Below, one piece after another: positions 1-64,000 of a stretch of DNA of 64,000 bases (the first letter of the stretch is position 1; each line of letters begins with the position of its first letter). The stretch lies in the IMG/VR virus record IMGVR_UViG_3300023174_000042, positions 1 through 64,000 of that record; one strand, 5' to 3'. The notes below the pieces were generated by a model. The model did not search any database. It was given only the letters and a program-made list of their open reading frames with translations, and was not told the DNA's origin. Both the position numbers and the translations under genes were made by a program.

Positions 1-134
1 TCTTTGGCTTGTTCTATTTTTTCAGCTAATACCCAAGATTGTATTTTAATAATATAATTCTCTTGGTCTTTAATATCAGCAAAATCATATTCTTTTAATT
101 GCTCAACCAACCACTCTACTGCTGTTTGTTTCAT
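1..134 (-). CDS. partial small phage protein, MKQTAVEWL family (runs off window edge)
   Basis: Manual translation from ATG at 134: MKQTAVEWLVEQLKEY...EKIEQAK; paralogous to 103..393. Confidence 0.7.
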   Translation of the reverse strand, partial: MKQTAVEWLVEQLKEYDFADIKDQENYIIKIQSWVLAEKIEQAK

Positions 135-393
135 TGTTCTTGTTTTTCAAATATTCTTTAAGTAAATCAATAGTTCTCTCAGCACCATCGTATTTTGATT
201 TTGCGTGTAACATTTCTCCATTAACATTTTTATTTTTATCAGTGTATGTTGCTACAAAATCTGCAAAATCACACATTTGTTGTTTTTCCATTTCTTTGGC
301 TTTTTCATAAAAAACTTTAGGAACATTAAAACCTTCTAATATTAATTCATTAATTAAACACTCTACTGCTGTTTGTTTTTTATTATTTTCCAT
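103..393 (-). CDS. hypothetical protein, KQTAVE...KAKEMEKQQ family
   Basis: ORF track; shares KQTAVE and (E/Q)AK motifs with the adjacent partial ORF. Confidence 0.7.
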   Translation of the reverse strand: MENNKKQTAVECLINELILEGFNVPKVFYEKAKEMEKQQMCDFADFVATYTDKNKNVNGEMLHAKSKYDGAERTIDLLKEYLKNKNNETNSSRVVG

Positions 394-395
394 TT

Positions 396-641
396 TTAAC
401 TTTCAATATTTAAATTATATGAATTAAGTGTTTCTCTTATTTCATCTCTAATTTTTTGACATATTTCTATTTCTTCAGAAGATGCTTCTTCATTTGAATA
501 AAACTTTAAACCATGTTTGGTTGTGGTTCTTAATTTTTGGTCTAATTCCCACATTGCTAGTTTCCACTTATGACCATCAAGAGCATCTCTCGCATCTTGT
601 GATTCTTCTACCGAATCAAATTCTATTATTATTTTTCCCAT
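396..641 (-). CDS. hypothetical protein
   Basis: ORF track; tightly packed in minus-strand run. Confidence 0.7.
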   Translation of the reverse strand: MGKIIIEFDSVEESQDARDALDGHKWKLAMWELDQKLRTTTKHGLKFYSNEEASSEEIEICQKIRDEIRETLNSYNLNIES

Positions 642-651
642 GAAAACAAAG

Positions 652-882
652 TTATAAATTTTTTTCTAATATATCAAGGTATTCATTAAAATCTTTTCTT
701 GATGGTGGTCTTCCATCAATGTTGTAATGACCATTATAGAAATTTCTAATCTTTTGAATTGTTTCATATTTTTCGACTTCATGAAGTCCGTCCATTAGTG
801 TGTTGTCCCATAGTTTTTGTTCTTCTTCATCCATGTAATAAAATCCGTCTGAACCTATATATGGTATTCTGTCTTCGCTCAT
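652..882 (-). CDS. hypothetical protein
   Basis: ORF track; packed run. Confidence 0.7.
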   Translation of the reverse strand: MSEDRIPYIGSDGFYYMDEEEQKLWDNTLMDGLHEVEKYETIQKIRNFYNGHYNIDGRPPSRKDFNEYLDILEKNL

Positions 883-927
883 AATGTTTTTTTTTAAAAA
901 TAGTTTAAATTTTTTTATCTATCAATA

Positions 928-1749
928 CTAAATCGAATCTGATATAATATCATCAACAACAATTTCTTCAAAGTCATAAGAATGTTTAATGTCTTGGACA
1001 TTATTTTTAATAAATTCTTCGATAAGATTTTGATTTCGTTCAGGTGAAGATTTAACACCATTTTGAATCGCATCTTGTATAGTGTAAGAAAATCTACCTC
1101 TTAATGGTGAAGTGTCTTTTACACTATCTTTCATACATTCATTTATTTTTGGATCTAGGTTATCAGTGTCATTAACACATTTGATTCCATTTTGGATAAT
1201 GTCTTTTACAAAAAATTCCATAGGCCTGATTGGATTTAAAACACGTTTTACACCATTTTGAATGGTGTCTTCAACGATTAATGATAAAAAACTTCTTGAA
1301 TGGATGGTGTGTCTTACCCCATTTTGAATGGTGTCTTCAATAATCCCAACATATGGGATTGGTTGACCCTCGGTGTGTCTTACCCCATTTTGAATGGTGT
1401 CTTCAACAACTACACCCCTGATAGCCCTTTTTCGAAAGGTGTGTCTTACCCCATTTTGAATGGTGTCTTCAACAGGTTCAATACCCAAAAATCTTGATTC
1501 AAACCAGTTCTTAATTAAATCTTTTTTTTCTGTGCAGTCCTTACCAATTAGTTCCAACTCACTTTGAAATAGGTTATAGTTGAACCACAAAGTTTTATCT
1601 TTTGTGAATTCAACCACCCATCTTTTGTCTTCGGTAAATATTAACCAAGTTGATCCTTGTTTTGTTGTATACTTGTCTGCACCTTCAATCATTTGGTCAA
1701 ACATTCTAAACACAAGTTTCTCTAATTTTTTTCCTGATGGATTTTTCAT
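928..1749 (-). CDS. protein with N-terminal globular domain and C-terminal VEDTIQNGVRHT repeats (22-aa period)
   Basis: 273-aa ORF; 12-aa constant plus 10-aa variable units; TATTTATT motif 33 nt upstream. Confidence 0.8.
   Translation of the reverse strand: MKNPSGKKLEKLVFRMFDQMIEGADKYTTKQGSTWLIFTEDKRWVVEFTKDKTLWFNYNLFQSELELIGKDCTEKKDLIKNWFESRFLGIEPVEDTIQNGVRHTFRKRAIRGVVVEDTIQNGVRHTEGQPIPYVGIIEDTIQNGVRHTIHSRSFLSLIVEDTIQNGVKRVLNPIRPMEFFVKDIIQNGIKCVNDTDNLDPKINECMKDSVKDTSPLRGRFSYTIQDAIQNGVKSSPERNQNLIEEFIKNNVQDIKHSYDFEEIVVDDIISDSI
1174..1473 (-). repeat. 36-bp repeat / 30-bp unique spacer array, 66-bp period, inside a CDS
   Basis: GTTGAAGACACCATTCAAAATGGGGTAAGACACACC at 1438-1473 and 1372-1407 (identical), 1306-1341 (35/36), 1240-1275 (29/36), 1174-1209 (degenerate); further degenerate copy 1045-1080. 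Confidence 0.95.
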
Positions 1750-1793
1750 ATAAAAAATATATGAATTAATTTTTGAATTAACAATAAATAAAA

Positions 1794-2231
1794 TTAATTT
1801 TCGGTGTCGTTATTTAAGAAATATTTTTCAAATGAAGTTAATTTATCAATACCAACGTCAAGTATTCTATCTAAAATACTATCAACATCTAAGTTGTCAG
1901 TTAGAAATTCATTTAATTTTTCCATAAAATAATCGGTGAATACCTCATTTGGGTTTGTTAAAAGGTTTTTGGTTAAATCTTCTTTAACAAATGAAACATC
2001 ATATTTTTTTAATATTGTTTCAATTTCATTTTCTAACTTTTCGTTTAAGAAAAAAAGATCCCAAGCTTTTGATTCTGTTAAATTTGCAGTATCATTAATA
2101 CCTTCCAAAGTTATTTGAATTGCCCAACTAACTTCTTTTTCGTTCATTTTATCCCAAACTTTTGTTTCAAGTTCTTCTGTGGAAAATTCGTATTGATATT
2201 TTACAATTTTGAAGTTTGTTAGATCAATCAT
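1794..2231 (-). CDS. hypothetical protein with C-terminal DUF6576-like motif
   Basis: VDSILDRILDVGIDKLTSFEKYFL resembles the DxILDKI..GxxSLT..EK..L motif; similar tail in 49740..50276. Confidence 0.55.
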   Translation of the reverse strand: MIDLTNFKIVKYQYEFSTEELETKVWDKMNEKEVSWAIQITLEGINDTANLTESKAWDLFFLNEKLENEIETILKKYDVSFVKEDLTKNLLTNPNEVFTDYFMEKLNEFLTDNLDVDSILDRILDVGIDKLTSFEKYFLNNDTEN

Positions 2232-2246
2232 TATTGGGTGACTTTA

Positions 2247-2501
2247 CTAATAAATAGTATCAAAATCAATTAGACGAATTTTAGCACAATAATTTTTAAT
2301 TAACATATTTTTTGTTGGACAATGTTCTCCTTTAACAACTATCTCAAAATCAACTGTTGATGTATTTTCTAAAACTTTAATTGTTGATTGTTCTTCAATC
2401 CAACGTAAAGTTTCTTCACATAATTCATATTGTTTAACTTCTTTGCCGTCTTGATGTTCGACAAAAAATTTATTTTCTCTTGTTACAATAAATCCTGTCA
2501 T
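2247..2501 (-). CDS. hypothetical protein
   Basis: ORF track; 4-nt overlap with neighbour. Confidence 0.7.
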   Translation of the reverse strand: MTGFIVTRENKFFVEHQDGKEVKQYELCEETLRWIEEQSTIKVLENTSTVDFEIVVKGEHCPTKNMLIKNYCAKIRLIDFDTIY

Positions 2502-2743
2502 AAATTAAGTTGTTTTTCGATTATTTCAAATCTTTTATTTGAACACATACTTTCCAAAGTTAAAATCATCATAGAAAAAACTCCGGTCAAATAATATTTT
2601 TCTGCATATTCTTTTTTTAATTGTTTTTCAAAGTTTGAAACCAAATTTCTTGCAACAGTTGTGTGTTCTTTTGTTTCGCAAGAATTGATTACCTTTTCAA
2701 TCCATTTTGCTACATCTCCGTAATGTTTGCTTCTATTTTCCAT
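2498..2743 (-). CDS. hypothetical protein
   Basis: ORF track; packed run. Confidence 0.7.
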   Translation of the reverse strand: MENRSKHYGDVAKWIEKVINSCETKEHTTVARNLVSNFEKQLKKEYAEKYYLTGVFSMMILTLESMCSNKRFEIIEKQLNL

Positions 2744-2745
2744 TT

Positions 2746-2925
2746 TTATCTAAATAAATTTTCAAGTTGTTTCATAATTAAAATTTGTCTTCTTTGAAGT
2801 TCAGAAATTTTTCTTTTTTCTTCTTCATTAAGTTCAAAACTATTTGCTTTGATGTCGGCAATTTCATTTGCTAATCTTCGATGTTCGTTCATCAAATGTC
2901 CGTGTATTATTCTTTTGTCTTCCAT
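2746..2925 (-). CDS. 59-aa coiled-coil hypothetical protein (not in ORF track)
   Basis: Manual translation MEDKRIIHGHLMNEHRRLANEIADIKANSFELNEEEKRKISELQRRQILIMKQLENLFR; fills the gap exactly. Confidence 0.7.
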   Translation of the reverse strand: MEDKRIIHGHLMNEHRRLANEIADIKANSFELNEEEKRKISELQRRQILIMKQLENLFR

Positions 2926-2938
2926 ATTTTATTTTTTT

Positions 2939-3520
2939 TTAATCCCACCATTGAGTGATCTTTTCCTCCAAAATTCGAAAAAGAAGTTTATTTGCTTTAC
3001 TATGATTATAATAAGATACTTCTAAACATAAAGTTTTTTTATTCTCAATAACCCCATTTTTTTTAATAACAGCACGAACTGAAGATGGATATTTATTTAA
3101 ATAATCATCAAATCTTTCATTTTTTGTTTTTATTTTAACATATTTTGAATTTGGTTTTTCTAAAACATTTTCAAAACTTATATTATCCTCCCAATAATCC
3201 ATACACTCCAATTCATAATAACCTTCTCTAACTCTTTCAAGTAGGTTAAGAACCAAGGTCATATCTCTATTATCTCTTTCAATATCCGTATGTCTATTGG
3301 CATTAACAAGTTCTTTTCTTTGAAACTCTATTTTCTTTTGTAGAATTTTTAAAATGAAGTCCCCGTCCCAATCTCTATCGTGGTATATAGTGGGCAACCA
3401 TCTAAAAATGTTTTTTACACCTGTAAGAAAGTATCTTAATCTCCAGTGTAATTTATAAAACAAAGTATTTCTATTCCACGCACTTTCTTTCGGAACCAAT
3501 AATTTTTTATATGTCTTCAT
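2939..3520 (-). CDS. hypothetical phage protein
   Basis: 193-aa ORF. Confidence 0.75.
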   Translation of the reverse strand: MKTYKKLLVPKESAWNRNTLFYKLHWRLRYFLTGVKNIFRWLPTIYHDRDWDGDFILKILQKKIEFQRKELVNANRHTDIERDNRDMTLVLNLLERVREGYYELECMDYWEDNISFENVLEKPNSKYVKIKTKNERFDDYLNKYPSSVRAVIKKNGVIENKKTLCLEVSYYNHSKANKLLFRILEEKITQWWD

Positions 3521-3785
3521 CTTTAAATCTTATTAAATATTCTTCTTTTAGATCATCATATTCTTGTAACGCAACATTGTATTTTTTTTCTAAATGATAA
3601 TTGGATAACAAAAAAAATATTATAAAAATAAAATAATACATGTCATACTTAATATAAGACATAAAACCCATTACAACTTCTAAAATTAATAGTAAATTCA
3701 CTATAATTTTAATAAAGTTATAAGTTGATAGTTCATTAACTTTTAATGCCATTTGTAGTAACAACTTATCTTTTTGATCTTCCAT
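3507..3785 (-). CDS. small membrane protein
   Basis: Two hydrophobic segments. Confidence 0.65.
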   Translation of the reverse strand: MEDQKDKLLLQMALKVNELSTYNFIKIIVNLLLILEVVMGFMSYIKYDMYYFIFIIFFLLSNYHLEKKYNVALQEYDDLKEEYLIRFKDEDI

Positions 3786-3790
3786 TTTTT

Positions 3791-5533
3791 TTAAGGTAAT
3801 TCGTCTAAAATATTAATATTAATAATGTTTTGATTAAAATAATCAAGGTTTAAAATATCATTTTGCCAATTTTGTAATTCAGGAGTTTCTGTATTCCACC
3901 TTGGAGTCCTTGCGGATACTATTGTTCTTTCATGTTCCAAACTTTTGAAGGTTGATTCTTGCACAATAGTTCTACCATTACGATATTTTTTTGTCATCTT
4001 TGGTAACTTCAATGTTCCAACTTTATACATAAGATTTATATTTGCTAGTTGTATTTGAGCAACCTGTGAAAACTCTATAGATGGCATTTGATTAAATTTT
4101 GCTCTTTCTTGAACATTCAATATTTCATTTTGTCTATATTGATATTCAACAGTAATTCTATCATCGCCATCACGAGAGTCTTTACGAATTGAAAATATTA
4201 AACAATCCGGTCTTTCTGAATAACCTCGAACACAGTTTCTTTGATGTTGTGATTCTTTTTCATAGTCCATAGTCTTTCTTAAAAGAACAGGATAATAAGT
4301 TTCACCTTCGTGTTCAATGGGGTTTTCTAAACTATCAACATCACCATAAAATCTTTCAACTTCACCTTTTCTGTACGATTGTAAAAGACGACTAAATTCT
4401 TCATGTTCTAAGTTGAAACTGCTAATGTTTGTAAATTTAAACTTAACATCTTCTCCCAAATTATTAAGGTCTTTTTTTAACTCTAAATGGTCCAATAATG
4501 TCATAAAATTTCTATCATCAAAATGATTTATAATGTTTAAAATTTTATCTTTTTCTTTTGGTAGTAATGGTATTAACAACTTGTTTTTCATCCACAGATG
4601 GTTTTCATAAAAACAATCGTAGTATCTGCCCATTTTATTTTTTTCTAGTAGTTGCGGATAAGGACTATTAGAAAAAAATTCATCAAAAATTTTATTATCA
4701 ATTTTATTAAATCTATCGATACCAAGAAGTTTGTAGAAAAAATTAAGTCGGTTAAAATCAACCCATTCAATTTCGTTTAAAATCTTTTTAACTTTCGAAC
4801 CTTTTAAATTTAGTTTTTTCATAATTGAATCGACCAAATTCATATCTGATGATTTTAAATCTTTTTTTGGAATAAAAACATTAGTGAATTTTTTCCAAGT
4901 GTTTGGAATTTTAATGCCGTTCACCAAGTAGTATGTTAAACTATAAAATGACTCAGCAGAGTCCCAAGAAAAATTTTGTGGATTTTCCATTCCCATTTTA
5001 TCCCATATTTTTTCTAAAAAGAAAATAAAATGATTTTCAGGTTTAACACTTTCATCAATATGAACACCTCTTAAAAAACCTTGAACTGCGCTAAAAGTTG
5101 GATTAACTTTCATACGTGCTCCAATTTTTCGTTTTTTCTTTGTGATAAGTGTTCCTGAGTAAAACAATTTAGTTTTGAAATTAAATGAAAAATATTCTGT
5201 TGTTTTTCTTTCAACAAAAAACTTACCTCCAACTCTTCTTTGTTTTGTGTATAGTTGATACTTTAAAGAAATTTTATTTTCACTTTCTTCAATAAAAAAT
5301 CTATATCTAACTCTATATACTGAAGCGCAAGGATTTCCATAATGTTTAACAAAATCATCTTCAGAAAATAGTTGGGTGTCGGTATAAAATTTTTCTTTGT
5401 TTTTTGTGATATGAACTGACTCATAACTGTTATTATGTTTTGAATCAATATCACAGAAGTTTTTATAAAGTTCAACTCTGTAATTCTTTTTTTCGATAAA
5501 CTTATGAAATGTTTTTCCTTCTACTTCTAACAT
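3791..5533 (-). CDS. PcfJ-like domain protein
   Basis: C-terminal LRKTMDYEKESQHQRNCVRGY...IFSIR...ITVEY fits the PcfJ-like pattern; TATCTTTG 4 nt upstream of ATG. Confidence 0.65.
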   Translation of the reverse strand: MLEVEGKTFHKFIEKKNYRVELYKNFCDIDSKHNNSYESVHITKNKEKFYTDTQLFSEDDFVKHYGNPCASVYRVRYRFFIEESENKISLKYQLYTKQRRVGGKFFVERKTTEYFSFNFKTKLFYSGTLITKKKRKIGARMKVNPTFSAVQGFLRGVHIDESVKPENHFIFFLEKIWDKMGMENPQNFSWDSAESFYSLTYYLVNGIKIPNTWKKFTNVFIPKKDLKSSDMNLVDSIMKKLNLKGSKVKKILNEIEWVDFNRLNFFYKLLGIDRFNKIDNKIFDEFFSNSPYPQLLEKNKMGRYYDCFYENHLWMKNKLLIPLLPKEKDKILNIINHFDDRNFMTLLDHLELKKDLNNLGEDVKFKFTNISSFNLEHEEFSRLLQSYRKGEVERFYGDVDSLENPIEHEGETYYPVLLRKTMDYEKESQHQRNCVRGYSERPDCLIFSIRKDSRDGDDRITVEYQYRQNEILNVQERAKFNQMPSIEFSQVAQIQLANINLMYKVGTLKLPKMTKKYRNGRTIVQESTFKSLEHERTIVSARTPRWNTETPELQNWQNDILNLDYFNQNIININILDELP

Positions 5534-5537
5534 AACA

Positions 5538-5545
5538 CAAAGATA
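5538..5545 (-). promoter_or_regulatory. Bacteroidota-type -7 element TATCTTTG
   Basis: TAnnTTTG exactly 4 nt before ATG 5533. Confidence 0.6.
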
Positions 5546-5568
5546 AACATTTTGTTTTAAAAAAACAA

Positions 5569-5919
5569 TTACGATTTTTTCATTATATCATATTTGTTTT
5601 TAAATTCTAACAAAATATAAATTAAATCATCAATGTCGGTGAAATTCCATTTTTCTGAACTTAATACAAAACTATCATTGCCATCACAACTTTCAGTTTT
5701 AATTTCCATAGTCTGATATAATTTACTACTATTACATCTATTTGTTGATTGCTCCCAAGTTACAGAAAACTTCTCATCACTTATAAAAAATTTATGTTCT
5801 TTTTTTTCTAATGTGTTTTTTTCTTCTATTATTTCTTCTTTAATAATTTTAGCCGGTTCAACTTTATCTATTATCAGATCATCGGCGGTGATTTTTTTTC
5901 TTGGTTTTCTTTCTTTCAT
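5569..5919 (-). CDS. hypothetical protein
   Basis: ORF track. Confidence 0.65.
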   Translation of the reverse strand: MKERKPRKKITADDLIIDKVEPAKIIKEEIIEEKNTLEKKEHKFFISDEKFSVTWEQSTNRCNSSKLYQTMEIKTESCDGNDSFVLSSEKWNFTDIDDLIYILLEFKNKYDIMKKS

Positions 5920-6137
5920 GTTAATTTAATAATTAATTTTCCAGGGTTGTTATATTCTTCCTCTATTGAAAACTGATAATCGTTAATTGTTTCCGAAACA
6001 ATCATTTTCATTTGATCACTAATTCCTGTAATTATTTCTACTTCTTGGGATTTTGATTTCATATTTTCCCAAATAAATTGATCGACCAATTTAGAAACTT
6101 CAGCATGTTTAATACCGTGTAGATCCAAAGTTTTCAT
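5916..6137 (-). CDS. Smr (small MutS-related) domain protein
   Basis: LDLHG start and EIITG motif; 73 aa. Confidence 0.75.
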   Translation of the reverse strand: MKTLDLHGIKHAEVSKLVDQFIWENMKSKSQEVEIITGISDQMKMIVSETINDYQFSIEEEYNNPGKLIIKLT

Positions 6138-6289
6138 TTTTTGGGTATTTGATTAGCGGGTTTTTGTGTTGGGGGAATAAATAACATTTTATTTATTTTT
6201 TTTAAAAAATCTATAAACAAGATGACAACAAATAATTAGAATTACGGATATGATTCCATAAAATTGTATTTGTGCTTCCAAGTTGAGCA

Positions 6290-6607
6290 TTAGATGCTAT
6301 ATTTATACACCCCATTTTCAAACTCAACATCCATAATACCTTCGTTTTCCAAAATCTTTTCAATCTGTTCTGGTTGAAATTTAACGTTTTCAGGTTCCAT
6401 GAATACTTTGTAAGCTTGATTTGAAGATAATTTATTTTGTGTTACCAAATTGTATATGGTTTCATTTTCACAGTTAATTAGTGATCCGTGTTGACCTGCG
6501 ACTGTGACGATTACTTTATCTCCTATTTCAATTTTCTCTAACGATACGATATATGGTTTTTCATCAACCATAATCATTTTTACTTTTTGTTTTGTTGTTT
6601 CACTCAT
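6290..6607 (-). CDS. hypothetical protein
   Basis: ORF track. Confidence 0.7.
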   Translation of the reverse strand: MSETTKQKVKMIMVDEKPYIVSLEKIEIGDKVIVTVAGQHGSLINCENETIYNLVTQNKLSSNQAYKVFMEPENVKFQPEQIEKILENEGIMDVEFENGVYKYSI

Positions 6608-6915
6608 AATCTTATACCGTATAATTCTGATACGACCTCCATGTATTTTTTTAAATTTATTACAGATTGTTCAAAGTTTATTTTTGGTTGTTCTTTAAAT
6701 CTTTGAGCCAATTCATTATCAGTTAAAGTATCACAACAACTATTATAGATGTCTTTTAATATCTGTAAATAAATCTCTTCTTTATTATAAGTATCATCAA
6801 TTTTATTTTCTAAAACTTGTCCTTCCAAGTCAACACAATACTCAATCAGGTCCTGAACTTCAGGATGGTCGATTAAACTTTTATTATTTTTGAATATTTG
6901 ATTTATGTTTTTCAT
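6604..6915 (-). CDS. hypothetical protein
   Basis: ORF track. Confidence 0.7.
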   Translation of the reverse strand: MKNINQIFKNNKSLIDHPEVQDLIEYCVDLEGQVLENKIDDTYNKEEIYLQILKDIYNSCCDTLTDNELAQRFKEQPKINFEQSVINLKKYMEVVSELYGIRL

Positions 6916-7270
6916 AGTGTGTGTCGCATAACGTGGTGTGCCAACCGATATTTGTTCTTAATTCACCTTTTTCACCACAGGTCTCACAGGTTTTATAACT
7001 TAGATTTTCAGCTTCACTTATTCTTTTATGAACCTCATCTGATGCGGAGTTTATATAAAATCTAAGTCCACCAAACTTTTCCTTCACCTGACAAGTTTGT
7101 TTATCCCATCCTAATTCTATTAGATCAATTATAAGATCCTTAATTAGTGAATACCAACCAGATCCAACATCAAAAAAAGATGAATCTTTAATTGGTTTTC
7201 TATCAGTGTAATATCCGTTTTCTAATCCTCCAATGGATTCCAAAAACTCATTCATTTCTTTATCTGTCAT
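6884..7270 (-). CDS. phage protein with QVKEKFGGLRFY motif and C-terminal CxxC...C..H zinc site
   Basis: QVKEKFGGLRFY, CETCG, TLCDTH. Confidence 0.75.
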   Translation of the reverse strand: MTDKEMNEFLESIGGLENGYYTDRKPIKDSSFFDVGSGWYSLIKDLIIDLIELGWDKQTCQVKEKFGGLRFYINSASDEVHKRISEAENLSYKTCETCGEKGELRTNIGWHTTLCDTHYEKHKSNIQK

Positions 7271-7464
7271 ATTGTATAATTTAAAGATCCCAAATTGATT
7301 TTCGTTTTTTCTTTGGAAATCTAAACGACCACCAAAGAAGTAGTTTTTGAATTGTTCTTTTCATCATTGTCTAAGTTTTCTTTTTATTTTTACAATTGAT
7401 AAAAATAATACTACAAATATATACAATATACCCCACATAAACAAATAATAGTCAATTTAATTAA

Positions 7465-7685
7465 ATAAAAAAGGGGGAGTAGCGAATTCCCCCTTTTGAT
7501 TGTTGCCTTAACAGACAACGGTCCTAAAAGCCCACCACTGAGGATGGGGTCTCTTAAAAAAAGATCCCCACCATTAAGATGGGGATTAATTTTACCTAGG
7601 GGTGGGATTTTCAACCTGTGTCGGATTACGCCAGACACCCTACGATTGGTATTTTTTAATGATTGAACCAATAACAATCAATTCT
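7465..7685 (-). ncRNA. candidate structured non-coding RNA A
   Basis: GC-rich intergenic island with own TATCTTTG (7690-7697), several hairpins and terminator-like ends; 28-nt core related to the 48.7-48.9 kb element. Confidence 0.4.
7469..7497 (-). terminator. intrinsic terminator
   Basis: AAAAGGGGGA/TCCCCCTTTT inverted repeat with flanking A/T tracts. Confidence 0.75.
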
Positions 7686-7705
7686 TATACAAAGATAGTA
7701 ATTTT

Positions 7706-8224
7706 TTACAACTCCACAACTATTTCACCACTTTTACATGAATTTTCTTTTAAATTTTCTTTTTTAGTTCTTGGTCTAACACCAAAATATAAAAAATTAC
7801 CGTCTTCAGAAAATGCTGAACTTATAATTTTTAATTCATTTTCATCTTTTTGTAAAACAAACTCAACAAAATCAAAATATTCTTCATCTTGATTGTCATT
7901 TCTTTCTTTTGTAAAAATAATTCTTTTATTACATGGATTGTGGGTTTTGAAACTTTCTATAATCTTTTGTATTTTATTTTCAATTATAGGAATTAATATT
8001 TTATCTGGAACACCTACTCTGTAATTTTCATCTGAAAGATTTTTTTCAAAAAACAAATCATAATTTTCATCATAAGAATTATCACCGTGTCTATCAAACC
8101 ATTGATGATACGTTGATATTATTTTATACATTATATTATTATAAATTTTATTTCCTTTTTGTTTTGGGAATTTTTTTGTTTCAAACAAATATTGTCTAAT
8201 AACTCTTTCTATTAATGTATCCAT
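7706..8224 (-). CDS. hypothetical late-class protein
   Basis: TATTTATA 4 nt before ATG; leader ends in YLFE. Confidence 0.7.
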   Translation of the reverse strand: MDTLIERVIRQYLFETKKFPKQKGNKIYNNIMYKIISTYHQWFDRHGDNSYDENYDLFFEKNLSDENYRVGVPDKILIPIIENKIQKIIESFKTHNPCNKRIIFTKERNDNQDEEYFDFVEFVLQKDENELKIISSAFSEDGNFLYFGVRPRTKKENLKENSCKSGEIVVEL

Positions 8225-8237
8225 ATGTTATAAATAT

Positions 8238-8260
8238 AAAACCCCACATTAAAAGTGGGG
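8238..8260 (-). terminator. intrinsic terminator
   Basis: CCCCAC-N7-GTGGGG stem plus U tract on the minus strand, downstream of 8267..8995. Confidence 0.7.
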
Positions 8261-8266
8261 ATTCAA

Positions 8267-8995
8267 TTATAAAATTTCAAGTAAGAAGTTGGAGTTACCT
8301 TCCCAATTTTTAAGTTGAGATTTTGGAACCCAGAAGATCATTTCTCCTATTTCTTCAACTCTTTTTAAATAGTCCTTTCGAAAACGATCCGCTTGACTCT
8401 TATCTTTAATGTATTCAACACCCATGTGTTTAGCACATGTTTTACCCATTGTGGTCAACATTGAAAACTCGTCGGTTAAACTTTTAGCACAACATACACA
8501 AACTTTAGCTCTTTTTACGGTCATTTTACCTGAGAACTTTACTGCTTTAGGCGAAATTGCCAAAACCTTAGTAATGTCCAAGATAGTTGGGTTGAACTCC
8601 AAACCATAAGTTTCTTTCATTTGTTGACCAATACGACGACCAACTTGGATGGTGTCTCCTTCAGTGGGGACATTCATTTGTTTGGTGGCCGCTTTTGTTT
8701 CTTCTTTTTTTATTTGATTGATTGCTGCTAACACTTGTTTGTCGGACAATTTACCATAGGTTTCAAGTTTAGATTGAATCTCTTTTACAAAAGAGTTTTC
8801 TCCTGCGTAAGATTGAATTTTTTTCATGTCGTCTGTTAACTCAACTTGTTTTGCTTCAACAGGAGCGTTTAAGATTTTTTCAATAGCAGCTTCTTGTTTA
8901 GAAGTTAAGGAACCGTATTTTTTTATTACATCTTTCATTTTTAAAACAAAAGAGTTAGATCCTTGATAATTTTGAACTTGAGTGATGGTAGACAT
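8267..8995 (-). CDS. early protein with duplicated N-terminal module and DUF6011-like Zn finger
   Basis: NYQGSNSFV..MK..I.KYGSLTSKQ repeated as SYAGENSFV.EIQ..L.TYGKLSDKQ; CVCCAKSLTD...MGKTCA. Confidence 0.6.
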   Translation of the reverse strand: MSTITQVQNYQGSNSFVLKMKDVIKKYGSLTSKQEAAIEKILNAPVEAKQVELTDDMKKIQSYAGENSFVKEIQSKLETYGKLSDKQVLAAINQIKKEETKAATKQMNVPTEGDTIQVGRRIGQQMKETYGLEFNPTILDITKVLAISPKAVKFSGKMTVKRAKVCVCCAKSLTDEFSMLTTMGKTCAKHMGVEYIKDKSQADRFRKDYLKRVEEIGEMIFWVPKSQLKNWEGNSNFLLEIL

Positions 8996-9020
8996 ATAAA
9001 GTGTTTAATTGATTACAATA

Positions 9021-9051
9021 CAAAGATAGTAATATTTTTGTTTCAACCAAA
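9021..9051 (-). promoter_or_regulatory. Bacteroidota sigma70-type promoter (-33 TTTG / -7 TATCTTTG)
   Basis: TTTGG-N18-TATCTTTG, same spacing as the copies at 31833-31863 and 48893-48923. Confidence 0.75.
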
Positions 9052-9063
9052 AACTTTATAAAA

Positions 9064-9291
9064 TTATTTTACAAATTTTATTGTATCAATAGAATAGTAA
9101 CAATAGTTTTCTTTTTCTATGTGACAATGTTCAACTTTAATTTTGATTGAATCATTTTTTATGTTGTTGTTTCCATAAGCATCGCAATTAGACTTACTTG
9201 ATTTACAACTAGTCAGTATAATATAAACATACATGACTATAAGTTTTATAGTTGTATACATAAAAGTTTTTTTATTAATTTCTAATTTCAT
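9064..9291 (-). CDS. small putative lipoprotein
   Basis: Hydrophobic stretch then LTSC lipobox-like, SCKSSKSNCDAY. Confidence 0.55.
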   Translation of the reverse strand: MKLEINKKTFMYTTIKLIVMYVYIILTSCKSSKSNCDAYGNNNIKNDSIKIKVEHCHIEKENYCYYSIDTIKFVK

Positions 9292-9499
9292 TTTTTTAAA
9301 TTTTGTTAATCGAATGACTATTTTGAATAAATAATCTGATCATATCATTTTTATTTTAAAAATCTTAAATAATATATCTCTGCCAACAAAAAAATTGACA
9401 TGGAAGACATTATAAATCCTAATTCTTGTTTTAGATAAAAACTTATAACCATTATAATAAACAACATTAAAAATAATGGTATGTAATAAATTTGTTTTT

Positions 9500-10492
9500 T
9501 CATTGTGCGAATCCTACTTTACCTGTTCCTTTTATTGATGGTGCTTTCTTTAGTCCTTCGAGGTTATCCATCACTTCCTCAAATTCTCTTCCCATAACTA
9601 TAGTTGAAATTACAACTTCTTTCAAGTGTGAAAGTGACATTCCTTCAGTTCTTTTTATCCATTCTTGAATATCAACGCTTTTGAGATCTTCATTTTTTAG
9701 TTTGTGTCTAATATATGCTTCTCTTATTTCTTTATTTGGTAGTTCAACTTTGTATCGTCTATCAAATCTAGAAGGTCTGTTTGTAATTCGTTCTTGTAGT
9801 TTTTCAGGATAGTTGGTTGTCGCAATATAAACAACGTCTTCAATTTGTTTTACACCATCTAAGATATTTAATAATCTACTAGTTGAATGACTATTTTCAC
9901 CCGCGATTGAATCAATGTCCTCTAATATCACAATTAAAGGTCTTTCTTTTTCAATTTTTCGAAATGTTGAAATAAAATCAATAAAATAATCAATATCATC
10001 ATGATCTTTTACGTTAATTATAATTCCATCATTTTCAATAAGTTGTTTTGATATTAGTTGAATTATTCCTGATTTGCCACAACCTGGTTCTCCATACATT
10101 AAAATGCCACGCTTATGAACAAAGTTATAGTTTCTATATTTGTCTTTACGATCCCAAAAATTTTGAATGTCTTTAAGAATATCTTGTATTTCATAAGATG
10201 GCAATTGATATAGTTCATCTGTTTTGAATGGTTGTTTTTTTAATGCGTGTGAATTTACTTGTCTGTTCCATACTATTTCATAAATACCCGCCGGAACTTT
10301 TTGAACTGATGTAAATGCAGGAACAAATTCTTCATCTTGTAAAGTTCCCCAACATGTTGGCGAATTGTTAATTGGTTTATCATTTTTATCTTGATTTAAA
10401 TTTTCAATATAAATATTGTTTGTTTCATCAATTTCATTAACACTAATGTGTTTTAAGTCTTTTATATAATTTTCTAATGTGTAATCTTCCAT
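9500..10492 (-). CDS. AAA+ ATPase
   Basis: Walker A GEPGCGKS, Walker B ILEDID, LLNILDG, TTNYPE, RPSRFDR. Confidence 0.9.
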   Translation of the reverse strand: MEDYTLENYIKDLKHISVNEIDETNNIYIENLNQDKNDKPINNSPTCWGTLQDEEFVPAFTSVQKVPAGIYEIVWNRQVNSHALKKQPFKTDELYQLPSYEIQDILKDIQNFWDRKDKYRNYNFVHKRGILMYGEPGCGKSGIIQLISKQLIENDGIIINVKDHDDIDYFIDFISTFRKIEKERPLIVILEDIDSIAGENSHSTSRLLNILDGVKQIEDVVYIATTNYPEKLQERITNRPSRFDRRYKVELPNKEIREAYIRHKLKNEDLKSVDIQEWIKRTEGMSLSHLKEVVISTIVMGREFEEVMDNLEGLKKAPSIKGTGKVGFAQ

Positions 10493-10674
10493 TCTTTATA
10501 TTTTTCTTGTAAATTATTCCAATCTTCTTTTTTTATTGCCACTCTAATATCATCTACTGAAAAAAAAACTTCATTTGGAAAAACTAAAACATTTTTAATT
10601 TTTTCAAGATCAATTTCTATTCTTGTATAGTATAAACTTTCGTTAGCAAATCTAACTAACAACTCTTCTTTCAT
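10474..10674 (-). CDS. hypothetical protein
   Basis: ORF track. Confidence 0.6.
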   Translation of the reverse strand: MKEELLVRFANESLYYTRIEIDLEKIKNVLVFPNEVFFSVDDIRVAIKKEDWNNLQEKYKEWKITH

Positions 10675-10934
10675 TACAATTTGTTTGAAATGTTTTTAAT
10701 TATTTCTTCGTCTTCTTTTGAGAGTCTATGTCTATTTTCATTTAAGGTGAGAATTGCGGTCTCCCACTCTTTATCTAATAAGTTCAAACTTTTATTTTCA
10801 TAAGGAGTTTTAGAAATTACAAAACCGTCTTCAACAAAAAAATCAATCAATTTTTTTATTTCTCGATCTGATAAATTATCATAAATTTCATTAACATCCA
10901 AACTTATTTCTGTTTCTTTCCAAAATGTTGCCAT
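10674..10934 (-). CDS. hypothetical protein
   Basis: ORF track. Confidence 0.7.
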   Translation of the reverse strand: MATFWKETEISLDVNEIYDNLSDREIKKLIDFFVEDGFVISKTPYENKSLNLLDKEWETAILTLNENRHRLSKEDEEIIKNISNKL

Positions 10935-10982
10935 AATATTTTCTTTTTTTAAATTATAATAAAAAAAGGTGATTCCATCAAG

Positions 10983-12104
10983 TTAATGGGAGTCACCTAC
11001 GTTGTTTTTTTCGCTGAATATGTGATAATCAGGATTGATAACTTTTCCAACTTTTTGACGATCACCGCTGATATGTTTTACAACAACACCTTCGTGCGGA
11101 ACTTTGGTTCCTTCAATAAAATTGTTAAATACAAAACTATCTTGAGTTTCTTTATTCCAATTACCTTGATAAAGTAAATCAACCACAGGTAAATCTAAGT
11201 CATTAAATATTCCCCTTTCAACTAGAAACTCACGATAAAACCCATCAACCTCAACGTCAAATCCAGAAAAACGAATATCACTTAATCCATAGTCATAATT
11301 TTTTTGTATTCCATGTCCATAGATCTCACCATAGATTACTATACCGGTTCCCAATCTTTCAGGGGTGTAATATTCTTTAACATACTTCCAAAGTTTGTTT
11401 TGGATATTGTATTGTTCTGCCACAGTTCTCCAAACATCAGTAGAATAAAATCCTTGAGATGTAGATCCTTTCTCTAAATTGTGGGATCCATAGACATAAT
11501 CGAATTCAACCCATTCATTACCAAAGAACTTTCTAACACGATCCCAAAGACTTATTCTTTTCTTTCTTACTATACCATAACGAGCATTTGTTCCGTGCAT
11601 TTTACGAGTGATAACAACCTCATCTTCTTCGGTGAATAACTCAGGAACATTCTTCAAGTTAGGAAACTTATAATAAACGTGGAAGTTAGGATTTTGGTGG
11701 TATTTAACCTTTCTACCTCCAACACTCATTTCAACCATCTTAACTGGCGGTTCGTATTTGGAAACCTCAAGTAATTCCATACAATCAGATCCTTCATATC
11801 TGTATTTATCAGGAACAAAACCTATTGGTATTATTAAACATTCAGAATATACTCCGCGAAGTTTTACAGTTCTAACTCTTTGACCTTTTCTCAAGTATCC
11901 TGTCACACCCAAACCATCAGAAAGTTTCAATGGTATTACAGCGTCGGTAGTCGCAACAACAACCAAATCAGTTACTTTATATTCACCTTTTTTAACTATT
12001 GCATTCCAACCACCAACTACCGCAAGTTCTATGTTATCTGCCCCTTCTATTGGTTTTATTTCACAAACTAAACCAACATAACATACGCTATTTAAATTTT
12101 CCAT
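10983..12104 (-). CDS. RNA ligase, Rnl2-like / DRB0094 family, with N-terminal OB-fold-like domain
   Basis: IKPIEGADNIE start; motif I KMHGTN, YGEIYG, FSGFD, EGVVVK, KVIN. Confidence 0.85.
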   Translation of the reverse strand: MENLNSVCYVGLVCEIKPIEGADNIELAVVGGWNAIVKKGEYKVTDLVVVATTDAVIPLKLSDGLGVTGYLRKGQRVRTVKLRGVYSECLIIPIGFVPDKYRYEGSDCMELLEVSKYEPPVKMVEMSVGGRKVKYHQNPNFHVYYKFPNLKNVPELFTEEDEVVITRKMHGTNARYGIVRKKRISLWDRVRKFFGNEWVEFDYVYGSHNLEKGSTSQGFYSTDVWRTVAEQYNIQNKLWKYVKEYYTPERLGTGIVIYGEIYGHGIQKNYDYGLSDIRFSGFDVEVDGFYREFLVERGIFNDLDLPVVDLLYQGNWNKETQDSFVFNNFIEGTKVPHEGVVVKHISGDRQKVGKVINPDYHIFSEKNNVGDSH

Positions 12105-12116
12105 AATATTTTAATT

Positions 12117-12431
12117 TTAGTATAAAGCGTCTTTTTCAACATACTTTCTAATTAATTTAAAAATTTCTTTAATATCAGTAAATTCTGATGGAGGACTATC
12201 AAGTCTAGGAGGTAGAAATATCAAAGTAAACCCATGATTTCCTTTAAATCTCTCTTTCACTTTGATGCCACAGATTTCGTGAATATAAACCCATGGGTAA
12301 TTACCCATAAGTTTAACCTCAATTCCAATTTTTTTCAATCTCTCCACAAAGACCTTGATTTTATCACCAGTCAATTTTGTAGGGTCGTTTTCTCTTTCTA
12401 TATAAGTTCCAAATTTAGTTTCTTTTTTCAT
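12117..12431 (-). CDS. hypothetical protein (start reassigned to MKKETK)
   Basis: ATG 12431 overlaps the upstream stop in ATGA-type fashion. Confidence 0.65.
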   Translation of the reverse strand: MKKETKFGTYIERENDPTKLTGDKIKVFVERLKKIGIEVKLMGNYPWVYIHEICGIKVKERFKGNHGFTLIFLPPRLDSPPSEFTDIKEIFKLIRKYVEKDALY

Positions 12432-12691
12432 TTTAATAATTCTAAAAATATTATAACAACAACGGACCCAAACAAATATCCAAGTCCTGAACATGATGCC
12501 AATTTTAATCTTTCGTTCCAAGTTTTTGACTCAATCATAAATCCTACAAAAGGTAATGATAAAAATGGGCCGATAAGTGCAAAAAATAACATTCCAAGAT
12601 AATTTTTATCACTAACTACCGATATGTAACATGTGCTTCCTACTTCTAATATTAGAGCAGAAAAAAATACAATCAAATATTTTTTAATCAT
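12428..12691 (-). CDS. small membrane protein
   Basis: Three hydrophobic segments. Confidence 0.65.
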   Translation of the reverse strand: MIKKYLIVFFSALILEVGSTCYISVVSDKNYLGMLFFALIGPFLSLPFVGFMIESKTWNERLKLASCSGLGYLFGSVVVIIFLELLK

Positions 12692-12909
12692 CGAAGAACA
12701 AATTGATGAATTACTACTACTAATTTTCCTTCAACTATGGCTCTATCTTTTTTTATTTCAATATTCATCCAACCCAAGTCTTCTTTTAGTCTATTGGCTT
12801 GAACTTCAACCTCGTGTTCGGCATCTTCTTTTGTTTTGAAGAATCCAAAATACGTCTCGCACGATCCTGTCTTATCACAAACTCCGTAAATTACTTCTCT
12901 ACTTTTCAT
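12688..12909 (-). CDS. hypothetical protein
   Basis: ORF track. Confidence 0.65.
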   Translation of the reverse strand: MKSREVIYGVCDKTGSCETYFGFFKTKEDAEHEVEVQANRLKEDLGWMNIEIKKDRAIVEGKLVVVIHQFVLR

Positions 12910-13105
12910 CTTTTAACCTTTTTTTTGATTCTTGTTTTAACCCTGTTAATATTCCTTTTTTATAAGCTACGTAATCTTCTTCGTATTTAGATGGCCAAGC
13001 CACAAGATAAGAATTTAAATTATCTTTTGGATAAGTATAGAAATCTTTTTCTAATCTTTTTTTGGTTTTTCTTGGTAATCTAAACTTCTTTATTTTTTGA
13101 ACCAT
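12899..13105 (-). CDS. basic hypothetical protein
   Basis: ORF track. Confidence 0.6.
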   Translation of the reverse strand: MVQKIKKFRLPRKTKKRLEKDFYTYPKDNLNSYLVAWPSKYEEDYVAYKKGILTGLKQESKKRLKDEK

Positions 13106-13262
13106 AACATTCTAATTTTTCGTTTTTAACATTCCACAAATCTTTTTTTCCTTCTGTCATATGACAATTATGACGTTTGTTGGTCCTACGACCAAAATCA
13201 ACAATCATATCATTATGACGATTAGAAATTAAGTGTGGGCATTCTTTACAGGGTTTTTTCAT
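13080..13262 (-). CDS. small Cys/His-rich hypothetical protein
   Basis: PCKECPH...HNCHM...C. Confidence 0.6.
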   Translation of the reverse strand: MKKPCKECPHLISNRHNDMIVDFGRRTNKRHNCHMTEGKKDLWNVKNEKLECYGSKNKEV

Positions 13263-13263
13263 A

Positions 13264-13500
13264 TTAGCAATGAATTTTATAAATTAAAAACCCCTCAATA
13301 TCTCTAAGAATTTGACCTATTCCGTTTTTTGCCGAATGAATATACAAAAAATTACCTCCATTCTTAATTGAAACTATCTTACCATTAGACAGGTGTATTC
13401 TTTTTTTTGTTTTTTTGGTAACGATTACATCGTTGTATCCTTCGCCAACATTCAAAGATAATAAAAACTTTTCGGCAAATTCGAAATCACTCATTTTCAT
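13264..13500 (-). CDS. hypothetical protein
   Basis: ORF track. Confidence 0.6.
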   Translation of the reverse strand: MKMSDFEFAEKFLLSLNVGEGYNDVIVTKKTKKRIHLSNGKIVSIKNGGNFLYIHSAKNGIGQILRDIEGFLIYKIHC

Positions 13501-13700
13501 AAAAACAAATATACGTAAGTTATTTGAATTAAAAAAAATAAATTGTAAAAAAAATAAAAAATTAGAAAAAATAAAATAAGAAGTATTATCACAGTAAGGT
13601 TTTTATTTTCATTCCACATATATGAAAAAAATTCATAAATATCGATCAATAAAAATCTTAAAACAAATGAAGTAAGAACTATTATAAATATTAAAATCAT
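13497..13700 (-). CDS. small membrane protein
   Basis: Very hydrophobic; overlaps both neighbours by 4 nt. Confidence 0.55.
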   Translation of the reverse strand: MILIFIIVLTSFVLRFLLIDIYEFFSYMWNENKNLTVIILLILFFLIFYFFYNLFFLIQITYVYLFL

Positions 13701-16700
13701 CTAATTATTAGTTTCAATGTCTCGGTTGAGTTTTCGGTCGAGAACACTGACACATAATAAACTCCTGATGGTAATTTAATATTTGACACATCAAATAGGT
13801 TAATACCTTTAATAATACTTACATTTAAAGAAAAAACTTCAGATCCTTTTGAATCTCTAACTATTAAAGTTCCATCACCAATCATTTGTTTATTATTTAA
13901 TACAACTTGAAAATCGCCTGAACTTGGATTTGGAAATATTGAAAAATAACCTTTTGAATTTCCATTACAAACAACATTTATCGGACCATGTTCTTTAAAT
14001 TGTCCGTCAATGTCGTATTGAATTAATTTATAATAATTATTTCCATCGATCGCATTTTCATCTTTTGTTGTATAATCTGTTATTTGATTTGAATTGCCAA
14101 CTGAATTTAAAGTGGTCAATTTAGACCAATTAATTCCATCTCTTGATTTTTGAATTTCAAAATAATCTGAGTTATGTTCAGTTGCTGTTTTCCAATTTAA
14201 AGTAATTAAATTATCACTACAAGTTCCATTGAAAGATAATAACTCAACTGGAAGTGCTTGTGAGTTTGGAGTTCCAATATTAAACCAACTAAACCCTTGT
14301 GTGTTATTACTTGATATCAAAAATGATTGTGGGTTTGCGTTTTGAGGAATTGTTACATGTGTTCCACAGGATTGCCAAGAAGTATGATTTGACCCTGGTG
14401 ATTTTATAATTCTACAAATCTGTGGTGTTGTCATACCAGTTATGTTATTTGCAAAAAACGTAATATTATATGGTGTTGAGTTTATGCTAGATGAATAATT
14501 TCCACCATTTGGAATTACTTCCCAATAACCATCAATAGAATAGTTTTGAATAAGTGAATTTGAAATTGTTAAAGGTAATCCGTTATATAAAGGACTTCCA
14601 TTAACAATAGGAGCTCCTGTATTATATCTAACGGTTAAAGATTGATTTACACCTGGCGATGAAGTAAAATTGATGTTTGAATATCTATTATAGGTTGATG
14701 TTCCAACAGGAAAAAATCCTTCAATACCGTTTGTAGGTAGGTTATTAAAAAACCTCTTAAATGGTCCTACAATTGTTCCTGTGTTATATGTTAAAGTTCC
14801 AGAATTTGAACTACTTGAACCTAATGTTAATAAATTAGTTGGTGTTGTAAAAATATTTCCTTGAATCATATTCAAGTTTCCTGTTACTACTACAGGATGG
14901 TTTAAGGTAAGGGTTGCTCCTCCCGTTTTATTTACTTTCATATTTAAAAGTTGTGAAGTTCCTGTTCCAATAAAAGATGAATTTTGACTTCCAACAAAAC
15001 TAACGGTTCCATTACTAGCGGTCAACGTTCCATTATTAACAATGTCATGATATATATGTAAACTATCATTTGTAAGATTTAAAGTTATTCCTGGATTTAC
15101 AAAAACATCATAAGCGTTTCCACTTGTAGTTAAAGTTGGGTTTGTATTTCCAATACAAATACCACCGTTTGCTTGATTTAATGTAAATACCTGACTTGAG
15201 TTTGTTGGTTGAGCATTTCCTGACATTCTAACAAAATGACCTGCTGGTTGTTTTTCATACCAATTTGTAGAAGTTGCCCAATCTGTAGATGTTAAACCTC
15301 CCCATAATAAATCAAATGAACCTATATTTGCTCCAAGTGAAGCCGCATTTGGCTGATTAAATGTAACTAATTTTTGATATGAAGTTGAGCATTGTCCATT
15401 AGTAACAGTCCATTGTAATGTATAAGATTGTCCGTAATTTCCTGTAAATGTTGATGTAGGTGAATTTACGTTTGAAAAAGAACCTCCAACTCCATTAAAA
15501 ACCATCCAAGTTCCAGTTTGACCTGCTTGTGGCGTGTTAGCTGCTAACTGAACCTGATTGATACCACAAGTAGAAACTCCAGTCTCCGGTTGACCTGCAT
15601 TTGCAACAGGTGCTGAAACTACTGTAACTGTTGTTGATGCGGTATTGGAACATCCATTTGAATTTGTTCCTGTTACAGTATAGGTTTGTGTTCCGTTTGG
15701 ATAAAAAGTAACTCCATTTGTTACTCCGTTATTCCAAGAGTAAGTGGTTGCTCCTGAACCGTTTAAAGATACTCCTGATCCTGAACAAATTGTTTGATTT
15801 GGTCCGGCACCAACTGATGGTAATGGGTTAACTGTAATTGTTCTACTTGAAGAGCTTGAACATCCATTTGAAGTGGCAATGACTGTATAAGTAGTTGTTG
15901 TAGTTGGAGTCGCAGTTGGGTTTGAAATTGAAGAATTATTAAGTGATGCTGATGGTGTCCATGAGTAAGTAATTGGTGGAGTTGTAGAACAAGTATTGAC
16001 CGATTGATTTACAACTTGACCTCCACCTAAACTTCCGCTCGAAATAGTCACTCCATTACAAGTAATTAGAAAAGTTGCTGTGTTGTCATTAAAAGTTCCT
16101 TGAGTTTCAATTGAAAATGTATAAGGTCCATTTGCTGTTGATCCAATTGTTATGGTATTTGTAGATCCTAAAGAATAATTTCCTCCTGAACCAATTAAAG
16201 ACCCTAAACTATTATATAATGTCCAACTTGTTTCATCCATAAATCCACCACTTGAAATTGTTACCACCAGATTCGCAGGAACAGATATACCTGAAACATT
16301 ACAATTAAGTTGAGTTGATGATCCAAGACAAATTGTATTTGATAAAGATGTGACACTGACAGTAGGCACTTGGTTTACTGTAATTGACGTAGATACACAA
16401 TTTGTACTAAATTGACTTCCATTATAGTTTCTTGCATAGTAGGTTGTGTTGGTAGTTGGTGAAACGGTAATTGAATTTCCTGTTCCGATTTGCGCCGTGC
16501 CACAACCTCCAGTATACCAATATACAGTTCCACTTGCTCCGTTTGCGGTTAATGTTGTAGATTGACCATTACATATTGTTGATTGTGTTGTAGAAATAGA
16601 AGTAGGATCTGGTGGTGGTGGGGTAGTACAAATAAGACCAATCTGAAAAGCGCTATTAGTGCTATATCCATGAACCAATATGTAATAAGTAAGACCTGGA

Positions 16701-17734
16701 ACTGATGTCCATTGATATGAAGCGGAAGTTGAAAGGCAACTTGGCCCGTTATCATCATTTCCTCCAACACACGTAAGTGATGAGCAGTTAGGTCCACTAA
16801 AAACGGAGATTTTGCTATCCCAAACTGTGTTACAAAGATAAGCCGTCATAATTTGACCTGTCCCTGTAATCTTAAACCAAACACCTGGCATTGTTTGTGT
16901 TACACTGCAAGTATTATTTTCTCCAGTTCCGCTATTAGTAGCATTTACAGTAGTGGCCGAAAGTAATTGACCACATGATATTGAATAAGCGTTACAAACC
17001 AAGTCGTTTGCCGGAGCAGAAGGAGCCGAACAAGTTATACAACTAACGGTAGATGTTCCACATGAAGACGCAGTTCCACAACTAGAATTTGTATTGTAAT
17101 GAACATAAACGGTTCCTGTATAGGATGAAGCCCAATTAAGAGGAGCAGTTCCATAAGCAACGATTGGTCCGTTATATGTTCCTGTATGAACAGTTATATA
17201 ACCACCCAGACTATATCCAAACTGATACGTTTGTCCGGCAACTACTCCTGATACGGTTGAATATTCACTTTGAAAGTTACAACTTGAAATTGTAACAGTT
17301 GTAGGTGTGTTTGGAGCAACCGCCGATCCGTATGAACTAGTATTTGTACATCCTGGTGTAGCAACACCACAACTTCCTATACAAGTTTGTCCTCCTGAAG
17401 TTGCCGTTCCAATTACAGGTTGAATGGTGTTTAACAGGACAGTTCCTACATTGTTTACTATCTGAACTCTCATTTCAGAAGGATATGACCCTGCAATTGT
17501 TCTAAAAACACGAATTGTTGAGCCTGAAGATGCTGAGAAATTATAGTTTAGTGGTCCATAACCTGAAGCAAGTGTTATGTTAGTTAGAACTGTAATACCA
17601 TTAACAGAAACAGAAACATAACCTCCATTCCAACCATCTCCCCAAGTATCGGTGAGTTTAATAGTATGGGTGCATGATTGTGAATAAAAAAAACTTGATA
17701 AAAACAAAAACAAATAAAGTAAAGCATTTCTCAT
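13697..17734 (-). CDS. large secreted Ig/PKD-like repeat protein with T9SS-type C-terminal sorting domain
   Basis: Signal peptide MRNALLYLFLFLSSFFYS/Q; T/S/N/G-rich beta domains; LPVELLSF; FSIFPNPSSG...LPSGVYYV...KLIIR. Confidence 0.85.
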   Translation of the reverse strand: MRNALLYLFLFLSSFFYSQSCTHTIKLTDTWGDGWNGGYVSVSVNGITVLTNITLASGYGPLNYNFSASSGSTIRVFRTIAGSYPSEMRVQIVNNVGTVLLNTIQPVIGTATSGGQTCIGSCGVATPGCTNTSSYGSAVAPNTPTTVTISSCNFQSEYSTVSGVVAGQTYQFGYSLGGYITVHTGTYNGPIVAYGTAPLNWASSYTGTVYVHYNTNSSCGTASSCGTSTVSCITCSAPSAPANDLVCNAYSISCGQLLSATTVNATNSGTGENNTCSVTQTMPGVWFKITGTGQIMTAYLCNTVWDSKISVFSGPNCSSLTCVGGNDDNGPSCLSTSASYQWTSVPGLTYYILVHGYSTNSAFQIGLICTTPPPPDPTSISTTQSTICNGQSTTLTANGASGTVYWYTGGCGTAQIGTGNSITVSPTTNTTYYARNYNGSQFSTNCVSTSITVNQVPTVSVTSLSNTICLGSSTQLNCNVSGISVPANLVVTISSGGFMDETSWTLYNSLGSLIGSGGNYSLGSTNTITIGSTANGPYTFSIETQGTFNDNTATFLITCNGVTISSGSLGGGQVVNQSVNTCSTTPPITYSWTPSASLNNSSISNPTATPTTTTTYTVIATSNGCSSSSSRTITVNPLPSVGAGPNQTICSGSGVSLNGSGATTYSWNNGVTNGVTFYPNGTQTYTVTGTNSNGCSNTASTTVTVVSAPVANAGQPETGVSTCGINQVQLAANTPQAGQTGTWMVFNGVGGSFSNVNSPTSTFTGNYGQSYTLQWTVTNGQCSTSYQKLVTFNQPNAASLGANIGSFDLLWGGLTSTDWATSTNWYEKQPAGHFVRMSGNAQPTNSSQVFTLNQANGGICIGNTNPTLTTSGNAYDVFVNPGITLNLTNDSLHIYHDIVNNGTLTASNGTVSFVGSQNSSFIGTGTSQLLNMKVNKTGGATLTLNHPVVVTGNLNMIQGNIFTTPTNLLTLGSSSSNSGTLTYNTGTIVGPFKRFFNNLPTNGIEGFFPVGTSTYNRYSNINFTSSPGVNQSLTVRYNTGAPIVNGSPLYNGLPLTISNSLIQNYSIDGYWEVIPNGGNYSSSINSTPYNITFFANNITGMTTPQICRIIKSPGSNHTSWQSCGTHVTIPQNANPQSFLISSNNTQGFSWFNIGTPNSQALPVELLSFNGTCSDNLITLNWKTATEHNSDYFEIQKSRDGINWSKLTTLNSVGNSNQITDYTTKDENAIDGNNYYKLIQYDIDGQFKEHGPINVVCNGNSKGYFSIFPNPSSGDFQVVLNNKQMIGDGTLIVRDSKGSEVFSLNVSIIKGINLFDVSNIKLPSGVYYVSVFSTENSTETLKLIIR

Positions 17735-17897
17735 AGCGTATAAAATTTTTTAATAAATTAATTTTACACTCACTTGAAGAATCCTTACTGGAAACCCCCA
17801 TCTACCATGGGCCGGTCGAGTTTTTAATAAATACACGAAAACACTTAAATTTTAAACAGAAAAACTCGTAAATTGAGCAAAACAACTATTTGGTTGA

Positions 17898-18305
17898 TTA
17901 TTTTTTAATTTTTACAGTATCAACAGGAATTAAGGTTACTTTTGTAACACCTCTTTTAATAAAATTAAGTTTTTTAGCCGTTCCATAACTAAGATCAATA
18001 ATAAATTTTGAACTTTTTGGTAGTCTGTCATTAACTTTAACATAACATACTGAGTCGTTGTTTTGATTTACAACTTTTAGAATTGTTCCAAACTTAAAGT
18101 GTTTATGAGCGGCCGTTAAACTATCGGCATGAAATCTTTCACCTGAAGCAGTTAATCTTCCTGTCCAATGTTGTCCGTAATAAGATGCGGTTCCTTCGTA
18201 ATTATTTGGTGTTGATATAAAAGAAACAAAAAATAATGAAGTAATTAAGATAAGTTTATTTAAAATTCCAATTTTTGTATTTAGTTTCGATTTTTCTTTT
18301 TCCAT
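17898..18305 (-). CDS. rlpA: RlpA-like lytic transglycosylase (DPBB fold)
   Basis: GTASYYG...TASGERF...LTAAHK...KVNDR...IIDLSY. Confidence 0.85.
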   Translation of the reverse strand: MEKEKSKLNTKIGILNKLILITSLFFVSFISTPNNYEGTASYYGQHWTGRLTASGERFHADSLTAAHKHFKFGTILKVVNQNNDSVCYVKVNDRLPKSSKFIIDLSYGTAKKLNFIKRGVTKVTLIPVDTVKIKK

Positions 18306-19506
18306 ATTTTTTTTCCATAATTTGTTGGTGAAGATCCCAATTCTGTATTGATTCTGTCATTTCTTTATCATCTTCAGCCATATCATATAACTTGACAATT
18401 TTTTTAATCATTTTATTTGCAACATAATTAAATTTTTCAAATTCATCTTCAAAAAATTTAGTTGGGTTTTTTTGGTATTTAGTAGTTTGGTTTAAAAATT
18501 TTTGTCTAACTTCATTGGTTTTACCCAACTTTTCAACTTCCCCTTGTAATTCATTTGGTAATAACCCAATTTGAGCACCAAATTTTAACATATCATCCAT
18601 TCCGTGTTCAGTCATTCTAAAAAACATTTCCAGTCTGTTATTTACTAAATCAATATAAACAATTTCTAAAACTTTGTCAATTTTTTCTTTAATTGTCATA
18701 TCAGAAGGGTCTTCACCAATATGTTCTATAAGTTTGTCCATTCTTTCTTCTTGTTCTTTTAGATTTGAAATAAAATCTTCAAAAGTAAAATTTCTTATTT
18801 CTAATAATTCTTTATAAACTCTGTTATTTTCAATAAAGTCCTTGAATTGTGATTTAGTTATTTTTTTTCTTTTCAAAGAATATGCAACTTCAGTTGGTCT
18901 AACCAAATTTTCAATTCCATGAATAAAATACATATACCTGTAAAAGACGTTATCAATAACAGGTATTGCAAAAGTTCCTCTTTGTTGTGTTGCTTGATAT
19001 TTGGCGTCAGGTCCAACTTTACTAAATATATTAACTTGTTTATCGTATTTATGTTTTAATTCATGAGCCAAAGATGCTACTTGTTCGTCTCGTTCTTCTT
19101 CTAATTTTTCATATAATTGATGAGGTTCCCAATTTTCACCAACAGCAAAAGTTATTGTTAAATCTAAAGTGCCTGATGGTTCTATTTCTTTTAAAAATTT
19201 ATCTCGATTAAACGCAAATCTTCCACCCATAGCCATCGACGTTATATCTAAAACACCTTCTTCATTAGAAATTTCTTCTGTAACAATTTTTAAAGTATAA
19301 GAATTTAAAAAAACTTTTTTATTGTCTCCTATTACAAAAATAAATCTACCATCAAAATTATACTCGTCTTCTTTTGTTTTAATTGATTTTAATTTTTTTA
19401 AAACAAGGTCATATAATTTATCAGCAGCATTTAAGATGTTATCTGGAACTCCTAAAGCTTCAGTAATTAGTTTTAATTGATTTTTGGTGATGATAATATT
19501 TCCCAT
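18256..19506 (-). CDS. late-class protein with HExxH putative zinc-metallopeptidase motif
   Basis: LAHELKHKYD; leader MGNIIITKNQLKLITE; TATTTATT 3 nt before ATG. Confidence 0.55.
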   Translation of the reverse strand: MGNIIITKNQLKLITEALGVPDNILNAADKLYDLVLKKLKSIKTKEDEYNFDGRFIFVIGDNKKVFLNSYTLKIVTEEISNEEGVLDITSMAMGGRFAFNRDKFLKEIEPSGTLDLTITFAVGENWEPHQLYEKLEEERDEQVASLAHELKHKYDKQVNIFSKVGPDAKYQATQQRGTFAIPVIDNVFYRYMYFIHGIENLVRPTEVAYSLKRKKITKSQFKDFIENNRVYKELLEIRNFTFEDFISNLKEQEERMDKLIEHIGEDPSDMTIKEKIDKVLEIVYIDLVNNRLEMFFRMTEHGMDDMLKFGAQIGLLPNELQGEVEKLGKTNEVRQKFLNQTTKYQKNPTKFFEDEFEKFNYVANKMIKKIVKLYDMAEDDKEMTESIQNWDLHQQIMEKKYGKRKIETKYKNWNFK

Positions 19507-19572
19507 ATTAATAAATATAACAAATAAAAAAACATAAACCTTAAACTACGTAAAAGGTTTAAATCATTTGTC

Positions 19573-19770
19573 TTAAATTATTATGACAGTTGTTGTTTGA
19601 ATAGGTATGTTTGTAACTGATGTTGCGGGCGGAGTTGCACCAACAACAGGTGGTTGGGGATTTCCTGTTACTTGTTCAGTTATCAAGTTCCATTCTTTAA
19701 TTTTTCTTGATTCGTGAAGATTTAAAATTCTATTTTTTTCCTCTTGACTTATTTGAAATCTTTTTTTTAT
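19573..19770 (-). pseudogene. leader-bearing 65-codon ORF with ATA in place of ATG (pseudogene or non-canonical start)
   Basis: ATA AAA AAA AGA TTT CAA: (I)KKRFQISQEEKNRILNLHE, paralogous to the N-terminus of 20008..20832; in-frame TAA two codons upstream. Confidence 0.5.
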
Positions 19771-19783
19771 TTTTTAAAAAAAA

Positions 19784-19993
19784 TTAGAATCTGTAAGATG
19801 TGTATTTTTCGATTGCCTTTTTTGTGTTTTCTCCAGCAATACCATCTTCAGTTAATCCAGCATTGAAACAAGAATTTAATTTTTTTTGAACTTGCATAAC
19901 TTGATCTGAAGTTTGTTCATTTAAAATTGAACTTTCGATTAAATTATTTTTTAATCTTTTATATTGGTCTTCGGTTAGTTTAATTTTACTCAT
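19784..19993 (-). CDS. small leader-bearing protein with peptidoglycan-binding-like motif
   Basis: VMQVQKKLN...LTEDGIAGENTKKAI matches the L..DGI.G..T..AI pattern. Confidence 0.6.
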   Translation of the reverse strand: MSKIKLTEDQYKRLKNNLIESSILNEQTSDQVMQVQKKLNSCFNAGLTEDGIAGENTKKAIEKYTSYRF

Positions 19994-20007
19994 GTTTATT
20001 TTTTTTA

Positions 20008-20832
20008 TTAAGCGATGAATGTTTGATATGCATCTTTAGTTATTGCTGGGCCAACTTCGGGTGTTGGTGCTCCTGTTGAAGTTCCTGCTGGTGTTGTTGT
20101 TTGTTGAGATGAACCAACAGTCTTACACTTAGATTCAATTTCTTTCATAATTGTATTAAAATCAAAGGTATATCTTGTTGATTTACTACCACCTTTTTTA
20201 GAAGTAGTTGTTTTTTTTACTTGATTTACTTGATTTACTTGATTTACTTGTTGTGTTTTTGGTGTTTTTGCCGCGACTTTTGCCAACTCTCTTGATTTTC
20301 TAACAGCAGTAAGTAATGGTTGATACACAAATTCGTTCCATTGTTCATCATCATCAAAATTTAGGTCTAAAAAATCAAACAATTTTCTACCTGGATGATT
20401 TTCAGCAAATCTTGTTGAAAGGGCACATAAATCAGGTATAGTTGGAATTGATTTAAGGGCTTTCTTAATTGCTTCTTCATTTGTGTTATATCCACCAACA
20501 CCTCCAGCATCCCATATTATTTTTACAAGTTTATCCAATACGTTTCCATTTAAAGTTTGTGGACCAACACCTTGAGCTTTACAAGCTTGGAAAATTTTTT
20601 TAACACCTTCGCTTGAACCATATGATTGACCCAATAATCCTAAAGAAGCTCCTATCACCGCTCCTGGAATACCATATAACTTGAATCCTAAAGCAGCACT
20701 TCCTACAACACCTGATGAAATTTGTTCGTTTAGATTGTTGTTATTTTTTTTCTCGTTTAAGAAAAATTCTTTATTATGAAGAGACAAAATTCTTTTTGAT
20801 TCTTCTTCTGTTAGTATAAAATTGTTTCTCAT
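20008..20832 (-). CDS. leader-bearing protein with glycine-zipper segment and annexin-like repeat
   Basis: GIPGAVIGASLGLLG; GGYNTNEEAIKKAL...DLCAL...GRKLFDFL. Confidence 0.5.
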   Translation of the reverse strand: MRNNFILTEEESKRILSLHNKEFFLNEKKNNNNLNEQISSGVVGSAALGFKLYGIPGAVIGASLGLLGQSYGSSEGVKKIFQACKAQGVGPQTLNGNVLDKLVKIIWDAGGVGGYNTNEEAIKKALKSIPTIPDLCALSTRFAENHPGRKLFDFLDLNFDDDEQWNEFVYQPLLTAVRKSRELAKVAAKTPKTQQVNQVNQVNQVKKTTTSKKGGSKSTRYTFDFNTIMKEIESKCKTVGSSQQTTTPAGTSTGAPTPEVGPAITKDAYQTFIA

Positions 20833-20866
20833 GAAATTATATTTTTAATATAAATACTATAAAAAT

Positions 20867-20898
20867 AAAAAAAGGTGAAGTAATCTCCACCTTTTTTT
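20867..20898. terminator. bidirectional-type intrinsic terminator
   Basis: AAAAAAAGGTG-N10-CACCTTTTTTT. Confidence 0.75.
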
Positions 20899-20958
20899 GG
20901 TCGACACCGAATGTGTCATCTTTCTCTCCACCACTTTGTTTTAAAGATAACAAAGAAA

Positions 20959-21393
20959 CTATTGTTTTACCATCCAAATTTTAACACTATTTTGTCCTGT
21001 AAAATAGTTTTTGAATTGACAATTTTCTATTAAACCTTGAATTAAATTGTAATCATAAATAGTTCCACTAATATGACCCCAAGGTGTGTTGTTTAATGTT
21101 AATGAATAACCAAAAACGTTTGGATATAAATTATATGTTGACTGAACACCATTAAAAGAATAAACAGTTTTTGAAACAAAAACAAGTGTGTCTGATCTTG
21201 TTTCTTGATTGAAACTTGTATTTAATATTTTTGTTATGACCCAAGTGGTGTTTTTTAAACTAATTGTTGAATCAACAGTGGTTGTGTCTGTGATAATAGG
21301 TTGTGGTGCCAATGGTTGTTGTGGTTTAATATCTTGTTTCACACAAGAAGTTATTGCCAAAATCAATAATAAAAGAAATGCCGCTTTTTTCAT
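20959..21393 (-). CDS. lipoprotein
   Basis: MKKAAFLLLLILAITSC lipobox. Confidence 0.75.
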   Translation of the reverse strand: MKKAAFLLLLILAITSCVKQDIKPQQPLAPQPIITDTTTVDSTISLKNTTWVITKILNTSFNQETRSDTLVFVSKTVYSFNGVQSTYNLYPNVFGYSLTLNNTPWGHISGTIYDYNLIQGLIENCQFKNYFTGQNSVKIWMVKQ

Positions 21394-21394
21394 G

Positions 21395-21670
21395 TTATAC
21401 TAATGTTTCAATTTTATTTCTAATTTGTTCACTTAAAGTAACCTCAACAACGTTTGTTAAAATTACCGAATCTTTTAAGATTTTGAAAGGGATATGAACC
21501 AAAAAAGTGTTTCCATCATAATAAGATAGATCCTCATTAAGGTTCAAGGCCCCATCGACCATTTTTAAAAAGATTTTGAATTGCGTTGGATCAACAAACG
21601 ATTCGGTTAATAAATTTCCGAACTTTTCGTTCATTATTGTAATCTTGTGGTTGAATGTTGATTTAATCAT
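21395..21670 (-). CDS. hypothetical protein
   Basis: ORF track; TATATTTG at 21686-21693 upstream. Confidence 0.7.
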   Translation of the reverse strand: MIKSTFNHKITIMNEKFGNLLTESFVDPTQFKIFLKMVDGALNLNEDLSYYDGNTFLVHIPFKILKDSVILTNVVEVTLSEQIRNKIETLV

Positions 21671-21719
21671 TGTTGTTTATTTCTACAAATATAATAAAAA
21701 CTTTCAAATAAAAAAAGTT

Positions 21720-22133
21720 TTAGAAAATTTTATTTAAAATTTCCAAAAGTTCTTCATTACCTTTTTGTTTTGGTATTTCATCTTGTTTAAAATATTTACA
21801 AGACGTATGTTCCCAACCATCTTTTGCTTCTTTAAGATCTGGTTCAAGTTTTTTGTCAGAATCAAATAAAAAAACAAACATGTGTCCTTTTTTTGTTTTG
21901 TTTTTTTTATACTTGTTTAAAAAACCAACAAAATCTAAATTTTTATTTAGTTTTAAATTTGTTTCTTCATAAAACTCCCGTAATGCCGCAACTCCTGGTG
22001 ACTCACCACTTTCTATTTTTCCTGATGGAATGGACCAAATGTTTGGTAATGATTTGTCGGGTGCTCTTTTACAAAGTAATACTTCGTCTTTATGTTTTAA
22101 TATAACTCCAGACCATTTTTTAAATTCAATCAT
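21720..22133 (-). CDS. NUDIX hydrolase (start reassigned to MIEFKKW)
   Basis: Nudix box GKIESGESPGVAALREFYEETNL. Confidence 0.85.
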   Translation of the reverse strand: MIEFKKWSGVILKHKDEVLLCKRAPDKSLPNIWSIPSGKIESGESPGVAALREFYEETNLKLNKNLDFVGFLNKYKKNKTKKGHMFVFLFDSDKKLEPDLKEAKDGWEHTSCKYFKQDEIPKQKGNEELLEILNKIF

Positions 22134-22135
22134 AG

Positions 22136-22147
22136 TATTTATAAATA
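22136..22147. promoter_or_regulatory. palindromic bidirectional TATTTATAAATA element
   Basis: Perfect 12-bp palindrome spanning the 13-nt gap between divergent ATGs at 22133 (-) and 22147 (+). Confidence 0.6.
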
Positions 22148-22491
22148 TGAAGGTTAAAATTAATAATAATCTTTTCGATGTTAAATGTGTATTAACTTCC
22201 AAAGATACTCAAAAAGGTATGATGGGAAAAAAATTTGACAAATCTTTTGATGGTATGTTGTTTTTTATGAAAAACGAACCACATTCATTTTGGATGAAAA
22301 ATTGTGTAATTTCTTTGGATATAATTTTTATGGAAGACAATGTAATTTCTAAAATTCATCATAATTGTAAACCATGTTTTTCAGATACCTGTGAGCATTA
22401 TATGGGAGATGGCGATATGATTTTAGAATTACGTGGCGGTGATTGTAAAAAATATAAAATAGAAGAGGGTGATTTTGTTGAATTAATTTAA
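22147..22491 (+). CDS. DUF192 family protein (start reassigned to MKVKIN)
   Basis: KGMMG...GMLF...FWMKN...LDIIF...ILEL. Confidence 0.8.
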
Positions 22492-23337
22492 ATCTTCAAT
22501 CTTTACCTTAGTTTTTTCATCTACAAAATGCTGGACTCTTTTTCTCGCGATTTCACAATAATTTTCTGATAGTTCAATTCCTAACCATCTGCGGTTCAAT
22601 ATTTCTGCGGCGACTAAAGTGGTCCCGCTACCAGCGAAAGGATCAAGAATTATATCGTTTTTGTAGGACAATATTTTAATTGCTTTGGTCGGTATGTCAA
22701 GCGAGAAAGTCGCTTTGGTGAGTGATTTAGTATCTGCAAAGTAATTCCACTGACCAAAAACAAGTTCCATGAATTCTTTTTTGTCAGATTCACTATAAAC
22801 CATTTTGTTTCTTTTAGTTCCATCCTCATTTTCAATTTCAGTTAATTCACCAGTCCATTCAGGTTGTCCTTTGACTTTTTTGATGTGTTTGTTTTTGTAT
22901 GCCAAAATTACACATTCCTTCGGGTTATAAATGTATGGCGAACTAGGACTCATCCAAGATCCCCAAGCTGTAGTTTTACTCCTATGTGGTGATTGTTCTT
23001 CAAGATCTACAATACCAAAAAACCCAAATCCAATTTCTTTCATGATTTGCCACATTTCAGAAACAAAGAAAATACGACCCCCTTTTTTTTGTCTGTTAAT
23101 TTCATAAGGTATGTTTAAAGCGATTCGTCCATCATCTTTTAACACTCTATACACCTCAGACAACCAAGACTTAGCAAATTCAATATATTGATCAAATTCA
23201 ACGTCATCTTGGTGAACATCGTAATCGATTCCAACTCCATAAGGAGGACTTGTCACAACTAAATCAACACACCCTTCAGGTAATGTTTTCATCACCTCAA
23301 TACAATCTCCGTTTATAATTTTATTTGTTTCTATCAT
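22483..23337 (-). CDS. orphan amino-DNA methyltransferase, beta class (N4-C or N6-A)
   Basis: INGDCIE, catalytic VTSPPY, SAM-binding [15 protein letters not shown]. Confidence 0.9.
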
Positions 23338-23340
23338 TTT

Positions 23341-23637
23341 TTAAATAATTGTTGTTAATAATTGTGCGACTTTATATCCTGTAAAGGCACCTGCGGCTGC
23401 TGATCCAGGAAGAACAATAAATTTTCCAAGTATTGTGTCGTATTTTTTTCTATTAACAATATAAGAAATTAAAATGTAATAGACAATATAGTTAATCAAA
23501 ACTAATAAGTCCAGTTCTTTTGAAGCAAAAACAACGATAGAGTTTCCTAAAAATCCCCATGTAAAATTAATCAAAGTTTCACGAATTAATTCATTTGGTG
23601 TGGTTAGTGCGTCTAAAACACTAATTTCCTTGTTCAT
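23341..23637 (-). CDS. small membrane protein (start reassigned to MNKEIS)
   Basis: Hydrophobic segments; ATG overlaps the DUF3310 stop region. Confidence 0.6.
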   Translation of the reverse strand: MNKEISVLDALTTPNELIRETLINFTWGFLGNSIVVFASKELDLLVLINYIVYYILISYIVNRKKYDTILGKFIVLPGSAAAGAFTGYKVAQLLTTII

Positions 23638-23869
23638 TGTTGATTTTTTGTTTGAGTTGTTCGATGTGGTGTTCGAGATACCATTTTGCTTTGGATAAAT
23701 CTTCCAATTCTTTGTTTTTTCCTTTTTTTCCTGCACGACTTATATATTTTATTGTATTTCCTAAACTAAACCCTAGATCCCAAGCATCGATCACTTTAAT
23801 GGCTTCGTAAGTGTTATCTTCTCCGCCATAATGTTGTGGGTGATTTACTTGTTCTTTATTGTTTTCCAT
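23621..23869 (-). CDS. DUF3310 (SaV-like) protein
   Basis: VNHPQHY...LGNTIKYISRAGKK...EDL.KA.WYL. Confidence 0.85.
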   Translation of the reverse strand: MENNKEQVNHPQHYGGEDNTYEAIKVIDAWDLGFSLGNTIKYISRAGKKGKNKELEDLSKAKWYLEHHIEQLKQKINNEQGN

Positions 23870-25079
23870 TTAAATCAAATTTAATTTCTTCAGTTGGTAT
23901 ATTTGATCCTTTCATGGTTTCTGAATCTATCAAATAATCTTCATCATTTTGATATTCATTTAATAGTTCATTACTTGTTAATGTTCCATATTTTTTATCT
24001 AAATCATTTACATCAACTTTATAATTAATTTTATACTTCATTTCATTAATTGCTTCAGCATTTTTTAATGAAAGAACAATTTGATTTATAATTTTATAAG
24101 GGTCTGCGTTTGATCCTGGTCTTCTATCTTCTAAATAACCTGTCCAATCTTCTGCCGTAGATTGTGGAACTCTAATCGATGCCCCTCTATCTGATACACC
24201 CCAACTAAACTTATCAATAGATTGTGTTTCAAATTGTCCTGTTAGTCTTAAATCGTTTTGTGATCCATAATTTTTAATATGTTCATAATGTCTTGATTCA
24301 AAACTTGAAAATAAAGATTTAAAGTATTCTTCTCTTTCAGTAAAACTTGTATTGTTTTTTTGGTTTCTCATTAAATCGGTTGAAAAGTTTGTGTGAAGTC
24401 CTGATCCGTTCCACTCTCCGTGTGTGATTGGTTTGGGGTGTAATTCAATGTGATATCCATATTTTTCTGAAGTTTTTAATAGAAAATATCTTGTCATCCA
24501 AAGATCATCTCCTGCTTGTAATTTACCTTGTGAAAATACTTGATACTCCCACTGACCTAAAGCAACTTCTGCGTTTATACCTGTAATGTTGATTCCGTAA
24601 TCTAAACACATATTCAAATGTTCATCAACAAAGTCACGACCAATTACGTTATGTCCAACCCCACAATAATATTCACCCTGACCTTTTAAAATATTTCTTT
24701 TATGACCTAAAATGTTTCCATTAACTTCTTCTCGAATAAAATATTCTTGTTCAAAACCAAACCAAAGATCTTCATATCCTTCAGCGACTTTAGCTCTTTT
24801 ATTAGATTCGTGTGGTGTTCCATCAGGATTTAAAACTTCGCATAAGACATAAATTGTTGATTGCATATTTCTAATATAATGTCTTACTGGTTTTAACATT
24901 CGATCTGAATTTCCTGTTTCTGCTTGCGATGTAGATGAACCATCGAAGTTCCAAGTTGGAAAATTGCCATCTAAAAAAGCGGTAGCTACTGAATCATAAT
25001 CAACAACTTTAACTTTGCTTCTTAAATTTGGTTCTGGTTTATATCCATCTAACCATACATACTCTAATATAATTTTCAT
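23856..25079 (-). CDS. glnII: glutamine synthetase type II with C-terminal extension
   Basis: EYVWLDG, FDGSST, GFEQEY, EVALGQWEYQ, WNGSGLHTNFST, RLTGQFET, RGASIRVP, YLEDRRP. Confidence 0.9.
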   Translation of the reverse strand: MKIILEYVWLDGYKPEPNLRSKVKVVDYDSVATAFLDGNFPTWNFDGSSTSQAETGNSDRMLKPVRHYIRNMQSTIYVLCEVLNPDGTPHESNKRAKVAEGYEDLWFGFEQEYFIREEVNGNILGHKRNILKGQGEYYCGVGHNVIGRDFVDEHLNMCLDYGINITGINAEVALGQWEYQVFSQGKLQAGDDLWMTRYFLLKTSEKYGYHIELHPKPITHGEWNGSGLHTNFSTDLMRNQKNNTSFTEREEYFKSLFSSFESRHYEHIKNYGSQNDLRLTGQFETQSIDKFSWGVSDRGASIRVPQSTAEDWTGYLEDRRPGSNADPYKIINQIVLSLKNAEAINEMKYKINYKVDVNDLDKKYGTLTSNELLNEYQNDEDYLIDSETMKGSNIPTEEIKFDLNGKQ

Positions 25080-25084
25080 AACTT

Positions 25085-25849
25085 TTAATAATTTTCGTTT
25101 ATATTTTCAAATTTTTTTGTTTGTAAAATAAATCCAGCAATTCTTCTTTTAAACATTGGAAGTAATGTTTCTTTTATTGGAAACTCACCTGAACTTATCA
25201 TATGAAATACTGGAGTTGTTTTTTTATCTTCACTATTGAGAGTAGAAAAATTATTTATAATTTTTGGTAATGTCAAATCATTCAACTGATCTTCGTAAAT
25301 TAGTTTTATATTTGTCATCTCTTGTGGGTTATATTTTGTTTCTTTTTTAATTGCATATTCCCAAACATAATATTTTTTATCCTTGTCAATAAAATAAAAA
25401 AAACCTTTAGAATTTGTAATGTTTTTTTTATTTCTTTTGATTTTCATATCCAAAGAATCATAAACAATTGTCCATACAGATTTTGCAATATTAAAATACT
25501 CTAAAATTCTTGGTGCAGAATATTTGAGTATTTTTTGAAACTCTTCAGTTTCTTCTTTTGTCATGGTTGGGATGTCTTTAAATTTAAGATCCTTAACCAT
25601 TATTTCATCATCTATATTGTTTAATTTTTTATCGGTGTAAAGAATTTTATGGTCTCTCATAAGAGCTTGAACATTCATCAAGTGTAATGACAATTCAATA
25701 AATCCTGGATATAACTCTAAATTGTCAAGTTTTTCTCCCATCTTTTGAAAATAGGAAAGTAATTTGTATTCTTTATACTCTTGATCAATTGGTTTTTCAA
25801 ACATCCAATCAGTATTTAATAAAAATTCTATTTTTTTTCTTCTTGCCAT
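25085..25849 (-). CDS. hypothetical protein
   Basis: 254-aa ORF. Confidence 0.75.
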   Translation of the reverse strand: MARRKKIEFLLNTDWMFEKPIDQEYKEYKLLSYFQKMGEKLDNLELYPGFIELSLHLMNVQALMRDHKILYTDKKLNNIDDEIMVKDLKFKDIPTMTKEETEEFQKILKYSAPRILEYFNIAKSVWTIVYDSLDMKIKRNKKNITNSKGFFYFIDKDKKYYVWEYAIKKETKYNPQEMTNIKLIYEDQLNDLTLPKIINNFSTLNSEDKKTTPVFHMISSGEFPIKETLLPMFKRRIAGFILQTKKFENINENY

Positions 25850-25892
25850 CTCTGTGTTAAAAAGTAATACAAAAAGATGAACAAATAAATAT

Positions 25893-27095
25893 TTAACTTG
25901 ATCTCATTACAAAATACCAATCACCATTTACCTGTGTTTCAAACATTTCTCCATCATAAGAGTTTAGTAAATGACCATAACCATCACTATTTACGACAAT
26001 ATCTGTAACCTCATCTAAATCAACAAAATCCATTATGAAATTTTTTTCATAACCGTAGTTTTTAATAAAATCATCTATGTCATCAACATATTCATTGACT
26101 CTATCGGCAACTTCTTGTTCAATCATATCTTCATCATAACCACCTTGTGGATCTTCTTTGATTTCTTCTATTGTTTCTTCTAACGTTTCTATTTTTTTTT
26201 CAATGTTTTCGTATTCTTCGTCAGACAATTCTTGATTTTTTAGTTTATTATTTAAGTTTTCTATAGTTTTTGTTAATTGATCCACTTGATGTTGTTGATT
26301 TACAGATAGTTGAAGTGGTATATCATAACTTTCGGGATCGTCTCTAATAATATCTTCATAAAAACTTTCTAACCAACTATTCCACTGTTCTCTATCAATT
26401 GCTTGATCCCACACCCAACTCATAAATGCCTCATAACCTAAGTCATCTACTATACTTTCAACATATTCTCTAGCGGCACTATCTAACTCATCTTGAGTAT
26501 AAACATCATATGTGTCTGGTTGTAAAGTATCATCACCTAACCATTCGTATTGTTTTCCACCGTAGTTTCCACGACCACTAGGATAAATAAAATACTTATC
26601 TTCTTCTATTTCTTCACCATTTTCATCTTCGTATAAAGTTGGGACTCCTTCTTCTACTAAAAATTCGTATAATGCTTCTGTTCTTTCAGATTCATCATCA
26701 CCGTTTTCAACATTCCATTCATCATCTTTTCTATATTCATCAAGTTCTGAAATTTTAGATTCTCGTTGTTTTTTTAGCTTTATTGTATTCATTGTTGATC
26801 CCCAATCACTAATGTATCGATCAACAGTAATACCATTAAGATGTGGGACGTTGGTTCCAGAAATATCTAATCTTCCCATAACTCTTACAATACCTGTAAG
26901 TGGTCCAACATTTTTGAAGTTTCTAAGATCTAAATCACCGTTAATTACAATACCTTTACCACGATATGGTTTAAGTTTTGAAATTCTTTCTGCTATTCCT
27001 CCAACATCTTCTAATGTTTCTAAATATTGTTCAGGAGTCAATGTTACAAGATTGTCATCTTGTTCCAACAAGAAATTTTTTATAAAATTTTTCAT
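25893..27095 (-). CDS. acidic late-class protein with short LRR-like N-terminal segment
   Basis: TATTTATA 4 nt before ATG; leader MKNFIKNFLLE; GDLDLR...GRLDISGT. Confidence 0.7.
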   Translation of the reverse strand: MKNFIKNFLLEQDDNLVTLTPEQYLETLEDVGGIAERISKLKPYRGKGIVINGDLDLRNFKNVGPLTGIVRVMGRLDISGTNVPHLNGITVDRYISDWGSTMNTIKLKKQRESKISELDEYRKDDEWNVENGDDESERTEALYEFLVEEGVPTLYEDENGEEIEEDKYFIYPSGRGNYGGKQYEWLGDDTLQPDTYDVYTQDELDSAAREYVESIVDDLGYEAFMSWVWDQAIDREQWNSWLESFYEDIIRDDPESYDIPLQLSVNQQHQVDQLTKTIENLNNKLKNQELSDEEYENIEKKIETLEETIEEIKEDPQGGYDEDMIEQEVADRVNEYVDDIDDFIKNYGYEKNFIMDFVDLDEVTDIVVNSDGYGHLLNSYDGEMFETQVNGDWYFVMRSS

Positions 27096-27200
27096 ATTTT
27101 ATAAATATAAGAAAAAAATATAATTGATTTTTATTTTTTTTAAGTTAAAGTTGTTTTACAAACTATTTATAAATAAATAAACTAATAAAAAACATTTAAC

Positions 27201-27356
27201 ATGGGGTGTGGATGCAAGCAAAAACAACAAGGACAACAAGGGCAACAGACTACTCAACAAGGTCAGCAAGCTCAACAAGGGTCAAACACCGCTCAAAATA
27301 ACTCTAATGTTCAAGAGTCGGTAAAAAAAATTATTAGCAAATATTATAGAAGATAA
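27201..27356 (+). CDS. 51-aa Q/G-rich protein starting MGCGC (not in ORF track)
   Basis: Manual translation; TATTTATAAATA at 27164-27175 upstream and terminator downstream. Confidence 0.75.
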   Translation: MGCGCKQKQQGQQGQQTTQQGQQAQQGSNTAQNNSNVQESVKKIISKYYRR

Positions 27357-27379
27357 TATTTCTAAATTATTAGAATTAT

Positions 27380-27408
27380 AGGTGTTCTTATTGGACACCT
27401 TTTTTTTT
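27380..27408 (+). terminator. intrinsic terminator
   Basis: AGGTGTTC-N5-GGACACCT followed by a T tract. Confidence 0.7.
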
Positions 27409-27437
27409 ATTTGATATTTATAAATTAAATCATTGAA

Positions 27438-28337
27438 ATGAACTCCCTTCACGAAGATATAAGAAGAATAAAAAAATTAATGAATCTACTTGAGGGCGAA
27501 CAACTCTATTTAGATTTAGATTTTGGCGAAAAGGACCAAAACAAAATTACAATTAATAGTCCTGAATTTAGTAAAGCGTTTAAAGAAAAAGTTTTTTTTA
27601 TATTAAAGGATATATACGGAAATACAAATTGGTCAAATCAAAAGGGTAAAGGAACAAGAGGTCGTGGTGGATTTGTAAATTTATACACTGTCTATGATTT
27701 AATGAAACAAAAAGGACTTGATGACTATGAAAAAGAAGGTGGTGATTGGTCAATAATAAATTATTTTGACACAAATCCACAAGTAAGAAAATATTTAGTA
27801 AATCTATGGAGAGCTGAGACTTCTAATGAATTGAAAAATGAAGAAAGTATTAAAGATTTTATTTTATGGATGTCAAGAAATAGAAATAAAATTTTCAAAG
27901 AAGGTCCTATACTTAAAAATTTGGTAGATTTGAATGCAACCTCTCTTTATAACGGAGAGCTAAATGAAAGAAAGGCTCACGAATATTTGTCAAAAGTTTT
28001 AAAAGAACTTCCTGATTGGGAACTTTTGAAAAGGTCTTTACCAGGTTCTACAAATGACAGAAAAGGTATTGACATCAAAATGAAAAATAAAAAAACAAAT
28101 AATGAGGCCGATTTTCAAGTAAAACCTTTATCAAACTTTGAAAAAACAAAAGATGGTTATTTGATTACTTCATATAATATAGTTGGTTTGAATGAAAAAC
28201 CTGTAGATTATTTTATATTTGCTTCTCACAATGTTGATGACGTATATATATTTAAAAATATAATAGGAAATTATGAAATTTTAAGCGATACAAAAGTTTT
28301 ATTTAAGGATAAACCTATAGAGTTTAAGTATTTATAA
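27438..28337 (+). CDS. leader-bearing protein with putative PD-(D/E)XK nuclease domain
   Basis: GELNE...DRKGID...FQVKP; TATTTATA at 27415-27422. Confidence 0.5.
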   Translation: MNSLHEDIRRIKKLMNLLEGEQLYLDLDFGEKDQNKITINSPEFSKAFKEKVFFILKDIYGNTNWSNQKGKGTRGRGGFVNLYTVYDLMKQKGLDDYEKEGGDWSIINYFDTNPQVRKYLVNLWRAETSNELKNEESIKDFILWMSRNRNKIFKEGPILKNLVDLNATSLYNGELNERKAHEYLSKVLKELPDWELLKRSLPGSTNDRKGIDIKMKNKKTNNEADFQVKPLSNFEKTKDGYLITSYNIVGLNEKPVDYFIFASHNVDDVYIFKNIIGNYEILSDTKVLFKDKPIEFKYL

Positions 28338-28340
28338 AAT

Positions 28341-29456
28341 ATGAGTTTAGAAAGAGCAAGACAATTAGTTGATTCATTTAATGATGGCGAATTTGAAGAT
28401 GAAATTGAGCCATATTTTAATGACCTTATTACTTTTTTTAAGTTTGTTAAAAAATATGGTCTTTTAGATGAAATTGATTTAGGTCAAATAGACCATCGTG
28501 ATTGGGATGATGAACTATTTAACTTTTTAGATGAAAATGGTGTTTTAACAAATCTTAGTTATGATGATTCACCTGAAGAACTTAAAAATTTATTACTTCT
28601 AAGAAATTTAGAAGACAACTACGAAGATACAGTTTATTTTATAATTAAAAATCTAATAACTGATGTTGAAATTAGAAATGGTGGTTTTTATCTAAGATTA
28701 AGAGATAGAGAAGAGTTAAGTGAATATTTTTGTAGTGGTAGTAGAAGAGGTGATAGTGACTCTAGACATGTTGCAAAACTAATTTTAAGTGATGAAGGTT
28801 TAGGTCACGATTGGTATTATGATTCTAGTATGACACCATACGATACAGTAGATGTTTTAAATGATTCTAATATTACACATCTTAAAGATGTTATTTATAA
28901 AAAAATAGGAAATCAAGAATTATCTTTAGAGGATTATGATTCGGACTTTTTTGAACACTTATCTGAAATACAAGAAACTGAAGGTTATTTTAGAATAAGA
29001 CCTGAAGATTTAAACGACCTATTAAAAGATAGTGACGCATCAAACGAACTTTTTAAAAATGATTTGGAAGATTTAGGTTCTGAGTTGAGAAGTGTCTATT
29101 ACAGCGCTGAAAATACAGCATACGAAGATGAGGTTTATGATTCCGTTTATAATGGTTTGGAGGAATACTTTGAGGGTCGTATTGATGAAGTTCCAAGAAA
29201 GGTCGGTGAAAAAACCAAATACGACCAATATATTAAAATCAGAGATTTTATTGGGAATATAACAACATTTTTAGAAAATAATAAGGTTGCAACATATTCT
29301 GACTCTTTTTTAGAATATTTTGGTGGATATACAACACTTATTAATAGTATGATTTATAATGGTGAATTAGAATGTATTGATATTAGAATACCTGATTATC
29401 CTGATTGGGACAGAACAAGAAGATACATTAACGAAATGTTTGAAGATTATATTTAA
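28341..29456 (+). CDS. acidic late-class hypothetical protein
   Basis: TATTTATA 4 nt before ATG; D/E-rich. Confidence 0.75.
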   Translation: MSLERARQLVDSFNDGEFEDEIEPYFNDLITFFKFVKKYGLLDEIDLGQIDHRDWDDELFNFLDENGVLTNLSYDDSPEELKNLLLLRNLEDNYEDTVYFIIKNLITDVEIRNGGFYLRLRDREELSEYFCSGSRRGDSDSRHVAKLILSDEGLGHDWYYDSSMTPYDTVDVLNDSNITHLKDVIYKKIGNQELSLEDYDSDFFEHLSEIQETEGYFRIRPEDLNDLLKDSDASNELFKNDLEDLGSELRSVYYSAENTAYEDEVYDSVYNGLEEYFEGRIDEVPRKVGEKTKYDQYIKIRDFIGNITTFLENNKVATYSDSFLEYFGGYTTLINSMIYNGELECIDIRIPDYPDWDRTRRYINEMFEDYI

Positions 29457-29505
29457 CTATTTATAGTTTCATTTAATTCTCATATTAATTATAAAAATTA
29501 AACAT

Positions 29506-30201
29506 ATGAGAAAATTAGAAAAAAACACAAGACGGTATTTTGTAAACCTATTTGCAGACTACATCCTGTCAAAATTCGACAAAAAAGAAAATACAATTAT
29601 TCAAATAACTGATTATGAATCTTTTGTTGTTGTAAATGGTCAAACAACAAGTAAAGAAATTATGGACCTTAATGAAATTAAATATGAGTTTTCAAATTGG
29701 TTTGATGATCTTTTAAGTTATTTAGGTATTAAAGAAATAAACATAATTGATGTAATAAAGTATGATCAAGAAATTTCTGATTTTGATAACAAATGGATTT
29801 TTGTTTCTAAAGAACTTTATACTATTGAACAAGAACCGATTTCTGAATTAAATTGTAGTTCGGAATTTCCTTACGGACATAGTTTAAGTTGCGGTAGATC
29901 AATTTTTTATTATACAAATTATATATTTAACCATATGTATTCCTTACTTGGCACTGATCAAACTTATTTTTATTACACCACCGAACAAAATGAAGATGAA
30001 GATTATAAAATTAAAGTTTCATGTAATTCCATAATTGACTCTAAAAAAATTAAAAGTTTGATTTTAGATTGTTTTGATATGGATTTGACAGAATTCAATA
30101 ACCGTCTTAGTGAATATTCATTTATGGATGATATTTTAGATCAAACATTAAATAAACCTTATTTAATTCAAGACAGGTTAGAAGATGTAATTTTAGTATA
30201 A
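29506..30201 (+). CDS. hypothetical protein, possibly a degenerate S-adenosylmethionine synthetase-like fold
   Basis: FADYIL...VVVNGQTTSK resembles MetK ISDAIL...V.GEITT; canonical MetK motifs absent. Confidence 0.35.
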   Translation: MRKLEKNTRRYFVNLFADYILSKFDKKENTIIQITDYESFVVVNGQTTSKEIMDLNEIKYEFSNWFDDLLSYLGIKEINIIDVIKYDQEISDFDNKWIFVSKELYTIEQEPISELNCSSEFPYGHSLSCGRSIFYYTNYIFNHMYSLLGTDQTYFYYTTEQNEDEDYKIKVSCNSIIDSKKIKSLILDCFDMDLTEFNNRLSEYSFMDDILDQTLNKPYLIQDRLEDVILV

Positions 30202-30202
30202 A

Positions 30203-30233
30203 AATAAACCCCATTTTTAAGGTGGGGTTTTTT
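30203..30233. terminator. bidirectional terminator between convergent genes
   Basis: AAACCCCA...TGGGGTTT with A and T tracts. Confidence 0.8.
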
Positions 30234-30235
30234 AT

Positions 30236-30523
30236 TTATCTTTTGTAAAACTCTTTTATTATTTTTACTCCATGTTTTACATCCTCAAAATCCCTGTCAG
30301 GAGCGTATAAACCAGTTATGGGAGTTTCACTTTCAGGATTTTCAATTAACATAAATGCAGGAACAAAATCATTTCCTGTTGCTTCAACAAACATATCATA
30401 CTCTTCTTCATACTCTTCAATATCTCTGTCAATAAAGTCTATTTCTGATTCTGTTAACATGTTTTTAAAAGTATGACAATGAGGACAACTTTTCATTGTA
30501 AAAACTACCGCTATTTTATCCAT
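30236..30523 (-). CDS. glutaredoxin/thioredoxin-like protein
   Basis: CPHC, VPAF. Confidence 0.8.
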   Translation of the reverse strand: MDKIAVVFTMKSCPHCHTFKNMLTESEIDFIDRDIEEYEEEYDMFVEATGNDFVPAFMLIENPESETPITGLYAPDRDFEDVKHGVKIIKEFYKR

Positions 30524-30546
30524 AAATTATTTTATAAATATTTATT

Positions 30547-30894
30547 TTAATCTTTTTTTAGTTTTTTCAAACTTAATATAAAAAACTCAACGTCTTTTTT
30601 CTTTCTTATAGGATAATAAATCTTACAAGAAAATGAAGAGACAATTGGATCGCTTTTAGATAAATATATATAAACATTTTCATCGAATAAAAAAATTGAG
30701 TCTGAATAAGATATTCCATTAGAGTATTGGACTCCTTCCATTAGGTATTGAACAAATTTATTCTTATCAATTAAAATTTCAGGTGATAATTGGTGTCCAT
30801 CTGCTAATTCAAAAATTGAAAATAATTCATTACTTTGATCAGTTATAAAGTTCAAAAATCTTTCTTCGTGTTTAAATATTTTTGGTTTTTCCAT
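30547..30894 (-). CDS. hypothetical protein
   Basis: ORF track. Confidence 0.7.
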   Translation of the reverse strand: MEKPKIFKHEERFLNFITDQSNELFSIFELADGHQLSPEILIDKNKFVQYLMEGVQYSNGISYSDSIFLFDENVYIYLSKSDPIVSSFSCKIYYPIRKKKDVEFFILSLKKLKKD

Positions 30895-30900
30895 AATTCA

Positions 30901-30928
30901 AAATGGGGGTCAGTGACCCCCGTTTTTT
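30901..30928. terminator. intrinsic terminator
   Basis: AAAATGGGGGTC-AGT-GACCCCCGTTTT. Confidence 0.75.
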
Positions 30929-31688
30929 AGTTTAAGACCAATTCTTCAGCGGCTTCCCAAAGTTTGGTATTTAGATTATGTGATGCTTGAATGCTTTTAA
31001 TTCCTCGTAGTTTAGTTGTTCGACCTTTTGGTGTTTGATAGGAAAATCCACCTCTTGTCATTTTCTCTTGAATTACGTTAAATACGGTCCAAAGATCACT
31101 TCCTTCATCTTCAGGTCGAAATGGTGTTAAAAGTTCTGAAATGTCAAGTGCTGAAGGCGCACTACCCAAAGCCCATCGAATCTCAACCGCCTTTTTGATC
31201 AAACGAAGTTTTTCTTTTTCGTTTAATTCTTTTTCCATCATTCGAGAAACAGAAGCCTCAATTTTTGGAAGTTTTTTAGAGAAGTCTTCTGCTAATCCTT
31301 TAACCTCATCTAAAGAAAAATGATTGTGACGAATTGAAAAACGTTCAACAACTGATGTGGGAACTGTGAGTCCGTTGGAGCATACTAGTCTGAAAAGTCC
31401 TGCTCCCATCGAAAATGTTGCTGATCCATCGTGAGAGTTACGAATAATTGCCTCAACAACCGTATCACCAACTTTGGGTAGTTGTCCGTTACGATATTTT
31501 AATTCATGAACGTTATGAATTCCTCTACCTGTTTGTTTTACAGATGAAAGTTGCCAACCTTCACGATCAAACATTTCCATAACCTCGTGTGTTGGGACAA
31601 ACTCATACTTGTTTGTCATTTTTAATGATGGAGATGTTGCGAATACTGCTGGAGCAATTGATTTGATTAATTCTGGTGTATATATCAT
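30927..31688 (-). CDS. DUF932/DUF945 family protein
   Basis: KYEFVPT, NSHDGS, GLFRLVCSNGL, LWTVFNVIQE, LNTKLW. Confidence 0.85.
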   Translation of the reverse strand: MIYTPELIKSIAPAVFATSPSLKMTNKYEFVPTHEVMEMFDREGWQLSSVKQTGRGIHNVHELKYRNGQLPKVGDTVVEAIIRNSHDGSATFSMGAGLFRLVCSNGLTVPTSVVERFSIRHNHFSLDEVKGLAEDFSKKLPKIEASVSRMMEKELNEKEKLRLIKKAVEIRWALGSAPSALDISELLTPFRPEDEGSDLWTVFNVIQEKMTRGGFSYQTPKGRTTKLRGIKSIQASHNLNTKLWEAAEELVLN

Positions 31689-31692
31689 AGTT

Positions 31693-31809
31693 TTAATTAT
31701 TTTCTTTGTTTTTGTGTTTTTGTTTTCTTGAATACGATTTTTTACTCTTCTGAACTGAAGGTCTAGTAGCCGCCCATATTTCTTTCATAGTAAGTTCTAT
31801 TGTTTTCAT
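31693..31809 (-). CDS. 38-aa basic peptide with ArfA-like C-terminal motif (not in ORF track)
   Basis: MKTIELTMKEIWAATRPSVQKSKKSYSRKQKHKNKENN; first ORF after a consensus promoter. Confidence 0.6.
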   Translation of the reverse strand: MKTIELTMKEIWAATRPSVQKSKKSYSRKQKHKNKENN

Positions 31810-31832
31810 TTCGCTTTTTGTTAATCACATTA

Positions 31833-31863
31833 CAAAGATAAATAAGTTTTAATAAATACCAAA
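31833..31863 (-). promoter_or_regulatory. Bacteroidota sigma70-type promoter
   Basis: TTTGG-N18-TATCTTTG. Confidence 0.75.
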
Positions 31864-31872
31864 CTTTTTTAT

Positions 31873-31904
31873 AAAAAAAAAACCACAGTTTTCTGACTGT
31901 GGTT
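31873..31904 (-). terminator. intrinsic terminator
   Basis: AACCACAG-N8-CTGTGGTT plus long U tract on the minus strand. Confidence 0.7.
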
Positions 31905-31925
31905 AAATTAATTGTATTCTAACAA

Positions 31926-32207
31926 TCAATTTAAATTAATATCGCCCCATTTTGTGATCTGAATATAAGATTCAACACTTTCTTCCGTTATTTCAGGGAT
32001 TTTTAAACTTAAAACAATTTCAATCATTTGATCTCTTGATATAATGTGATCACCTCCATTTTTTGAGTTTTTTTCACATTGTTCTCTCAGTTTGTCAAAA
32101 AATTGTTTTTTTTGAACGTCCCCAATTAATGTCATGAGATCATTTGGATTATTTTCAAAAAAAGTAACGAGTTGGCTAATGTATATTTCGCAGTCTATGT
32201 TTCCCAT
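31926..32207 (-). CDS. hypothetical protein
   Basis: ORF track. Confidence 0.7.
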   Translation of the reverse strand: MGNIDCEIYISQLVTFFENNPNDLMTLIGDVQKKQFFDKLREQCEKNSKNGGDHIISRDQMIEIVLSLKIPEITEESVESYIQITKWGDINLN

Positions 32208-32245
32208 GATATAAAAATAAGGTTTTTATTAAATTAAATCAAAAA

Positions 32246-33487
32246 TTAAATATCCAAATCACTCAAATCAACATCACCATAGTCCTCATCTTCGTCATCA
32301 TCATAACCCATCGCTTCTTTATAATCTTGTTCTTTAAGTTCTTTTACAATATCATCAACCATTTCTTGAATAAATCTTTCTCCTTGTGGATCACCTTTAA
32401 GAATCATTTTGGCAACTCTCATAAATTCTTCAGCATCAAGGGCGGAAAATCTCATGAAAAGATAATGTTGGATATGTTTTTTATCTTCATCAAATAACTC
32501 AAGTGGATATGTTGCTAAAAACTTTTCCCAAAATATCGGACCAAGTCTTGAATCCCAAATTTCAGCAGGAAGTGTGTCTTCAGCTTTCAATATCATTTCT
32601 TGTTGTCTTGGATCATCAGGAAGACCGTGTGTTCCAAATATTTCATAAACACCTTTAACAAGTTCATGAACAAGTAATGGAAATGTTACTGCTCTTGCCT
32701 TTACTGTTGGTGGATCAGTTTCTTCATCAACTTCTGATTGTCCCATTTGACCACCACCACCTCCGGCCATTCCTTCCATGTCAGGAAACAACCAATAAGC
32801 GTGTTCCATAAGAGACTGAGTTACAGCGTATAGATTCATTAATTGTGGATTGATATCATTAATTTCATCTCTTACAAGATTATACATATGACCACCTTTA
32901 AATGCCGCTCCTTGAATTAAGGAATTAATGAATCTTCTTTTTTCTCTTTCTAAATTAAAGTTTTCCATGTCTCCCATTAGTTCTTCCACTTCTTCTTCAC
33001 TTGGCATTTCAGATTCGCTTTGCATTCCTTCCGCTGCGCTCATGGGTTGCATAACAAGTTTTGCGTCAAATTGCATTGCTCCTTCAGGAATACCTAATTC
33101 GTTTTTGACCAATTCTACTGCTAAGTTTTCAAGTTCTTCTTTATTTTGAGATTGAATCATAATTACTCTTTGAAGTGCTTGTCCAACGGACATCATAAGT
33201 TGCATTAGAGCGTTTGGTCCTTGGATAGTTCTTGTATCTCCCATTGCCATTCTAACTTTTTCAACCGAATCCTTGAATCTTTTAGAAGATATTAACTCGA
33301 TAAAATCTTGGTCCATTTCTGGCATTGCAGGAAATTTATGATATGGTGTTTGTTTTCCTGTGATTTTTCTTTCGATATCCCCTGCCATTCTTTCAGGTCC
33401 TTCGTAGTCGATTGGGGCTTCCATAAGTCTTAGTAACTCTTTTTTGGTAATACCTTCGGTATATAATCTTTTTTTAATATTTTTCAT
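32246..33487 (-). CDS. late-class hypothetical protein with acidic tail
   Basis: 413 aa; leader ends LRLME; VHELVKG. Confidence 0.75.
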   Translation of the reverse strand: MKNIKKRLYTEGITKKELLRLMEAPIDYEGPERMAGDIERKITGKQTPYHKFPAMPEMDQDFIELISSKRFKDSVEKVRMAMGDTRTIQGPNALMQLMMSVGQALQRVIMIQSQNKEELENLAVELVKNELGIPEGAMQFDAKLVMQPMSAAEGMQSESEMPSEEEVEELMGDMENFNLEREKRRFINSLIQGAAFKGGHMYNLVRDEINDINPQLMNLYAVTQSLMEHAYWLFPDMEGMAGGGGGQMGQSEVDEETDPPTVKARAVTFPLLVHELVKGVYEIFGTHGLPDDPRQQEMILKAEDTLPAEIWDSRLGPIFWEKFLATYPLELFDEDKKHIQHYLFMRFSALDAEEFMRVAKMILKGDPQGERFIQEMVDDIVKELKEQDYKEAMGYDDDEDEDYGDVDLSDLDI

Positions 33488-33488
33488 T

Positions 33489-33845
33489 TTATCTTATATT
33501 AATTCCAAGTTTATCAAAAGTTAACCAATCTGGCATTTCTTCTTTTCTTGCCTTGGGGTTTTTCTTTGGTCCTGGTTTTGGTCTATATGGAGTTCCGGGT
33601 TTATTTGGTTTTGTTGGTGTTTTAATTCCCGGTCTAACAGGTGTTTCAATTTCTCTGTTTTCAAAAGTTTCATCTTTAAGATAATTTAAATCCTCTTCTT
33701 CTTCATTCCACTCTTCATCCATTTCAATTTCTTCAAAATCCACATCTTCAGATTCAAATTGTTCTTGTTCAGAAATTACACGACCTCTATTGTAATTAAA
33801 AAGATATTTAATATCCTTTAATTCCTCGTTTAATTTATTTTTCAT
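33489..33845 (-). CDS. leader-bearing protein with acidic and Pro/Lys-rich segments (start reassigned to MKNKLNE)
   Basis: TATTTATT at 33861-33868; leader ends VISE. Confidence 0.7.
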   Translation of the reverse strand: MKNKLNEELKDIKYLFNYNRGRVISEQEQFESEDVDFEEIEMDEEWNEEEEDLNYLKDETFENREIETPVRPGIKTPTKPNKPGTPYRPKPGPKKNPKARKEEMPDWLTFDKLGINIR

Positions 33846-33878
33846 AGATATTTTTTTTTTAATAAATATCAAGGTTTT

Positions 33879-34163
33879 TTATTCTGGCACCATATAATAA
33901 TGATAACCCAAAGAATAATACAAAAATTGTCCTTTTTTTCTCAAAACATCATTTAAATTTTCTCGATTATCAACTTTAACACCAACAATTTTGCGTCCTT
34001 TAATTAGTTTTCTTCCATGGTGTGTATTTAATACATCTTCAACCGGATCCAAATAGTATTTAAGTTTTTTAATTAAAGACTTTTTATCTCCAACAGGACT
34101 AATGTCGTATTGTTTGCAAAGTAATTTGATTTCGGGTAATTCGAGTTCGTTTAGATCTTCCAT
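33879..34163 (-). CDS. SAP/HeH-like DNA-binding domain protein
   Basis: LELPEIKLLCKQYDISPVGDKKSLIKKL; TATCTTTG 4 nt before ATG. Confidence 0.55.
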   Translation of the reverse strand: MEDLNELELPEIKLLCKQYDISPVGDKKSLIKKLKYYLDPVEDVLNTHHGRKLIKGRKIVGVKVDNRENLNDVLRKKGQFLYYSLGYHYYMVPE

Positions 34164-34181
34164 ACCACAAAGATAAGAAAA

Positions 34182-34421
34182 TTATTTTATTTGACCAAAA
34201 GTGAAATTTGAAAAATAATTTTTGTATTTAGCATCAAAGTAGTTCCAAGTTGGTTTTTTATTCATTTCTTTATCATAGAAGCCTTTTGTATATGCTTCAT
34301 TGATAAGTCTTTTTTCATCTTCTTTAACTTGATTTTTTAATATCGTTAAAGCCAACTTTGTTTCTTCAGAAAGTCCTTCTGTTTTTGATAAATCTATAAT
34401 TTTTTTTTCAATTGGTCCCAT
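34182..34421 (-). CDS. hypothetical protein
   Basis: ORF track. Confidence 0.7.
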   Translation of the reverse strand: MGPIEKKIIDLSKTEGLSEETKLALTILKNQVKEDEKRLINEAYTKGFYDKEMNKKPTWNYFDAKYKNYFSNFTFGQIK

Positions 34422-34440
34422 AGTGATAATAATTATAAAT

Positions 34441-35028
34441 TTAAATTTCTTTTAGATCAAGATCCACATCAATTGGTATTCCGTATTTTTCTAACTTTTT
34501 GTAAAAAAAGTCATAAACCTCACTTCTTAAATAAGCAAGAAGATCTCCAGTCTCATAATTACCCTGAGCCTCTAAATAAGCAGCTTCAATCGTATCATTT
34601 ACTTCTATTTCTCTATCAGTTCCTTCTTCATACATGTTGAAGTTCATTGTTCCTTGATCGTCAACATACACAAAAATATCAACTCCAAAATCTTCTCCTA
34701 ATCTACCAAACTGATTTACTTCAATAACCTTAATTCTTGTATCAAGATTACCCCAACTACTTTTCAGATCATATATTTTATCATCAATTTCATTTTTTAA
34801 TTTTTTAAATAGGTTATTAAAACCACCGTTGTATTCATACCAAATGGGTCTAATAAGTTGGAAGTCTTCGTTTGTATTTTTTCTAATGTCTGTAATGTCA
34901 TATATCACATCATCAAGATGTGGTTCTTCACCCATCTTTTTTTGTTTATTCCATACCGTATAGCAAAGTTTTCGAAGGTTATCTTCGGTTAATCTATTAT
35001 ATTGTTTTTCTGTAATTATTATTTTCAT
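34441..35028 (-). CDS. MKIIITE-leader cassette protein 5
   Basis: ATG 35028 overlaps upstream stop (TAATG); MKIIITEKQYNRLTE. Confidence 0.8.
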   Translation of the reverse strand: MKIIITEKQYNRLTEDNLRKLCYTVWNKQKKMGEEPHLDDVIYDITDIRKNTNEDFQLIRPIWYEYNGGFNNLFKKLKNEIDDKIYDLKSSWGNLDTRIKVIEVNQFGRLGEDFGVDIFVYVDDQGTMNFNMYEEGTDREIEVNDTIEAAYLEAQGNYETGDLLAYLRSEVYDFFYKKLEKYGIPIDVDLDLKEI

Positions 35029-35378
35029 TACCAATCTGTTCTTGGATTTTCGTTTATAACATTAAGTAATTTGAATTTGAAATTATTTTTCCCTAAATAG
35101 TTTTCCAAATTTAATTTTAAGTCCCACAAATAGTCACCAACATCAAATGTGTCAAAAATTGTATCTATATAAATAATTATTCCTAACTCAACAACATTAT
35201 CAGTCTTGTATGCCGTTACCACATCAATTTTTGTAATCGCTTCGTAATTATCCCCATATCCACCTTCATCATAATAATCTTCTTCTTTTATGTTATCAGC
35301 AATGTCTTTCCAAGCCATATCAACCGCATTTTGAAATGATATAGTTTTTAATTGTGATTCTGTTATTATTATTTTCAT
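35028..35378 (-). CDS. MKIIITE-leader cassette protein 4
   Basis: MKIIITESQL; TATTTATT 4 nt before ATG. Confidence 0.8.
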   Translation of the reverse strand: MKIIITESQLKTISFQNAVDMAWKDIADNIKEEDYYDEGGYGDNYEAITKIDVVTAYKTDNVVELGIIIYIDTIFDTFDVGDYLWDLKLNLENYLGKNNFKFKLLNVINENPRTDW

Positions 35379-35380
35379 TT

Positions 35381-35932
35381 CTAATAAATAGTAACCAAAG
35401 GAACCGTTACATAATATCCTGTAACAGGTAAAATTATTTCATTCATGCAATCTTGAACAACATCATTAACTTCTTCTTGGATTTCCCAACCTATATCTTC
35501 ATCCTCCAAAGCTTGATCTAAGGTTAGATGTCTTCCATCCTCCATAAGTGTTACGGAACCTCCAGGTAGAGTTTTTCCATATAGAAAAACATCATAATCT
35601 CTATATTCCATATTAGTGATTTCCCACTCAAAATCATAACCACCAACTAATCTTTCACTAAAATCTTTTGTTGAAAATTTCTTGTTTTTTAATGTATTTA
35701 TAAATTTTTTAACAAATGCCTCATCCCCAACTAATTCTTGAAATTCTGTTTGAGCGTGTAACTTATCGGTAAATTCGGTTATACCCCAAAATTCAAGTTC
35801 ATCTCTATCAAATCTAATTTTGTTACCTTTTTCTAACTCTTTTTTCCAATACTTAATAACCGCACCAATACCTTTATTTCGGTAAGATTCTTTAATAAGA
35901 CTATATTGTTTATTAGATATTATTACTTTCAT
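35381..35932 (-). CDS. MKIIITE-leader cassette protein 3
   Basis: MKVIISNKQYSLIKE. Confidence 0.8.
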   Translation of the reverse strand: MKVIISNKQYSLIKESYRNKGIGAVIKYWKKELEKGNKIRFDRDELEFWGITEFTDKLHAQTEFQELVGDEAFVKKFINTLKNKKFSTKDFSERLVGGYDFEWEITNMEYRDYDVFLYGKTLPGGSVTLMEDGRHLTLDQALEDEDIGWEIQEEVNDVVQDCMNEIILPVTGYYVTVPLVTIY

Positions 35933-36255
35933 AATTCCGCTTTGATATATTTTACATCAACATTAAATTTATTTTCAAAAGAGTTTTTAATCATATCTAA
36001 CACTTTTTCTTTTTTGATTGGGAACCAAGATTCTAAGTTGTTTAAATATTTTTTTGATATCCACAATCTACCATCAGATTTATCATATTCAATAAACGGC
36101 TCGTTATCAATGTTCCAAACATTTCTCTTATCCCAAATAACAATATAATAATCAACATAAGAAGGTTCATTTTCATCTAAGGTATCATCTACGAGTGATT
36201 TAATAAAATCATTCAATAGTTTTTTTTTCTGTGATTCTGTAATTATTATTTTCAT
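35929..36255 (-). CDS. MKIIITE-leader cassette protein 2
   Basis: MKIIITESQKKKL. Confidence 0.8.
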   Translation of the reverse strand: MKIIITESQKKKLLNDFIKSLVDDTLDENEPSYVDYYIVIWDKRNVWNIDNEPFIEYDKSDGRLWISKKYLNNLESWFPIKKEKVLDMIKNSFENKFNVDVKYIKAEL

Positions 36256-36257
36256 GA

Positions 36258-36632
36258 CTATACAATATTAGCCCCACTTACCTCTTTTATTTCAATATCA
36301 GGAAAAAGTCCTTTGAAGTAATCATAAACTGCGTTTTTTAAGTGTCTTGACATTATATGAGAAGGTATATAATCTTCCATATCTCTATCTATTGAATAAT
36401 CGTAATATAGTGATTTTGATTCTTTTCTATACACAAATAAAGGTTCCCCGTTTTCGTTCATCAAATATATTGAGTTGTGAACCTCACCCCAACTTTTAAC
36501 ATCTTTAGAAATGGTCTTTAAAAACAACTTCTTATATTTTGGGTATTCATCCTCATACTTAGCATCAAAACGATCTCTTCTATAAGTTTCGTTGATTAAA
36601 TCAAGTTGATGTTGGGTTACAATGATTTTCAT
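36258..36632 (-). CDS. MKIIITE-leader cassette protein 1
   Basis: MKIIVTQHQLDLINE; TATTTATC 4 nt before ATG. Confidence 0.8.
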   Translation of the reverse strand: MKIIVTQHQLDLINETYRRDRFDAKYEDEYPKYKKLFLKTISKDVKSWGEVHNSIYLMNENGEPLFVYRKESKSLYYDYSIDRDMEDYIPSHIMSRHLKNAVYDYFKGLFPDIEIKEVSGANIV

Positions 36633-36654
36633 ATAAGATAAATACTTTATAAAA

Positions 36655-36690
36655 GAAAAAACCCCCGATCAAAAGAAAGAAGGGGGGTTA
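36655..36690 (-). terminator. intrinsic terminator
   Basis: ACCCCC...GGGGGGT stem with U tract on the minus strand. Confidence 0.6.
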
Positions 36691-36710
36691 TGTTTTTATT
36701 TAATTTAATA

Positions 36711-38093
36711 TTAACTATGTGTAAATAAGTTGAAGTCCTCATCTTCTTCAGCTCTTCTGAAAACAGAATCAGGTAGAACTCTTTTTGGATCAGATCCTCC
36801 TAAGTTTAAAACCATAAGGTTTGGCATATCACCAATACATTCAGGTAGTTTTTGTAAATCAGGATTATTAACTAATGATAGATATTGTAAATTTTGTAAA
36901 CCACAAATTGCTTCAGGTAAAGAAGCCACGCACCCAACAAAGTTAATTGCACTTAGATTTTTGAACCTACCGATGTCATTTGGAATATTAAGTGATAGTT
37001 TATCTTTTGAAGAATTTTTAAAGGTAAATCTTTGTAAAGATTGAGGTAAGGTCGCAAAAAACTCATCGAATCCATAAAGTGCGATAAACTTAGACGCCGA
37101 ATCACCTGGATAATCAATAACCACTTTTTCACCTTTCTCACCTGCTAATGACTTCATAAACTCAGGTTTGAAGAATTGTTTTAGACCTTCTTCGTTTGTA
37201 TTTAAAAATTCAATCAAATTGATTTGTCTATCATCAGCATCCATGAATTGATTATCAGGGAAGTGGAACTGATAACGATTTGCTGGAAGTCCTGAAACTT
37301 CACCAGTTTCTTTTCCATAAGATTTAAAAGATGTTGGTGTGTTTGGAATTACAACATATAAAGGTCCTTTAGCGATATATCTTTCAAACCAACTATATCC
37401 TGGTGATGAGGTGCACCAATTGGTTTCTCCTCTTCTTGCTTCATTATGAGATCCACCGTAGAAACATGCCGCTTCTTTTCCTAATGGCCCTGTGTTTGAT
37501 ATTTTAGCAACCGTCCAATCTTGACCTCTATAAACGATGTCAGCTCCAGGGTGAGCAAATGTCTGAGAAGCCTCTTTTTTCTCAGCGGCAGTTGCTTTAG
37601 TTTTTTCTAAACTGAAATCTTTAACTTGATCATATAAAGTCTCAGGAGTTAGTTTATTTATATCTCTAAACTCTTGAGGTAATCTATTTTTGAATCTTTC
37701 AAACTTTTGAAGGTTTGTCGTAACTTTATATAAGTCTTCCATGAAAAGGTCTTGAAATGACTTTAAAGCCGCCTTATATTGACCTGATTGTGGATCAGAA
37801 ATCATTAATGGGTGATCTGCTGGTAACTTAGGTGTAACAAAGTTTTTTAATAACCACTGAGCGTATTTTCCAATTTTAACCCTCTCCATTTGTTCAGGTT
37901 TAACATTATTAACGTCCATTCCGTCCGGAACTTTTGTTGTCGGATCTGCGGCGATAATTGTAAATAAAGTTTCGAAAGGCATTATACCTCTTTGACCTTT
38001 TTCTTTTGGTTTTACGAACTTATCAAATAATACTTGAAATCTTGAGCTTTCAACAATTAAATCTCTTAAAATGTTTGTAAATCTTAACGACAT
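36711..38093 (-). CDS. late-class protein with TxWCT motif and C-terminal leucine-rich repeats
   Basis: ETNWCTSS, YQFHF; LPQSLQRF, IPNDIGRFKNLSAINF, LPEAICGLQNLQYLSL, LPECIGDMPNLMVLNL. Confidence 0.75.
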   Translation of the reverse strand: MSLRFTNILRDLIVESSRFQVLFDKFVKPKEKGQRGIMPFETLFTIIAADPTTKVPDGMDVNNVKPEQMERVKIGKYAQWLLKNFVTPKLPADHPLMISDPQSGQYKAALKSFQDLFMEDLYKVTTNLQKFERFKNRLPQEFRDINKLTPETLYDQVKDFSLEKTKATAAEKKEASQTFAHPGADIVYRGQDWTVAKISNTGPLGKEAACFYGGSHNEARRGETNWCTSSPGYSWFERYIAKGPLYVVIPNTPTSFKSYGKETGEVSGLPANRYQFHFPDNQFMDADDRQINLIEFLNTNEEGLKQFFKPEFMKSLAGEKGEKVVIDYPGDSASKFIALYGFDEFFATLPQSLQRFTFKNSSKDKLSLNIPNDIGRFKNLSAINFVGCVASLPEAICGLQNLQYLSLVNNPDLQKLPECIGDMPNLMVLNLGGSDPKRVLPDSVFRRAEEDEDFNLFTHS

Positions 38094-38132
38094 AATATAA
38101 TTTTATAATAAATATTCGTATATAGTAAAAAA

Positions 38133-38984
38133 TTAATAGTTCATTATCAATATTTCCTCTCCCATGTTTTGTTTCTCACCTTTTTTAGCGGAAGCGGCCT
38201 TTGCAAACTCTTTTTTAACCCAAGTGTATTGGTCTTCGGGGAACCATTCGTGAAGAAGTTCAAAGTCATAATAGGATAATGAAAACTTACCTTTAACTTC
38301 GTGTAATACATTTGCCAATCTTTCATGGTCTTGACGATCAAAGTCGTGATTGGAGTAGTATGATCCTTCTCCCACAACATAATAGGGTGGGTCAACATAA
38401 AAATATGTATTTGGTGAATCATATTTTTCTATCACTTCCTGAAAGTCCATATTTTCAACAAAAGTAATAGATTCGAACATCTTTTGCCACTTTTCATTTT
38501 TTAATTTGTTTATGAAAGATGTGAATTTAGAATGGTATTTACCTTTTAAATCAATAAACTTTGATTTTGAAGGATTGGCTCCTGAAAAAACTTGTGTTAA
38601 AACATAGATATATTTTGCGGCAACTTCATAGTCATAAGCCTTTGGGCTGAAGTTTTCTTCGAATATTTCAGCCTGAAACCTTATAAATTGTTCTTCACAA
38701 ATTGGATCTGTTGGTCGTATATCTTTTTTTTGAACAACTAATTTTTCACACTCTTGAAGTAATTTTTGGTGATCTTTCAAACATTGATACATATTAAAGT
38801 TCAACTTGTTAAAGTCGTTATACACAACGGTTTTTAAATTTGGGTAATCTTCCAAGTTCATCTTAAAAAATGTCCAAAATTGACCACTAAATGGTTCTAC
38901 AAATGTCTCAATGTCTTTAGGGATGTTAGGTATTATTAATTGTGGGGCGATTTTTGATTTACCTCCGATATAACTTACGCACAT
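38133..38984 (-). CDS. Dam-like (D12 class) N6-adenine DNA methyltransferase
   Basis: YIGGKSK, VEPFSG, YND, YVDPPY. Confidence 0.85.
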   Translation of the reverse strand: MCVSYIGGKSKIAPQLIIPNIPKDIETFVEPFSGQFWTFFKMNLEDYPNLKTVVYNDFNKLNFNMYQCLKDHQKLLQECEKLVVQKKDIRPTDPICEEQFIRFQAEIFEENFSPKAYDYEVAAKYIYVLTQVFSGANPSKSKFIDLKGKYHSKFTSFINKLKNEKWQKMFESITFVENMDFQEVIEKYDSPNTYFYVDPPYYVVGEGSYYSNHDFDRQDHERLANVLHEVKGKFSLSYYDFELLHEWFPEDQYTWVKKEFAKAASAKKGEKQNMGEEILIMNY

Positions 38985-39114
38985 AATTATTATTTTAAAT
39001 TTTATTTGATTTAGTTAAATTGTCTTTAACCCATAAAGGTTGTAAGTTATCTAACGAATTAATTATAGTAATTTTATTATTTATTTTCAACTGAATACTA
39101 ATTAAATTATAGGT

Positions 39115-39276
39115 ATGGAAGAACAAAAAGCAACAGAAGTTAAATGTAAAGCGTGTGAAAGTAGCAGACAAGTTAAAAATACCCAAACGTTTGTTTTATT
39201 ATTTGGTGGCATTTTTACTTTTTTCGCAATCTATGGATTAATTTCAGCAATTAGAGATTTTATCAATATTTTTTAA
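39115..39276 (+). CDS. 53-aa CxxC plus transmembrane peptide (not in ORF track)
   Basis: MEEQKATEVKCKACESSRQVKNTQTFVLLFGGIFTFFAIYGLISAIRDFINIF. Confidence 0.65.
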   Translation: MEEQKATEVKCKACESSRQVKNTQTFVLLFGGIFTFFAIYGLISAIRDFINIF

Positions 39277-40196
39277 TCTCTGTCAAATTTAACAAACTGA
39301 TTAACAATTAGGTCACCAACTGTGTCTAATTTGAACCCTTTGGACTTAACTCTTAAGGGTTTTGATGTATCAATATGTTTTGGTAATTTAATGTTTAATG
39401 TCCCTTCTGGATGTGGAATTGTAATATTTCCTACTTTCAAGTCTTCCAAGTTTAAATAAGCATCATAAACAAGATGGTTATCCACTTTATTAAACCCGTC
39501 TTGTGGTTTAAGATCAATTCTAACAACCAAATCGCCATAAATTCCATGTTTATAGTCTCCCATCCCTTGAAGTCTTAGAAATTGTCCGTTGTCGATTCCA
39601 TGTGGCAATGAAATATCCAAAACTTTCATTTCGGGTTTTGATCCGACACCGGCACACATAAAACAAGGGTTGATTAAAATTGATCCGGTTCCATGACAAC
39701 TATCACACCCCATTTGTATTAATTGGACAAACATTCCTGATCCAACTTGTTTTACAACGCTTCCTGAACCTCCACAAGTCTGACATGGTTTTTTATCCCC
39801 ACCTGAACCATTACAGGGTTGACACATAGTTTGTCTTTTATAAGACAAGGTGTGCTTTCCTCCATTGAAGGAGTTTAATGTTCCAATATTTACGGTAATG
39901 TTTGACGTGTGTGTCTGTCTTTGTTGTTTTGTTGTTCTTTGATTAAAAAAACTATTAAACATATCATTCATATTAAATCCACCGCCAAATGGATTTTTTC
40001 TTTGATTGTCGTATTGTTGTCTTTTTTGTTCATCTCCTAGTATATCATAAGCAGATGATATTTTTTTAAAAAGATCTTCATTTCCTCCGGCATCGGGATG
40101 ATTTTCTTTTGCTAACTTTCTATATTTTTTTTTAATTTCTTCTTGTGTTGCGGTTTCTTCCAAACCCAAAACATCATAAAAATTTTCATTATTCAT
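39273..40196 (-). CDS. dnaJ: DnaJ/Hsp40 co-chaperone
   Basis: J-domain HPD; four CxxCxGxG repeats; C-terminal GDL.V domains. Confidence 0.9.
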   Translation of the reverse strand: MNNENFYDVLGLEETATQEEIKKKYRKLAKENHPDAGGNEDLFKKISSAYDILGDEQKRQQYDNQRKNPFGGGFNMNDMFNSFFNQRTTKQQRQTHTSNITVNIGTLNSFNGGKHTLSYKRQTMCQPCNGSGGDKKPCQTCGGSGSVVKQVGSGMFVQLIQMGCDSCHGTGSILINPCFMCAGVGSKPEMKVLDISLPHGIDNGQFLRLQGMGDYKHGIYGDLVVRIDLKPQDGFNKVDNHLVYDAYLNLEDLKVGNITIPHPEGTLNIKLPKHIDTSKPLRVKSKGFKLDTVGDLIVNQFVKFDRD

Positions 40197-40226
40197 TTAT
40201 TATGATATAATATTATTATTGTTAAT

Positions 40227-40865
40227 ATGAACTATATTGTAGTATTGTTTAAAAATAAGGAAAGAAAAAAAATAATCAATAAGTTTAAGACCATTGAGCG
40301 AGCAACTGAGTTTTTCAACAAAAAAATAGAAGAAAATAAAAATGTTTTATTTGAAAAACAGGTGGAAAACGCAAACGATTGTAATTTTGAGTTGTGTCTA
40401 CTTCAAAAAAAAGATTCTAATTTTGATAGTTTATATGTCAGAGACAATTTAGGAAGGCAAATTAAAATTGAAACGGATGATCCTGAATATAAAATAATTA
40501 ATGTTTCAAATTACAAAGTGGAAGAGTTGGTTTTTGATATTTCTGAAAACAAAAAAATTACAATTAAAGAGTTTATTAGAAAATACTTACCAAAAAGTTC
40601 AATAAAATTAGTATCGAGATTAAATAACAAAATTGTTGTTCAAAATGACGATAAGGTTAATTTATTTTCTTTGAAAAATGAATATGAATCAAAAAGGTTT
40701 TTGGAATCTTTGAGTGATTACTTTTTTGAAAAGGATAGAACTGACTCTATTTTTGTTATAGATGCTTCAAAAGAACAAAAGAAATATTTGTATGAAATAT
40801 TATCAAAGGTGGGAATAGATAAACAATTACTTTACAGAAAATCAACCACGTTTAAACCAAGATAA
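40227..40865 (+). CDS. hypothetical protein
   Basis: 212-aa ORF divergent from dnaJ. Confidence 0.75.
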   Translation: MNYIVVLFKNKERKKIINKFKTIERATEFFNKKIEENKNVLFEKQVENANDCNFELCLLQKKDSNFDSLYVRDNLGRQIKIETDDPEYKIINVSNYKVEELVFDISENKKITIKEFIRKYLPKSSIKLVSRLNNKIVVQNDDKVNLFSLKNEYESKRFLESLSDYFFEKDRTDSIFVIDASKEQKKYLYEILSKVGIDKQLLYRKSTTFKPR

Positions 40866-41162
40866 TAATTTATCTTTGAATGATAGTTTTTTAGCAGGTT
40901 CAATTTGTGGTTTAAGATCATTTGTTAATTCATTTGAGATTTCTTCATCAATAAAAACATGTTCAACTCCTGATATGTCGACAGAGAATTTTTTGAACTG
41001 GTTATCTATTCTTCTGAAGTTATTTTGAACTTTTTTGAAATCCTTACTGTTTAATTCATAAAGACATATAATTTTACCATCAGGGAAAATGTTTTGTAGT
41101 CCATCTGTAATAAGTGCCAAATTTGCTAAGACCCCATCATCACTTTTTTTATTCTCATCCAT
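40842..41162 (-). CDS. hypothetical protein
   Basis: ORF track. Confidence 0.7.
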   Translation of the reverse strand: MDENKKSDDGVLANLALITDGLQNIFPDGKIICLYELNSKDFKKVQNNFRRIDNQFKKFSVDISGVEHVFIDEEISNELTNDLKPQIEPAKKLSFKDKLLSWFKRG

Positions 41163-41326
41163 AAAGTCAATCTTTCTTTTTGTTTAAATATGTTTTCTTT
41201 TTTAAGATTCTTAATTGACTCAATTAATTTTTTCTTTTCGATTTCAAGTTCAATTTTATCTTTTTCAATCTCACTTTTAAGCCAATTAATCGATTGCTCC
41301 TCTCGTGTCAACGATTTCTTCTCCAT
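41126..41326 (-). CDS. small coiled-coil hypothetical protein
   Basis: ORF track. Confidence 0.6.
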   Translation of the reverse strand: MEKKSLTREEQSINWLKSEIEKDKIELEIEKKKLIESIKNLKKENIFKQKERLTLWMRIKKVMMGS

Positions 41327-41705
41327 GTTCCAATTTTTCTTCTTGTTCTAAAATATCAAATTTTAATAATTGTAAATTTTCAAGATTTTCTTTTTCAAAT
41401 ATTTTTTTGAGTTCGTCAATTTTTTGTTTTAATAATCTTTCTTTCATCTCAATTTCTTTATTGTAATGAATGATGTTTTTAATATTATCAACCGTAGTAT
41501 TTAAAACTTTTTCATCAAACTCACACACAAACGAAAAAAATCTAGTGTTTTCTGTTACTTTTTGATTTTCAACAATTTTATCTTCTTGGACAAATTTCTT
41601 TGGTATTTTCCAACTAATTGGAAATTCGATATCGATTGATAGATATGTTTTAAGTTTTCTTACGGAAACTAAATACTCAAAAATACTTTTTAGTTCATTA
41701 TACAT
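41286..41705 (-). CDS. hypothetical protein
   Basis: ORF track. Confidence 0.7.
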   Translation of the reverse strand: MYNELKSIFEYLVSVRKLKTYLSIDIEFPISWKIPKKFVQEDKIVENQKVTENTRFFSFVCEFDEKVLNTTVDNIKNIIHYNKEIEMKERLLKQKIDELKKIFEKENLENLQLLKFDILEQEEKLEHGEEIVDTRGAID

Positions 41706-41706
41706 A

Positions 41707-41907
41707 TTATAGGATTTTTGTTATAAAATACGTTATAAGATAAGAAATGAAGAAATAGTTGGATATTTTTTCCCAAAAACCGTAAACGATTTTTCTGGGT
41801 TCTTCACTAAATATATTTTTAATAATGTTAAATATTTGATTTGAAACAAATATTATTGATAAAACAAAAATAAATTTAAAAAAAATATCCAAGCTAATCA
41901 TAATCAT
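41707..41907 (-). CDS. small membrane protein
   Basis: Two hydrophobic segments. Confidence 0.6.
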   Translation of the reverse strand: MIMISLDIFFKFIFVLSIIFVSNQIFNIIKNIFSEEPRKIVYGFWEKISNYFFISYLITYFITKIL

Positions 41908-42074
41908 TTTTTTCTTTCTTCTAAAATTTCAGTTCTTAATTGTTGCAAAATTGTTTTCAAGTCTTGTGAAGTTTTTCTTGCTCTTGTTCCAGCACTGTTG
42001 TTTCCTGCATAAAACTTAGTGACATCAATACTTAATTGCTCAGTAAGTTCTTTAATTTTTTCTAATGTATCCAT
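41904..42074 (-). CDS. histone H1-like (Hc1-type) small helical protein (not in ORF track)
   Basis: MDTLEKIKELTEQLSIDVTKFYAGNNSAGTRARKTSQDLKTILQQLRTEILEERKK; GNxxAGxRARK motif. Confidence 0.7.
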   Translation of the reverse strand: MDTLEKIKELTEQLSIDVTKFYAGNNSAGTRARKTSQDLKTILQQLRTEILEERKK

Positions 42075-42136
42075 TTTTTTTAAAAAATTATAGTTTATTT
42101 AGTATAAAATACTATTTGATCTTTAAATTGTAAAGA

Positions 42137-42604
42137 TTATCTAATTAAATTTTTGTCCAATGATTTATATATGTTGTAAATTAAATCTAAATCAACTTGG
42201 GTAAAGGCCTTTTCTCTATTGAATAGATCATTGAAGAATATATCTATTGATTTTTTTAAATCTTCATTATTTTGATTGTAATAAATTTCCATAAACAAGG
42301 ATTTGAAATAGTCGTGGTGATCCCCTTCTGTTGCAAAAATTATATTTTCTTTTTTAAAGTTTTCAATTGTTTTTTTCCAACACCAATCAAAATGTCTTTG
42401 GTTATCATCATCATTCATTTCCACATTAGTTTCGTTTTTATTATTTAACGATCCCAAATATGTTGTTTTGATTAACAAAAAAATACTATATGAAAAATCA
42501 TAATATAACTCCATTTTTTCAGGAATTATATTATTTGACCTAAACCAAGTATCAACTTGTTCAGGATCAATATTTTTTGTTATGTAGTTGAAAAAATTTG
42601 TCAT
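42137..42604 (-). CDS. hypothetical protein
   Basis: ORF track. Confidence 0.75.
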   Translation of the reverse strand: MTNFFNYITKNIDPEQVDTWFRSNNIIPEKMELYYDFSYSIFLLIKTTYLGSLNNKNETNVEMNDDDNQRHFDWCWKKTIENFKKENIIFATEGDHHDYFKSLFMEIYYNQNNEDLKKSIDIFFNDLFNREKAFTQVDLDLIYNIYKSLDKNLIR

Positions 42605-42651
42605 AGTAAAAAACTATGAAAAAATTATAAGTTAAGACCCAATAATGTAAA

Positions 42652-44316
42652 TTATTGAGTCTTTCTATTATAAGACATTAAACTATTGATTCTATCAAAT
42701 TCTTCATTAAGTTTTTCAACTTTTTTGAAGTCTTCAGACTCATCAACTTTATTTAAAATTGATTGTGCCGTTATTTTTCCTTTTTTTGACTTTAGTGAAC
42801 CTCTTTCAGTATGTTCTCCCGCTTGATCAACAGGTTGTGGTTGTCTTTTATAAGATGCGCTCATTTGTTCTTGGCCGTAAAAATTGTCTTTGTAGTTTTT
42901 AAAGAATTTTTCACCAACTTTACTTGGAACTACATTTCCTAATGCCTTTCCATCGTCATCAACTTGAGCATTTCCTGTTGTTCTGTGACCTTTCAAGTAT
43001 TTTTCAATATTTTCATCGTTAGGCTTAATTTCGTCGTAAACCAAGTTAGTTTGACCAGGATAAGAAAATGCGTCAAGGTATTCATCAACCGCATCAGATG
43101 GTGTATATTTTTTTCTATTACCTTTTTTTAATCCTCCATTTTCAGTTGGAAACTTTTGAGTTTCTTTCATTTCGTATTTAGATCCAGAATCTGAAGCCCC
43201 CTTCAAATAATCAGTCATTTTTTTAGCAACGCTTTTCAAATAATCGTCGTTTTCTTTTTTATCTGCCTTATGTGCTCTTTCGTATTCTCTATAACCTTTT
43301 GGTTCTTTAACTTTAAATTTTGTTTCTTCTTTAACCAATTTTTCTATAAGATCAATCAAGTCTGTTTCAGTAAAAAGAATAGTTTCATTAACTTTGGCTT
43401 TGCCCTTTCCTTTCCAACCTTGTTTTGCTCTTTTTGCGAAATAAAGTTGACTCATTTTTGTTCGATCTGCGTGTGAAACTTTTTTTCCTGATTCTTTGGT
43501 TCTATCGTTTTTATCTTTTTGTTTTTTAATAGCCGCGTTTAATTCTTCAATTGACATGTCAGAATATTCACCTGTATGTTCCACTTCAACATCTCCTTTC
43601 CACTTTTCAGTAACCTCATATTTTTTTCCATCAACTTCAAAAGAATCTTCTCCTCGTTTTTTTGCTTTTGCTAATGCCCCTGTAAATGCGTTACCTTCAT
43701 CAGTTTCTTGTTTTTCAAACTCAATTTCATAAAGTTGTTCCTCTTCGTTTTGATGTTTTCTTAACATTTTAAAATCTTCAGAATCTAATCTACCATTTTT
43801 ATTTTTGTCAAGTTTATATTGTTTTCCATATAATTTTTCCTTCATTTCATATGAAGAACCACATTCCATACATTCAGACTCATCGATTTCAAGTTCGTAT
43901 TCAAACTCCTCATCATCATGATCGTCAAATTTTCTTTTTGGACGGTTTTCCATTTTTTTAAATTTATCATCAAAAGAATGTTCGTAATTTCTATCTGAAA
44001 TAAGATCTTCCTTTTCTTTTCGAGACATTTTTGATAAATTTTTATTTCCGAATCTTGGGTGTCCGTCGTCCATACCACCTAACTCCATAACCTCACCACT
44101 ACCTTTCCATCCACACTCCATACATTCGCCTTCATACATTTCTCCACCACATTCACAAGTCTCCCCTTCTTGGACATAATCAAATGCTTCACCACTAGGG
44201 TTAAAAGGGACTTCTTTTTTGTAATTCAATTTATTTAAAATTGATTCACTTTTTTCTTTTATATTTTCTTGTAAAATTTTTTTAAATCTTGATACGATAT
44301 ATTGTTCTTTGTTCAT
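42652..44316 (-). CDS. large charged late protein, possibly prohead core/scaffold-like
   Basis: TATTTATT at 44332-44339; many xxE sites; CECGG/CMECG; EF-hand-like LDKNKNGRLDSEDF; EGNAFTGAL. Confidence 0.55.
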   Translation of the reverse strand: MNKEQYIVSRFKKILQENIKEKSESILNKLNYKKEVPFNPSGEAFDYVQEGETCECGGEMYEGECMECGWKGSGEVMELGGMDDGHPRFGNKNLSKMSRKEKEDLISDRNYEHSFDDKFKKMENRPKRKFDDHDDEEFEYELEIDESECMECGSSYEMKEKLYGKQYKLDKNKNGRLDSEDFKMLRKHQNEEEQLYEIEFEKQETDEGNAFTGALAKAKKRGEDSFEVDGKKYEVTEKWKGDVEVEHTGEYSDMSIEELNAAIKKQKDKNDRTKESGKKVSHADRTKMSQLYFAKRAKQGWKGKGKAKVNETILFTETDLIDLIEKLVKEETKFKVKEPKGYREYERAHKADKKENDDYLKSVAKKMTDYLKGASDSGSKYEMKETQKFPTENGGLKKGNRKKYTPSDAVDEYLDAFSYPGQTNLVYDEIKPNDENIEKYLKGHRTTGNAQVDDDGKALGNVVPSKVGEKFFKNYKDNFYGQEQMSASYKRQPQPVDQAGEHTERGSLKSKKGKITAQSILNKVDESEDFKKVEKLNEEFDRINSLMSYNRKTQ

Positions 44317-44342
44317 TTTAAGTTGTTTTATAATAAATATCT

Positions 44343-45095
44343 TTATCTTTGCGTTTTTACTATTTCTTCAAAAACAAGATCAGAAATATATTCTTTGTTT
44401 ATTTTATATTTAACAGAAACATTTTCTATCGCTTTTTGGACTTGTTCACTTTCAAAAATTTTCAAAGCGTTTATATCTCCCTGATTACAGTAGGGAAACT
44501 TTTTACACTTCTTTTTAACTTGAACTCTTTTGGATCCAGGCATGAACTTTGTTGTCGCACCCTTCCAATCTTTTTTACTGAGCGATTTTGCCCAAATTGC
44601 TGGTTGTGAATATTGTCCTGAAGATGCTGATGTTGTTGCTTCTTTTGTTTCAGCCTTTTTAAGTTCTGAGTCTTCAATATCTAAACTTTCCCTAACAGTT
44701 TTTATACCTTTTGTAATGTCTCCTTTTGTTGTAGAGAATAATGGCATAGAATATCCACCCGCAGATGCCGCTCCTGTTGATTCAGTATTTTCTTCTTTTT
44801 TGTTAGGTTTCTCGTCTAAAATTGATTGTAAAAATTTTTTTACATCTTCGGGGTTTTTTAAATAATTTTTTATTTTTGACTTTATTTGATTGTTTGAAAG
44901 TTTCTTGTTTGTTATTAATCGGTAAATCTCTATAATGTCGTTTTTATCTTTTAAGAAGTTTAAATATTTTTTTATTCTTTCTTCTTTAACTTCGGCTTTT
45001 TCGATACTTTTAATCACATTTCTTCTTAGCTCAGGTTCGCCAGCCAAAGCACTTGTCATGGCCGATTTTAATTTTTCTGTTACATTTGAGTCCAT
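44343..45095 (-). CDS. hypothetical protein, possibly head-associated
   Basis: ESTGAASAGGY and EATTSASSGQY repeats; CKKFPYC. Confidence 0.6.
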   Translation of the reverse strand: MDSNVTEKLKSAMTSALAGEPELRRNVIKSIEKAEVKEERIKKYLNFLKDKNDIIEIYRLITNKKLSNNQIKSKIKNYLKNPEDVKKFLQSILDEKPNKKEENTESTGAASAGGYSMPLFSTTKGDITKGIKTVRESLDIEDSELKKAETKEATTSASSGQYSQPAIWAKSLSKKDWKGATTKFMPGSKRVQVKKKCKKFPYCNQGDINALKIFESEQVQKAIENVSVKYKINKEYISDLVFEEIVKTQR

Positions 45096-45340
45096 TATAA
45101 ACTTTTAAATTTTTGTTCCCAAAATCCTCTCTGTTGATACATAACAGTAAAGTATTCTTGAAAAGATTTTATGACTATATCTTTTACGTCTTTTTTTAAT
45201 TCACCTTTTTGTAAATCTTGAGAAATTTTATCCAATAATTTTTTTTCAAATTGTTTAGATGTGTTTGAGTCAAAAAAATCTTTAATTTCTTTTCTGATCA
45301 ATACTTCAATTTCTTTTTTTTCTGTTGATGAAAGTGCCAT
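45095..45340 (-). CDS. hypothetical protein
   Basis: ORF track. Confidence 0.7.
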   Translation of the reverse strand: MALSSTEKKEIEVLIRKEIKDFFDSNTSKQFEKKLLDKISQDLQKGELKKDVKDIVIKSFQEYFTVMYQQRGFWEQKFKSL

Positions 45341-45768
45341 TATTTAAAAACCGCAATGTAAGTTAATGGAGCAATTATTACTGCCGAAATTATATTAAAT
45401 AAAACACCTTTGGTTTTAATTCTTTTGTTTTCCTTTTTTAAATCAAGATTTTCTTTTTCATAAATCTTAATTTTTTCATTTTTTTCTGAAATAATAATTC
45501 TGTTCAAGGAATCTTCTGACATCCATGATTTATTTTCTTTTTGAAGAAATAAGATTTTATTGTTTAACTCTAGTATTTCTTTTTTATCTAATTGGGACAA
45601 TTCTTTTAACTTATCGTAATCGTTAAGATCTATAAGTATTTTTTGGACCACGGAATATGGTATACACATTTTTGATGTGTCAGAATTTGAACTATTGTTT
45701 TTTTGGGAAAATACATTTAACCCAAATAAAATTATTACCAAAGTTGTAAATATTTTTTTCATGTTCAA
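45340..45768 (-). CDS. periplasmic coiled-coil protein with signal peptide and C-terminal TM (spanin-like candidate)
   Basis: MNMKKIFTTLVIILFGLNVFS/Q; C-terminal VLFNIISAVIIAPLTYIAVF. Confidence 0.5.
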   Translation of the reverse strand: MNMKKIFTTLVIILFGLNVFSQKNNSSNSDTSKMCIPYSVVQKILIDLNDYDKLKELSQLDKKEILELNNKILFLQKENKSWMSEDSLNRIIISEKNEKIKIYEKENLDLKKENKRIKTKGVLFNIISAVIIAPLTYIAVFK

Positions 45769-46118
45769 AAGTTATATTTTTTTCTTAATAAACTATCAAT
45801 TTTTTTCTTGTCAGCAGTTTTAATCTCTTCTTCTTTTATTGTATAATAATTATTAACCTGATTTTTTTCTACTTTTATGTTTGAAATTTTGGTGTCGATG
45901 TCTTTTATTTTTAATTTATATGATATTATTGAATCTTTAAGGTCACTTTGAAGTTTTTTTATTTCTTCGGTTTTTTTATCAATTTGTTCTAGTTTATATT
46001 TATTCAATTCACTATGATTGGGTATTGGTGTAAAAACACGAATTAATAAATACACAAAAATCACCCCTAAAATTGTAAGAGTGATTGTTTTCCAATTATG
46101 TGTTAAAAATTCTTTCAT
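45765..46118 (-). CDS. N-terminal TM coiled-coil protein (i-spanin-like candidate)
   Basis: Single N-terminal TM then coiled coil; near the amidase. Confidence 0.5.
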   Translation of the reverse strand: MKEFLTHNWKTITLTILGVIFVYLLIRVFTPIPNHSELNKYKLEQIDKKTEEIKKLQSDLKDSIISYKLKIKDIDTKISNIKVEKNQVNNYYTIKEEEIKTADKKKIDSLLRKKYNF

Positions 46119-46702
46119 ACGTCTTCTTGTCTTGATGATACTATTTTACCCCATTTTGATTTAAATTTTTCGTAATAGGATTGTATTTTACCAATCATTT
46201 CTAAATATTGTTGATCTATTTTAACCATCTGTCCATTAACATAGATGCCATTAGGTTCATTAATTGTGTAAAAAAACTCCAAATTTAATTCTAAAATTTT
46301 TCCACTCCATTCAACATTGTCAGGAAAAACATTTAATTTGCCAAAATCAACCAACTCTGCAACTTGATTTCTAAACTCATCAACACTTTCAACAAAAGCA
46401 GTTTTTTCGTCTGTTGTTAATTGGGTATCGGCCTTTGTTTTCCCGTGTAATACGATGATGTTTCCTTGTATTCTAAACGCCTTTTGTTTGTCTCTTGGTG
46501 TTCCAATATCGTCAGAGTCTTTTGATTCTGAACTTTTTTCGGGGTCTTTTTTTGTATCGATGGTTAAATCAACCTCTTCTTCTTGTTCTAAAATTAGACC
46601 ATATTGTTTTCTGATTTCACTTTTGGAACTTTCGTTGATGTTGGCATTAAGAACTTTTCTTGATGCTTCAATCAATTTTTTTATTTCATCGTAATTATTC
46701 AT
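46115..46702 (-). CDS. leader-bearing hypothetical protein
   Basis: NINE, LILEQE sites. Confidence 0.7.
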   Translation of the reverse strand: MNNYDEIKKLIEASRKVLNANINESSKSEIRKQYGLILEQEEEVDLTIDTKKDPEKSSESKDSDDIGTPRDKQKAFRIQGNIIVLHGKTKADTQLTTDEKTAFVESVDEFRNQVAELVDFGKLNVFPDNVEWSGKILELNLEFFYTINEPNGIYVNGQMVKIDQQYLEMIGKIQSYYEKFKSKWGKIVSSRQEDV

Positions 46703-47288
46703 TTTTTAACAAATTATTAAATCTTTCAAAATCAAATGCCGGACTTACGTCTGTGGCGTATTCATCAAAGTTGGATCTTGTTATAATACCCAAGTAAGTT
46801 TCCGATCCTTTTACTTTGGTATTATGTCCTATACATTTCAAGTTTATATTATGTTTTTTTGACAACTCGATACAAAGTTTAGCTGTATTTTTCAACTGAA
46901 TTTCTGTATATGGGTGCCAAAAAAAATAATCTCTCCACTTCTTTTCTACAACTTTTTTCTTATAAATATTGCCGATCCAGTTTATGTGTTGATTTTTTAA
47001 AGGTTGTTTTTCTAACCAACCAAAATTTTCTAAAGAAATTACTATGGATTTGTAATTTATTGTGATATTATTAAAATAATTAGAATTAGTTTTATCTTCT
47101 AAAGTTTGTATAACTTTTCCATCCTGTCCTACAATGTAGTGTGGTAATTTTTGTGGTTTTCCATTATATCTTGTTTTTAAAGAAACAACATAGTCTAACA
47201 AATTTCTTGACGTATGGACCAAAACAATTTGATTTTTATTTTCAATTTTTGAGAAATTTGTTTCAAACAATTGGTCGATAATTTCCAT
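46695..47288 (-). CDS. N-acetylmuramoyl-L-alanine amidase (Amidase_2-like), probable endolysin
   Basis: IVLVHT, PHYIVGQDG, SIVISLEN, YTEIQL, IGH, DVSP. Confidence 0.75.
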   Translation of the reverse strand: MEIIDQLFETNFSKIENKNQIVLVHTSRNLLDYVVSLKTRYNGKPQKLPHYIVGQDGKVIQTLEDKTNSNYFNNITINYKSIVISLENFGWLEKQPLKNQHINWIGNIYKKKVVEKKWRDYFFWHPYTEIQLKNTAKLCIELSKKHNINLKCIGHNTKVKGSETYLGIITRSNFDEYATDVSPAFDFERFNNLLKNE

Positions 47289-47291
47289 ACT

Positions 47292-48623
47292 TTATTTTTT
47301 ATAAGATAAAACCCTTCTATTTGAATCTTTATTTTTTTTTAAAAAATTTACTTCATCTATTATATTTCCTTCTTGGTCCAAGATTTCACCGCTTTCTCTA
47401 ACATAGTAATTAACAGGAACCTCAACAATTTTTTCAACTTCTTTAATAACCTCAACAGGAACCTCAACAATTTTTTCAACTTCTTTAATAACCTCAACAG
47501 GAATTTCGCGAACAACCTCAACCAATCTATCAACAGGAACCTCACGAACAACCTCAACCAATCTATCAACAGGAACCTCAACAATTTTTTCAACTTCTTT
47601 GATAACTTCAACAGGAACCTCAACAATTTTTTCAACTTCCACAATTCTGTCAATTTCAAATGGAATTTCTATTGGAACTTCAACAATTTTTTCAATTATT
47701 TCAGGCTCAACTTGGGGGGTATCTTGGGAGTCATCTAAGGTTAAAAAACTTTCAGGAACTTCAACTTCGTCTTCTTCAAAGACTTCTTTAATAACAGGTT
47801 TAATTTCTTCATCCTCTTCTTTTCTTCTATATTTTTTAAATGCCTGATTTGTTGATATAACAAGAGCAATTGCCAATGGATCAAAAACAAATATTAAAGT
47901 TAAAATAAAAAAGTTTGCGGTTTTTTTAACATCCCATCCGGTGATTTCACTAAGATATTTAATTGCCCCCAGTTCCCCTGATTCAATCTCTTTAGATGAT
48001 ATATCCAATATTTGAATATCCAAATTGGTAATGCTGTCATTTAGATTATCAATCTTTTTACTTAAAGTGTCTCTTGATTTTTGAGCGATGTTTAATTGTT
48101 GTTGAAATGCTCTTCTATTTCCATCATTTGCCTTTGTTAAAACTTGTCCTGACCTTCTATCAATAGTTTGAGTTGTTGTGCTTGTAGAAAGGGATGTTCT
48201 TAAACTTGTGATGTCTTTATCCAACCCATTTTTTTCTTTTTGGTATTCTTTTTTAATCTCCTCAAATCTTTGTTTCTTTACTTCAATATTTTTAATTTTT
48301 TTATTGTTGATTTCAAGACCAGCAATACTCTTTTGAAACCCTGTTGCCAAAAGTCCATAAATACCGATTGAAGTCAAAATTGATAACGTGACAAGAGCAA
48401 TGGTTAAATATAACTTTAATACACCATATATCTTGTTCCAAGCGTCATGAAGATAAGTGGCAATTGATATTTTAGAAATCTCCAAAAAAGATCCCATAAT
48501 GATTACAGGTATTGAAACTCCTGAAAAAATAATTGAAAGTCCGTATACACTATAATATGCTGCCGTTCCCGATAGTCCAAGTGCACAAAACAATAATAAC
48601 CAAGGTAAAAATTTACTATTCAT
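47292..48623 (-). CDS. multi-TM coiled-coil protein with VEVP/KEVEK repeats
   Basis: Three N-terminal TMs, coiled coil, fourth TM, alveolin-like repeats; TATTTATA at 48640-48647. Confidence 0.75.
   Translation of the reverse strand: MNSKFLPWLLLFCALGLSGTAAYYSVYGLSIIFSGVSIPVIIMGSFLEISKISIATYLHDAWNKIYGVLKLYLTIALVTLSILTSIGIYGLLATGFQKSIAGLEINNKKIKNIEVKKQRFEEIKKEYQKEKNGLDKDITSLRTSLSTSTTTQTIDRRSGQVLTKANDGNRRAFQQQLNIAQKSRDTLSKKIDNLNDSITNLDIQILDISSKEIESGELGAIKYLSEITGWDVKKTANFFILTLIFVFDPLAIALVISTNQAFKKYRRKEEDEEIKPVIKEVFEEDEVEVPESFLTLDDSQDTPQVEPEIIEKIVEVPIEIPFEIDRIVEVEKIVEVPVEVIKEVEKIVEVPVDRLVEVVREVPVDRLVEVVREIPVEVIKEVEKIVEVPVEVIKEVEKIVEVPVNYYVRESGEILDQEGNIIDEVNFLKKNKDSNRRVLSYKK
47410..47700 (-). repeat. 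coding tandem repeats: 42-bp (VEVIKEVEKIVEVP) x3 and 36-bp (VDRLVEVVRE[V/I]P) x2
   Basis: Near-identical DNA units visible directly. Confidence 0.9.
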
Positions 48624-48689
48624 TTAAATTCTTCTTAAATATAAATATCAAAATAACTAAATAGATTGAAAATATAAACTCTATAACAA

Positions 48690-48888
48690 ATAAAACCCCC
48701 CACCGATATCAGTGGGGGAGTGTAGTTTCATCTCACCATATAGATAAGATTGAGGATTTTCACCTTGAGAACCTCGTGTCTCATTCCGCCGAGTTGTTAG
48801 GGTAATCTCGGTTCAACCCTTTTTTTTCGGTCCAATTCTAAAAATTCAAACCCGACAAACTTAATTGATTATATCTATCGTCGTTTAT
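48690..48888 (-). ncRNA. candidate structured non-coding RNA B with two potential H-type pseudoknots
   Basis: Consensus promoter upstream, terminator downstream, no ORF over 18 codons seen; core related to element A. Confidence 0.45.
48692..48718 (-). terminator. intrinsic terminator
   Basis: CCCCCAC...GTGGGGG stem plus U tract on the minus strand. Confidence 0.75.
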
Positions 48889-48892
48889 TATA

Positions 48893-48923
48893 CAAAGATA
48901 AAACAAATATTTAATTTACCAAA
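48893..48923 (-). promoter_or_regulatory. Bacteroidota sigma70-type promoter
   Basis: TTTGG-N18-TATCTTTG. Confidence 0.75.
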
Positions 48924-48929
48924 ACTTTT

Positions 48930-49730
48930 TTATAAATAATCGAATAATTCTGAAGAATCATTTCTAAGTCTTCGAAGGGCCTTTTCTTTGATTTGTCGAA
49001 CACGTTCTTTGGTTAGACCAAAATCAGATCCAATATCTTCTAAAGTTCTTGGAGTTCCAGTAAGTCCAAAATAATCACCAACAATCGACTTTTCACGATC
49101 ATCCAAAACATCCAAAAGTTTTAATAATTTGTCTTTAAGAATGTCTTTTGTATCAAATATCGCGTCCGGAAGTTCGGCATCCTTATTTGCGATCATATCC
49201 AACAAAGTATCACCATCTTCATTTATATTCATATCAAGATCAATCATAGATGGAAGAGAAGCAAACTTATCTTCAAGTTTTTTTCCGGTTTGCTCAACCT
49301 CTTTTTTTGCCTTATGAAGATCCTGAACCACATTAACGGGAAGACGAATTGTTCTTGAGTTATCATTTAACGATTGGATGATAGATTGTTTTACCCACCA
49401 TACCGCATATGATATAAATCTCAAATCTTTGTTCCAATCAAAGTTTTTAATTGCCTTCATTAAACCCAAATTTCCTTCAGCAATCAAGTCAGATAAATCA
49501 AGTCCCTGATTTTGATATTGTTTTGCCACCGTAATTACAAAACGAAGATTTCCTGTTAAAAGTTCTTCTTCAACTTTTTGTTTTTCTTTTAGTTCAATAT
49601 TATCAGACTTCATTTTTACCGCCAGTTCGCGTTCTCTTTCTGCGGTCATTACCTTAATTTTTCGAATATCTTTAAGGTAGTGATAAATTTCATCCTGATT
49701 AATTGGGGATCCTGCGCTTTTTTCTTTCAT
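48930..49730 (-). CDS. rpoD: RpoD-like sigma70 factor lacking region 1.1
   Basis: YLKDI (1.2), NLRFVITVAKQY, DLIAEGNLGL, RFISYAVWW, RTIRLP, region 4 TLEDIG..FGLTKERVRQI. Confidence 0.9.
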   Translation of the reverse strand: MKEKSAGSPINQDEIYHYLKDIRKIKVMTAERERELAVKMKSDNIELKEKQKVEEELLTGNLRFVITVAKQYQNQGLDLSDLIAEGNLGLMKAIKNFDWNKDLRFISYAVWWVKQSIIQSLNDNSRTIRLPVNVVQDLHKAKKEVEQTGKKLEDKFASLPSMIDLDMNINEDGDTLLDMIANKDAELPDAIFDTKDILKDKLLKLLDVLDDREKSIVGDYFGLTGTPRTLEDIGSDFGLTKERVRQIKEKALRRLRNDSSELFDYL

Positions 49731-49739
49731 ATATTATAT

Positions 49740-50276
49740 TTAAATTGTTTTTGAGTATTCTTCTAACTTTTGTTTTTCTAAATCAGTTAAGGAGTTCATA
49801 CCTTTTTCGATAATCTTATCAAGCAATTCGTCCAAAGTCATATTACAGGTCAAAGGTTGTTTGAAGTGGTTAATAATCTCTGTGTATTGTTCAAATGGAT
49901 TAACGAACTTTCGTCTTTTATTAAAACTTTCTTTTAACTGGTTTGTGTCATCAATATTATTGTTTTTTGGTGAAGTCTTTTTTAAGGTCATTAGATGATC
50001 TAAATTTTCTTGACCAAAGTTTGATGCGTAATCCTTAGACTTTTTTGTAACAAAATATTCAAAGTTTCCAACCTCCTCAGAGATAAACAAAATAACATCA
50101 CTAACGTCTTGAAATTCTCCTTTGTATCCGAAATGAAATACCGCATGTGTTGGTCCATACATAAATTTTACTTGACCGCTTGTCATGTGTTCGGCAATTT
50201 TTGTTCCAATTTCTTGTGTTTTTTTCTCGGCGTTTTTTACAGTTTTATCAAAGTAAGCAAAAAGTAAGTAATTCAT
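49740..50276 (-). CDS. hypothetical protein with C-terminal DUF6576-like motif
   Basis: LDELLDKIIEKGMNSLTDLEKQKL. Confidence 0.6.
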   Translation of the reverse strand: MNYLLFAYFDKTVKNAEKKTQEIGTKIAEHMTSGQVKFMYGPTHAVFHFGYKGEFQDVSDVILFISEEVGNFEYFVTKKSKDYASNFGQENLDHLMTLKKTSPKNNNIDDTNQLKESFNKRRKFVNPFEQYTEIINHFKQPLTCNMTLDELLDKIIEKGMNSLTDLEKQKLEEYSKTI

Positions 50277-50300
50277 ATGTTTATGTTTTTAATTGTTTCT

Positions 50301-50340
50301 ACAAATATAAGGATAAAATTGGGATTTGTTACAAGTTTTT
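50301..50340 (-). repeat. 40-bp direct repeat copy 1 (contains TATATTTG)
   Basis: 35/40 identical to 54012-54051. Confidence 0.85.
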
Positions 50341-50473
50341 TAAAAAAAATACACAAATGACTAATTGTGAATTTAATATATACTCCCAACTTCAACTTCC
50401 ATGATAGATTACAATGTAACTACCTTTACCCATTTCCCATGTCTTGAATGTTTGTGTGATATACAAATATGAA

Positions 50474-51928
50474 TTAACATAATTTATATATATTTTCATA
50501 CTTAAATACTTTAGTACGATATACAGTATTAATAGAATGAATTGTACGTATATAAAAATCCTTATCGAAATTTGTATCAGTATTTAAATAGAAATCCTCC
50601 GAGTCAATCATATTTATGTTAGAAATAACAATATTTTTACAAATATTTTCACAATCATTCACCTTATTAATTCTCGATAATGAATGATCTGTAAATATAT
50701 CACAACCTTTTTCTTCTTGTTGTATAAAAATATATTTTCTATTAACATTTTGTAATTTATCGGATTCAACTAATCCGTGATATGTTGAGTTTGACCCCGC
50801 ACACCAATCAAGAATAATATCACCATCGTTAGTGAATGATGTAATAATGTCCCTCATTAATATAATTGATTTAGGAGTGTTAAACGTTTTTTCACCGTAT
50901 AGTTTCTTCAACACATCAGTTGCCTGTGTATTTCCATATTCAGTTTTATCCATAATGGTCTTCATAGGTTGGAATGTTTTTACTTTTTCCATGTAGTTGA
51001 TAACACCGTTATTTTCATGTAAAACATCATATGGTTTATTTTTATTTAAAATAGTCTCATATGTTGGTACCCATCTACCCCACTTTTCTCCATATTTTGG
51101 AAATATTACTTTATGAGTTTTAGAGTATTTCTCCTCAATATTTTTAACATATTCACTAATTTTATTATTCATATCATCAGTGTATATTTTTGTTTTACTG
51201 TAGTCTTTACAGACATTATTAACAAACTTTTTTAGTAAAAGATATTCATTCTTACTTATTGTTGAGATTTTATTAGTTCCTTTTTCAATTAAGAATGGGT
51301 AAAATTGTCCTTGTCTATCGCAAACTAACTTTGCATTATATGCCAACAGACTTCTAGGTTTTACGTCTTTACCCTTGTCTTTACTTTCATTCAAAACACC
51401 TTCACCATATTCAAGTAAATTAATATTTTTAGCACAAACCACTAAATATTCATTAGTCGTTACTAAATCTTTTTTATTCCTTCTTCCACCACCACCTCTA
51501 TTTGACACAACAGTTGCAGTTGTTAATACATTTTTTTCACCAAAAACATCAACACATAAATTTTCCAAATTTCTTTTCTCATTGTGATCAATAGAAATAA
51601 CCATAACCCCATTATCGGAAAGTAGTTCTCTAACAATAATTAATCTAGGTAACATCCAAGAAATCCAATCTGAATGATAATTTAATGAATCGGTAGTATT
51701 AAATGTATCATTATAAATGAAATCCTCATTTCCGGTGTTATAAGGTACATCAGCATATGCTAATTTTATTTTTCCCTTATAAATGGAACTTAACCCTATT
51801 AATGATTGTAAATTATCACCTTTAACACCTAAAACATCAAATTCATCACTAAAATTAATGTTTGGAATTTTAACACCGTCTAAAATTTCTTTGTACTCGT
51901 TTGGTACTGTATTTTTATAAACTACCAT
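50474..51928 (-). CDS. mod: type III Mod-like DNA methyltransferase with variant motifs
   Basis: GDNL..L, YADVPYNTG (DPPY variant), SWMLPRL, ISID, FNTPKS, ILDWCAGSNST (DFFAGSGTT variant). Confidence 0.75.
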   Translation of the reverse strand: MVVYKNTVPNEYKEILDGVKIPNINFSDEFDVLGVKGDNLQSLIGLSSIYKGKIKLAYADVPYNTGNEDFIYNDTFNTTDSLNYHSDWISWMLPRLIIVRELLSDNGVMVISIDHNEKRNLENLCVDVFGEKNVLTTATVVSNRGGGGRRNKKDLVTTNEYLVVCAKNINLLEYGEGVLNESKDKGKDVKPRSLLAYNAKLVCDRQGQFYPFLIEKGTNKISTISKNEYLLLKKFVNNVCKDYSKTKIYTDDMNNKISEYVKNIEEKYSKTHKVIFPKYGEKWGRWVPTYETILNKNKPYDVLHENNGVINYMEKVKTFQPMKTIMDKTEYGNTQATDVLKKLYGEKTFNTPKSIILMRDIITSFTNDGDIILDWCAGSNSTYHGLVESDKLQNVNRKYIFIQQEEKGCDIFTDHSLSRINKVNDCENICKNIVISNINMIDSEDFYLNTDTNFDKDFYIRTIHSINTVYRTKVFKYENIYKLC

Positions 51929-53990
51929 ATCTTTGATTTATATTAATCCAACATTTATTATTAAGAAAACTACTTTCTTCGTATTCATCTTTCAACAAAG
52001 TTACTAAATTTTCTTGATTATTTATAACAACTAACATGTAATTATTAGGAACTCCTTCAGATTTAATAAATTTTTCCTTTTCTGAAATCATATTCCATGA
52101 AGTAATCTCCACAAACAATATTCTACCATTGTAACTAATTATATAGTCAGGCGAGTGGTTAACATCATATTCTGGAATATAAAATGAAATACCACCTTGA
52201 TTAGTTCTAGGATTTTGGAAAACCCAATCTGTTTTTTTTCGACTAATAATCTCATCAAAAAATTTAAGTTCACCCTTAGAATCAAAATAAACTTTATTGT
52301 CACAATCAGAATATAAAACTTTATCATAAAAAAGAGTATCTTCATCCATATATTTAACAATATTAGATTTATGACGAAGTATTTCTTTAGGAAAAATATA
52401 TTCTTTAGAACCACAAACTTTATAAGTTTTATTTATCTTTTTAAATTCGTCTAAAGTTTTTTTTACTAATTCACGTACTTTTAAATTTTTAGCAACATCA
52501 ACAACCAATTGTTTTTTATTAATACCTAATTTACTTAAGAAATAATTAAAAGACCCTTCAAGTATTGTGTTGTAATTATTCTCAAATCTATCAACAAAAT
52601 CAATCGCATCACATAAACTAATTTTATCAAAGAAATTTTTCTCAGAGTCTTTTTCCACATTATTAATTGTATCACCAGATAATAGATTATCAGTTATATA
52701 ATACATAGTTGTTAAAGTGTAAATTTGGTTTCTAATATTATTATAATTTATACCAAGTAATATTTTATCAATATTTTTAAAATTCTTATTAACATTAACC
52801 GTTTCAACGATAGGTTTAATAATTTTAACTTCGTCAATTTTTAAAGGGTTCTTTAATTCATAGACGGTTTTTTCTTGATTTAATATTTCTTTCATCATGT
52901 ATGATGGTAAGATAAAATCATCTTTAATAAAAAGAAAAACGGTATCCTGTACTTCATTTTCAACTTCAGATCCATTAAAAGTCCTTTTTGCTCTACCAAT
53001 AATTTGTATCTTTTGTTTTTCTGCCGATTTGGGTAAATTCCTCATTAACGCCAAGATACTAATTGATGGGCAATCAAACCCAATAGTTCCTGCGTATTTA
53101 GTTAAAATGATTTTATATTTATGTTTAGTGTTTTCACTAATCTCTTTAGTAAATGTTTCATACCCGTCAACATTATCTGACTTACCAACAACACTCAAGT
53201 CAAAAATTTCATCTTCTTTTATACCCCTTAATCTACATACATCATGTATAATTTTTTTCATTACTTTAAAATCTGAACCTTTTTCACATACAAATTGGGC
53301 CGTAACGGTATTACCATTGTAGAAAGGTTCAATCTCAAATAATTTATTTATTACGTCGTTAACAGTTTCATAATCATCAGTGTGACCTAATCGTAATAAC
53401 ATGATATTATTTTTAACACGTTTAGTTTTTTTAACTTCAACATCATCCATTACAAATATTTTATCATATTCAATATTTAAATCGGGTGTTGCGGAAAAAT
53501 GAAGTTCTAAGGTATTAATAGGTAATTTTTTAATTATTTTAACAGTCTCATTATTTTTATCGGTCACAAAAATACCTGATTCATCAATTGATAATATAAT
53601 ATTATAACCAATTTGACTATACTCATGTAAAAGAGTTAAAACACCTTTATCGTCACCATCAAGATGAAGTTTAGAACTTTCAGAATTAATAGAAGCGTGA
53701 GTATCAACAATACTAATTACATTCTGTAAAGGTTTTACATCTCTAAATTCACTAAACGTATATGATGTCACACCTAATTTACTTTGATTATGTTTTATAC
53801 GTAATGACACATTTTTAGATGGTGATAAAGTAATAAACAAAATTTTACCACCATTAATATATTTGGGTAAGTAACTAATTAAAGTTGTTTTACCACAACC
53901 AGTTCCCCCTTGGAATAATACTCTTATGGGTGATCCGTTGTTATCATTAACAAATTTAAGAAATTCTTTAGGTGTTTTAGTTAAATTCAT
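51915..53990 (-). CDS. res: type III Res-like SF2 helicase-endonuclease
   Basis: GGTGCGKT, IDESG, FSATP, GFDCPSI, QIIGRAKR; C-terminal SPDY...FVEIT. Confidence 0.7.
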   Translation of the reverse strand: MNLTKTPKEFLKFVNDNNGSPIRVLFQGGTGCGKTTLISYLPKYINGGKILFITLSPSKNVSLRIKHNQSKLGVTSYTFSEFRDVKPLQNVISIVDTHASINSESSKLHLDGDDKGVLTLLHEYSQIGYNIILSIDESGIFVTDKNNETVKIIKKLPINTLELHFSATPDLNIEYDKIFVMDDVEVKKTKRVKNNIMLLRLGHTDDYETVNDVINKLFEIEPFYNGNTVTAQFVCEKGSDFKVMKKIIHDVCRLRGIKEDEIFDLSVVGKSDNVDGYETFTKEISENTKHKYKIILTKYAGTIGFDCPSISILALMRNLPKSAEKQKIQIIGRAKRTFNGSEVENEVQDTVFLFIKDDFILPSYMMKEILNQEKTVYELKNPLKIDEVKIIKPIVETVNVNKNFKNIDKILLGINYNNIRNQIYTLTTMYYITDNLLSGDTINNVEKDSEKNFFDKISLCDAIDFVDRFENNYNTILEGSFNYFLSKLGINKKQLVVDVAKNLKVRELVKKTLDEFKKINKTYKVCGSKEYIFPKEILRHKSNIVKYMDEDTLFYDKVLYSDCDNKVYFDSKGELKFFDEIISRKKTDWVFQNPRTNQGGISFYIPEYDVNHSPDYIISYNGRILFVEITSWNMISEKEKFIKSEGVPNNYMLVVINNQENLVTLLKDEYEESSFLNNKCWININQRYGSL

Positions 53991-54011
53991 GGTATTACGT
54001 TTTTTATTAAA

Positions 54012-54051
54012 ACAAATATACGAATAAAGTTGAGATTTGTTTCAAGTTTTT
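54012..54051 (-). repeat. 40-bp direct repeat copy 2 (contains TATATTTG)
   Basis: 35/40 identical to 50301-50340. Confidence 0.85.
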
Positions 54052-56422
54052 ACAAAACTTTTGACAAATTATTTTCTTTTTTAATTTTCACCACATGGTC
54101 ACCCCATGAGGACACAGCACTATTATGCGATATAACAAACACTTTTTCAAAATAATCTTTAATCTTCACAAAGAATTCATAAACCATATCTAAGTTCTCA
54201 GGAGATATTTTACCAAAGACTTCGTCTAATACGACGAGATTCGGAGTTGGTAAAGTACATATCTTTGTTAATACCGCTCTTAATGCTAATGATGATAAAG
54301 TCTTCTCATATCCACTTCCTGATGTCATTAGTTTTTCAACACCTGTTCCATTATCAATCATCATAAACTCAACTTCATTTTTGTCGTTAATTCTTATTTC
54401 CATTTTGAAATAACATGAATCTTCCATAAGTCTTTGAAGTTCCGTATTGATTAAAGGCATCATAGTTTTCATAATCATTTTTGAAATCCCATTTTTACCA
54501 TAAAGTTCCAAATAGATCTTAAAGATTTTTTCTTTCTCTTCTTCTTCTTTGATTTTAACAATCATTTTTTTGTTATTATCAATCTTTTCATCAAGTGATT
54601 TAATTGATGTTTCATTTGTTAAAATTGAGTTTGTAATAGTTCTATTTTGAATTTCTAAATCTTCTAATCTAAGGTCAGCCTTTATCAACTGTGCGTCTAT
54701 TTTATGATTTTCAGAAATTTTATCTTGTATTTCTTCCCAACGTTTAATCTTATCGTTTAATGAACCAATCTTTAAATCACAACTTTCAACAGATATTTCA
54801 TATTTTTCTTTAACCAGTTTGTTTTTTTCGTATTCATCAAATTCTTTTTTGAGTCTCACAAATGATTGTTCTTTTTTGAAAAAATCATTCATAAGTGTTG
54901 TTTTTGTGTTTTTTTTCACAATAAGTCCATTTAACTCTGCAATTTTTGAATTTGTGATTGCTGCGTTCATTAACTCAATTCCACAATGTTCGCATTTGAT
55001 TCCACCCTCAACTGAAGATTTTAATTTGTTGATTGATTCTATTTCAGTGTCAATTTGAATAATTTCTTTATAAACATTGTTATATTGTTCTTTAATTTCA
55101 TCATGTTTATCCTCATGGTAAAACTCAGATGGTTCAACGACTTTGATTTCAGAAATTTTTGTTAAATAACCTGACTTTTCTTTTTCAATTTCTTTTATTT
55201 CATCTTTGGTTTTATCAGGATTTAATAAACTTAATTCTTGATCAATGTTTGTATGTTTTCTTTTTAACATATCATCACGATATGTTTTTCCTTTCGAAAT
55301 TGCTTGATTTACGTCTGATAAATTTTTCTTTTCTTCTTCAATTTTATTTTTTAATTCTATAATTGAAGTTTGGTATGTTTCAATATCAGTTTTTAATTGT
55401 TCTGAAGAATATAGATTTGATATCTTTTGTTTTGAAAACTCTAAATAGATTTCTTTTGCGACTTCTTCTTTTCTTTTCAAAAACTCAAGTCCCATAAATC
55501 TTGATAACACCTGACCTCTTGCTGTTGGTTTTGATTCCAATAAATCTTCAAGGTTTGATCCTGTTGTAAGGATCGTCATTAAAAAGTCTTCCTTTGTTCC
55601 AATTGAGTTTTTAATGAAGGCTTCTGTTTCTCTTCTTTGTTCTCCCGTAAAATTTAATAAAGAACCATCTGACAACTTTTTAAAAAAGTCCAGTTCGGTT
55701 TTGACATTCCATTCACCTTTTTTGGACATCTTTCTTTCGATGTTTCTAACAATAACATAATCTTCACCATCAATTGTAATTTCACCTTTAACATGAACGT
55801 TATCTTTGTTTGAAAATCGGTTAAATATTTCTTCTGCTTTTGTTGTTTTTGTTGTTTCGTTAAAAAACAAAAACATTAAAAGATCCACCGTTAATACAGT
55901 TTTTCCACCAAAATTGGGAGGATCAGATTCAACCACCACAATACCATTTAAACTATCAAAGTTTAATCTTTGGTTTTCACCGTAGGATAAAAAGTTTGAA
56001 AATTCAATATTTCTGATATACCATTTTTTAAATTGTGATGAAGTTTCTTCATCTCCACTCATCTTATTTTCGACCATTTTGTTGATGTTTAATACATCAT
56101 CAGTTTTGTCTTCATGTCCTTTTGATTTAAGGTAATTTGAAATAAGATCAAGTTGGTATTGTGTGTCAGAGATATTCACCGACACATCAATACTTTGTAT
56201 AGTTTCACTTTCAACATTTTTTGCCTTTGTTAAAACATTAACGTTTGTTGTGTTATACTTTTTAGAAAAATAATGCTTGACACTTTTGATTTTATCTTGT
56301 GTAAAGTTTTCTGGTACGTCTTCCCAAACAACTTGTATAGTGGGATTTTCAAATTTTGAAAAGTCCAAATCTTTTATCATAATATCGTAATTGAATAATT
56401 TCGGTGGATTGAATAAATCCAT
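54050..56422 (-). CDS. sbcC: SbcC/Rad50/T4 gp46-like ATPase
   Basis: FSNFLSYG, NFGGKT, Zn hook CEHCG, signature SGSGYE, LDEVF, VISH. Confidence 0.9.
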   Translation of the reverse strand: MDLFNPPKLFNYDIMIKDLDFSKFENPTIQVVWEDVPENFTQDKIKSVKHYFSKKYNTTNVNVLTKAKNVESETIQSIDVSVNISDTQYQLDLISNYLKSKGHEDKTDDVLNINKMVENKMSGDEETSSQFKKWYIRNIEFSNFLSYGENQRLNFDSLNGIVVVESDPPNFGGKTVLTVDLLMFLFFNETTKTTKAEEIFNRFSNKDNVHVKGEITIDGEDYVIVRNIERKMSKKGEWNVKTELDFFKKLSDGSLLNFTGEQRRETEAFIKNSIGTKEDFLMTILTTGSNLEDLLESKPTARGQVLSRFMGLEFLKRKEEVAKEIYLEFSKQKISNLYSSEQLKTDIETYQTSIIELKNKIEEEKKNLSDVNQAISKGKTYRDDMLKRKHTNIDQELSLLNPDKTKDEIKEIEKEKSGYLTKISEIKVVEPSEFYHEDKHDEIKEQYNNVYKEIIQIDTEIESINKLKSSVEGGIKCEHCGIELMNAAITNSKIAELNGLIVKKNTKTTLMNDFFKKEQSFVRLKKEFDEYEKNKLVKEKYEISVESCDLKIGSLNDKIKRWEEIQDKISENHKIDAQLIKADLRLEDLEIQNRTITNSILTNETSIKSLDEKIDNNKKMIVKIKEEEEKEKIFKIYLELYGKNGISKMIMKTMMPLINTELQRLMEDSCYFKMEIRINDKNEVEFMMIDNGTGVEKLMTSGSGYEKTLSSLALRAVLTKICTLPTPNLVVLDEVFGKISPENLDMVYEFFVKIKDYFEKVFVISHNSAVSSWGDHVVKIKKENNLSKVL

Positions 56423-56425
56423 ATT

Positions 56426-56743
56426 TTAATCTTCGGTTGGCAACTCCCTATCTTCTATTGTAAATTCAGCACTATCATATTCAGGTTCAAATTCTTTATT
56501 GATTTTTGCAGATTCTTCTTCATTTGGTGTGAATTTGAATGCGTGTTCAACAACTTTATCTTCAACAATCTCAAAGTTCATTTCTTCACCATTATTTTCA
56601 ACTTTCATTTCATTTTCTTTTAATTTATTAAGTTGTTCTTGTAATAATAGATCAAATGCTTTTTGCATTCCCGATTTTTTTTGAGCAATTTTTGCGTTTC
56701 TTTTTGCAACTTTTTTTCTGTGTTCTTTATCCTTCTTTCCCAT
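56426..56743 (-). CDS. hypothetical protein
   Basis: ORF track; basic N-terminus, acidic C-terminus. Confidence 0.7.
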   Translation of the reverse strand: MGKKDKEHRKKVAKRNAKIAQKKSGMQKAFDLLLQEQLNKLKENEMKVENNGEEMNFEIVEDKVVEHAFKFTPNEEESAKINKEFEPEYDSAEFTIEDRELPTED

Positions 56744-56909
56744 TTTCTTGTGTGTTTAAATTATTAAATTCTTCCGATCCTTCAACGTTTGCAGGATATT
56801 CATCTCTCATTTCTTCAATTTCGTCGCTAACAACAATTTGTATTGATTGTGGAAAAATTTGATCCGTTCCAACTCCGAGATTTACTTCGATAACTTTTTT
56901 TGTTTCCAT
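56727..56909 (-). CDS. hypothetical protein
   Basis: ORF track. Confidence 0.55.
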   Translation of the reverse strand: METKKVIEVNLGVGTDQIFPQSIQIVVSDEIEEMRDEYPANVEGSEEFNNLNTQENGKEG

Positions 56910-56919
56910 TTATTTATTT

Positions 56920-57273
56920 TTAATTATTACTAGGTCTATTTTCTTCAAACCATTCTATTACACCATTCAACGCCCAAACGGCACCTGCGGATGTAATACC
57001 GTCAAAAAACCACGAATAGTATAAAGGTGTGTTAAACATATGATTTGTTGGTGAATAAATCAACAAGGATAATACAAAACCTCCCCAAGTGGAAAAACAC
57101 AACGGGCAATTAATTAAACCTGATAAAAACTTACCCAAAAAATTGAAGGGTAATGTTTTATTTTCTCCCCATCGACTTAGAAAGTCTCTCAATCCTTGAA
57201 AAATTGATCCGTAGACCATAATGTTCATTAGTCCGTAACTCATTACAAACCATACTAATACTTGTGTTGTCAT
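56920..57273 (-). CDS. DUF1360-like membrane protein
   Basis: TM segments around LINCPLCFSTW. Confidence 0.6.
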   Translation of the reverse strand: MTTQVLVWFVMSYGLMNIMVYGSIFQGLRDFLSRWGENKTLPFNFLGKFLSGLINCPLCFSTWGGFVLSLLIYSPTNHMFNTPLYYSWFFDGITSAGAVWALNGVIEWFEENRPSNN

Positions 57274-58169
57274 AATCTATTATTTAAATTTGATCCCCTT
57301 AAAAAGTAACCCTGATTTTGGTTACCATTCAAAAGTTCTCGGTTTATTTTTTCTAATTCTTTTATTTGTTCGTTCTTTTGTTGTAGTTCATTTCTTAGAT
57401 TTTGTAAAGTCTCTTGTAACATTTTTAACTTATTATTTGTTACAGGATCGTCTAACTTTTGTCTAAGTTCATCTAACTCATTATTCTTTTTTAACATTTC
57501 ATTTTGGAAAAAAATTTCCATTTCTTCTGTTTTAGTGAAAGATTCTTGTCTGATATTGTCAATTTCTGCGGTCTTAATCGAAATTTCTCCGTTTAAGTGT
57601 TCTATTTTTGACAACAATTCATTCAACTGTTCGGAATTTCTTAACAGTTCAATTTCCAACTTGGAGTTTTTTTCGCCAAGTTCGTTTATTTGACTGTCAT
57701 CGGTGGTATAGATTATTTTCTCAACCAATCTATCAACCGGAACTTCTTTAATAACTTCCTTAACAACTACCCTGTCAACAGGTATTTCTTTTGTAACCTC
57801 AACAATCTTTTCTATCTCCTTTACAACATTAAAAGGAACCTCAACTATCTTTTCTACCTCTTTTATTATTTCTACAGGAACCTCAATGATCTTTTCAACT
57901 TCTTTAATTACCTCAACCTCTTTGATGACTTCAACAGGAACTTCCACACGTTTTTCACGGATTACCTCTTTTATTAAGTCTTTTTCACCTTCATTATCCG
58001 TTTTTCCCAAAAACCCATATTTTTTAATATCGAATCCTTGTTTGAAACATAGATATATGAAATTATCGATATCCTTAATTTCTTGTGATTCACAAAATGC
58101 AGACACTGCCTGCATCATTTCTTTACTAAATATTTTGGAGTTTTTCGAATCCATTTTCAATATCTTCAA
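57270..58169 (-). CDS. soluble protein with VEVP/KEVEK repeats and C-terminal coiled coil
   Basis: Same repeat vocabulary as 47292..48623. Confidence 0.8.
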   Translation of the reverse strand: MKILKMDSKNSKIFSKEMMQAVSAFCESQEIKDIDNFIYLCFKQGFDIKKYGFLGKTDNEGEKDLIKEVIREKRVEVPVEVIKEVEVIKEVEKIIEVPVEIIKEVEKIVEVPFNVVKEIEKIVEVTKEIPVDRVVVKEVIKEVPVDRLVEKIIYTTDDSQINELGEKNSKLEIELLRNSEQLNELLSKIEHLNGEISIKTAEIDNIRQESFTKTEEMEIFFQNEMLKKNNELDELRQKLDDPVTNNKLKMLQETLQNLRNELQQKNEQIKELEKINRELLNGNQNQGYFLRGSNLNNRL

Positions 58170-58905
58170 ATGATTTTATGGAGAACTTCAAAAATGGTTT
58201 TGGGTTTGGTAAATCAACGTAAGAATATTCTTTTGTTTCAACATCATAAATACCATAACCATGTTTTCCAATACTCTCTCCAATGTTTTGTTGAATTGGT
58301 GATCCGATCATATAACCTTTACCAGTCTTGAATTTGAATTCTTGTCTTTTGTGAATATCTCCACATAATACGGTTTCAAGTCCATCAAACTTTTCAACAT
58401 CGTATGCCTCTTCACCAAAGTCAAATCCAAGATCTGTTTTCATTCCTTGAATTGGTCCGTGAAACAATCCAATTCTTTTACCTTTTGATTCTGTAATGTC
58501 AGGTGGAATATTTCCTTGATATTGTGAAAACACACACCAACTGATGTTTTCATCTTCATAAACACCTCTGTCTTTGTAATAATAAATGTTTTTACTATTC
58601 AAAGAACTAATGATTGGTGATAAAGCATCCATTCTTTCGGTGTTATTTACCAAGAAGTCGTGGTTTCCAGGTATAATAATTGTCTTTGCAACAAACGAAC
58701 ATTCGGTCAATAACCATCTAACCATTTCAATAAGTTCAGGTGTCATTTGGTTTTTAGAATGAACTAAATCTCCCGTAAAAACAATACGATCAGGTTCTAA
58801 CTCTATCCATTGTTCAATTGCCGTTTTCAAAATAGATTTATACAAATCGTGGTCTTTAAAAAGACGGATGTGTAGGTCAGAAAAATGTATTAGTTTTTTA
58901 ATCAT
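58126..58905 (-). CDS. sbcD: SbcD/Mre11/T4 gp47-like metallophosphoesterase nuclease
   Basis: HFSDLH, TGD, PGNHD, FHG, GDIH. Confidence 0.9.
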   Translation of the reverse strand: MIKKLIHFSDLHIRLFKDHDLYKSILKTAIEQWIELEPDRIVFTGDLVHSKNQMTPELIEMVRWLLTECSFVAKTIIIPGNHDFLVNNTERMDALSPIISSLNSKNIYYYKDRGVYEDENISWCVFSQYQGNIPPDITESKGKRIGLFHGPIQGMKTDLGFDFGEEAYDVEKFDGLETVLCGDIHKRQEFKFKTGKGYMIGSPIQQNIGESIGKHGYGIYDVETKEYSYVDLPNPKPFLKFSIKSFEDIENGFEKLQNI

Positions 58906-59146
58906 TTAATTGTTTTTTATCACCACAATATACCTCAAATGGTGGTTTATATGGGTCGTCTTGAATTGGAAAAGGATTCACCGGTATTGGTATTCTTTCA
59001 AATGGTGTAATTTTAACCGATTGGTTTGTTTCTTCTTTGACTTGTCCCATTTTTTCCACAATTGGTGTAATATCAATATTTTTATCTTCTAATTTTCCAT
59101 GAAGATAACCTTCTAGCCAAATATAAAATTCTTTATAACTTAACAT
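58898..59146 (-). CDS. hypothetical protein
   Basis: ORF track. Confidence 0.7.
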   Translation of the reverse strand: MLSYKEFYIWLEGYLHGKLEDKNIDITPIVEKMGQVKEETNQSVKITPFERIPIPVNPFPIQDDPYKPPFEVYCGDKKQLND

Positions 59147-59286
59147 AATTCTCTACAATAAAGGTTTATTAAAATAGTTCTTGCTAACTTAAATTCTTTT
59201 GCCCTATTAAGTTTTAAACCATAAATGTCAGCAATGATTTGAAGGTGTGGATACGCTTCAGTTATATTCATTTTTCTTGTTTCCAT
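59140..59286 (-). CDS. 48-aa hypothetical protein (not in ORF track)
   Basis: METRKMNITEAYPHLQIIADIYGLKLNRAKEFKLARTILINLYCRELC; fills the gap. Confidence 0.6.
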   Translation of the reverse strand: METRKMNITEAYPHLQIIADIYGLKLNRAKEFKLARTILINLYCRELC

Positions 59287-59504
59287 TAGTCAATAAACAA
59301 TTCGAAGTCTGAATTCACATGACCACAATCATTACACATGTAAGTTGGAAATGGAACAATTGTGTCTTCATGACTTCCTGTTAGTAATTTTGGAACTTTC
59401 TTCAACATTGTTATTTCTTTGAAGAATTTTGACTCGCACTTTTCACATTTAATTGTTTCTTGTTGCCGTAAGTCGATTTTTGGTCTGATAATATCGTCGC
59501 TCAT
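59286..59504 (-). CDS. small zinc-ribbon protein
   Basis: CEKC...CNDCGH. Confidence 0.75.
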   Translation of the reverse strand: MSDDIIRPKIDLRQQETIKCEKCESKFFKEITMLKKVPKLLTGSHEDTIVPFPTYMCNDCGHVNSDFELFID

Positions 59505-59507
59505 AAC

Positions 59508-59756
59508 TTAATAATTTACAATTTCTTCTTCCTCGTTTGAGTATTTTTGTTTTATCATTTCAGTATTAAACTGAAATTCATCTGCTAGCGTAGATTCGCT
59601 CCCACCTTTAATGTTTTCTTCATACATAATGCTGTTAAAGTGTTCAAGAATTTCTTCTTCTGTTTTTCCTTCTAATTCGGGATAGTCCTCCATATTAACC
59701 TCGATAGGCCCGTAGGATTCAAAAACCGAATACGTTTTTGTCATGTAAATTTTCAT
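59508..59756 (-). CDS. hypothetical protein
   Basis: ORF track. Confidence 0.65.
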   Translation of the reverse strand: MKIYMTKTYSVFESYGPIEVNMEDYPELEGKTEEEILEHFNSIMYEENIKGGSESTLADEFQFNTEMIKQKYSNEEEEIVNY

Positions 59757-59855
59757 TTTATTATATAATTTATGTTTATTTTAATTGTTTCATTATCCAA
59801 AGATGTATTGGTATAATAAATTGGTGTAATTGTTGTTTTCATACCTAATTATAGT

Positions 59856-60719
59856 TTATTTTTTAATTTTAGTCAAATAATGTTTCATATCCATTTCTAA
59901 AATTGTGTTGATTGTTTTTTTAGATACTCGGTATTCGTGATATTCCCTCTCATCAGTGATCAATACCACAATACAACCTAATAATTGTATGTTTTCATAT
60001 TTGGTTCCCTCCAACATCTTCAAAAGTAACTTACCATAAAAAGGTAATTGAGTGTTGTAATGTCCCAAAGCATTATCAGGTAAATCTTCGAATGGTTTTT
60101 TCATTTGTTTTGTATAACGTGTTACCACAAAGTTTTTTGGTCGGTTTGATTTCCAATCAGATATTAAAATACCAACATTACCATTTGTTCCAACAACTAA
60201 CCAAACCTTATCTGGTTGACCTGTATATTCTAAGTCAGGATGTCCCAAAACCATTTCTGTATCAATCAATTCACATCCCCTCTCTTTTAAAAGTTTAATA
60301 TAATTTTTTCCTGCAATAATCATAGAATCACTTTTAATTATTTGTTCTGCGTCGCAATCAAATATTGGTTGCCGAACTTCTTTTTCAATACCAAATTCTT
60401 TTAATGTGTGTTCTTCTAACAAGTAGTGACAACGGGATCCAAGATTTGTTGATTTTCTTCCTAATTCTGCCCATTCATTTATCAACCTTTCGGCTTCATC
60501 AGGATCACCACCGGCTTTATTAAAGGCAGCCTGTTCGGTTGGAAACTCATTATAAAAAAGTTTCATTACTTTTGAAACTGATGGAAAATCACTTCTCAAA
60601 TTTCCATCCTTATCCAACATTGTGTATTTGTGACTTTCCTCTTCAAACGTTAGTTGTAATTCTTTCTGTTTTTTTGAAATTATTTCTCTAATTTCTTTTG
60701 CTATTTTTTTTAAATCCAT
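59856..60719 (-). CDS. PD-(D/E)XK exonuclease (RecB-like family)
   Basis: PSVSKV, LGSRCH, GQPD, DWKS, YNTQLPFY. Confidence 0.8.
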   Translation of the reverse strand: MDLKKIAKEIREIISKKQKELQLTFEEESHKYTMLDKDGNLRSDFPSVSKVMKLFYNEFPTEQAAFNKAGGDPDEAERLINEWAELGRKSTNLGSRCHYLLEEHTLKEFGIEKEVRQPIFDCDAEQIIKSDSMIIAGKNYIKLLKERGCELIDTEMVLGHPDLEYTGQPDKVWLVVGTNGNVGILISDWKSNRPKNFVVTRYTKQMKKPFEDLPDNALGHYNTQLPFYGKLLLKMLEGTKYENIQLLGCIVVLITDEREYHEYRVSKKTINTILEMDMKHYLTKIKK

Positions 60720-61618
60720 TACTTTATTTCAACATAATATTCATCTTTTATCTCACCTCGAAGATCAGCAATATCTGAATCATCAGGTAATTTGATTAAT
60801 TTAATTCTACCCCATAAATCACCGCCACTTAATTCGTGATATAGTTTGATTGCGTTTTGCCACGCATCAGCGTCAAGACAAATAATAATATCACCTTTAG
60901 CTTTTGTATATAAAGTTTCAAACAATAGTTCAGACATATGTTTGCCAAGCATTGGTATTGAGTTTTCTAAAAATAACCCGTCAAATGCACCCTCAACCAA
61001 AAAAACATCTTTTTCCCAATTAATAAGATTTTCCCAAAATATAATTTTATCTTTTTCACACTCAGGATTCTTGTATTTGGCCCTACTTTTAGGATTCCAA
61101 CTTCTTGCGATATAATAGTTAAGTTCACCTTTGGTGTTATAAGATGGAATTACAATACGACCTGAATGGTCACCTTTATCACAAAATCCAATACCATACC
61201 TTTCGATCATATCATCTGTAACACCACGATTTTTTAAATAATTCATGGCTTGTTTTCTAACGGGATATACCGGACTTGAGTCTTTGAATAATGTAAATCC
61301 GTTTGGAAGTTTAAGTGTTTTTTTTGGTCTTTCTCTTTTAACAACTGTTTCTGGTTTAAAAACATTGTAAAGTTTTTTTTGTTTTTTGTTTCCAAACTTA
61401 TCAATTAATTTTCCCAAAGGTCCATGTGTTCCTTCACTATCTCCACAGGACCAACACTTGAAAACGTTGTCTATGTAATTAACTTCTAAATTATGTTTGT
61501 TTCTATCATCATCACAAACAGGGCAATTGAAGGATATTTGACCTCGATTAGGATAGTGAAGTCCGTAATCTCCAAGAATTTCTTCTAATAACTCAACTAA
61601 TCCTTCGTTTTCATCCAT
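60719..61618 (-). CDS. dnaG: DNA primase (Zn-binding domain plus TOPRIM)
   Basis: CPVC...CWSC, RIVIP, KYKNP, LVEGAFD, LDADA, DIAD. Confidence 0.85.
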   Translation of the reverse strand: MDENEGLVELLEEILGDYGLHYPNRGQISFNCPVCDDDRNKHNLEVNYIDNVFKCWSCGDSEGTHGPLGKLIDKFGNKKQKKLYNVFKPETVVKRERPKKTLKLPNGFTLFKDSSPVYPVRKQAMNYLKNRGVTDDMIERYGIGFCDKGDHSGRIVIPSYNTKGELNYYIARSWNPKSRAKYKNPECEKDKIIFWENLINWEKDVFLVEGAFDGLFLENSIPMLGKHMSELLFETLYTKAKGDIIICLDADAWQNAIKLYHELSGGDLWGRIKLIKLPDDSDIADLRGEIKDEYYVEIK

Positions 61619-61866
61619 TATGGTTTAACAATATGTTTTTCAAATATATTAATCAAGCCCTGAACATCACCAAATTCGGTAAATCTAATATATGGATCTG
61701 TGTTAAATACATCAACATACCACTCTTGATCTTCTTTTACCTCATCGTTAGCGCAACTGATAAATTCAAATCCGTCAACAATTTTATATACGTAATAATA
61801 AAATGGATCTTCGTCTAAATGTTCTTCTTTTTGAAAACCTAGTAGTTGTATTTCTTTTTCTGTCAT
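61618..61866 (-). CDS. hypothetical protein
   Basis: TATATTTG (61871-61878) 4 nt before ATG. Confidence 0.7.
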   Translation of the reverse strand: MTEKEIQLLGFQKEEHLDEDPFYYYVYKIVDGFEFISCANDEVKEDQEWYVDVFNTDPYIRFTEFGDVQGLINIFEKHIVKP

Positions 61867-61940
61867 ATAACAAATATAAAAAACATCTTTTATTTAATCA
61901 ACTACACAAACTTTTTTCTTTTTTTATATTTATACTTGAT

Positions 61941-62159
61941 ATGCCAACGCAAATTACAATTTCATCACTTTCTGGTCTTCCTCCGTTTGATGTTTACACT
62001 TGTGACACAGGTTTTACAAGTTGTATTTACATAAACACAATCGGTTTGGGTCAAATACCATATGTTTTTAACCTTCCATTTATTATGGAAGACATGCATT
62101 CATATGTTGTAAAAGTTGTTGATAGTAATAACTGTATGGTAACACAAGAATTTACATAA
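61941..62159 (+). CDS. small late-class beta-rich protein (start reassigned to MPTQIT)
   Basis: TATTTATA at 61927-61934. Confidence 0.7.
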   Translation: MPTQITISSLSGLPPFDVYTCDTGFTSCIYINTIGLGQIPYVFNLPFIMEDMHSYVVKVVDSNNCMVTQEFT

Positions 62160-62160
62160 T

Positions 62161-63963
62161 ATGGCTTGTAGTGGTTTAGGTTTATTTGCGGTGGACACTA
62201 GTCCAAATTATTCTTTGTGTTTTTCAGCACGAACAAGTCCCGTTTATGGGACTACATTAGGTTTAGGTAATTATCTTTATATCGATTCTGGATGCACTTT
62301 CGCATATTCAACATCTTATTTAAGTGATGGTTCTAATATATATGTGACAAATGGACTTGGAAAAATTACTGAAATTACTGCCTGTGCTTGTAATTTCTTG
62401 GGAACTTTCGCATCAGCATCAGACCCAAATTTATCTTGTATTTCTCCTTTGCTTTTTGATCTTTGGGGTCCAGGATTACTTGTTGGAAATGTGGTATACA
62501 TTGACTCAGGTTGCACCACCCCTTCCACTAATACTTTTTATTCAGATGGAGTTACAATCTATGAAGTTGATTCATCAGGAACGATATTGTCAATTTCTAC
62601 TTGTTCTTGTCCTGGTATTTTTTGTGTTCAAAATGATTCAAATTACGATGATACATATGTATATGCCGGAATGTATGGATCTTATACTTATTATACAGGT
62701 CAGACAAACGGATATTCTATCTTTTATTCTACTGGTGAAACAAGATGGTGCTTGGCTCAAAATCTTGGGGATCCTTGTAATCAATTTGGTCCATATGGGA
62801 GTGTTTCAACTTGTCCCGATTTAGATGATAGTGTTGTTTATTATGGTTCTTGTATAACAACCACAACGACCACAAATCCGTGTGTGGATTTTAATTTTGA
62901 AGCGATTTTTGATTGTTATATTCCACCAACACCAAGTTTTAGTCCGACACCAACACATACACCAACGCCGACACCAACGCCAACAACTTCAAACATTTGT
63001 GGAGGAGTCTCTATGGTAGTTACATCAACCAAAGTTACTCCAACACCAACACCATCTTATTCTCCCACACCTACCCCAACACCTCAAGTTGAGCGTCCTT
63101 GTAATTTTTCGGGTGAAGTTGTGTTTAATACATTTTCCGAAATTATACAATGTGCTAATAGTAAAAAATTCCGTGATTGCTTTACAGGTATTGAATACTT
63201 TACTTCAGATCTCGTATTGGTTTCGGGATCAACGTCACCTAAAGAAAACTACGTTTATAACGCAACTATCAATGGATTAAATTATTGTGTAATTTATGAT
63301 GGTCTATTTGAAAATATCAGTGGTGTTGATAACATTACTTTAACAAATGAAGTAGGTTCTGCTATGGAAGGGTCTTGTTTAGAGTGTGTGCCATCTCCTA
63401 AAGAACCTGTAGCACAATGTTTGGTTATTCATGGAGAATGTGGCACAAGTAATGTAAGTCCAAACGTATTTATAAACGGCAAATTATCTTATATTTGGAG
63501 TTTTAGTTCATATCCTGCGGTATATAGAATATATTGGGATAATTTAAACGTAAGGTGGGTTGCTGAAAATTACGGAACAAACGTTTCTGGATCATATTTG
63601 TATAAGGACACTCAACTTCCGATTGGTTCAAGTATGGAGTGGGTTGATAATCCAAACCATGGTCCTGATGAAACTTGTTTGACTCAAAGCGTTGGATTTT
63701 ATACAACAGTGTTAGATGTTCCTTGTCCTACACCATCAGCAACACCAACACCAACGCCCACACCAAGTCCATGTGTTTCTAGTCAATATAGAATAACAAA
63801 TATTAGTCCTTCAAAAATTACGGCCAAATATTTTGACTGTGTAAAAGGTATGTTGTCAGTTTCAATAAGTCCAAATTCTTCTTTGATATTATGTTCAACA
63901 ACTACACCATCGACAGCAAACCCACAGAACTTACAAATCACAAACTTAGGAACTAGTTGTTAA
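62161..63963 (+). CDS. Cys-rich modular protein with Pro-Thr linkers, probable virion surface/fibre protein
   Basis: Two ~70-aa YIDSGCT...SDG..IY modules; TTTTTT and PTPTPT linkers. Confidence 0.6.
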   Translation: MACSGLGLFAVDTSPNYSLCFSARTSPVYGTTLGLGNYLYIDSGCTFAYSTSYLSDGSNIYVTNGLGKITEITACACNFLGTFASASDPNLSCISPLLFDLWGPGLLVGNVVYIDSGCTTPSTNTFYSDGVTIYEVDSSGTILSISTCSCPGIFCVQNDSNYDDTYVYAGMYGSYTYYTGQTNGYSIFYSTGETRWCLAQNLGDPCNQFGPYGSVSTCPDLDDSVVYYGSCITTTTTTNPCVDFNFEAIFDCYIPPTPSFSPTPTHTPTPTPTPTTSNICGGVSMVVTSTKVTPTPTPSYSPTPTPTPQVERPCNFSGEVVFNTFSEIIQCANSKKFRDCFTGIEYFTSDLVLVSGSTSPKENYVYNATINGLNYCVIYDGLFENISGVDNITLTNEVGSAMEGSCLECVPSPKEPVAQCLVIHGECGTSNVSPNVFINGKLSYIWSFSSYPAVYRIYWDNLNVRWVAENYGTNVSGSYLYKDTQLPIGSSMEWVDNPNHGPDETCLTQSVGFYTTVLDVPCPTPSATPTPTPTPSPCVSSQYRITNISPSKITAKYFDCVKGMLSVSISPNSSLILCSTTTPSTANPQNLQITNLGTSC

Positions 63964-63968
63964 AAAAA

Positions 63969-63992
63969 AATATCGGTTAAAAAACCGATATT
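63969..63992 (+). terminator. probable terminator hairpin
   Basis: AATATCGGTT-AAAA-AACCGATATT just after the stop. Confidence 0.6.
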
Positions 63993-64000
63993 TCAAATTA

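What the first reader, a model, noticed from the sequence alone, without database searches (positions are those of the whole stretch)
1045..1473. CRISPR-like 36/30 repeat-spacer array translated in frame inside a protein
Seen: repeat GTTGAAGACACCATTCAAAATGGGGTAAGACACACC recurs at an exact 66-bp period with unrelated 30-nt spacers (TTTCGAAAAAGGGCTATCAGGGGTGTAGTT; GAGGGTCAACCAATCCCATATGTTGGGATT; ATCCATTCAAGAAGTTTTTTATCATTAATC; TTAAATCCAATCAGGCCTATGGAATTTTTT). Copies nearest the 5' end are identical even at synonymous sites, then decay in one direction (36/36, 36/36, 35/36, 29/36, degenerate). The repeat holds a hairpin (ACACCATT-CAA-AATGG[G/T]GT, perfect in copy 4). The two 5'-most spacers are 13/30 and 14/30 GC, well above the window. 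Known: 36-nt repeats with 30-nt spacers are the geometry of type II and VI-B arrays, and VI-B repeats typically begin GTTG. Inference: either a CRISPR array captured and domesticated as coding sequence, or a repeat protein that grows polarly by adding new 10-aa inserts between fixed 12-aa units. Against a live CRISPR role: no cas gene here, and old copies keep the amino-acid pattern through synonymous change.
Basis: partly seen in the sequence, partly recalled or inferred. Interest (0 to 1): 0.8.

Follow-up and report, generated by a model that had tools for sequence, protein, structure and literature searches.

The report
Translated CRISPR-like array in phage gene
A gene of a giant freshwater phage contains a true CRISPR-style repeat-spacer array, with one spacer copied exactly from a co-occurring Flavobacteriia chromosome, yet the array is kept open and translated as part of a conserved protein, a combination I found described nowhere.

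Summary
On the minus strand, a 36-nt repeat alternates with unrelated 30-nt spacers (period 66) inside ORF 928-1749 (273 aa). The ORF has a conserved 92-aa N-terminal domain, then 12-aa repeat units with 10-aa variable inserts, then degenerate units.

It is neither an ordinary repeat protein nor a mis-called non-coding CRISPR.
- **Coding.** Across 33 related phage loci and more than 2,000 homologous proteins, the frame is under strong selection. 104 of 105 inter-repeat segments are stop-free (2,014 codons, against 132 and 225 stops in the other frames). Repeat variation sits at third codon positions.
- **CRISPR-type growth.** Spacers are mutually unrelated, look like random DNA, average 40% GC in a 29% GC phage, and their peptides drift neutrally. 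Sister arrays show 30-nt insertions flanked by two identical copies of the local repeat.
- **Foreign origin.** Window spacer 1 matches a Flavobacteriia MAG chromosome 30/30, exactly bounded. That bacterium co-occurs with the phage in three lake metagenomes.

No cas gene was found in the window or flanks. Best reading: host Cas1-Cas2-type integration acts in trans on a translated phage gene. The benefit to the phage is not resolved. High interest.

The parts
928..1749 (-). ORF of 273 aa: N-terminal domain, in-frame repeat-spacer array, degenerate C-terminal units
   Evidence: Homologues: 2,180 proteins at E<=0.01 and 33 IMG/VR loci.
1474..1749 (-). Conserved 92-aa N-terminal domain (helix, four strands, two helices). 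It sits where a CRISPR leader would.
   Evidence: AF2 pLDDT 91. No PDB fold match; only uncharacterised proteins of uncultured phages match. Codon-position entropy 0.19/0.07/0.35 shows it is coding.
1438..1473 (-). Repeat 1, canonical 36 nt (VEDTIQNGVRHT)
   Evidence: 36/36
1408..1437 (-). Spacer 1 (FRKRAIRGVV), copied from a Flavobacteriia chromosome (GT9 glycosyltransferase gene). In ORF sense it is antisense to that gene.
   Evidence: 30/30 match with mismatches at -1 and +1. GT9 Pfam hit. Contigs in runs X1-X3 match only 1408-1437 and run on into the bacterial sequence.
1372..1407 (-). Repeat 2, identical to repeat 1
1342..1371 (-). Spacer 2 (EGQPIPYVGI), source not found
   Evidence: The 22-mer was found only in the phage itself, in IMG/VR and in JGI metagenomes.
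1306..1341 (-). Repeat 3 (35/36, V to I)
1276..1305 (-). Spacer 3 (IHSRSFLSLI)
1240..1275 (-). Repeat 4 (29/36)
1210..1239 (-). Spacer 4 (LNPIRPMEFF), an old spacer also present as LTPIRPMEFF in relative P0050
1174..1209 (-). Repeat 5, degenerate (21/36, VKDIIQNGIKCV)
1111..1146 (-). Repeat 6, degenerate (20/36, INECMKDSVKDT), 63 nt after repeat 5
1045..1080 (-). Repeat 7, degenerate (22/36, IQDAIQNGVKSS)
988..1023 (-). Repeat 8, degenerate (20/36, IEEFIKNNVQDI)
931..957 (-). Last, partial unit (VDDIISDSI), followed by the stop codon

Best explanation
The locus is a genuine, translated phage gene. It encodes an orphan N-terminal domain, a run of 12-aa units that AF2 models at low confidence as beta-hairpins, and conserved C-terminal modules. 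Its 36-nt repeat-coding units also serve as integration sites for a CRISPR-type spacer integrase. New units arise when exactly 30 nt of foreign DNA is inserted next to a repeat and that repeat is duplicated. The inserted DNA seems to come largely from the bacterial host's chromosome. Because 36+30 = 66 = 22 codons, each event adds 22 residues in frame. Only insertions without a stop or frameshift persist, because the protein needs its downstream parts. The inserted peptides are neutral loops, and whatever information the spacers carry is at the nucleic-acid level. I infer that the integrase is the Flavobacteriia host's Cas1-Cas2 acting in trans, as it does on cas1/2-less type VI-B arrays with the same 36/30 geometry. 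My preferred reading of the benefit is that the gene acts as a decoy or hijack of host CRISPR adaptation, and possibly of crRNA loading. A benefit-free, self-propagating off-target is nearly as likely.

Shown: coding selection, insertion with repeat duplication, one host-derived spacer, neutral spacer peptides, and canonical rare-codon young repeats. Inferred: the identity of the integrase, the sources of the other spacers, and the benefit to the phage.
For: - **Coding.** With the frame defined by the repeat itself, 105 of 109 inter-repeat distances are multiples of 3. Of those, 104 of 105 segments are stop-free over 2,014 codons, against 132 and 225 stops in the other frames.
- **Repeat constraint.** Repeat entropy by codon position is 0.59/0.27/0.91, with four-fold sites near saturation. 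Old repeats keep the amino-acid motif but relax to genome codon usage.
- **Conserved protein modules.** C-terminal modules and a 27-aa cassette are conserved even in homologues whose N-terminal domain is only 40% identical.
- **Insertion signature.** In L015, one 30-nt spacer flanked by two copies of repeat variant R04 stands where L016 has a single R04. In L016, one spacer flanked by two R14 stands where L020 has a single R14. Seven single-lineage spacers lie between identical repeats.
- **Unrelated spacers.** Peptide Hamming distances are 1-3 or at least 5, and nucleotide distances centre on 22/30. Amino-acid composition tracks random DNA (r=0.85).
- **Neutral spacer peptides.** Homologous spacer pairs differ by 3 synonymous and 8 nonsynonymous changes, against a neutral expectation of 21% synonymous.
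- **Foreign source.** Spacer 1 matches MAG Flavobacteriia contig RFQF01000063.1 30/30 and is exactly bounded. The same junctions appear in independent assemblies of three lake runs that hold the phage. Spacer GC fits 75% host-like and 25% phage-like.
- **Canonical young repeats.** They use rare codons: GAC 91% against 22% in the genome, ACC 96% against 13%, GGG 87% against 6%. The exact 33-nt core occurs in 10 IMG/VR contigs.
- **Precedent.** In F. columnare the II-C and VI-B arrays share 36-bp repeats, VI-B acquires spacers in trans, and many are self-derived (PMC8092290).
Against: - Only one protospacer was found. Six spacers searched in IMG/VR, one of them also in JGI metagenomes, gave only their own arrays.
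- No cas1/cas2 or any other integrase was seen in the window or in the 12-kb flanks of nine related loci. The host's CRISPR repeats could not be examined, so repeat mimicry is untested.
- Repeats within most arrays differ by 4-7 nt, unlike active CRISPR arrays.
- Insertions are not leader-polar.
- No F. columnare-type PAM flanks the one protospacer.
- No evidence of RNA processing was obtainable, because the runs are held as contigs only.
- The AF2 model of the repeat region has low confidence.
- The benefit to the phage is conjecture.
Confidence: 0.7

Rival explanations
1. It is a working phage-borne CRISPR array. The transcript, sense or antisense, is processed into 66-nt crRNAs that load the host's Cas13b or Cas9. 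This would target host genes, or saturate the effector as an RNA anti-CRISPR. Translation would be secondary, for example protecting a long transcript in an operon. This overlaps with the best explanation rather than excluding it.
For: The 36/30 geometry equals type VI-B and F. columnare II-C arrays. On the plus strand the repeat reads GGUG...CAUUUUG...CAAC, close to the VI-B definition. In ORF sense, spacer 1 is antisense to a host mRNA. The canonical nucleotide sequence of young repeats is kept across divergent phages. Most hairpin pairs are kept. Phage crRNA-like arrays and mini-arrays are known (PMC6858448, PMC11656645, bioRxiv 10.1101/2024.10.29.618823).
Against: Repeat variation follows codon positions, not RNA pairing, and there are no compensatory changes. 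Old repeats lose the nucleotide sequence but keep the peptide. Repeats within an array are heterogeneous. There is no Rfam CRISPR-DR hit, no cas gene and no anti-repeat in the window. A need for translation alone does not explain amino-acid conservation.
Confidence: 0.2
2. The insertions are made by a mechanism other than CRISPR Cas1-Cas2. This could be an unrecognised phage-encoded integrase or recombinase, or a retroelement-like diversifier, acting on the repeat to diversify a binding protein.
For: No cas genes lie near the array in any locus. The N-terminal domain is an orphan fold always fused to the array. Insertions occur at interior repeats.
Against: A 30-nt insert with exact duplication of a 36-nt target is the specific product of Cas1-Cas2 with a ruler, and the geometry matches Flavobacteriia arrays. 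No RT or integrase appears among the Pfam families listed, the best 25 of 36 and of 32. Spacer peptides evolve neutrally, so there is no sign of selection for binding diversity. A 92-aa domain is an unlikely integrase.
Confidence: 0.1
3. It is an ordinary tandem-repeat protein. Its linkers diverged by point mutation and were shuffled by recombination, and the 30-nt host match is coincidence or unrelated gene transfer.
For: The repeat motif is under protein-level selection. Arrays are mosaics that share cassettes, and one spacer is duplicated in L020, so recombination does occur.
Against: There are no intermediates between identical and unrelated spacers. Identical repeats flank unrelated spacers. 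A 30/30 match bounded exactly by the repeats has a chance expectation of about 1e-6 in 596 Gb (own calculation). Spacer composition is flat across codon positions and 11 GC points above the genome.
Confidence: 0.05
4. It is a non-coding CRISPR array that gene callers translated by mistake (spurious spaced-repeat protein, PMC7673337).
For: A 66-nt period keeps any open repeat frame in register, and such artefacts are documented in databases.
Against: There are 0-1 stops in 2,014 in-frame codons, where about 140-240 are expected. Variation is at third positions. The amino-acid motif survives in repeats with 12-16 nucleotide changes. N- and C-terminal protein modules are conserved.
Confidence: 0.02

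Closest known systems
Type VI-B (Cas13b) and F. columnare type II-C CRISPR arrays of Flavobacteriia, with in-trans adaptation (Hoikkala 2021, PMC8092290; Smargon 2016, bioRxiv 10.1101/092577)
   Same: 36-nt repeats and 30-nt spacers. The array itself lacks cas1/cas2 and would depend on an integrase supplied in trans. Spacers can come from the host chromosome. New spacers arrive with repeat duplication. One repeat end and a central U-run partly resemble the VI-B repeat.
   Different: The array is in a phage, inside an ORF and under protein-coding selection. Repeats are heterogeneous within arrays and insertions are not leader-polar. The GUUG/CAAC ends are not both present. No cas13b or cas9 is in view.
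Virus-borne mini-CRISPR arrays, single repeat units (Racr) and viral crRNA-like arrays (PMC6858448; PMC11656645; bioRxiv 10.1101/2024.10.29.618823)
   Same: Orphan CRISPR-type repeats carried by a virus, presumably relying on the host's Cas machinery.
   Different: Those are non-coding, usually hold 1-2 spacers, have repeats identical to the host's, and their spacers mostly target related viruses. Here there are 4-14 units, they are translated, no viral targets were found, and one host-chromosome source was.
Neo-CRISPR arrays from off-target Cas1-Cas2 integration (Nivala et al. 2018, as described in bioRxiv 10.1101/148544)
   Same: A spacer plus a duplicated target is inserted at a repeat-like site outside a canonical CRISPR locus. 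This creates more targets and a growing array.
   Different: That was seen in E. coli chromosomes with over-expressed Cas1-Cas2. Here it is a natural, ancient, widespread phage gene family whose reading frame is preserved.
Spurious proteins translated from CRISPR arrays (Rubio 2020, PMC7673337)
   Same: Database proteins with spaced identical peptide repeats and unrelated 10-aa inserts.
   Different: Here the frame is demonstrably selected and the repeats evolve as codons.

Membership tests
CRISPR array (generic) | Direct repeats of fixed length separated by unique spacers of fixed similar length | tested here: met
   36-nt repeats and 30-nt spacers. 66 of 109 distinct inter-repeat distances are exactly 66 nt.
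CRISPR array (generic) | Spacers are copies of foreign DNA (protospacers) | tested here: met
   Met for one spacer: 30/30, exactly bounded, in a Flavobacteriia chromosome. Six others were searched in IMG/VR without a source. The composition of the rest is host-like.
CRISPR array (generic) | A new unit is a spacer insertion with duplication of the adjacent repeat | tested here: met
   Sister arrays L015/L016 and L016/L020 differ by one 30-nt spacer flanked by two identical copies of the local repeat variant.
CRISPR array (generic) | Leader-proximal, polarised acquisition | tested here: not met
   The window array and P0050 fit polarity: the trailer is shared and the proximal spacers differ. In L015, L016 and L020, however, the insertions are interior.
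CRISPR array (generic) | Repeats nearly identical within an array | tested here: not met
   Only the first three window repeats are. Most arrays have 4-12 differences between units.
CRISPR array (generic) | Non-coding; transcribed and processed into crRNAs | tested here: not met
   It is under coding selection. Processing was not testable because the runs are held as contigs.
CRISPR array (generic) | cas genes adjacent | tested here: not met
   None among the families listed for the 94 other window ORFs or for 58 flanking ORFs of related loci. Only the best 25 families are listed per scan. The remaining 208 kb of the phage contig was not seen.
Type VI-B (Cas13b) array | 36-nt direct repeat with about 30-nt spacers | tested here: met
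Type VI-B (Cas13b) array | Complementary 5'-GUUG and CAAC-3' repeat ends | tested here: not met
   The sense strand reads GUUG...CACC and the antisense reads GGUG...CAAC. One end fits on each strand.
Type VI-B (Cas13b) array | [quoted passage not shown] | tested here: inconclusive
   UUUU is central only on the window plus strand, which is antisense to the ORF. The transcribed strand is unknown.
Type VI-B (Cas13b) array | cas13b with csx27 or csx28 next to the array | tested here: not met
   No such protein is among the families listed for the window; PADLOC listed only 25 of 94 families, so a single cas hit could be hidden. The host genome could not be searched.
Virus-borne mini-array / Racr | Repeat identical or near-identical to the host's CRISPR repeat | not testable with these tools
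Rfam CRISPR-DR families give no hit.
Virus-borne mini-array / Racr | Spacers target related viruses | tested here: not met
   Six spacers match only their own arrays in IMG/VR. No hits in 400 kb of related phage DNA or in INPHARED.
Neo-CRISPR (off-target Cas1-Cas2 integration) | Spacer plus duplicated pseudo-repeat at a site outside a cas-linked array | tested here: met
Neo-CRISPR (off-target Cas1-Cas2 integration) | Dependence on Cas1-Cas2 | not testable with these tools
   Needs genetics or biochemistry.
Ordinary tandem-repeat protein | Variable segments are homologous and diverged by point mutation | tested here: not met
   Bimodal distances.
Ordinary tandem-repeat protein | Repeat unit under purifying selection at the protein level | tested here: met
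Diversity-generating retroelement target | Template repeat plus reverse transcriptase nearby; adenine-specific variation | tested here: not met
   No RVT family among the families listed for the window or flanks. Spacers are wholly unrelated, not adenine-mutated copies.

The most novel reading that the evidence does not exclude
The phage family has evolved a dual-use element. It is a protein-coding gene built to be written into by the host's CRISPR integrase. The translated scaffold guarantees that the array is maintained and expressed. Its repeats divert spacer acquisition away from the host's own arrays, or its transcript feeds host-derived guides to the host's Cas effector. This would be a new class of anti-CRISPR or host-takeover device. 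It would also be the first natural case of CRISPR adaptation directly writing new peptide segments into a protein. As a by-product, these arrays would record each phage's past hosts.
Probability: 0.3. Interest if true: 0.95.

Novelty: new variant of a known kind. Interest (0 to 1): 0.85.

Why it matters
- **CRISPR adaptation writing into a phage protein.** CRISPR-type adaptation would be seen acting on a virus genome inside a translated gene. Each captured 30-nt spacer would become a 10-residue insert. That links nucleic-acid memory to protein sequence, which I found in no paper or review searched here.
- **Scale.** The family is large: more than 2,000 proteins in lake and other metagenomes. 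This would be a common feature of freshwater Bacteroidota phages, not a curiosity.
- **Host records.** The arrays may store fragments of host chromosomes. If so, they give a direct, phage-side way to assign hosts to uncultured giant phages.
- **Testable questions.** They offer a natural system to study in-trans and ectopic spacer integration, possible adaptation decoys, and how much random peptide insertion a repeat scaffold tolerates.
- **Annotation.** Pipelines that discard "translated CRISPRs" as artefacts would have thrown this family away.

Tried and rejected
**Annotation of the protein**
- Pfam, PHROGs and NCBIfam gave no hit. The only trace was a 14.7-bit dodecin-like motif match, far below the cutoff.
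- ESM Atlas and Foldseek on the whole-protein model gave nothing usable; the model has pLDDT 52.
- The N-terminal profile against PDB sequences gave nothing.
- No cultured phage in INPHARED has the protein or similar DNA.

**RNA and regulatory signals**
- Rfam, at gathering and at E-value thresholds, gave no CRISPR-DR hit for the repeat.
- The hairpin has no compensatory changes, so RNA structure is neither supported nor excluded.
- No tracrRNA-like anti-repeat was found in the window; the best match is 14 nt.
- The promoter and terminator scan was at chance level and does not cover Bacteroidota promoters.

**Protospacer searches without result**
- 74 spacers against 400 kb of related phage DNA.
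- Six spacers against IMG/VR, one of them also against JGI metagenomes.
- Whole arrays against INPHARED and PLSDB.

**Ideas rejected**
- RiPP-like multi-core precursor or displayed binding loops: rejected because spacer peptides evolve neutrally and look like translated random DNA.
- Replication-origin iterons inside a gene: rejected because they do not explain exact 30-nt foreign inserts with repeat duplication.
- DGR: rejected because no RT appears among the listed families and the variation is not adenine-specific.
- A link between phage-encoded GT9-family genes in the flanks and the host GT9 source of spacer 1. The one phage ORF I compared shows no similarity to the host gene, and I did not establish which flank ORFs carry the GT9 hit. 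Left open as probable coincidence.
Full report
**1.

Reading the window shows the repeat on the minus strand.
- Exact or near-exact copies lie at 1438-1473 (36/36), 1372-1407 (36/36) and 1306-1341 (35/36). None is expected in shuffled sequence.
- The repeat finder adds 1240-1277 (76%) and weaker copies down to 988.
- A coordinate check gives nine units in all. The period is 66 nt for the first five, and identities to the canonical unit run 36, 36, 35, 29, 21, 20, 22 and 20 of 36, followed by a partial last unit.
- The array lies in ORF 928..1749(-), 273 aa. This is a 92-aa N-terminal part followed by 12-aa units of the type VEDTIQNGVRHT, separated by unrelated 10-aa inserts.
- The window is 29% GC, and spacers 1 and 2 are 43% and 47%.
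- TRF does not report the array, as expected when half of each period is unrelated.

**2. Context**

The window is the start of a 272,576-bp IMG/VR contig.
- Its genes are those of a giant phage: sigma factor, DnaJ, glutamine synthetase, Hc1-like protein, RNA ligase, primase, SbcC-like nuclease and several DNA methylases.
- A 1,345-aa protein carries a type IX secretion sorting domain, which points to a Bacteroidota host.
- No tRNA or Rfam family is present.
- No cas, reverse transcriptase or integrase family appears among the families listed for the 94 other window ORFs or for 58 ORFs flanking related loci. Each scan lists only its best 25 families.
- In the related loci the neighbourhood is conserved: a PcfJ-like gene lies upstream and thymidylate synthase downstream.

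**3. A large family with one architecture**

- The protein has 2,180 database relatives at E<=0.01, of 165-477 aa, none with a meaningful name or Pfam domain.
- A search with the N-terminal domain alone found 270 cluster representatives. Those only 40% identical still carry arrays of the same 12-aa motif.
- 33 IMG/VR loci encode the domain followed by an array.
- Many phages have two such genes in tandem.
- No cultured phage in INPHARED has it.
- With a 70-sequence alignment, the N-terminal domain folds confidently (pLDDT 91) as a helix, four strands and two helices. It has no match among solved structures. Its only matches are uncharacterised proteins of uncultured phages.
- The whole-protein model is poor (pLDDT 52). 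It draws each 12-aa unit as a beta-hairpin around the NG turn, with the inserts as loops.

**4. The array is translated and under selection**

This excludes the null hypothesis that a gene caller translated a non-coding CRISPR array by mistake (PMC7673337).
- The loci were collected through the N-terminal domain, so the state of the array did not influence which loci were picked.
- I defined the frame by the repeat itself. 105 of 109 distinct repeat-to-repeat distances are multiples of three.
- 104 of the 105 in-frame segments have no stop in 2,014 codons. The other two frames hold 132 and 225 stops (an earlier count gave 0 of 740 against 40 and 46 of 666).
- Among 161 repeat copies, entropy by codon position is 0.59, 0.27 and 0.91. 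The four-fold sites of Gly, Val and Thr are nearly saturated.
- Old units keep the amino-acid pattern after 12-16 nucleotide changes.
- The N-terminal domain also evolves as a coding sequence.
- C-terminal modules and a 27-aa internal cassette are conserved across the family. This explains why frame and openness must be kept.

**5. Yet the array grows the way CRISPR arrays do**

- *Spacers are unrelated.* Among 190 distinct 10-aa inserts from 120 proteins, pairs differ at 1-3 positions or at 5 or more, with nothing in between. At the nucleotide level the distances centre on 22 of 30, the random expectation.
- *Spacers look like random DNA.* Base composition is flat across codon positions. Amino-acid composition tracks the translation of random DNA (r=0.85).
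- *Spacer peptides drift.* Homologous spacers in different phages differ by 3 synonymous and 8 nonsynonymous changes, against 21% synonymous expected under neutrality.
- *Sister arrays show the insertion events.* Where L016 has one copy of repeat variant R04, L015 has a 30-nt spacer flanked by two R04. Where L020 has one R14, L016 has a spacer flanked by two R14. Seven spacers confined to one lineage lie between identical repeats. A 30-nt insertion with duplication of a 36-nt target is the product expected of a Cas1-Cas2 integrase with a ruler (established knowledge; see also PMC8092290).
- *Insertions are not confined to the proximal end.* These events are interior. In the window, by contrast, the identical repeats are proximal. 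Its relative P0050 shares the distal part but has three different proximal spacers.
- *Recombination also acts.* Arrays are mosaics, and one spacer is duplicated in L020.

**6. One spacer has an exact source**

- The central 22-mer of window spacer 1 hit one record among 185,579 species genomes: contig RFQF01000063.1 of MAG Flavobacteriia bacterium WB4_2_1453.
- The match extends to exactly 30 of 30 and stops at both spacer borders, with mismatches at -1 and +1.
- By my calculation, the chance expectation for a bounded 30-mer in 596 Gb is about 1e-6.
- The site lies in a GT9 glycosyltransferase gene on a 44% GC contig with ordinary bacterial genes.
- In ORF sense the spacer is antisense to that gene and out of its frame. 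The phage peptide is therefore unrelated to the host protein.
- Three lake metagenome runs from two studies hold the phage. In each, other contigs match only window 1408-1437 and continue on both sides into this bacterial gene. The source organism therefore co-occurs with the phage, and the junction is not an assembly artefact.
- Spacer 2 was searched in IMG/VR and in JGI metagenomes. Spacer 1 and four spacers from other arrays were searched in IMG/VR. All matched only their own arrays.
- Nothing was found in related phage DNA, INPHARED or PLSDB.
- The GC content of 88 spacers (mean 12.1 of 30) fits a mixture of about 75% host-like and 25% phage-like sequence.

**7. Two layers of constraint on the repeat**

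- The canonical unit uses codons that are rare in this genome: GAC 22%, ACC 13%, GGG 6%.
- Repeats close to the canonical unit keep them (91%, 96% and 87%). Diverged units relax toward genome usage (50%, 23% and 26%) while keeping the residues.
- The exact 33-nt core recurs in ten IMG/VR contigs whose N-terminal domains are 83-100% identical.
- A locus with only 61% N-terminal identity keeps the first 27 nt.
- So young units carry a conserved nucleotide sequence. This is as expected if they are the units an integrase recognises and copies, or if the RNA matters. Old units are held only by the protein.
- The hairpin is mostly kept but shows no compensatory changes.

**8. Comparison with known systems**

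- The 36/30 geometry is that of type VI-B arrays. In F. columnare it is also that of II-C arrays.
- In F. columnare the cas1/2-less VI-B array acquires spacers in trans, many from the host's own chromosome (PMC8092290).
- The VI-B repeat is defined by 36 nt, a poly-U loop and GUUG/CAAC ends (bioRxiv 10.1101/092577). The phage unit has GUUG...CACC on the sense strand and GGUG...UUUU...CAAC on the antisense strand. This is a partial fit only.
- No F. columnare-type PAM flanks the protospacer.
- Known viral CRISPR elements are mini-arrays, single repeat units and crRNA-like arrays. They are non-coding and mostly aimed at related viruses (PMC6858448, PMC11656645, bioRxiv 10.1101/2024.10.29.618823).
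- Off-target "neo-CRISPR" formation is known from E. coli (Nivala 2018, as cited in bioRxiv 10.1101/148544).
- One survey of hypervariable repeat proteins deliberately removed translated CRISPRs (PMC10392669).
- I found no description of a CRISPR-type array maintained as coding sequence.

**9. Verdict**

Most likely (about 0.7), this is a translated phage gene whose repeat units are written into by a CRISPR-type integrase, probably the host's, supplied in trans. Only frame-preserving, stop-free events are retained.

Whether the phage benefits is open. It could gain a decoy for adaptation, a supply of guides or competitor RNAs for host Cas proteins, or nothing beyond tolerating a self-propagating off-target. 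I lean slightly to the decoy or hijack reading, because the canonical nucleotide sequence persists across divergent phages.

The main weaknesses:
- Only a single protospacer was found.
- The host's CRISPR loci were not seen.
- The rest of the phage genome was not seen.
- No RNA or protein evidence could be obtained.

Noticed in passing
window 47412-47636 (in ORF 47292-48623, minus strand) and 57795-57935 (in ORF 57270-58169, minus strand): Two further in-frame tandem repeats with a 42-nt (14-aa) period and related consensus units, in two different phage ORFs without family hits.
   Followed up: no
window 13697-17734 (minus strand): A 1,345-aa phage protein with an Ig-like CHU_C-associated domain and a C-terminal type IX secretion sorting domain. 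This is a host-type export signal on a phage protein and a pointer to a Bacteroidota host.
   Followed up: partly
L015 1758-1838, L017 2098-2178, L012, L013, L019, L023 and others: A conserved 81-nt (27-aa) cassette, TPSGYLGSIEMKGKIVHQIESPKQNNE, stands in place of a spacer at different positions in many arrays. It is recognisable even in distant homologues such as P0195 and absent from the window's array. It looks like a functional module, not a captured spacer.
   Followed up: partly
L015-L018, L020, L021, L024, L033, L034, L036-L038: Two array genes in tandem. The upstream paralogue has an N-terminal domain about 60-66% identical, its own array, and ends ...TIQNGEKIK just before the next start codon.
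   Followed up: partly
L020 6484-6579: The same spacer (DYFEYTNNTL) occurs twice in succession between different repeat variants. This is a duplication by recombination rather than a new acquisition.
   Followed up: no
protein P0077 (C-terminus): The ORF reads the repeat in a shifted frame (...KTPFKMG) after an insert. This is either a frameshifted, dying array or a sequencing error.
   Followed up: no
flanks of related loci (58 ORFs of L012, L016, L023, L024, L031, L033, L037, L046, L049): Two flank ORFs hit Pfam GT9 (heptosyltransferase), and others hit sugar epimerases and GT2. This is the same enzyme family as the host gene that supplied window spacer 1. I did not determine which ORFs these are. 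The one ORF I compared is unrelated to the host gene.
   Followed up: partly
window 1454-1683, run X20: Contigs of a lake metatranscriptome library match the N-terminal coding region at about 90-95% identity. A related gene is present in an RNA library, but DNA carry-over cannot be excluded.
   Followed up: no
window 50474-51928, plus a second ORF whose coordinates the batch scan did not report: Two N6/N4 DNA methylases and a D12-class adenine methylase, alongside an SbcC-like nuclease (54050-56422). This is typical anti-restriction and recombination equipment of large phages.
   Followed up: no

What the first reader, a model, noticed from the sequence alone, without database searches (positions are those of the whole stretch)
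7465..7697. Candidate ncRNA A: stand-alone promoter-to-terminator unit with no credible ORF
Seen: TATCTTTG at 7690-7697, then on the minus strand UAGGG..., hairpin GUGUC-UGGCGUAAUCC-GACAC, ...CCCCUA, two similar CCCCAUC-n-UGGUGGG hairpins (the first followed by a U run) and a final terminator. Its 28-nt core GGCGUAAUCCGACACAGGUUGAAAAUCC (7605-7632) matches 25 positions of the core at 48754-48790, allowing 9 inserted nt. Inference: member of a small phage ncRNA family.
Basis: partly seen in the sequence, partly recalled or inferred. Interest (0 to 1): 0.6.

Follow-up and report, generated by a model that had tools for sequence, protein, structure and literature searches.

The report
Structured phage RNA with protein partner
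This is a real, roughly 130-base, tightly folded small RNA of a 273-kb freshwater phage that, across many distant relatives, always sits beside one small RelE-like (probably RNA-cutting) protein gene, which points to a previously undescribed RNA-protein pair that resembles RNA-antitoxin systems.

Summary
On the minus strand, a TATCTTTG motif (7697-7690) is followed by a structured RNA that ends at the first intrinsic terminator (7586-7564 plus a U run), not at the last one. About 130 nt are invariant in phages whose neighbouring protein is only 73-87% identical. The one long ORF across it is not conserved. No Rfam family, tRNA or tmRNA matches.

Proposed fold:
- a 5' H-type pseudoknot with an A-rich loop
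- a CG linker
- hairpin P3
- a T-loop-like GGUU...CC hairpin
- a short P4 whose loop covaries with the linker
- a terminator

The new result is linkage. Every homologue of the adjacent 172-aa ORF (p172) examined with DNA in hand, down to 30% identity, has an RNA of this architecture beside it, usually as promoter-RNA-terminator-ORF. The pair also moves as a unit between genome positions. p172 models as a RelE/BECR-like fold, with weak scores.

The specific A/B sequence alignment is not significant.

Best reading: a trans-acting RNA partner, probably an inhibitor, of an RNase-like protein. [quoted passage not shown] The function is inferred, not shown.

The parts
7690..7697 (-). Bacteroidota-type -7 promoter motif TATCTTTG of the RNA gene
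   Evidence: Invariant in close relatives. A TAnnTTTG motif precedes the RNA in nearly all other lineages. The motif alone is not enriched in the window.
7558..7690 (-). The RNA itself (about 126-133 nt): from about 7690/7686 to the U run of terminator T1
   Evidence: Invariant block in alignment A1. In run X2 a metatranscriptome contig covers exactly 7561-7691 with Illumina adapters on both sides, and the contig of X4 stops at 7692. L004/L033 diverge right after T1.
7645..7680 (-). 5' H-type pseudoknot: S1 7680-7675 with 7665-7660, S2 7672-7667 with 7650-7645, A-rich loop 3 at 7659-7651
   Evidence: It is the best pseudoknot in the 5' part (1 of 200 shuffles reach it). The same topology with different stem sequences occurs at the same place in all 13 diverged RNAs, in most followed directly by CG.
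7639..7644 (-). Linker CGUAGG. Its last bases pair with the P4 loop, as a closing helix or as a second pseudoknot.
   Evidence: The pair N8:N1 is G-C, C-G or U-A in different lineages. MFE folds draw it as a closing helix.
7618..7638 (-). Hairpin P3 (GUGUC ... GACAC, plus two inner pairs)
   Evidence: Invariant in types 1-3. In distant relatives the stem changes with compensation: GUAUC/GAUAC in L163, all five pairs flipped in L164, other stems in L165.
7605..7616 (-). T-loop-like hairpin, GG - 8-nt loop UUGAAAAU - CC
   Evidence: The GGUU...CC element is present after P3 in every lineage. In family B the third pair of the equivalent hairpin covaries A-U / G-C. The T-loop reading is my inference from the U-(U/G)-N-R-A pattern.
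7594..7603 (-). Short hairpin P4 (ACC - CCUA - GGU)
   Evidence: All three pairs show double changes (ACU/AGU, AGC/GCU, UCC/GGA) and 100% of cells are paired.
7556..7586 (-). Intrinsic terminator T1 (9-bp stem 7586-7564, then C and seven U)
   Evidence: The terminator scan finds it, with 0.3 expected by chance. The stem changes with compensation in relatives. The adapter-flanked contig ends inside the U run.
7465..7555 (-). Trailing block of two more hairpins and a bidirectional terminator; not part of the core RNA
   Evidence: Conserved with compensatory changes in most type-1 relatives but replaced in L004/L033. The terminator at 7473-7492 is called on the + strand.
7706..8224 (-). p172, the 172-aa ORF linked to the RNA; putative RelE/BECR-like RNase
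   Evidence: Adjacent to an RNA of this class in every lineage examined. It is the only family member in the 273-kb genome. AF2 model: pLDDT 87.7. Fold lists are dominated by RelE/ParE/HigB/YoeB/BrnT/CdiA-CT/RegB at Z 3.5-6.1, with PBECR2/ParE rows in the Atlas search. No Pfam, PHROG or PADLOC family matches.
48692..48825 (-). RNA 'B': pseudoknot, P3, T-loop-like hairpin, P4, terminator
   Evidence: 47 of 80 related loci carry it. On 26 distinct sequences 97.4% of cells are paired, 10 pairs have double changes, and 0 of 500 shuffles reach this. It lies next to p172 homologues in L078, L080, L103 and L164.
48826..48900 (-). Promoter TATCTTTG (48900-48893) and an apparent remnant of an upstream RNA in front of B
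   Evidence: The stretch matches the 5' and 3' ends of the L078/L164-type RNA, with the middle and the p172 gene missing. This comes from comparing by eye; it was not tested statistically.

Best explanation
A is a discrete, non-coding RNA of about 130 nt. It is transcribed from its own promoter and ends at terminator T1.

It folds into a compact shape: a 5' H-type pseudoknot with an A-rich loop, hairpin P3, a T-loop-like hairpin, and P4, whose loop pairs back to the linker.

It is the cognate RNA of the neighbouring gene p172, a small protein with a RelE/BECR-like fold that is probably an endoribonuclease. The RNA most likely acts in trans by binding p172 and holding its activity in check. [quoted passage not shown]

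In most lineages the order is promoter-RNA-leaky terminator-p172, which would keep the RNA in excess. In the window's lineage the order is inverted and the RNA has its own promoter.

Shown here: the RNA, its structure and its linkage to p172.
Inferred: the RNase activity, the binding and the inhibition.
For: **Real RNA**
- About 130 nt are invariant while the neighbouring protein is 73-87% identical.
- The ORF is not conserved.
- Ten metatranscriptome runs from at least nine studies hold the stretch.
- One contig equals 7561-7691 with adapters at both ends.

**Structure**
- The pseudoknot recurs with different stem sequences in 13 of 13 lineages.
- P4 and the linker-loop pair covary.
- P3 changes with compensation in distant members.

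**Linkage**
- All seven distant p172 homologues (24-37% identical) whose DNA could be read have the RNA directly upstream on the same strand.
- So do the type-3 phages and L078, L109 and L125.
- In type-3 phages the pair sits between homologues of genes that lie at 131-134 kb in this genome, and no other neighbour is shared. The pair therefore moved as a unit.

**Acts in trans**
- In the window's lineage the RNA lies downstream of p172, followed by three terminators, and is still invariant.
- L026/L069 keep the RNA although the flanking genes p242 and p172 are missing there.

**p172 as an RNase**
- In the second model about 24 of the top 31 structural neighbours are RelE-superfamily or CdiA-CT RNase toxins or T4 RegB.
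- PBECR2, ParE and DUF4258 rows appear in the Atlas search.
- His40, Gln41, Arg45, Glu121, Ser136 and Ser139 are nearly invariant across the family.

**Operon layout** matches the published type III definition (PMC5086642). The precedent for a non-ToxN toxin with a structured RNA that works in cis and in trans is PMC12373285.
Against: - No biochemical evidence exists for binding, cleavage or toxicity.
- The fold matches are weak: best Z is 6.1, Foldseek gives nothing at E <= 0.001, and the tool warns that Z under 8 can be a common arrangement.
- The RNA is single-copy, not a tandem repeat array.
- The RNA-terminator-ORF layout fits a cis-acting leader equally well.
- B mostly stands without any p172 gene (42 of 47 loci), and this genome has one p172 but two RNAs.
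- The 5' end seen in reads (7690/7691) lies a few bases upstream of where a TAnnTTTG promoter should start transcription, and could come from a duplicated fragment.
Confidence: 0.45

Rival explanations
1. Cis-acting leader. The RNA is a riboswitch, or a p172-binding attenuator, that sets how much transcription passes terminator T1 into the downstream gene. In the ancestral arrangement that gene is p172.
For: - Promoter-RNA-terminator-ORF, with no room for a second promoter before the start codon, is seen in type 3, L163, L164, L165, L168, L169 and L171.
- In L167 the RNA runs straight into the ORF with no terminator.
- A compact double-pseudoknot fold with conserved unpaired bases is typical of aptamers.
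Against: - In the window's lineage the RNA lies after p172. It is followed by three terminators and then a new promoter, yet it is invariant.
- B and the L026/L069 RNAs stand without a p172 gene.
- Loop and junction sequences differ widely between subfamilies, which is unlike a shared ligand pocket.
- I found no conserved alternative pairing between the RNA body and the terminator. The terminator stems differ completely between types.
- No Rfam riboswitch matches.
Confidence: 0.25
2. An independent trans-acting RNA (a tRNA-like, ribosome-, RNA polymerase- or host-protein-binding RNA) whose function has nothing to do with p172. In this reading p172 is a selfish or otherwise unrelated gene that tends to sit next to conserved RNA genes, as free-standing homing endonuclease genes do in T4.
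For: - RNAs of this class occur without p172: B in 42 of 47 loci, and L026/L069.
- They cluster with other small RNA genes and, in L165, with five tRNA genes.
- The region between the sigma-factor gene and the 443-aa gene is an insertion hot spot.
- The T-loop-like hairpin is a motif used for RNA-RNA docking (my knowledge, not tested here).
Against: - Linkage holds across the whole p172 family down to 24-30% identity, and each protein subfamily carries its own RNA variant.
- p172 does not model as any known homing-endonuclease fold.
- No antisense targets stand out in the genome.
Confidence: 0.12
3. A processive antitermination RNA of the HK022 put type. The nascent structured RNA would modify the polymerase that made it so that it reads through the terminators that follow.
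For: The RNA is promoter-proximal and is always followed by one or more terminators, with same-strand genes beyond.
Against: - No similarity to put or EAR RNAs in Rfam.
- A fresh promoter motif follows the terminators at 7421-7414.
- The adapter-flanked contig ends in T1, so termination there does occur.
- This reading does not explain the linkage to p172.
Confidence: 0.04
4. A solitary CRISPR-repeat mimic (an RNA anti-CRISPR or mini-array), suggested by a hairpin followed by GGUUGAAAAU, which recalls type I-B/I-C repeat handles.
For: Only the resemblance of the hairpin plus handle, recalled from memory.
Against: - The 21-nt hairpin pattern occurs once per contig. It is never in tandem in 19 viral, 38 metagenome and 3 genome contigs.
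- Of the three hits in 185,579 genomes, two are GC-rich chance matches and the third is a small phage-like contig carrying the RNA itself.
Confidence: 0.01

Closest known systems
Type III toxin-antitoxin systems (ToxIN, CptIN, TenpIN)
   Same: - A pseudoknotted non-coding RNA is encoded next to a ~170-aa putative endoribonuclease.
- In most lineages there is one promoter, the RNA comes first, and a Rho-independent terminator precedes the protein gene.
- RNA and protein variants change together.
- The module is mobile and is found in phages.
   Different: - The RNA is a single ~100-130-nt unit with two pseudoknots, not 2-6 tandem repeats of 34-45 nt.
- The protein does not match ToxN/AbiQ by sequence, and it models as RelE/BECR-like rather than MazF/Kid-like.
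- The gene order is inverted in the window.
- Toxicity, processing and inhibition are untested.
AbiF with RCd22 / abiF RNA motif (PMC12373285)
   Same: A structured, non-ToxI-type RNA upstream of a toxic RNA-targeting protein in a phage context. [quoted passage not shown]
   Different: The protein family differs (Abi_2/HEPN-like there, no Abi_2 match here). The RNA differs too (no abiF motif or any other Rfam hit).
Phage T4 RegB endoribonuclease and RelE/YoeB/HigB toxins
   Same: p172's modelled core (residues about 30-150) aligns with these small alpha/beta RNases. RegB is a phage enzyme of this fold that inactivates early mRNAs (established knowledge).
   Different: - Scores are low (Z 3.6-5.3).
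- None of these is known to have a dedicated RNA partner.
- p172 has an extra N-terminal helix and a different set of conserved residues.
Transcriptional riboswitches and protein-binding leader RNAs
   Same: A compact, pseudoknotted RNA is followed by an intrinsic terminator and then a gene. Unpaired bases are conserved within each subfamily.
   Different: - Stand-alone copies exist with no gene to control.
- No binding core is shared across subfamilies.
- No antiterminator alternative was found.
- No Rfam match.

Membership tests
Type III toxin-antitoxin system | RNA gene directly upstream of the toxin ORF in one operon, separated by a Rho-independent terminator (PMC5086642) | tested here: inconclusive
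   Met in type 3, L163, L164, L165, L168, L169, L171, L078, L109 and L125. Not met in the window's own lineage, where the RNA follows p172 and has its own promoter. L167 has no terminator.
Type III toxin-antitoxin system | Antitoxin is a tandem array of short (34-45 nt) direct repeats | tested here: not met
   Tandem Repeats Finder finds no array in 7440-7700. There is one copy per locus in all relatives.
Type III toxin-antitoxin system | Antitoxin RNA folds as a pseudoknot | tested here: met
   An H-type pseudoknot is found at the same position in 13 of 13 diverged RNAs with different stem sequences. This is a prediction supported by covariation, not a solved structure.
Type III toxin-antitoxin system | Toxin belongs to ToxN/AbiQ, CptN or TenpN (MazF/Kid/CcdB-like fold) | tested here: not met
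   No Pfam or PADLOC match. Structural neighbours are RelE/ParE/CdiA-CT-like.
Type III toxin-antitoxin system | Toxin is an endoRNase that is bound and inhibited by (and processes) the RNA | not testable with these tools
   Needs expression, co-purification and cleavage assays.
RelE/ParE (BECR) superfamily, for p172 | Sequence match to a family model, or a clear fold match | tested here: inconclusive
   No Pfam hit. VIA-align gives Z 6.1 (5e3e_B) and 5.3 (RelE 2khe), with most top rows from this fold class. Atlas rows include PBECR2 and ParE, with TM by target 0.52-0.63. Foldseek finds nothing at E <= 0.001.
Any Rfam 15 family (riboswitches, ribozymes, sRNAs, abiF motif, put, tmRNA) | Covariance-model score at or near the gathering threshold | tested here: not met
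   No hit at gathering level in the window or in 11 relatives' loci apart from tRNAs. The best E-value hits on A and B are far below threshold.
tRNA / tmRNA | Cloverleaf, or tRNA-like domain with a tag | tested here: not met
   ARAGORN finds none in the window.
CRISPR repeat or solitary-repeat RNA anti-CRISPR | The same sequence recurs as a spaced array in host genomes or in the phage | tested here: not met
   Single occurrences only. Two of the three hits in 185,579 genomes are GC-rich chance matches and the third is the RNA itself on a small phage-like contig.
Transcriptional riboswitch | Binding core conserved across the family, and mutually exclusive terminator/antiterminator pairing | tested here: inconclusive
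   Loops and junctions differ between subfamilies. The terminator stems are unrelated between types. I saw no conserved antiterminator, but I made no exhaustive search for one.

The most novel reading that the evidence does not exclude
This would be a new class of RNA-protein toxin-antitoxin-like modules. A single-copy RNA with two pseudoknots and a T-loop-like hairpin neutralises a RelE/BECR-fold endoribonuclease. The modules are carried and shuffled by freshwater jumbo phages of Bacteroidota, where they may time host or early-mRNA destruction, or act in phage-phage or phage-host conflict. Orphan RNAs such as B would then serve as spare or decoy inhibitors.
Probability: 0.3. Interest if true: 0.8.

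Novelty: new variant of a known kind. Interest (0 to 1): 0.72.

Why it matters
If the pairing is functional, RNA-antitoxin (type III-like) logic extends to a second toxin fold (RelE/BECR) and to a non-repetitive, elaborately folded RNA.

It would also place such modules inside lytic jumbo phages rather than in bacterial defence islands.

It supplies a new, well-covarying structured RNA class of about 100-130 nt with two pseudoknots. That class is suited to structural work and to Rfam.

It gives a testable function to a protein family of about 60 sequence clusters that has no annotation.

Even if the RNA turns out to be a cis-acting leader, it would be a new regulatory RNA class specific to phage genes.

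Tried and rejected
- **Rfam.** Searched at gathering and at E-value level on A, B and eleven relatives' loci. Nothing matched but tRNAs in L165.
- **tRNA or tmRNA.** ARAGORN found none.
- **CRISPR-repeat mimic.** The pattern is never tandem.
- **Protein-coding.** The 88-aa ORF 7411-7677 is open only in the window.
- **Antisense sRNA.** Complementary 12-13-mers in the genome are confined to A/T-rich words, with no informative targets.
- **Direct A/B sequence homology.** The best local alignment is the promoter. Model R1 does not find B. Model R2, with filters off, aligns to A over its full length at only 16.5 bits. It ranks the A-type RNA first in five of eight relatives' loci at 12-17 bits, and much of that score comes from the terminator. 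I treat this as weak support for shared architecture, not as proof of homology.
- **More copies in the 273-kb genome.** None is convincing.
- **The two ORFs beside the type-2 RNA in L016 as p172 relatives.** hhalign gives no support.
- **A long-range acceptor-like helix UAGGGUG/CACCCCUA.** Only its inner four or five pairs survive in relatives.
- **Phage GenBank collection.** No nucleotide match to the locus.
- I repeated the analysis by reference.
- **Genetic code.** No alternative code was used.
- **Complex prediction.** Not used, because it does not take RNA.

Full report
**Setting.** The window is the first 64 kb of a 272,576-bp virus record that CheckV rates 93% complete. The genome is A/T-rich. 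Its promoters carry the Bacteroidota -7 motif TAnnTTTG. One relative of the RNA lies on a contig binned as a Bacteroidia MAG. The host assignment is therefore an inference.

**The observation.**
- TATCTTTG at 7697-7690
- UAGG at 7642-7639
- the GUGUC/GACAC hairpin at 7638-7618
- CCCCUA at 7602-7597
- a terminator at 7586-7564 with a U run, which the scan also calls
- a second similar hairpin, and a final terminator at 7492-7473

The stretch folds better than all 200 shuffles (z = -3.6). Rfam gives nothing at gathering level for the whole window, and nothing near threshold at E-value level. ARAGORN finds no tRNA or tmRNA.

**It is a conserved non-coding gene.**
- The protein upstream (172 aa, here called p172) picked up 13 related viral loci.
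- Twelve of those loci (73-87% identical at the protein level) carry the element at 88-96% nucleotide identity. The thirteenth (L014, 42% identical) carries only its 36-nt core, upstream of the ORF.
- The first ~130 nt, from the promoter motif to the first terminator, are almost free of substitutions.
- In L004/L033 the sequence after the first terminator is replaced by unrelated DNA with its own promoter. The unit therefore ends at T1.
- The only long ORF across it (88 aa in the window) is broken in every relative.

**Expression.**
- Ten metatranscriptome runs from at least nine studies hold the conserved part.
- Laid on the window, run X2 gives a 169-nt contig that matches 7561-7691 and carries Illumina adapter sequence on both sides. 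That is a short insert running from the promoter motif's last bases into the U run of T1.
- The contig of X4 stops at 7692. Those of X3 and X5 run from the p172 ORF across the RNA and end near T1.
- Contigs cannot prove ends, and the adapter-flanked insert could be a duplicated fragment.
- Its 5' end lies four or five bases upstream of where a TAnnTTTG promoter would be expected to start. I take this as good but not conclusive evidence for a discrete RNA of about 126-133 nt.

**Wider family and structure.** An exact-pattern scan for the P3 hairpin found it once each in 19 viral, 38 metagenome and 3 genome contigs. Five of these are GC-rich chance hits, and it is never tandem. Three subtypes emerged. 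They share this order of elements:
- promoter
- H-type pseudoknot
- CG linker
- P3
- an A
- a GGUU...CC hairpin whose loop fits the T-loop pattern
- a short P4
- an A-rich tail
- terminator

The evidence for each element:
- **P4.** The stem shows double changes at all three pairs.
- **Linker to P4 loop.** The base before P3 covaries with the first base of the P4 loop (G-C, C-G, U-A). MFE folds draw this as a closing helix. That helix and P4 cannot both form fully when the loop has four bases. The RNA may therefore have two conformers, or the contact may be a two-base-pair pseudoknot. This is unresolved.
- **5' pseudoknot.** A constrained search of the 5' parts of 13 diverged RNAs found the same topology at the same place in all of them. 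Stem 2 ends directly at the linker, which begins with CG in nine of the thirteen; loop 3 is A-rich; and the stem sequences are unrelated between lineages. Between 0 and 18 of 200 shuffles reached each score.

B (48692-48825, minus strand) is real.
- 47 of 80 loci around the neighbouring ORF carry it. That ORF is a sigma-70 family factor.
- On 26 distinct sequences the structure I propose has 97.4% of cells paired and ten pairs with double changes. No shuffle out of 500 reaches this.
- The structure is pseudoknot, P3, a three-pair hairpin with a seven-base loop UGAAAAU, P4 and a terminator.
- All variation in its 5' domain falls in the three pseudoknot loops.

The specific A/B sequence alignment does not hold. 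The best local alignment is the promoter. A's model does not find B. The proposed match also pairs non-equivalent positions. B's model aligns to A over its full length at only 16.5 bits, and picks out A-type RNAs in relatives at 9-17 bits, partly on the strength of the terminator. A and B are best described as two subfamilies of one architectural class.

**Linkage to p172.**
- p172 homologues flank the RNA in both main subtypes but in opposite order. In type 1 the RNA follows p172. In type 3 the order is promoter-RNA-terminator-p172.
- In type-3 phages the pair sits between homologues of genes that are neighbours at 131-134 kb in this genome. Nothing else around the pair is shared, so it moved as a unit.
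- A profile search of 1.84 billion representatives found 62 p172 clusters.
- I looked up eight distant members, 24-37% identical to p172. All seven with DNA available have an RNA of this architecture directly upstream on the same strand. The eighth has a 203-nt gap there, after a sigma-factor gene.
- P3 changes with compensation in these RNAs: GUAUC/GAUAC in L163, all five pairs flipped in L164, other stems in L165.
- In L164, L078 and L080 an A-like RNA precedes the p172 homologue and a B RNA follows it. In L103 the order is sigma gene, B, a further promoter with an A-like RNA, and then the p172 homologue. L165 has paralogous RNAs on both sides.
- The window's genome has a single p172 gene.
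- The stretch between B's promoter and B looks like the two ends of an L078-type RNA with the middle and the p172 gene deleted. This comparison was by eye only.
- L026/L069 keep the RNA although p242 and p172 are missing from that spot.

**What p172 may be.**
- It has no Pfam, PHROG or PADLOC family and no sequence relative in the PDB.
- With 38 diverse sequences, AlphaFold gives pLDDT 87.7 and pTM 0.80.
- Foldseek finds nothing significant.
- The exhaustive aligner's list is headed by the CdiA-CT/CdiI entry 5e3e chain B (Z 6.1) and RelE (Z 5.3). About 24 of the top 31 rows are RelE, ParE, HigB, YoeB, YafQ, BrnT, CdiA-CT toxins or T4 RegB (and likewise).
- The Atlas shape search lists PBECR2, ParE and DUF4258 clusters.
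- Each score is below the tool's caution line. The signal is the consistency of one fold class.
- His40, Gln41, Arg45, Gly47, Glu121, Ser136 and Ser139 are nearly invariant across the family. A His/Arg/Glu set would suit a small RNase, but that is my inference.

**Mechanism.**
- The layout in most lineages (one promoter, RNA, Rho-independent terminator, then a ~170-aa putative RNase) is the published signature of type III toxin-antitoxin operons. It differs in lacking the RNA repeats and in the toxin fold.
- The AbiF/RCd22 pair shows that a structured RNA upstream of a different toxin can act in cis and in trans by direct binding.
- The window's RNA lies downstream of p172, is followed by three terminators and a new promoter motif, and is still invariant. 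A purely cis-acting role cannot explain this lineage.
- I therefore favour a trans-acting RNA partner that binds and restrains p172.
- The cis-leader or riboswitch reading remains a serious rival for the ancestral arrangement.
- An unrelated RNA with a hitch-hiking gene, put-like antitermination and a CRISPR-repeat mimic are less likely or excluded, for the reasons given under the rivals.

**Limits.** Nothing here shows binding, cleavage or toxicity.

Noticed in passing
window 48826-48900 (minus): Between B's promoter and B lies about 70 nt that resembles the 5' and 3' ends of the L078/L164-type RNA, with the middle and the p172 gene missing. It looks like a decayed second RNA-p172 module.
   Followed up: partly
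L078:3330-3480; also L077, L079, L080, L095, L112, L113, L117; L016:13162-13291: A third conserved small element, about 150 nt with its own TATCTTTG promoter, sits in the same hot spot. In L016 it directly follows the type-2 RNA with no terminator between them. It is absent from this genome.
   Followed up: partly
window 7465-7555 (minus): After T1 come two more hairpins and a bidirectional terminator. They keep their pairing through compensatory changes in most relatives but are replaced in L004/L033. Their purpose beyond termination is unknown.
   Followed up: partly
window 47292-49730 (minus): The 266-aa ORF is a sigma-70 family factor. The gap between it and the 443-aa ORF is an insertion hot spot in relatives, holding small RNAs, RNA-p172 modules, and in L109/L125 an ORF that looks by eye like a cytosine-5 DNA methyltransferase.
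   Followed up: partly
L165:2400-2901: Five tRNA genes lie immediately after an RNA-p172-RNA module. This may be a hint that the RNAs are tied to tRNA biology, or it may be only clustering of RNA genes.
   Followed up: no
window 7281-7367 (minus): A 28-aa basic and hydrophobic ORF just downstream of the RNA is conserved in L018, L026 and L039.
   Followed up: no
window 7594-7644 (minus): Both the P4 stem and the linker-to-P4-loop pairing covary, yet they seem sterically exclusive when the loop has four bases. They may be alternative conformers.
   Followed up: partly
L026:7440-7567 and L069:4572-4699: In these phages the RNA follows the p75 homologue directly, without p242, without p172 and without the TATCTTTG motif, yet its sequence is almost unchanged. 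The 46.6-kb contig that holds L026 (rated 16% complete) has no p172 homologue. The 240-kb contig that holds L069 could not be searched.
   Followed up: partly

What the first reader, a model, noticed from the sequence alone, without database searches (positions are those of the whole stretch)
7706..46702. Window-wide family of late proteins with an N-terminal (I/L/hydrophobic)-X-E propeptide
Seen: many unrelated ORFs, most with a TATTTAT motif upstream, begin with a short basic/amphipathic leader ending in hydrophobic-X-E: YLFE (7706), LITE (18256), LIE/ILNE (19784), FLNE/LNE (20008), FLLE (25893), NLLE (27438), RLME (32246), VISE (33489), RLTE (34441), LIKE (35381), LINE (36258), LIVE (36711), ILQE (42652), NINE/LILE (46115). 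Known: T4 internal proteins carry a short N-terminal capsid-targeting sequence removed by the gp21 protease after (I/L)-X-E. Inference: a large head-packaged, protease-matured cargo set injected with the DNA, with diverse payloads (HExxH, nuclease-like, annexin-like, LRR, PG-binding).
Basis: partly seen in the sequence, partly recalled or inferred. Interest (0 to 1): 0.7.

Follow-up and report, generated by a model that had tools for sequence, protein, structure and literature searches.

The report
Shared cleavable leader on phage cargo proteins
A 272-kb T4-like jumbo phage of Bacteroidota puts the same short N-terminal leader, ending in the T4 head-protease cut motif (I/L)-x-E, on at least 50 otherwise unrelated late proteins, which most likely marks them for packaging into the capsid and cleavage there, although packaging itself is not shown.

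Summary
The literal criterion (hydrophobic-x-E near the N-terminus) is not discriminating: 65% of all 318 ORFs meet it.

A real signal lies behind it. An all-vs-all comparison of the first 40 residues links 50 proteins into one network, against pairs only for internal, C-terminal or shuffled segments. Conservation stops at (I/L)-x-E.

- Five are plausible but unlinked.
- Two more window ORFs were missed.

The genome is a T4-like jumbo phage with a gp23-type capsid protein, a gp20-type portal and an S77/gp21-type prohead protease that keeps the catalytic His/Ser/Asp. Its capsid protein carries LINE|A in the column of T4's FLTE|A maturation site.

A TATTTAT motif precedes head and tail genes and 32 of 50 leader genes.

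One leader, MKRIIRLTESDLARIVRRVINE, is nearly invariant on thousands of unrelated metagenomic proteins: 8,701 clusters.

Best reading: an expanded analogue of the T4 capsid-targeting sequence. This is inferred; packaging and cleavage are untested. Payload functions are mostly unknown. I rate it a new variant of a known kind.

The parts
18256..19506 (-). Leader protein, tier 1 (416 aa). Leader MGNIIITKNQLKLITE|ALG is encoded at 19459-19506.
   Evidence: It is in the 50-member N-terminal network. TATTTAT lies 11 nt upstream. It has 1176 homologues, in which E16, A17 and an HE..H motif are invariant. The AF2 model puts the leader in a low-confidence helix (residues 8-18) set apart from the body.
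19784..19993 (-). Leader protein, tier 1 (69 aa). Leader MSKIKLTEDQYKRLKNNLIE|SS is encoded at 19934-19993.
   Evidence: Network member. Profile A2 hit at E 8.4e-9. The payload scores borderline for PG_binding_1, 22.9 bits against a cut-off of 23.
20008..20832 (-). Leader protein, tier 1 (274 aa). Leader MRNNFILTEEESKRILSLHNKEFFLNE|KK is encoded at 20752-20832.
   Evidence: Network member. TATTTAT lies 24 nt upstream, preceded by a terminator-like hairpin at 20898-20867.
25893..27095 (-). Leader protein, tier 1 (400 aa). Short leader MKNFIKNFLLE|QDD is encoded at 27063-27095.
   Evidence: Network member. TATTTAT lies 12 nt upstream. The G001 orthologue begins MSIKNIIKNMVLE|QSE.
27438..28337 (+). 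Leader protein, tier 1 (299 aa). Leader MNSLHEDIRRIKKLMNLLE|GE is encoded at 27438-27494.
   Evidence: Network member. TATTTAT lies 23 nt upstream. A terminator-like hairpin lies at 27380-27400.
33489..33845 (-). Leader protein, tier 1 (118 aa, from the ATG at 33845). Leader MKNKLNEELKDIKYLFNYNRGRVISE|QE is encoded at 33768-33845.
Evidence: Network member. The G001 orthologue keeps ...RGRVISE|QK.
34441..35028 (-). Leader protein, tier 1 (195 aa, from the ATG at 35028). Leader MKIIITEKQYNRLTE|DN is encoded at 34984-35028.
   Evidence: Network member. Profile A2 hit at E 2.8e-9. The G001 orthologue begins MKIIITESQYQNLTE|KK.
35028..35378 (-). It begins MKIIITESQLKTISF and has only the first I-T-E motif (residue 7).
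   Evidence: Network member. Profile A2 hit at E 1e-8. TATTTAT lies 12 nt upstream.
35381..35932 (-). Leader protein, tier 1 (183 aa). Leader MKVIISNKQYSLIKE|SY is encoded at 35888-35932.
   Evidence: Network member. Profile A2 hit at E 4e-7.
35929..36255 (-). It begins MKIIITESQKKKLLND, with Asp where other members have the second Glu.
   Evidence: Network member. Profile A2 hit at E 7.7e-8.
36258..36632 (-). Leader protein, tier 1 (124 aa). Leader MKIIVTQHQLDLINE|TY is encoded at 36588-36632.
   Evidence: Network member. Profile A2 hit at E 5.5e-8. TATTTAT lies 12 nt upstream, after a G/C hairpin.
7706..8224 (-). Tier 2 candidate (172 aa). It begins MDTLIERVIRQYLFE|TKK.
   Evidence: Not linked in the network. 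The N-terminus is a short leader of the LIRHILKE type. TATTTAT lies 12 nt upstream. The G001 orthologue begins MKRLIERIFREYLLE|EKK.
32246..33487 (-). Tier 2 candidate (413 aa). The leader runs ...KKELLRLME|APIDYEG.
   Evidence: Not linked in the network. The G001 orthologue is 79% identical in the payload. It has a shorter, different N-terminus that still ends RLNE|APIDYEGPERM.
36711..38093 (-). Tier 2 candidate (460 aa). It begins MSLRFTNILRDLIVE|SS. The C-terminus is weakly LRR-like.
   Evidence: Not linked in the network. TATTTAT lies 21 nt upstream. LRR families score below their cut-offs. The orthologue is conserved straight through the putative site, so there is no boundary signal.
42652..44316 (-). 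Tier 2 candidate (554 aa). It begins MNKEQYIVSRFKKILQE|N.
   Evidence: Not linked in the network. TATTTAT lies 23 nt upstream. The G001 payload homologue begins MNREIMKIVNRVVSE|EF.
46115..46702 (-). Tier 2 candidate, the weakest (195 aa). It begins MNNYDEIKKLIE|AS...NINE|SS.
   Evidence: Not linked in the network, and no TATTTAT upstream. It sits in an apparent lysis cassette next to an Amidase_2 gene at 46695-47288, so a lysis role is at least as likely.

Best explanation
The window is the first 64 kb of a 272.6-kb T4-like jumbo phage of a Bacteroidota host.

At least 50 of its ~318 genes (16% of genes, 13% of coding capacity) encode proteins that begin with a modular amphipathic leader of 10-27 residues. 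Eleven of them, plus up to five more, lie in the window.

The leader comes in several related forms:
- MKIIITE(D/K)QY..L.E
- MKRI(I/V)RLTESDL.RIV.RVI.E
- M.(E/N)LIR.ILKE
- ..EI.RIK.LMGLL.E

All forms end in (I/L)-x-E.

I infer that this leader works like the T4 capsid-targeting sequence. The proposed sequence of events is:
1. The proteins are made late in infection.
2. The leader docks them on the very acidic scaffolding core of the prohead.
3. The gp21-family (S77) prohead protease cuts after the Glu and frees the payload inside the head.
4. The payloads leave with the DNA at the next infection.

Shown here:
- The leader family exists, is strictly N-terminal and is modular.
- Selection acts on the peptide.
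- The protease, the capsid-protein site and the shared upstream motif are present.

Inferred:
- Binding to the scaffold.
- Cleavage.
- Encapsidation.
- Ejection.
- Any payload function.
For: 1. The family is real.
- A 50-protein network forms from N-terminal similarity alone; the controls give only pairs.
- Hits are strictly N-terminal.

2. The boundary falls at the T4 cleavage motif.
- Conserved columns end at I/L-x-E.
- In 108 distinct metagenomic payloads, identity is 91% over residues 1-22 and 7% afterwards.
- There, E22 is 100% conserved, I20 is 97%, and the 'x' position is the most variable.
- T4 gp21 cuts after L/I-X-E (PMC9026906).

3. The enzyme is present.
- Peptidase_S77 scores 81 bits against a cut-off of 27.
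- The His, Ser and Asp columns of T4 gp21 are kept.
- It sits beside a gp20-type portal, a gp23-type capsid protein and a 507-aa scaffold-like protein of net charge -73.

4. The capsid protein has FLINE60|A61 in the same alignment column as T4 FLTE65|A66. Mature gp23* is 456 of 521 aa.

5. Expression looks late.
- ATATTTAT lies upstream of 68 genes against 3.8 expected.
- It precedes the scaffold, protease, portal, TerL and tail genes.
- It precedes 32 of 50 leader genes against 78 of 268 others (Fisher p=6.7e-6).

6. Selection acts on the peptide, not the DNA. Synonymous changes outnumber or equal non-synonymous ones in most leader pairs, and all codon families vary across 20 IMG/VR copies.

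7. The leader is interchangeable. Orthologous payloads carry different leader classes in G000 and G001.

8. It co-occurs with the head module. The two near-complete relatives with the leader also have S77 and gp23, with 34 and 12 profile hits. Flavobacterium phage immuto has none and T4 no significant hit (one chance-level match, E 0.016).

9. Scale. 8,701 clusters at 50% identity match the class-b leader at E<=1e-3.

10. Precedent. T-even internal proteins are diverse and share only the CTS (PMC3012670).
Against: - There is no direct evidence of cleavage or encapsidation.
- The leader HMM does not match the T4 CTS read from the T4 genome, so the link is by analogy.
- In 16 collinear orthologue pairs, the leader is no better conserved than the payload: 54% against 57%.
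- Eighteen of 50 members lack Glu in the consensus column. Two window members have only the early I-T-E motif.
- Fifty or more cargo species is far beyond the three T4 internal proteins.
- Payloads are not notably basic, unlike the T4 internal proteins.
- One payload is a T4-type lysozyme, and two have weak peptidoglycan-binding matches. That could point to a lysis or envelope role instead.
- (I/L)-x-E is common by chance in this proteome.
Confidence: 0.6

Rival explanations
1. The leader is a sorting or interaction helix for some destination other than the capsid interior. Examples are the cell envelope or lysis machinery, a phage-made compartment, or a host target. It may not be cleaved at all, and the terminal Glu would then simply be part of the helix.
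For: - Some payloads are envelope-related: Phage_lysozyme at 1e-18, borderline PG_binding_1 and sub-threshold OmpA.
- 46115 lies in a lysis cassette.
- Internal copies of the leader exist in tandem ORFs, as would be expected of a reusable binding module.
- (I/L)-x-E is frequent by chance.
Against: - The leader has charged residues every few positions and no hydrophobic core, so it is not a Sec, Tat or lipoprotein signal. True signal peptides in this genome look quite different.
- The invariant Glu, with a variable residue before it and the exact end of similarity after it, fits a cleavage site better than a helix end.
- The same motif sits at the capsid protein's maturation column.
Confidence: 0.2
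2. The conserved 5' gene end is mainly a DNA-level recombination cassette (terminator, late promoter, first codons). It would shuffle accessory genes in hyperplastic regions, like the PeSL cassettes of T4-type phages. The peptide itself would have little function.
For: - Many leader genes are separate units made of a hairpin, TATTTAT and then the ATG.
- 46 of 50 lie in one accessory arc, 200-272 kb plus 0-40 kb.
- About half have no payload homologue in G001.
- PeSL-mediated shuffling is documented in T4-type phages (PMC2839356 and PMC4122927).
Against: - The amino-acid sequence is held constant while codons vary freely: Arg uses CGT/CGA/AGA/AGG and Leu uses TTA/CTT/TTG. DNA identity is therefore too low to be the selected feature.
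- Internal in-frame copies keep the peptide.
- This mechanism may well help spread the cassette, but it does not explain conservation of the peptide.
Confidence: 0.1
3. The leaders are the remnant of ordinary paralogy: one gene family whose C-terminal parts have diverged beyond recognition. There would be no shared signal function.
For: - Tandem arrays of small genes at 233-238 kb and 246-248 kb look like local duplications.
- One pair is nearly identical at the DNA level in the leader.
Against: - Payload lengths run from 69 to 1018 aa.
- Residues 42-81 give only 7 pairwise links, against 135 for residues 1-40.
- Similarity falls from 91% to the random level within one residue in 108 payloads.
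- Leader classes are swapped on orthologous payloads.
Confidence: 0.05

Closest known systems
T4 capsid-targeting sequence (CTS) of internal proteins IPI/IPII/IPIII, cleaved by the gp21 prohead protease
   Same: - A short N-terminal propeptide ending in (I/L)-x-E.
- Carried on otherwise unrelated proteins.
- The phage has a gp20/gp21/gp22-like/gp23 head module.
- The capsid protein's maturation site has the same motif.
- In the T-even phages, too, only the CTS is conserved among diverse internal proteins.
   Different: - The leader is 10-27 aa with its own consensus, and it has no detectable sequence similarity to MKTYQEFIAE.
- There are at least 50 genes per genome instead of three.
- Payloads are not notably basic.
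- Many leaders carry two nested I/L-x-E motifs.
- Function is untested here.
Proteolytically processed head and ejection proteins of the giant phages phiKZ, 201phi2-1 and SPN3US
   Same: - Jumbo phages whose heads hold tens of different proteins.
- Many of these are cut after Glu by a gp21-related protease and then ejected into the host (PMC9026906, PMC5694885).
   Different: - Those phages use S/A-x-E sites.
- Their propeptides are often more than 100 residues long and have no shared leader sequence.
- Here the head module is directly T4-like, and the tag is a short, shared, transferable leader.
Phage P1 DarB N-terminal capsid-targeting signal
   Same: An N-terminal stretch of about 30 residues is enough to send a protein into the capsid for delivery into the next host (PMC9024508).
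   Different: - In P1 it is known for one protein, not for a genome-wide family.
- There is no sequence relation.
- P1 has no separate T4-type scaffold.
PeSL promoter/stem-loop cassettes of T4-type hyperplastic regions
   Same: - Accessory genes come as self-contained units: hairpin, promoter, gene.
- They sit in plastic genome regions with high turnover between relatives.
   Different: PeSLs are early-promoter DNA elements outside the coding sequence. Here the conserved element is a translated peptide kept by selection on the amino acids.

Membership tests
T4-type CTS propeptide / internal-protein system | The signal lies at the extreme N-terminus of the protein. | tested here: met
   All leader-HMM hits with domain E<0.15 start at residue 1-5. 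Of the motif occurrences among the top metagenomic hits, 117 of 137 are N-terminal.
T4-type CTS propeptide / internal-protein system | The propeptide ends in the gp21 cleavage motif L/I-X-E. | tested here: met
   The last conserved alignment columns are I/L in 38 of 50, x, and E in 32 of 50. In 108 metagenomic payloads I20 is 97% and E22 is 100%. Some members lack the Glu in that column.
T4-type CTS propeptide / internal-protein system | The phage encodes a gp21-family (S77) prohead protease with an intact catalytic triad. | tested here: met
   PF03420 scores 81.1 bits against a cut-off of 27. The His, Ser and Asp columns of T4 gp21 are conserved.
T4-type CTS propeptide / internal-protein system | The same signal is carried on unrelated payloads (modularity). 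| tested here: met
   There are 135 N-terminal links against 7 for residues 42-81. Identity after the Glu is 7%. Leader classes are swapped on orthologous payloads.
T4-type CTS propeptide / internal-protein system | The genes are expressed late, together with the head genes. | tested here: inconclusive
   The upstream motif TATTTAT is shared with the scaffold, protease, portal, TerL and tail genes, and is enriched on leader genes (p=6.7e-6). No expression data were available.
T4-type CTS propeptide / internal-protein system | Sequence homology to the T4 CTS (MKTYQEFIAE). | tested here: not met
   The leader HMM gives no significant score on T4 ipII or ipIII as read from NC_000866. Profile A2 finds nothing significant in the T4 genome.
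T4-type CTS propeptide / internal-protein system | The protein is found inside the capsid with its propeptide removed. | not testable with these tools
   This needs virion proteomics or N-terminomics. No cultured relative carries the leader: tblastn against GenBank phages finds no match, and immuto has 0 hits.
T4-type CTS propeptide / internal-protein system | The signal binds the scaffolding core. | tested here: inconclusive
   The complex prediction of the scaffold with a 113-aa cargo gave no verdict. The only hint is complementary charge: scaffold net -73, against a mean net charge of +1.1 over the first 20 residues of the 50 leaders (+0.36 in other proteins).
Sec/Tat/lipoprotein/T9SS export signals | A hydrophobic core of about 10 or more uncharged residues after a basic N-region (or a C-terminal T9SS domain). 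| tested here: not met
   Leaders have K/R/E/D every 2-4 residues. Genuine signal peptides in the same genome, such as MRNALLYLFLFLSSFFYSQ at 13697-17734, form separate small clusters.

The most novel reading that the evidence does not exclude
A widespread clade of 230-290-kb T4-like phages of Bacteroidota uses one short, transferable leader as a general 'load into the capsid and release by the prohead protease' tag. Each phage carries 40-60 tagged proteins that turn over rapidly, and thousands of tagged protein clusters exist in public metagenomes, some as tandem leader-payload-leader-payload polyproteins. The leader would then be a sequence handle for finding injected phage effectors, such as anti-defence or take-over proteins, directly from metagenomes.
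Probability: 0.45. Interest if true: 0.85.

Novelty: new variant of a known kind. Interest (0 to 1): 0.72.

Why it matters
Proteins injected with phage DNA act before any phage gene is expressed. They include some of the best-known anti-restriction factors, yet they are hard to recognise from sequence.

If this leader is a capsid-loading tag, three things follow.
- It marks at least 50 candidate injected proteins in one genome, and about 8,700 protein clusters in public data, almost all unannotated.
- It shows that the T4 CTS principle has been scaled up by more than ten-fold in uncultured jumbo phages.
- It offers a natural, portable tag for loading foreign proteins into capsids of Bacteroidota phages.

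It also turns an open question, what jumbo-phage accessory genes are for, into a testable one.

Tried and rejected
- **Literal motif.** I tested the literal h-x-E motif as a classifier and rejected it: 65% of all ORFs carry it.
- **Short core HMM.** An HMM of the 13-residue core alone was too weak to give useful E-values.
- **Cultured phages.** tblastn of the 25-aa leader against 50,697 GenBank phage records found no match.
- **Nearest relatives.** The leader profile found nothing in Flavobacterium phage immuto, the nearest cultured relative by capsid protein. In T4 it gave only a chance-level hit. On G000, G001 and G002 the same profile gave 25, 34 and 12 hits.
- **T4 head proteins.** The leader HMM against T4 ipII, ipIII and the T4 head proteins showed no homology.
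- **Complex prediction.** Scaffold-like protein plus a 113-aa cargo gave no verdict. I do not count this for or against binding.
- **Payload function of 18256-19506.**
  - Pfam found nothing.
  - The Atlas look-alikes are only viral hypothetical clusters.
  - The AF2 model (pLDDT 72) has no fold match in PDB or the AFDB clusters.
  - 32246 likewise has only viral hypothetical look-alikes.
- **Extra conservation in orthologues.** I looked for extra leader conservation in orthologue pairs and did not find it.
- **Literature.** Searches for the leader strings found no paper.
- **Sigma-70 promoters.** Sigma-70-type promoter consensus is not enriched in the region: 78 found against 109 expected.

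Full report
**What the window is**

The window is the first 64 kb of a single 272,576-bp virus record, 93% complete by CheckV and about 29% G+C.

The genome carries a T4-type head module on the minus strand at 180-192 kb:
- A gp23-type major capsid protein at 180236-182143 (PF07068, E 2.8e-73).
- A 507-aa scaffold-like protein of net charge -73 at 182170-183693.
- A Peptidase_S77/gp21-type prohead protease at 184046-184774 (81 bits against a cut-off of 27).
- A gp20-type portal at 186739-188547.
- A T4-type large terminase at 189954-191732.

The host is a Bacteroidota. The evidence is Bacteroidota-style signal peptides and a 1345-aa protein with a T9SS C-terminal sorting domain in the window.

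By capsid protein, the nearest cultured relatives are only 41-44% identical: Flavobacterium phage vB_FspM_immuto and Microcystis phage Mel-JY01.

**Checking the observation**

The 14 ORFs and their tetrapeptides are present. The criterion 'hydrophobic-x-E near the N-terminus' does not discriminate in this proteome, which is rich in I, L, K, N and E:
- 207 of 318 predicted proteins have it in the first 30 residues.
- 44-53% of internal windows of the same size have it.

Reading all N-termini together shows something much more specific: families of conserved leaders.

The all-vs-all comparison gives a clear result:

| Segment compared | Links at E<=0.01 | Structure |
|---|---|---|
| Residues 1-40 | 135 | one component of 50 proteins |
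| Residues 42-81 | 7 | pairs only |
| Last 40 residues | 9 | pairs only |
| Shuffled N-termini (3 runs) | 3-7 | pairs, one trio |

So about 16% of the genes share an N-terminus and little else.

- Aligned, the leaders share an amphipathic pattern. Its last conserved columns are I/L (38 of 50), x, E (32 of 50), and conservation then collapses.
- A profile of the leader hits only at residues 1-5 of proteins.
- Two further window ORFs, 35028-35378 and 35929-36255, belong to it but were missed.
- The other five (7706, 32246, 36711, 42652, 46115) are not linked at E<=0.01, but they have leader-like N-termini.

**Evidence that the leader is a functional peptide module**

- **Selection on the peptide.** Synonymous codon differences equal or exceed non-synonymous ones in most pairs of the MKRI(I/V)RLTE.DL.RIV.RVI.E copies. 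Twenty IMG/VR copies of this leader use all synonymous codon families while the peptide stays fixed. Selection is therefore on the amino-acid sequence, not on a DNA or RNA element.
- **A sharp boundary.** A search of 5.8 billion proteins with residues 1-40 of one small member returned 148 proteins. Their first 22 residues are about 91% identical, and they become unrelated (7% identity) immediately after I-N-E. E22 is invariant, I20 is 97% conserved, and the residue between them is the most variable leader position. That is the signature expected of an L/I-X-E site.
- **Scale.** A profile of this leader against 1.84 billion cluster representatives finds 8,701 clusters at E<=1e-3 and 863 at E<=1e-10, nearly all matching from residue 1.
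- **Tandem forms.** Some hits are tandem leader-payload-leader-payload ORFs. This would fit polyprotein-like processing.
- **Interchangeable classes.** In a 292-kb relative, G001, which has at least 40 leader ORFs, orthologous payloads can carry a different leader class. G000 has MKNLIRRIIKEETTKLLNE|SGIR where G001 has MKMVITESQYKRLLNE|SGIR. About half of the G000 leader genes have no payload homologue in G001.

**The link to head maturation**

- T4 gp21 cuts after L/I-X-E, and the 10-residue CTS of the T4 internal proteins targets them to the prohead core. In the T-even phages, only the CTS is conserved among diverse internal proteins (PMC9026906, PMC3012670).
- The protease here keeps the His, Ser and Asp columns of T4 gp21.
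- In an alignment with T4 gp23 read from NC_000866, the capsid protein's FLINE60|A61 falls in the column of T4's FLTE65|A66. The PDB chain lengths of 521 and 456 residues confirm that 65 residues are removed in T4.
- The motif ATATTTAT is found upstream of 68 genes against 3.8 expected. It precedes the scaffold, protease, portal, terminase and tail genes. It precedes 32 of 50 leader genes against 78 of 268 others (p=6.7e-6).
- The two near-complete IMG/VR genomes that carry the leader also carry S77 and gp23.
- The leader profile gives 25, 34 and 12 hits in G000, G001 and G002. It gives none in immuto and no significant hit in T4 (one chance-level match, E 0.016).
- Proteins with recognisable housekeeping or structural domains do not carry the leader. 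These include an SbcC-like protein, methyltransferases, a sigma factor, DnaJ, glutamine synthetase, an AAA ATPase, the capsid protein, the portal and the terminase.
- 46 of the 50 leader genes lie in one accessory arc, 200-272 kb plus 0-40 kb.

**Interpretation**

The best-supported mechanism is an expanded analogue of the T4 CTS system. Late-made proteins would be docked by the leader on the acidic scaffold core, released inside the head by the S77 protease cutting after the Glu, and delivered with the DNA at the next infection.

This is inference, and there are weak points:
- No cleavage or packaging has been measured.
- The leader is not homologous to the T4 CTS.
- In orthologue pairs it is no better conserved than the payload.
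- Some members lack the second Glu.
- The number of putative cargo species is unprecedented for a T4-type head.

Three rivals remain: a non-capsid sorting or interaction helix, a DNA-level shuffling cassette like the PeSLs (PMC2839356, PMC4122927), and plain paralogy. The sharp boundary, the codon evidence and the payload diversity argue against the last two. The first cannot be excluded computationally.

**Payloads**

Almost none has a recognisable domain. The exceptions are:
- A T4-type lysozyme domain on 256758-257675 (E 1e-18).
- A borderline PG_binding_1 on 19784-19993.
- Weak LRR on 36711-38093.
- Sub-threshold OmpA on 228650-229501.

The 416-aa protein at 18256-19506 has 1176 homologues of near-constant length, with an invariant HE..H motif and an invariant E16-A17. 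Its AF2 model finds no fold match.

**Verdict**

I rate it a new variant of a known kind (CTS-type capsid targeting). It is unusual in its scale, in its leader sequence and in its spread through metagenomes. I found no paper describing it in the searchable library.

Noticed in passing
window 13697-17734 (-): A 1345-aa protein with a Bacteroidota-style signal peptide, an Ig-like CHU_C-associated domain and a T9SS C-terminal sorting domain (Por_Secre_tail, E 4.9e-9). This phage-encoded T9SS substrate also points to the host phylum.
   Followed up: partly
window 17898-18305 (-): A small signal-peptide protein with a DPBB_1 (RlpA-like lytic transglycosylase) domain, E 5.6e-16. It overlaps the start of the leader gene 18256-19506.
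   Followed up: no
window 45340-48623 (-): An apparent lysis cassette. ORF 46115 may therefore be lysis-related rather than cargo.
   Followed up: partly
window 48930-49730, 39273-40196, 23856-25079, 38133-38984, 22483-23337: The phage encodes a sigma-70-family factor (regions 1.2, 2 and 4), a full DnaJ, a glutamine-synthetase-like protein and two DNA methyltransferases (D12 Dam-type and N6_N4). The sigma factor is a candidate reader of the TATTTAT motif.
   Followed up: no
window 61941-62159 (+); genome 70316-70540 (-); genome 136663-136965 (-): Three small proteins of 72-100 aa share a different N-terminus (M..QITI.S(I/L)SG..P...Y.CD). Each lies next to large structural-looking genes. This is a second, small N-terminal family found by the same network analysis.
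   Followed up: no
genome 236152-236538 (-) (L010:12152-12538): A 128-aa protein carries a leader-like sequence (ESLIKRIVRETLRERYL) at its C-terminus instead of its N-terminus. It may be a C-terminal targeting peptide or a remnant of a fusion.
   Followed up: no
metagenomic proteins P0241, P0244, P0246, P0247, P0249, P0263 and others: Single ORFs hold two copies of the class-b leader, one at the N-terminus and one internal, each followed by a different payload. They look like polyprotein-style tandem cargo.
   Followed up: partly
genome 182170-183693 (-) (L013:6170-7693): The scaffold-like protein is extreme: net charge -73, with long Met/Asp/Glu repeats (MMEMDD, MEEMDD), then a basic Lys/Gly-rich stretch, then a C-terminal region with many h-x-E sites.
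   Followed up: partly
genome-wide (318 ORFs): The TATTTAT motif starts mostly 10-14 or 20-24 nt before the ATG. Late mRNAs would therefore have very short 5' leaders, as expected for a host that makes little use of Shine-Dalgarno pairing. Sigma-70 consensus promoters are depleted in the scanned window stretch 17500-37400.
   Followed up: partly
G002 (IMG/VR record behind L034), 61598-61651 (+): A leader-profile hit (E 4e-6) lies in a 106-aa ORF directly downstream of the S77 protease gene of this relative, that is, inside its head module.
   Followed up: no
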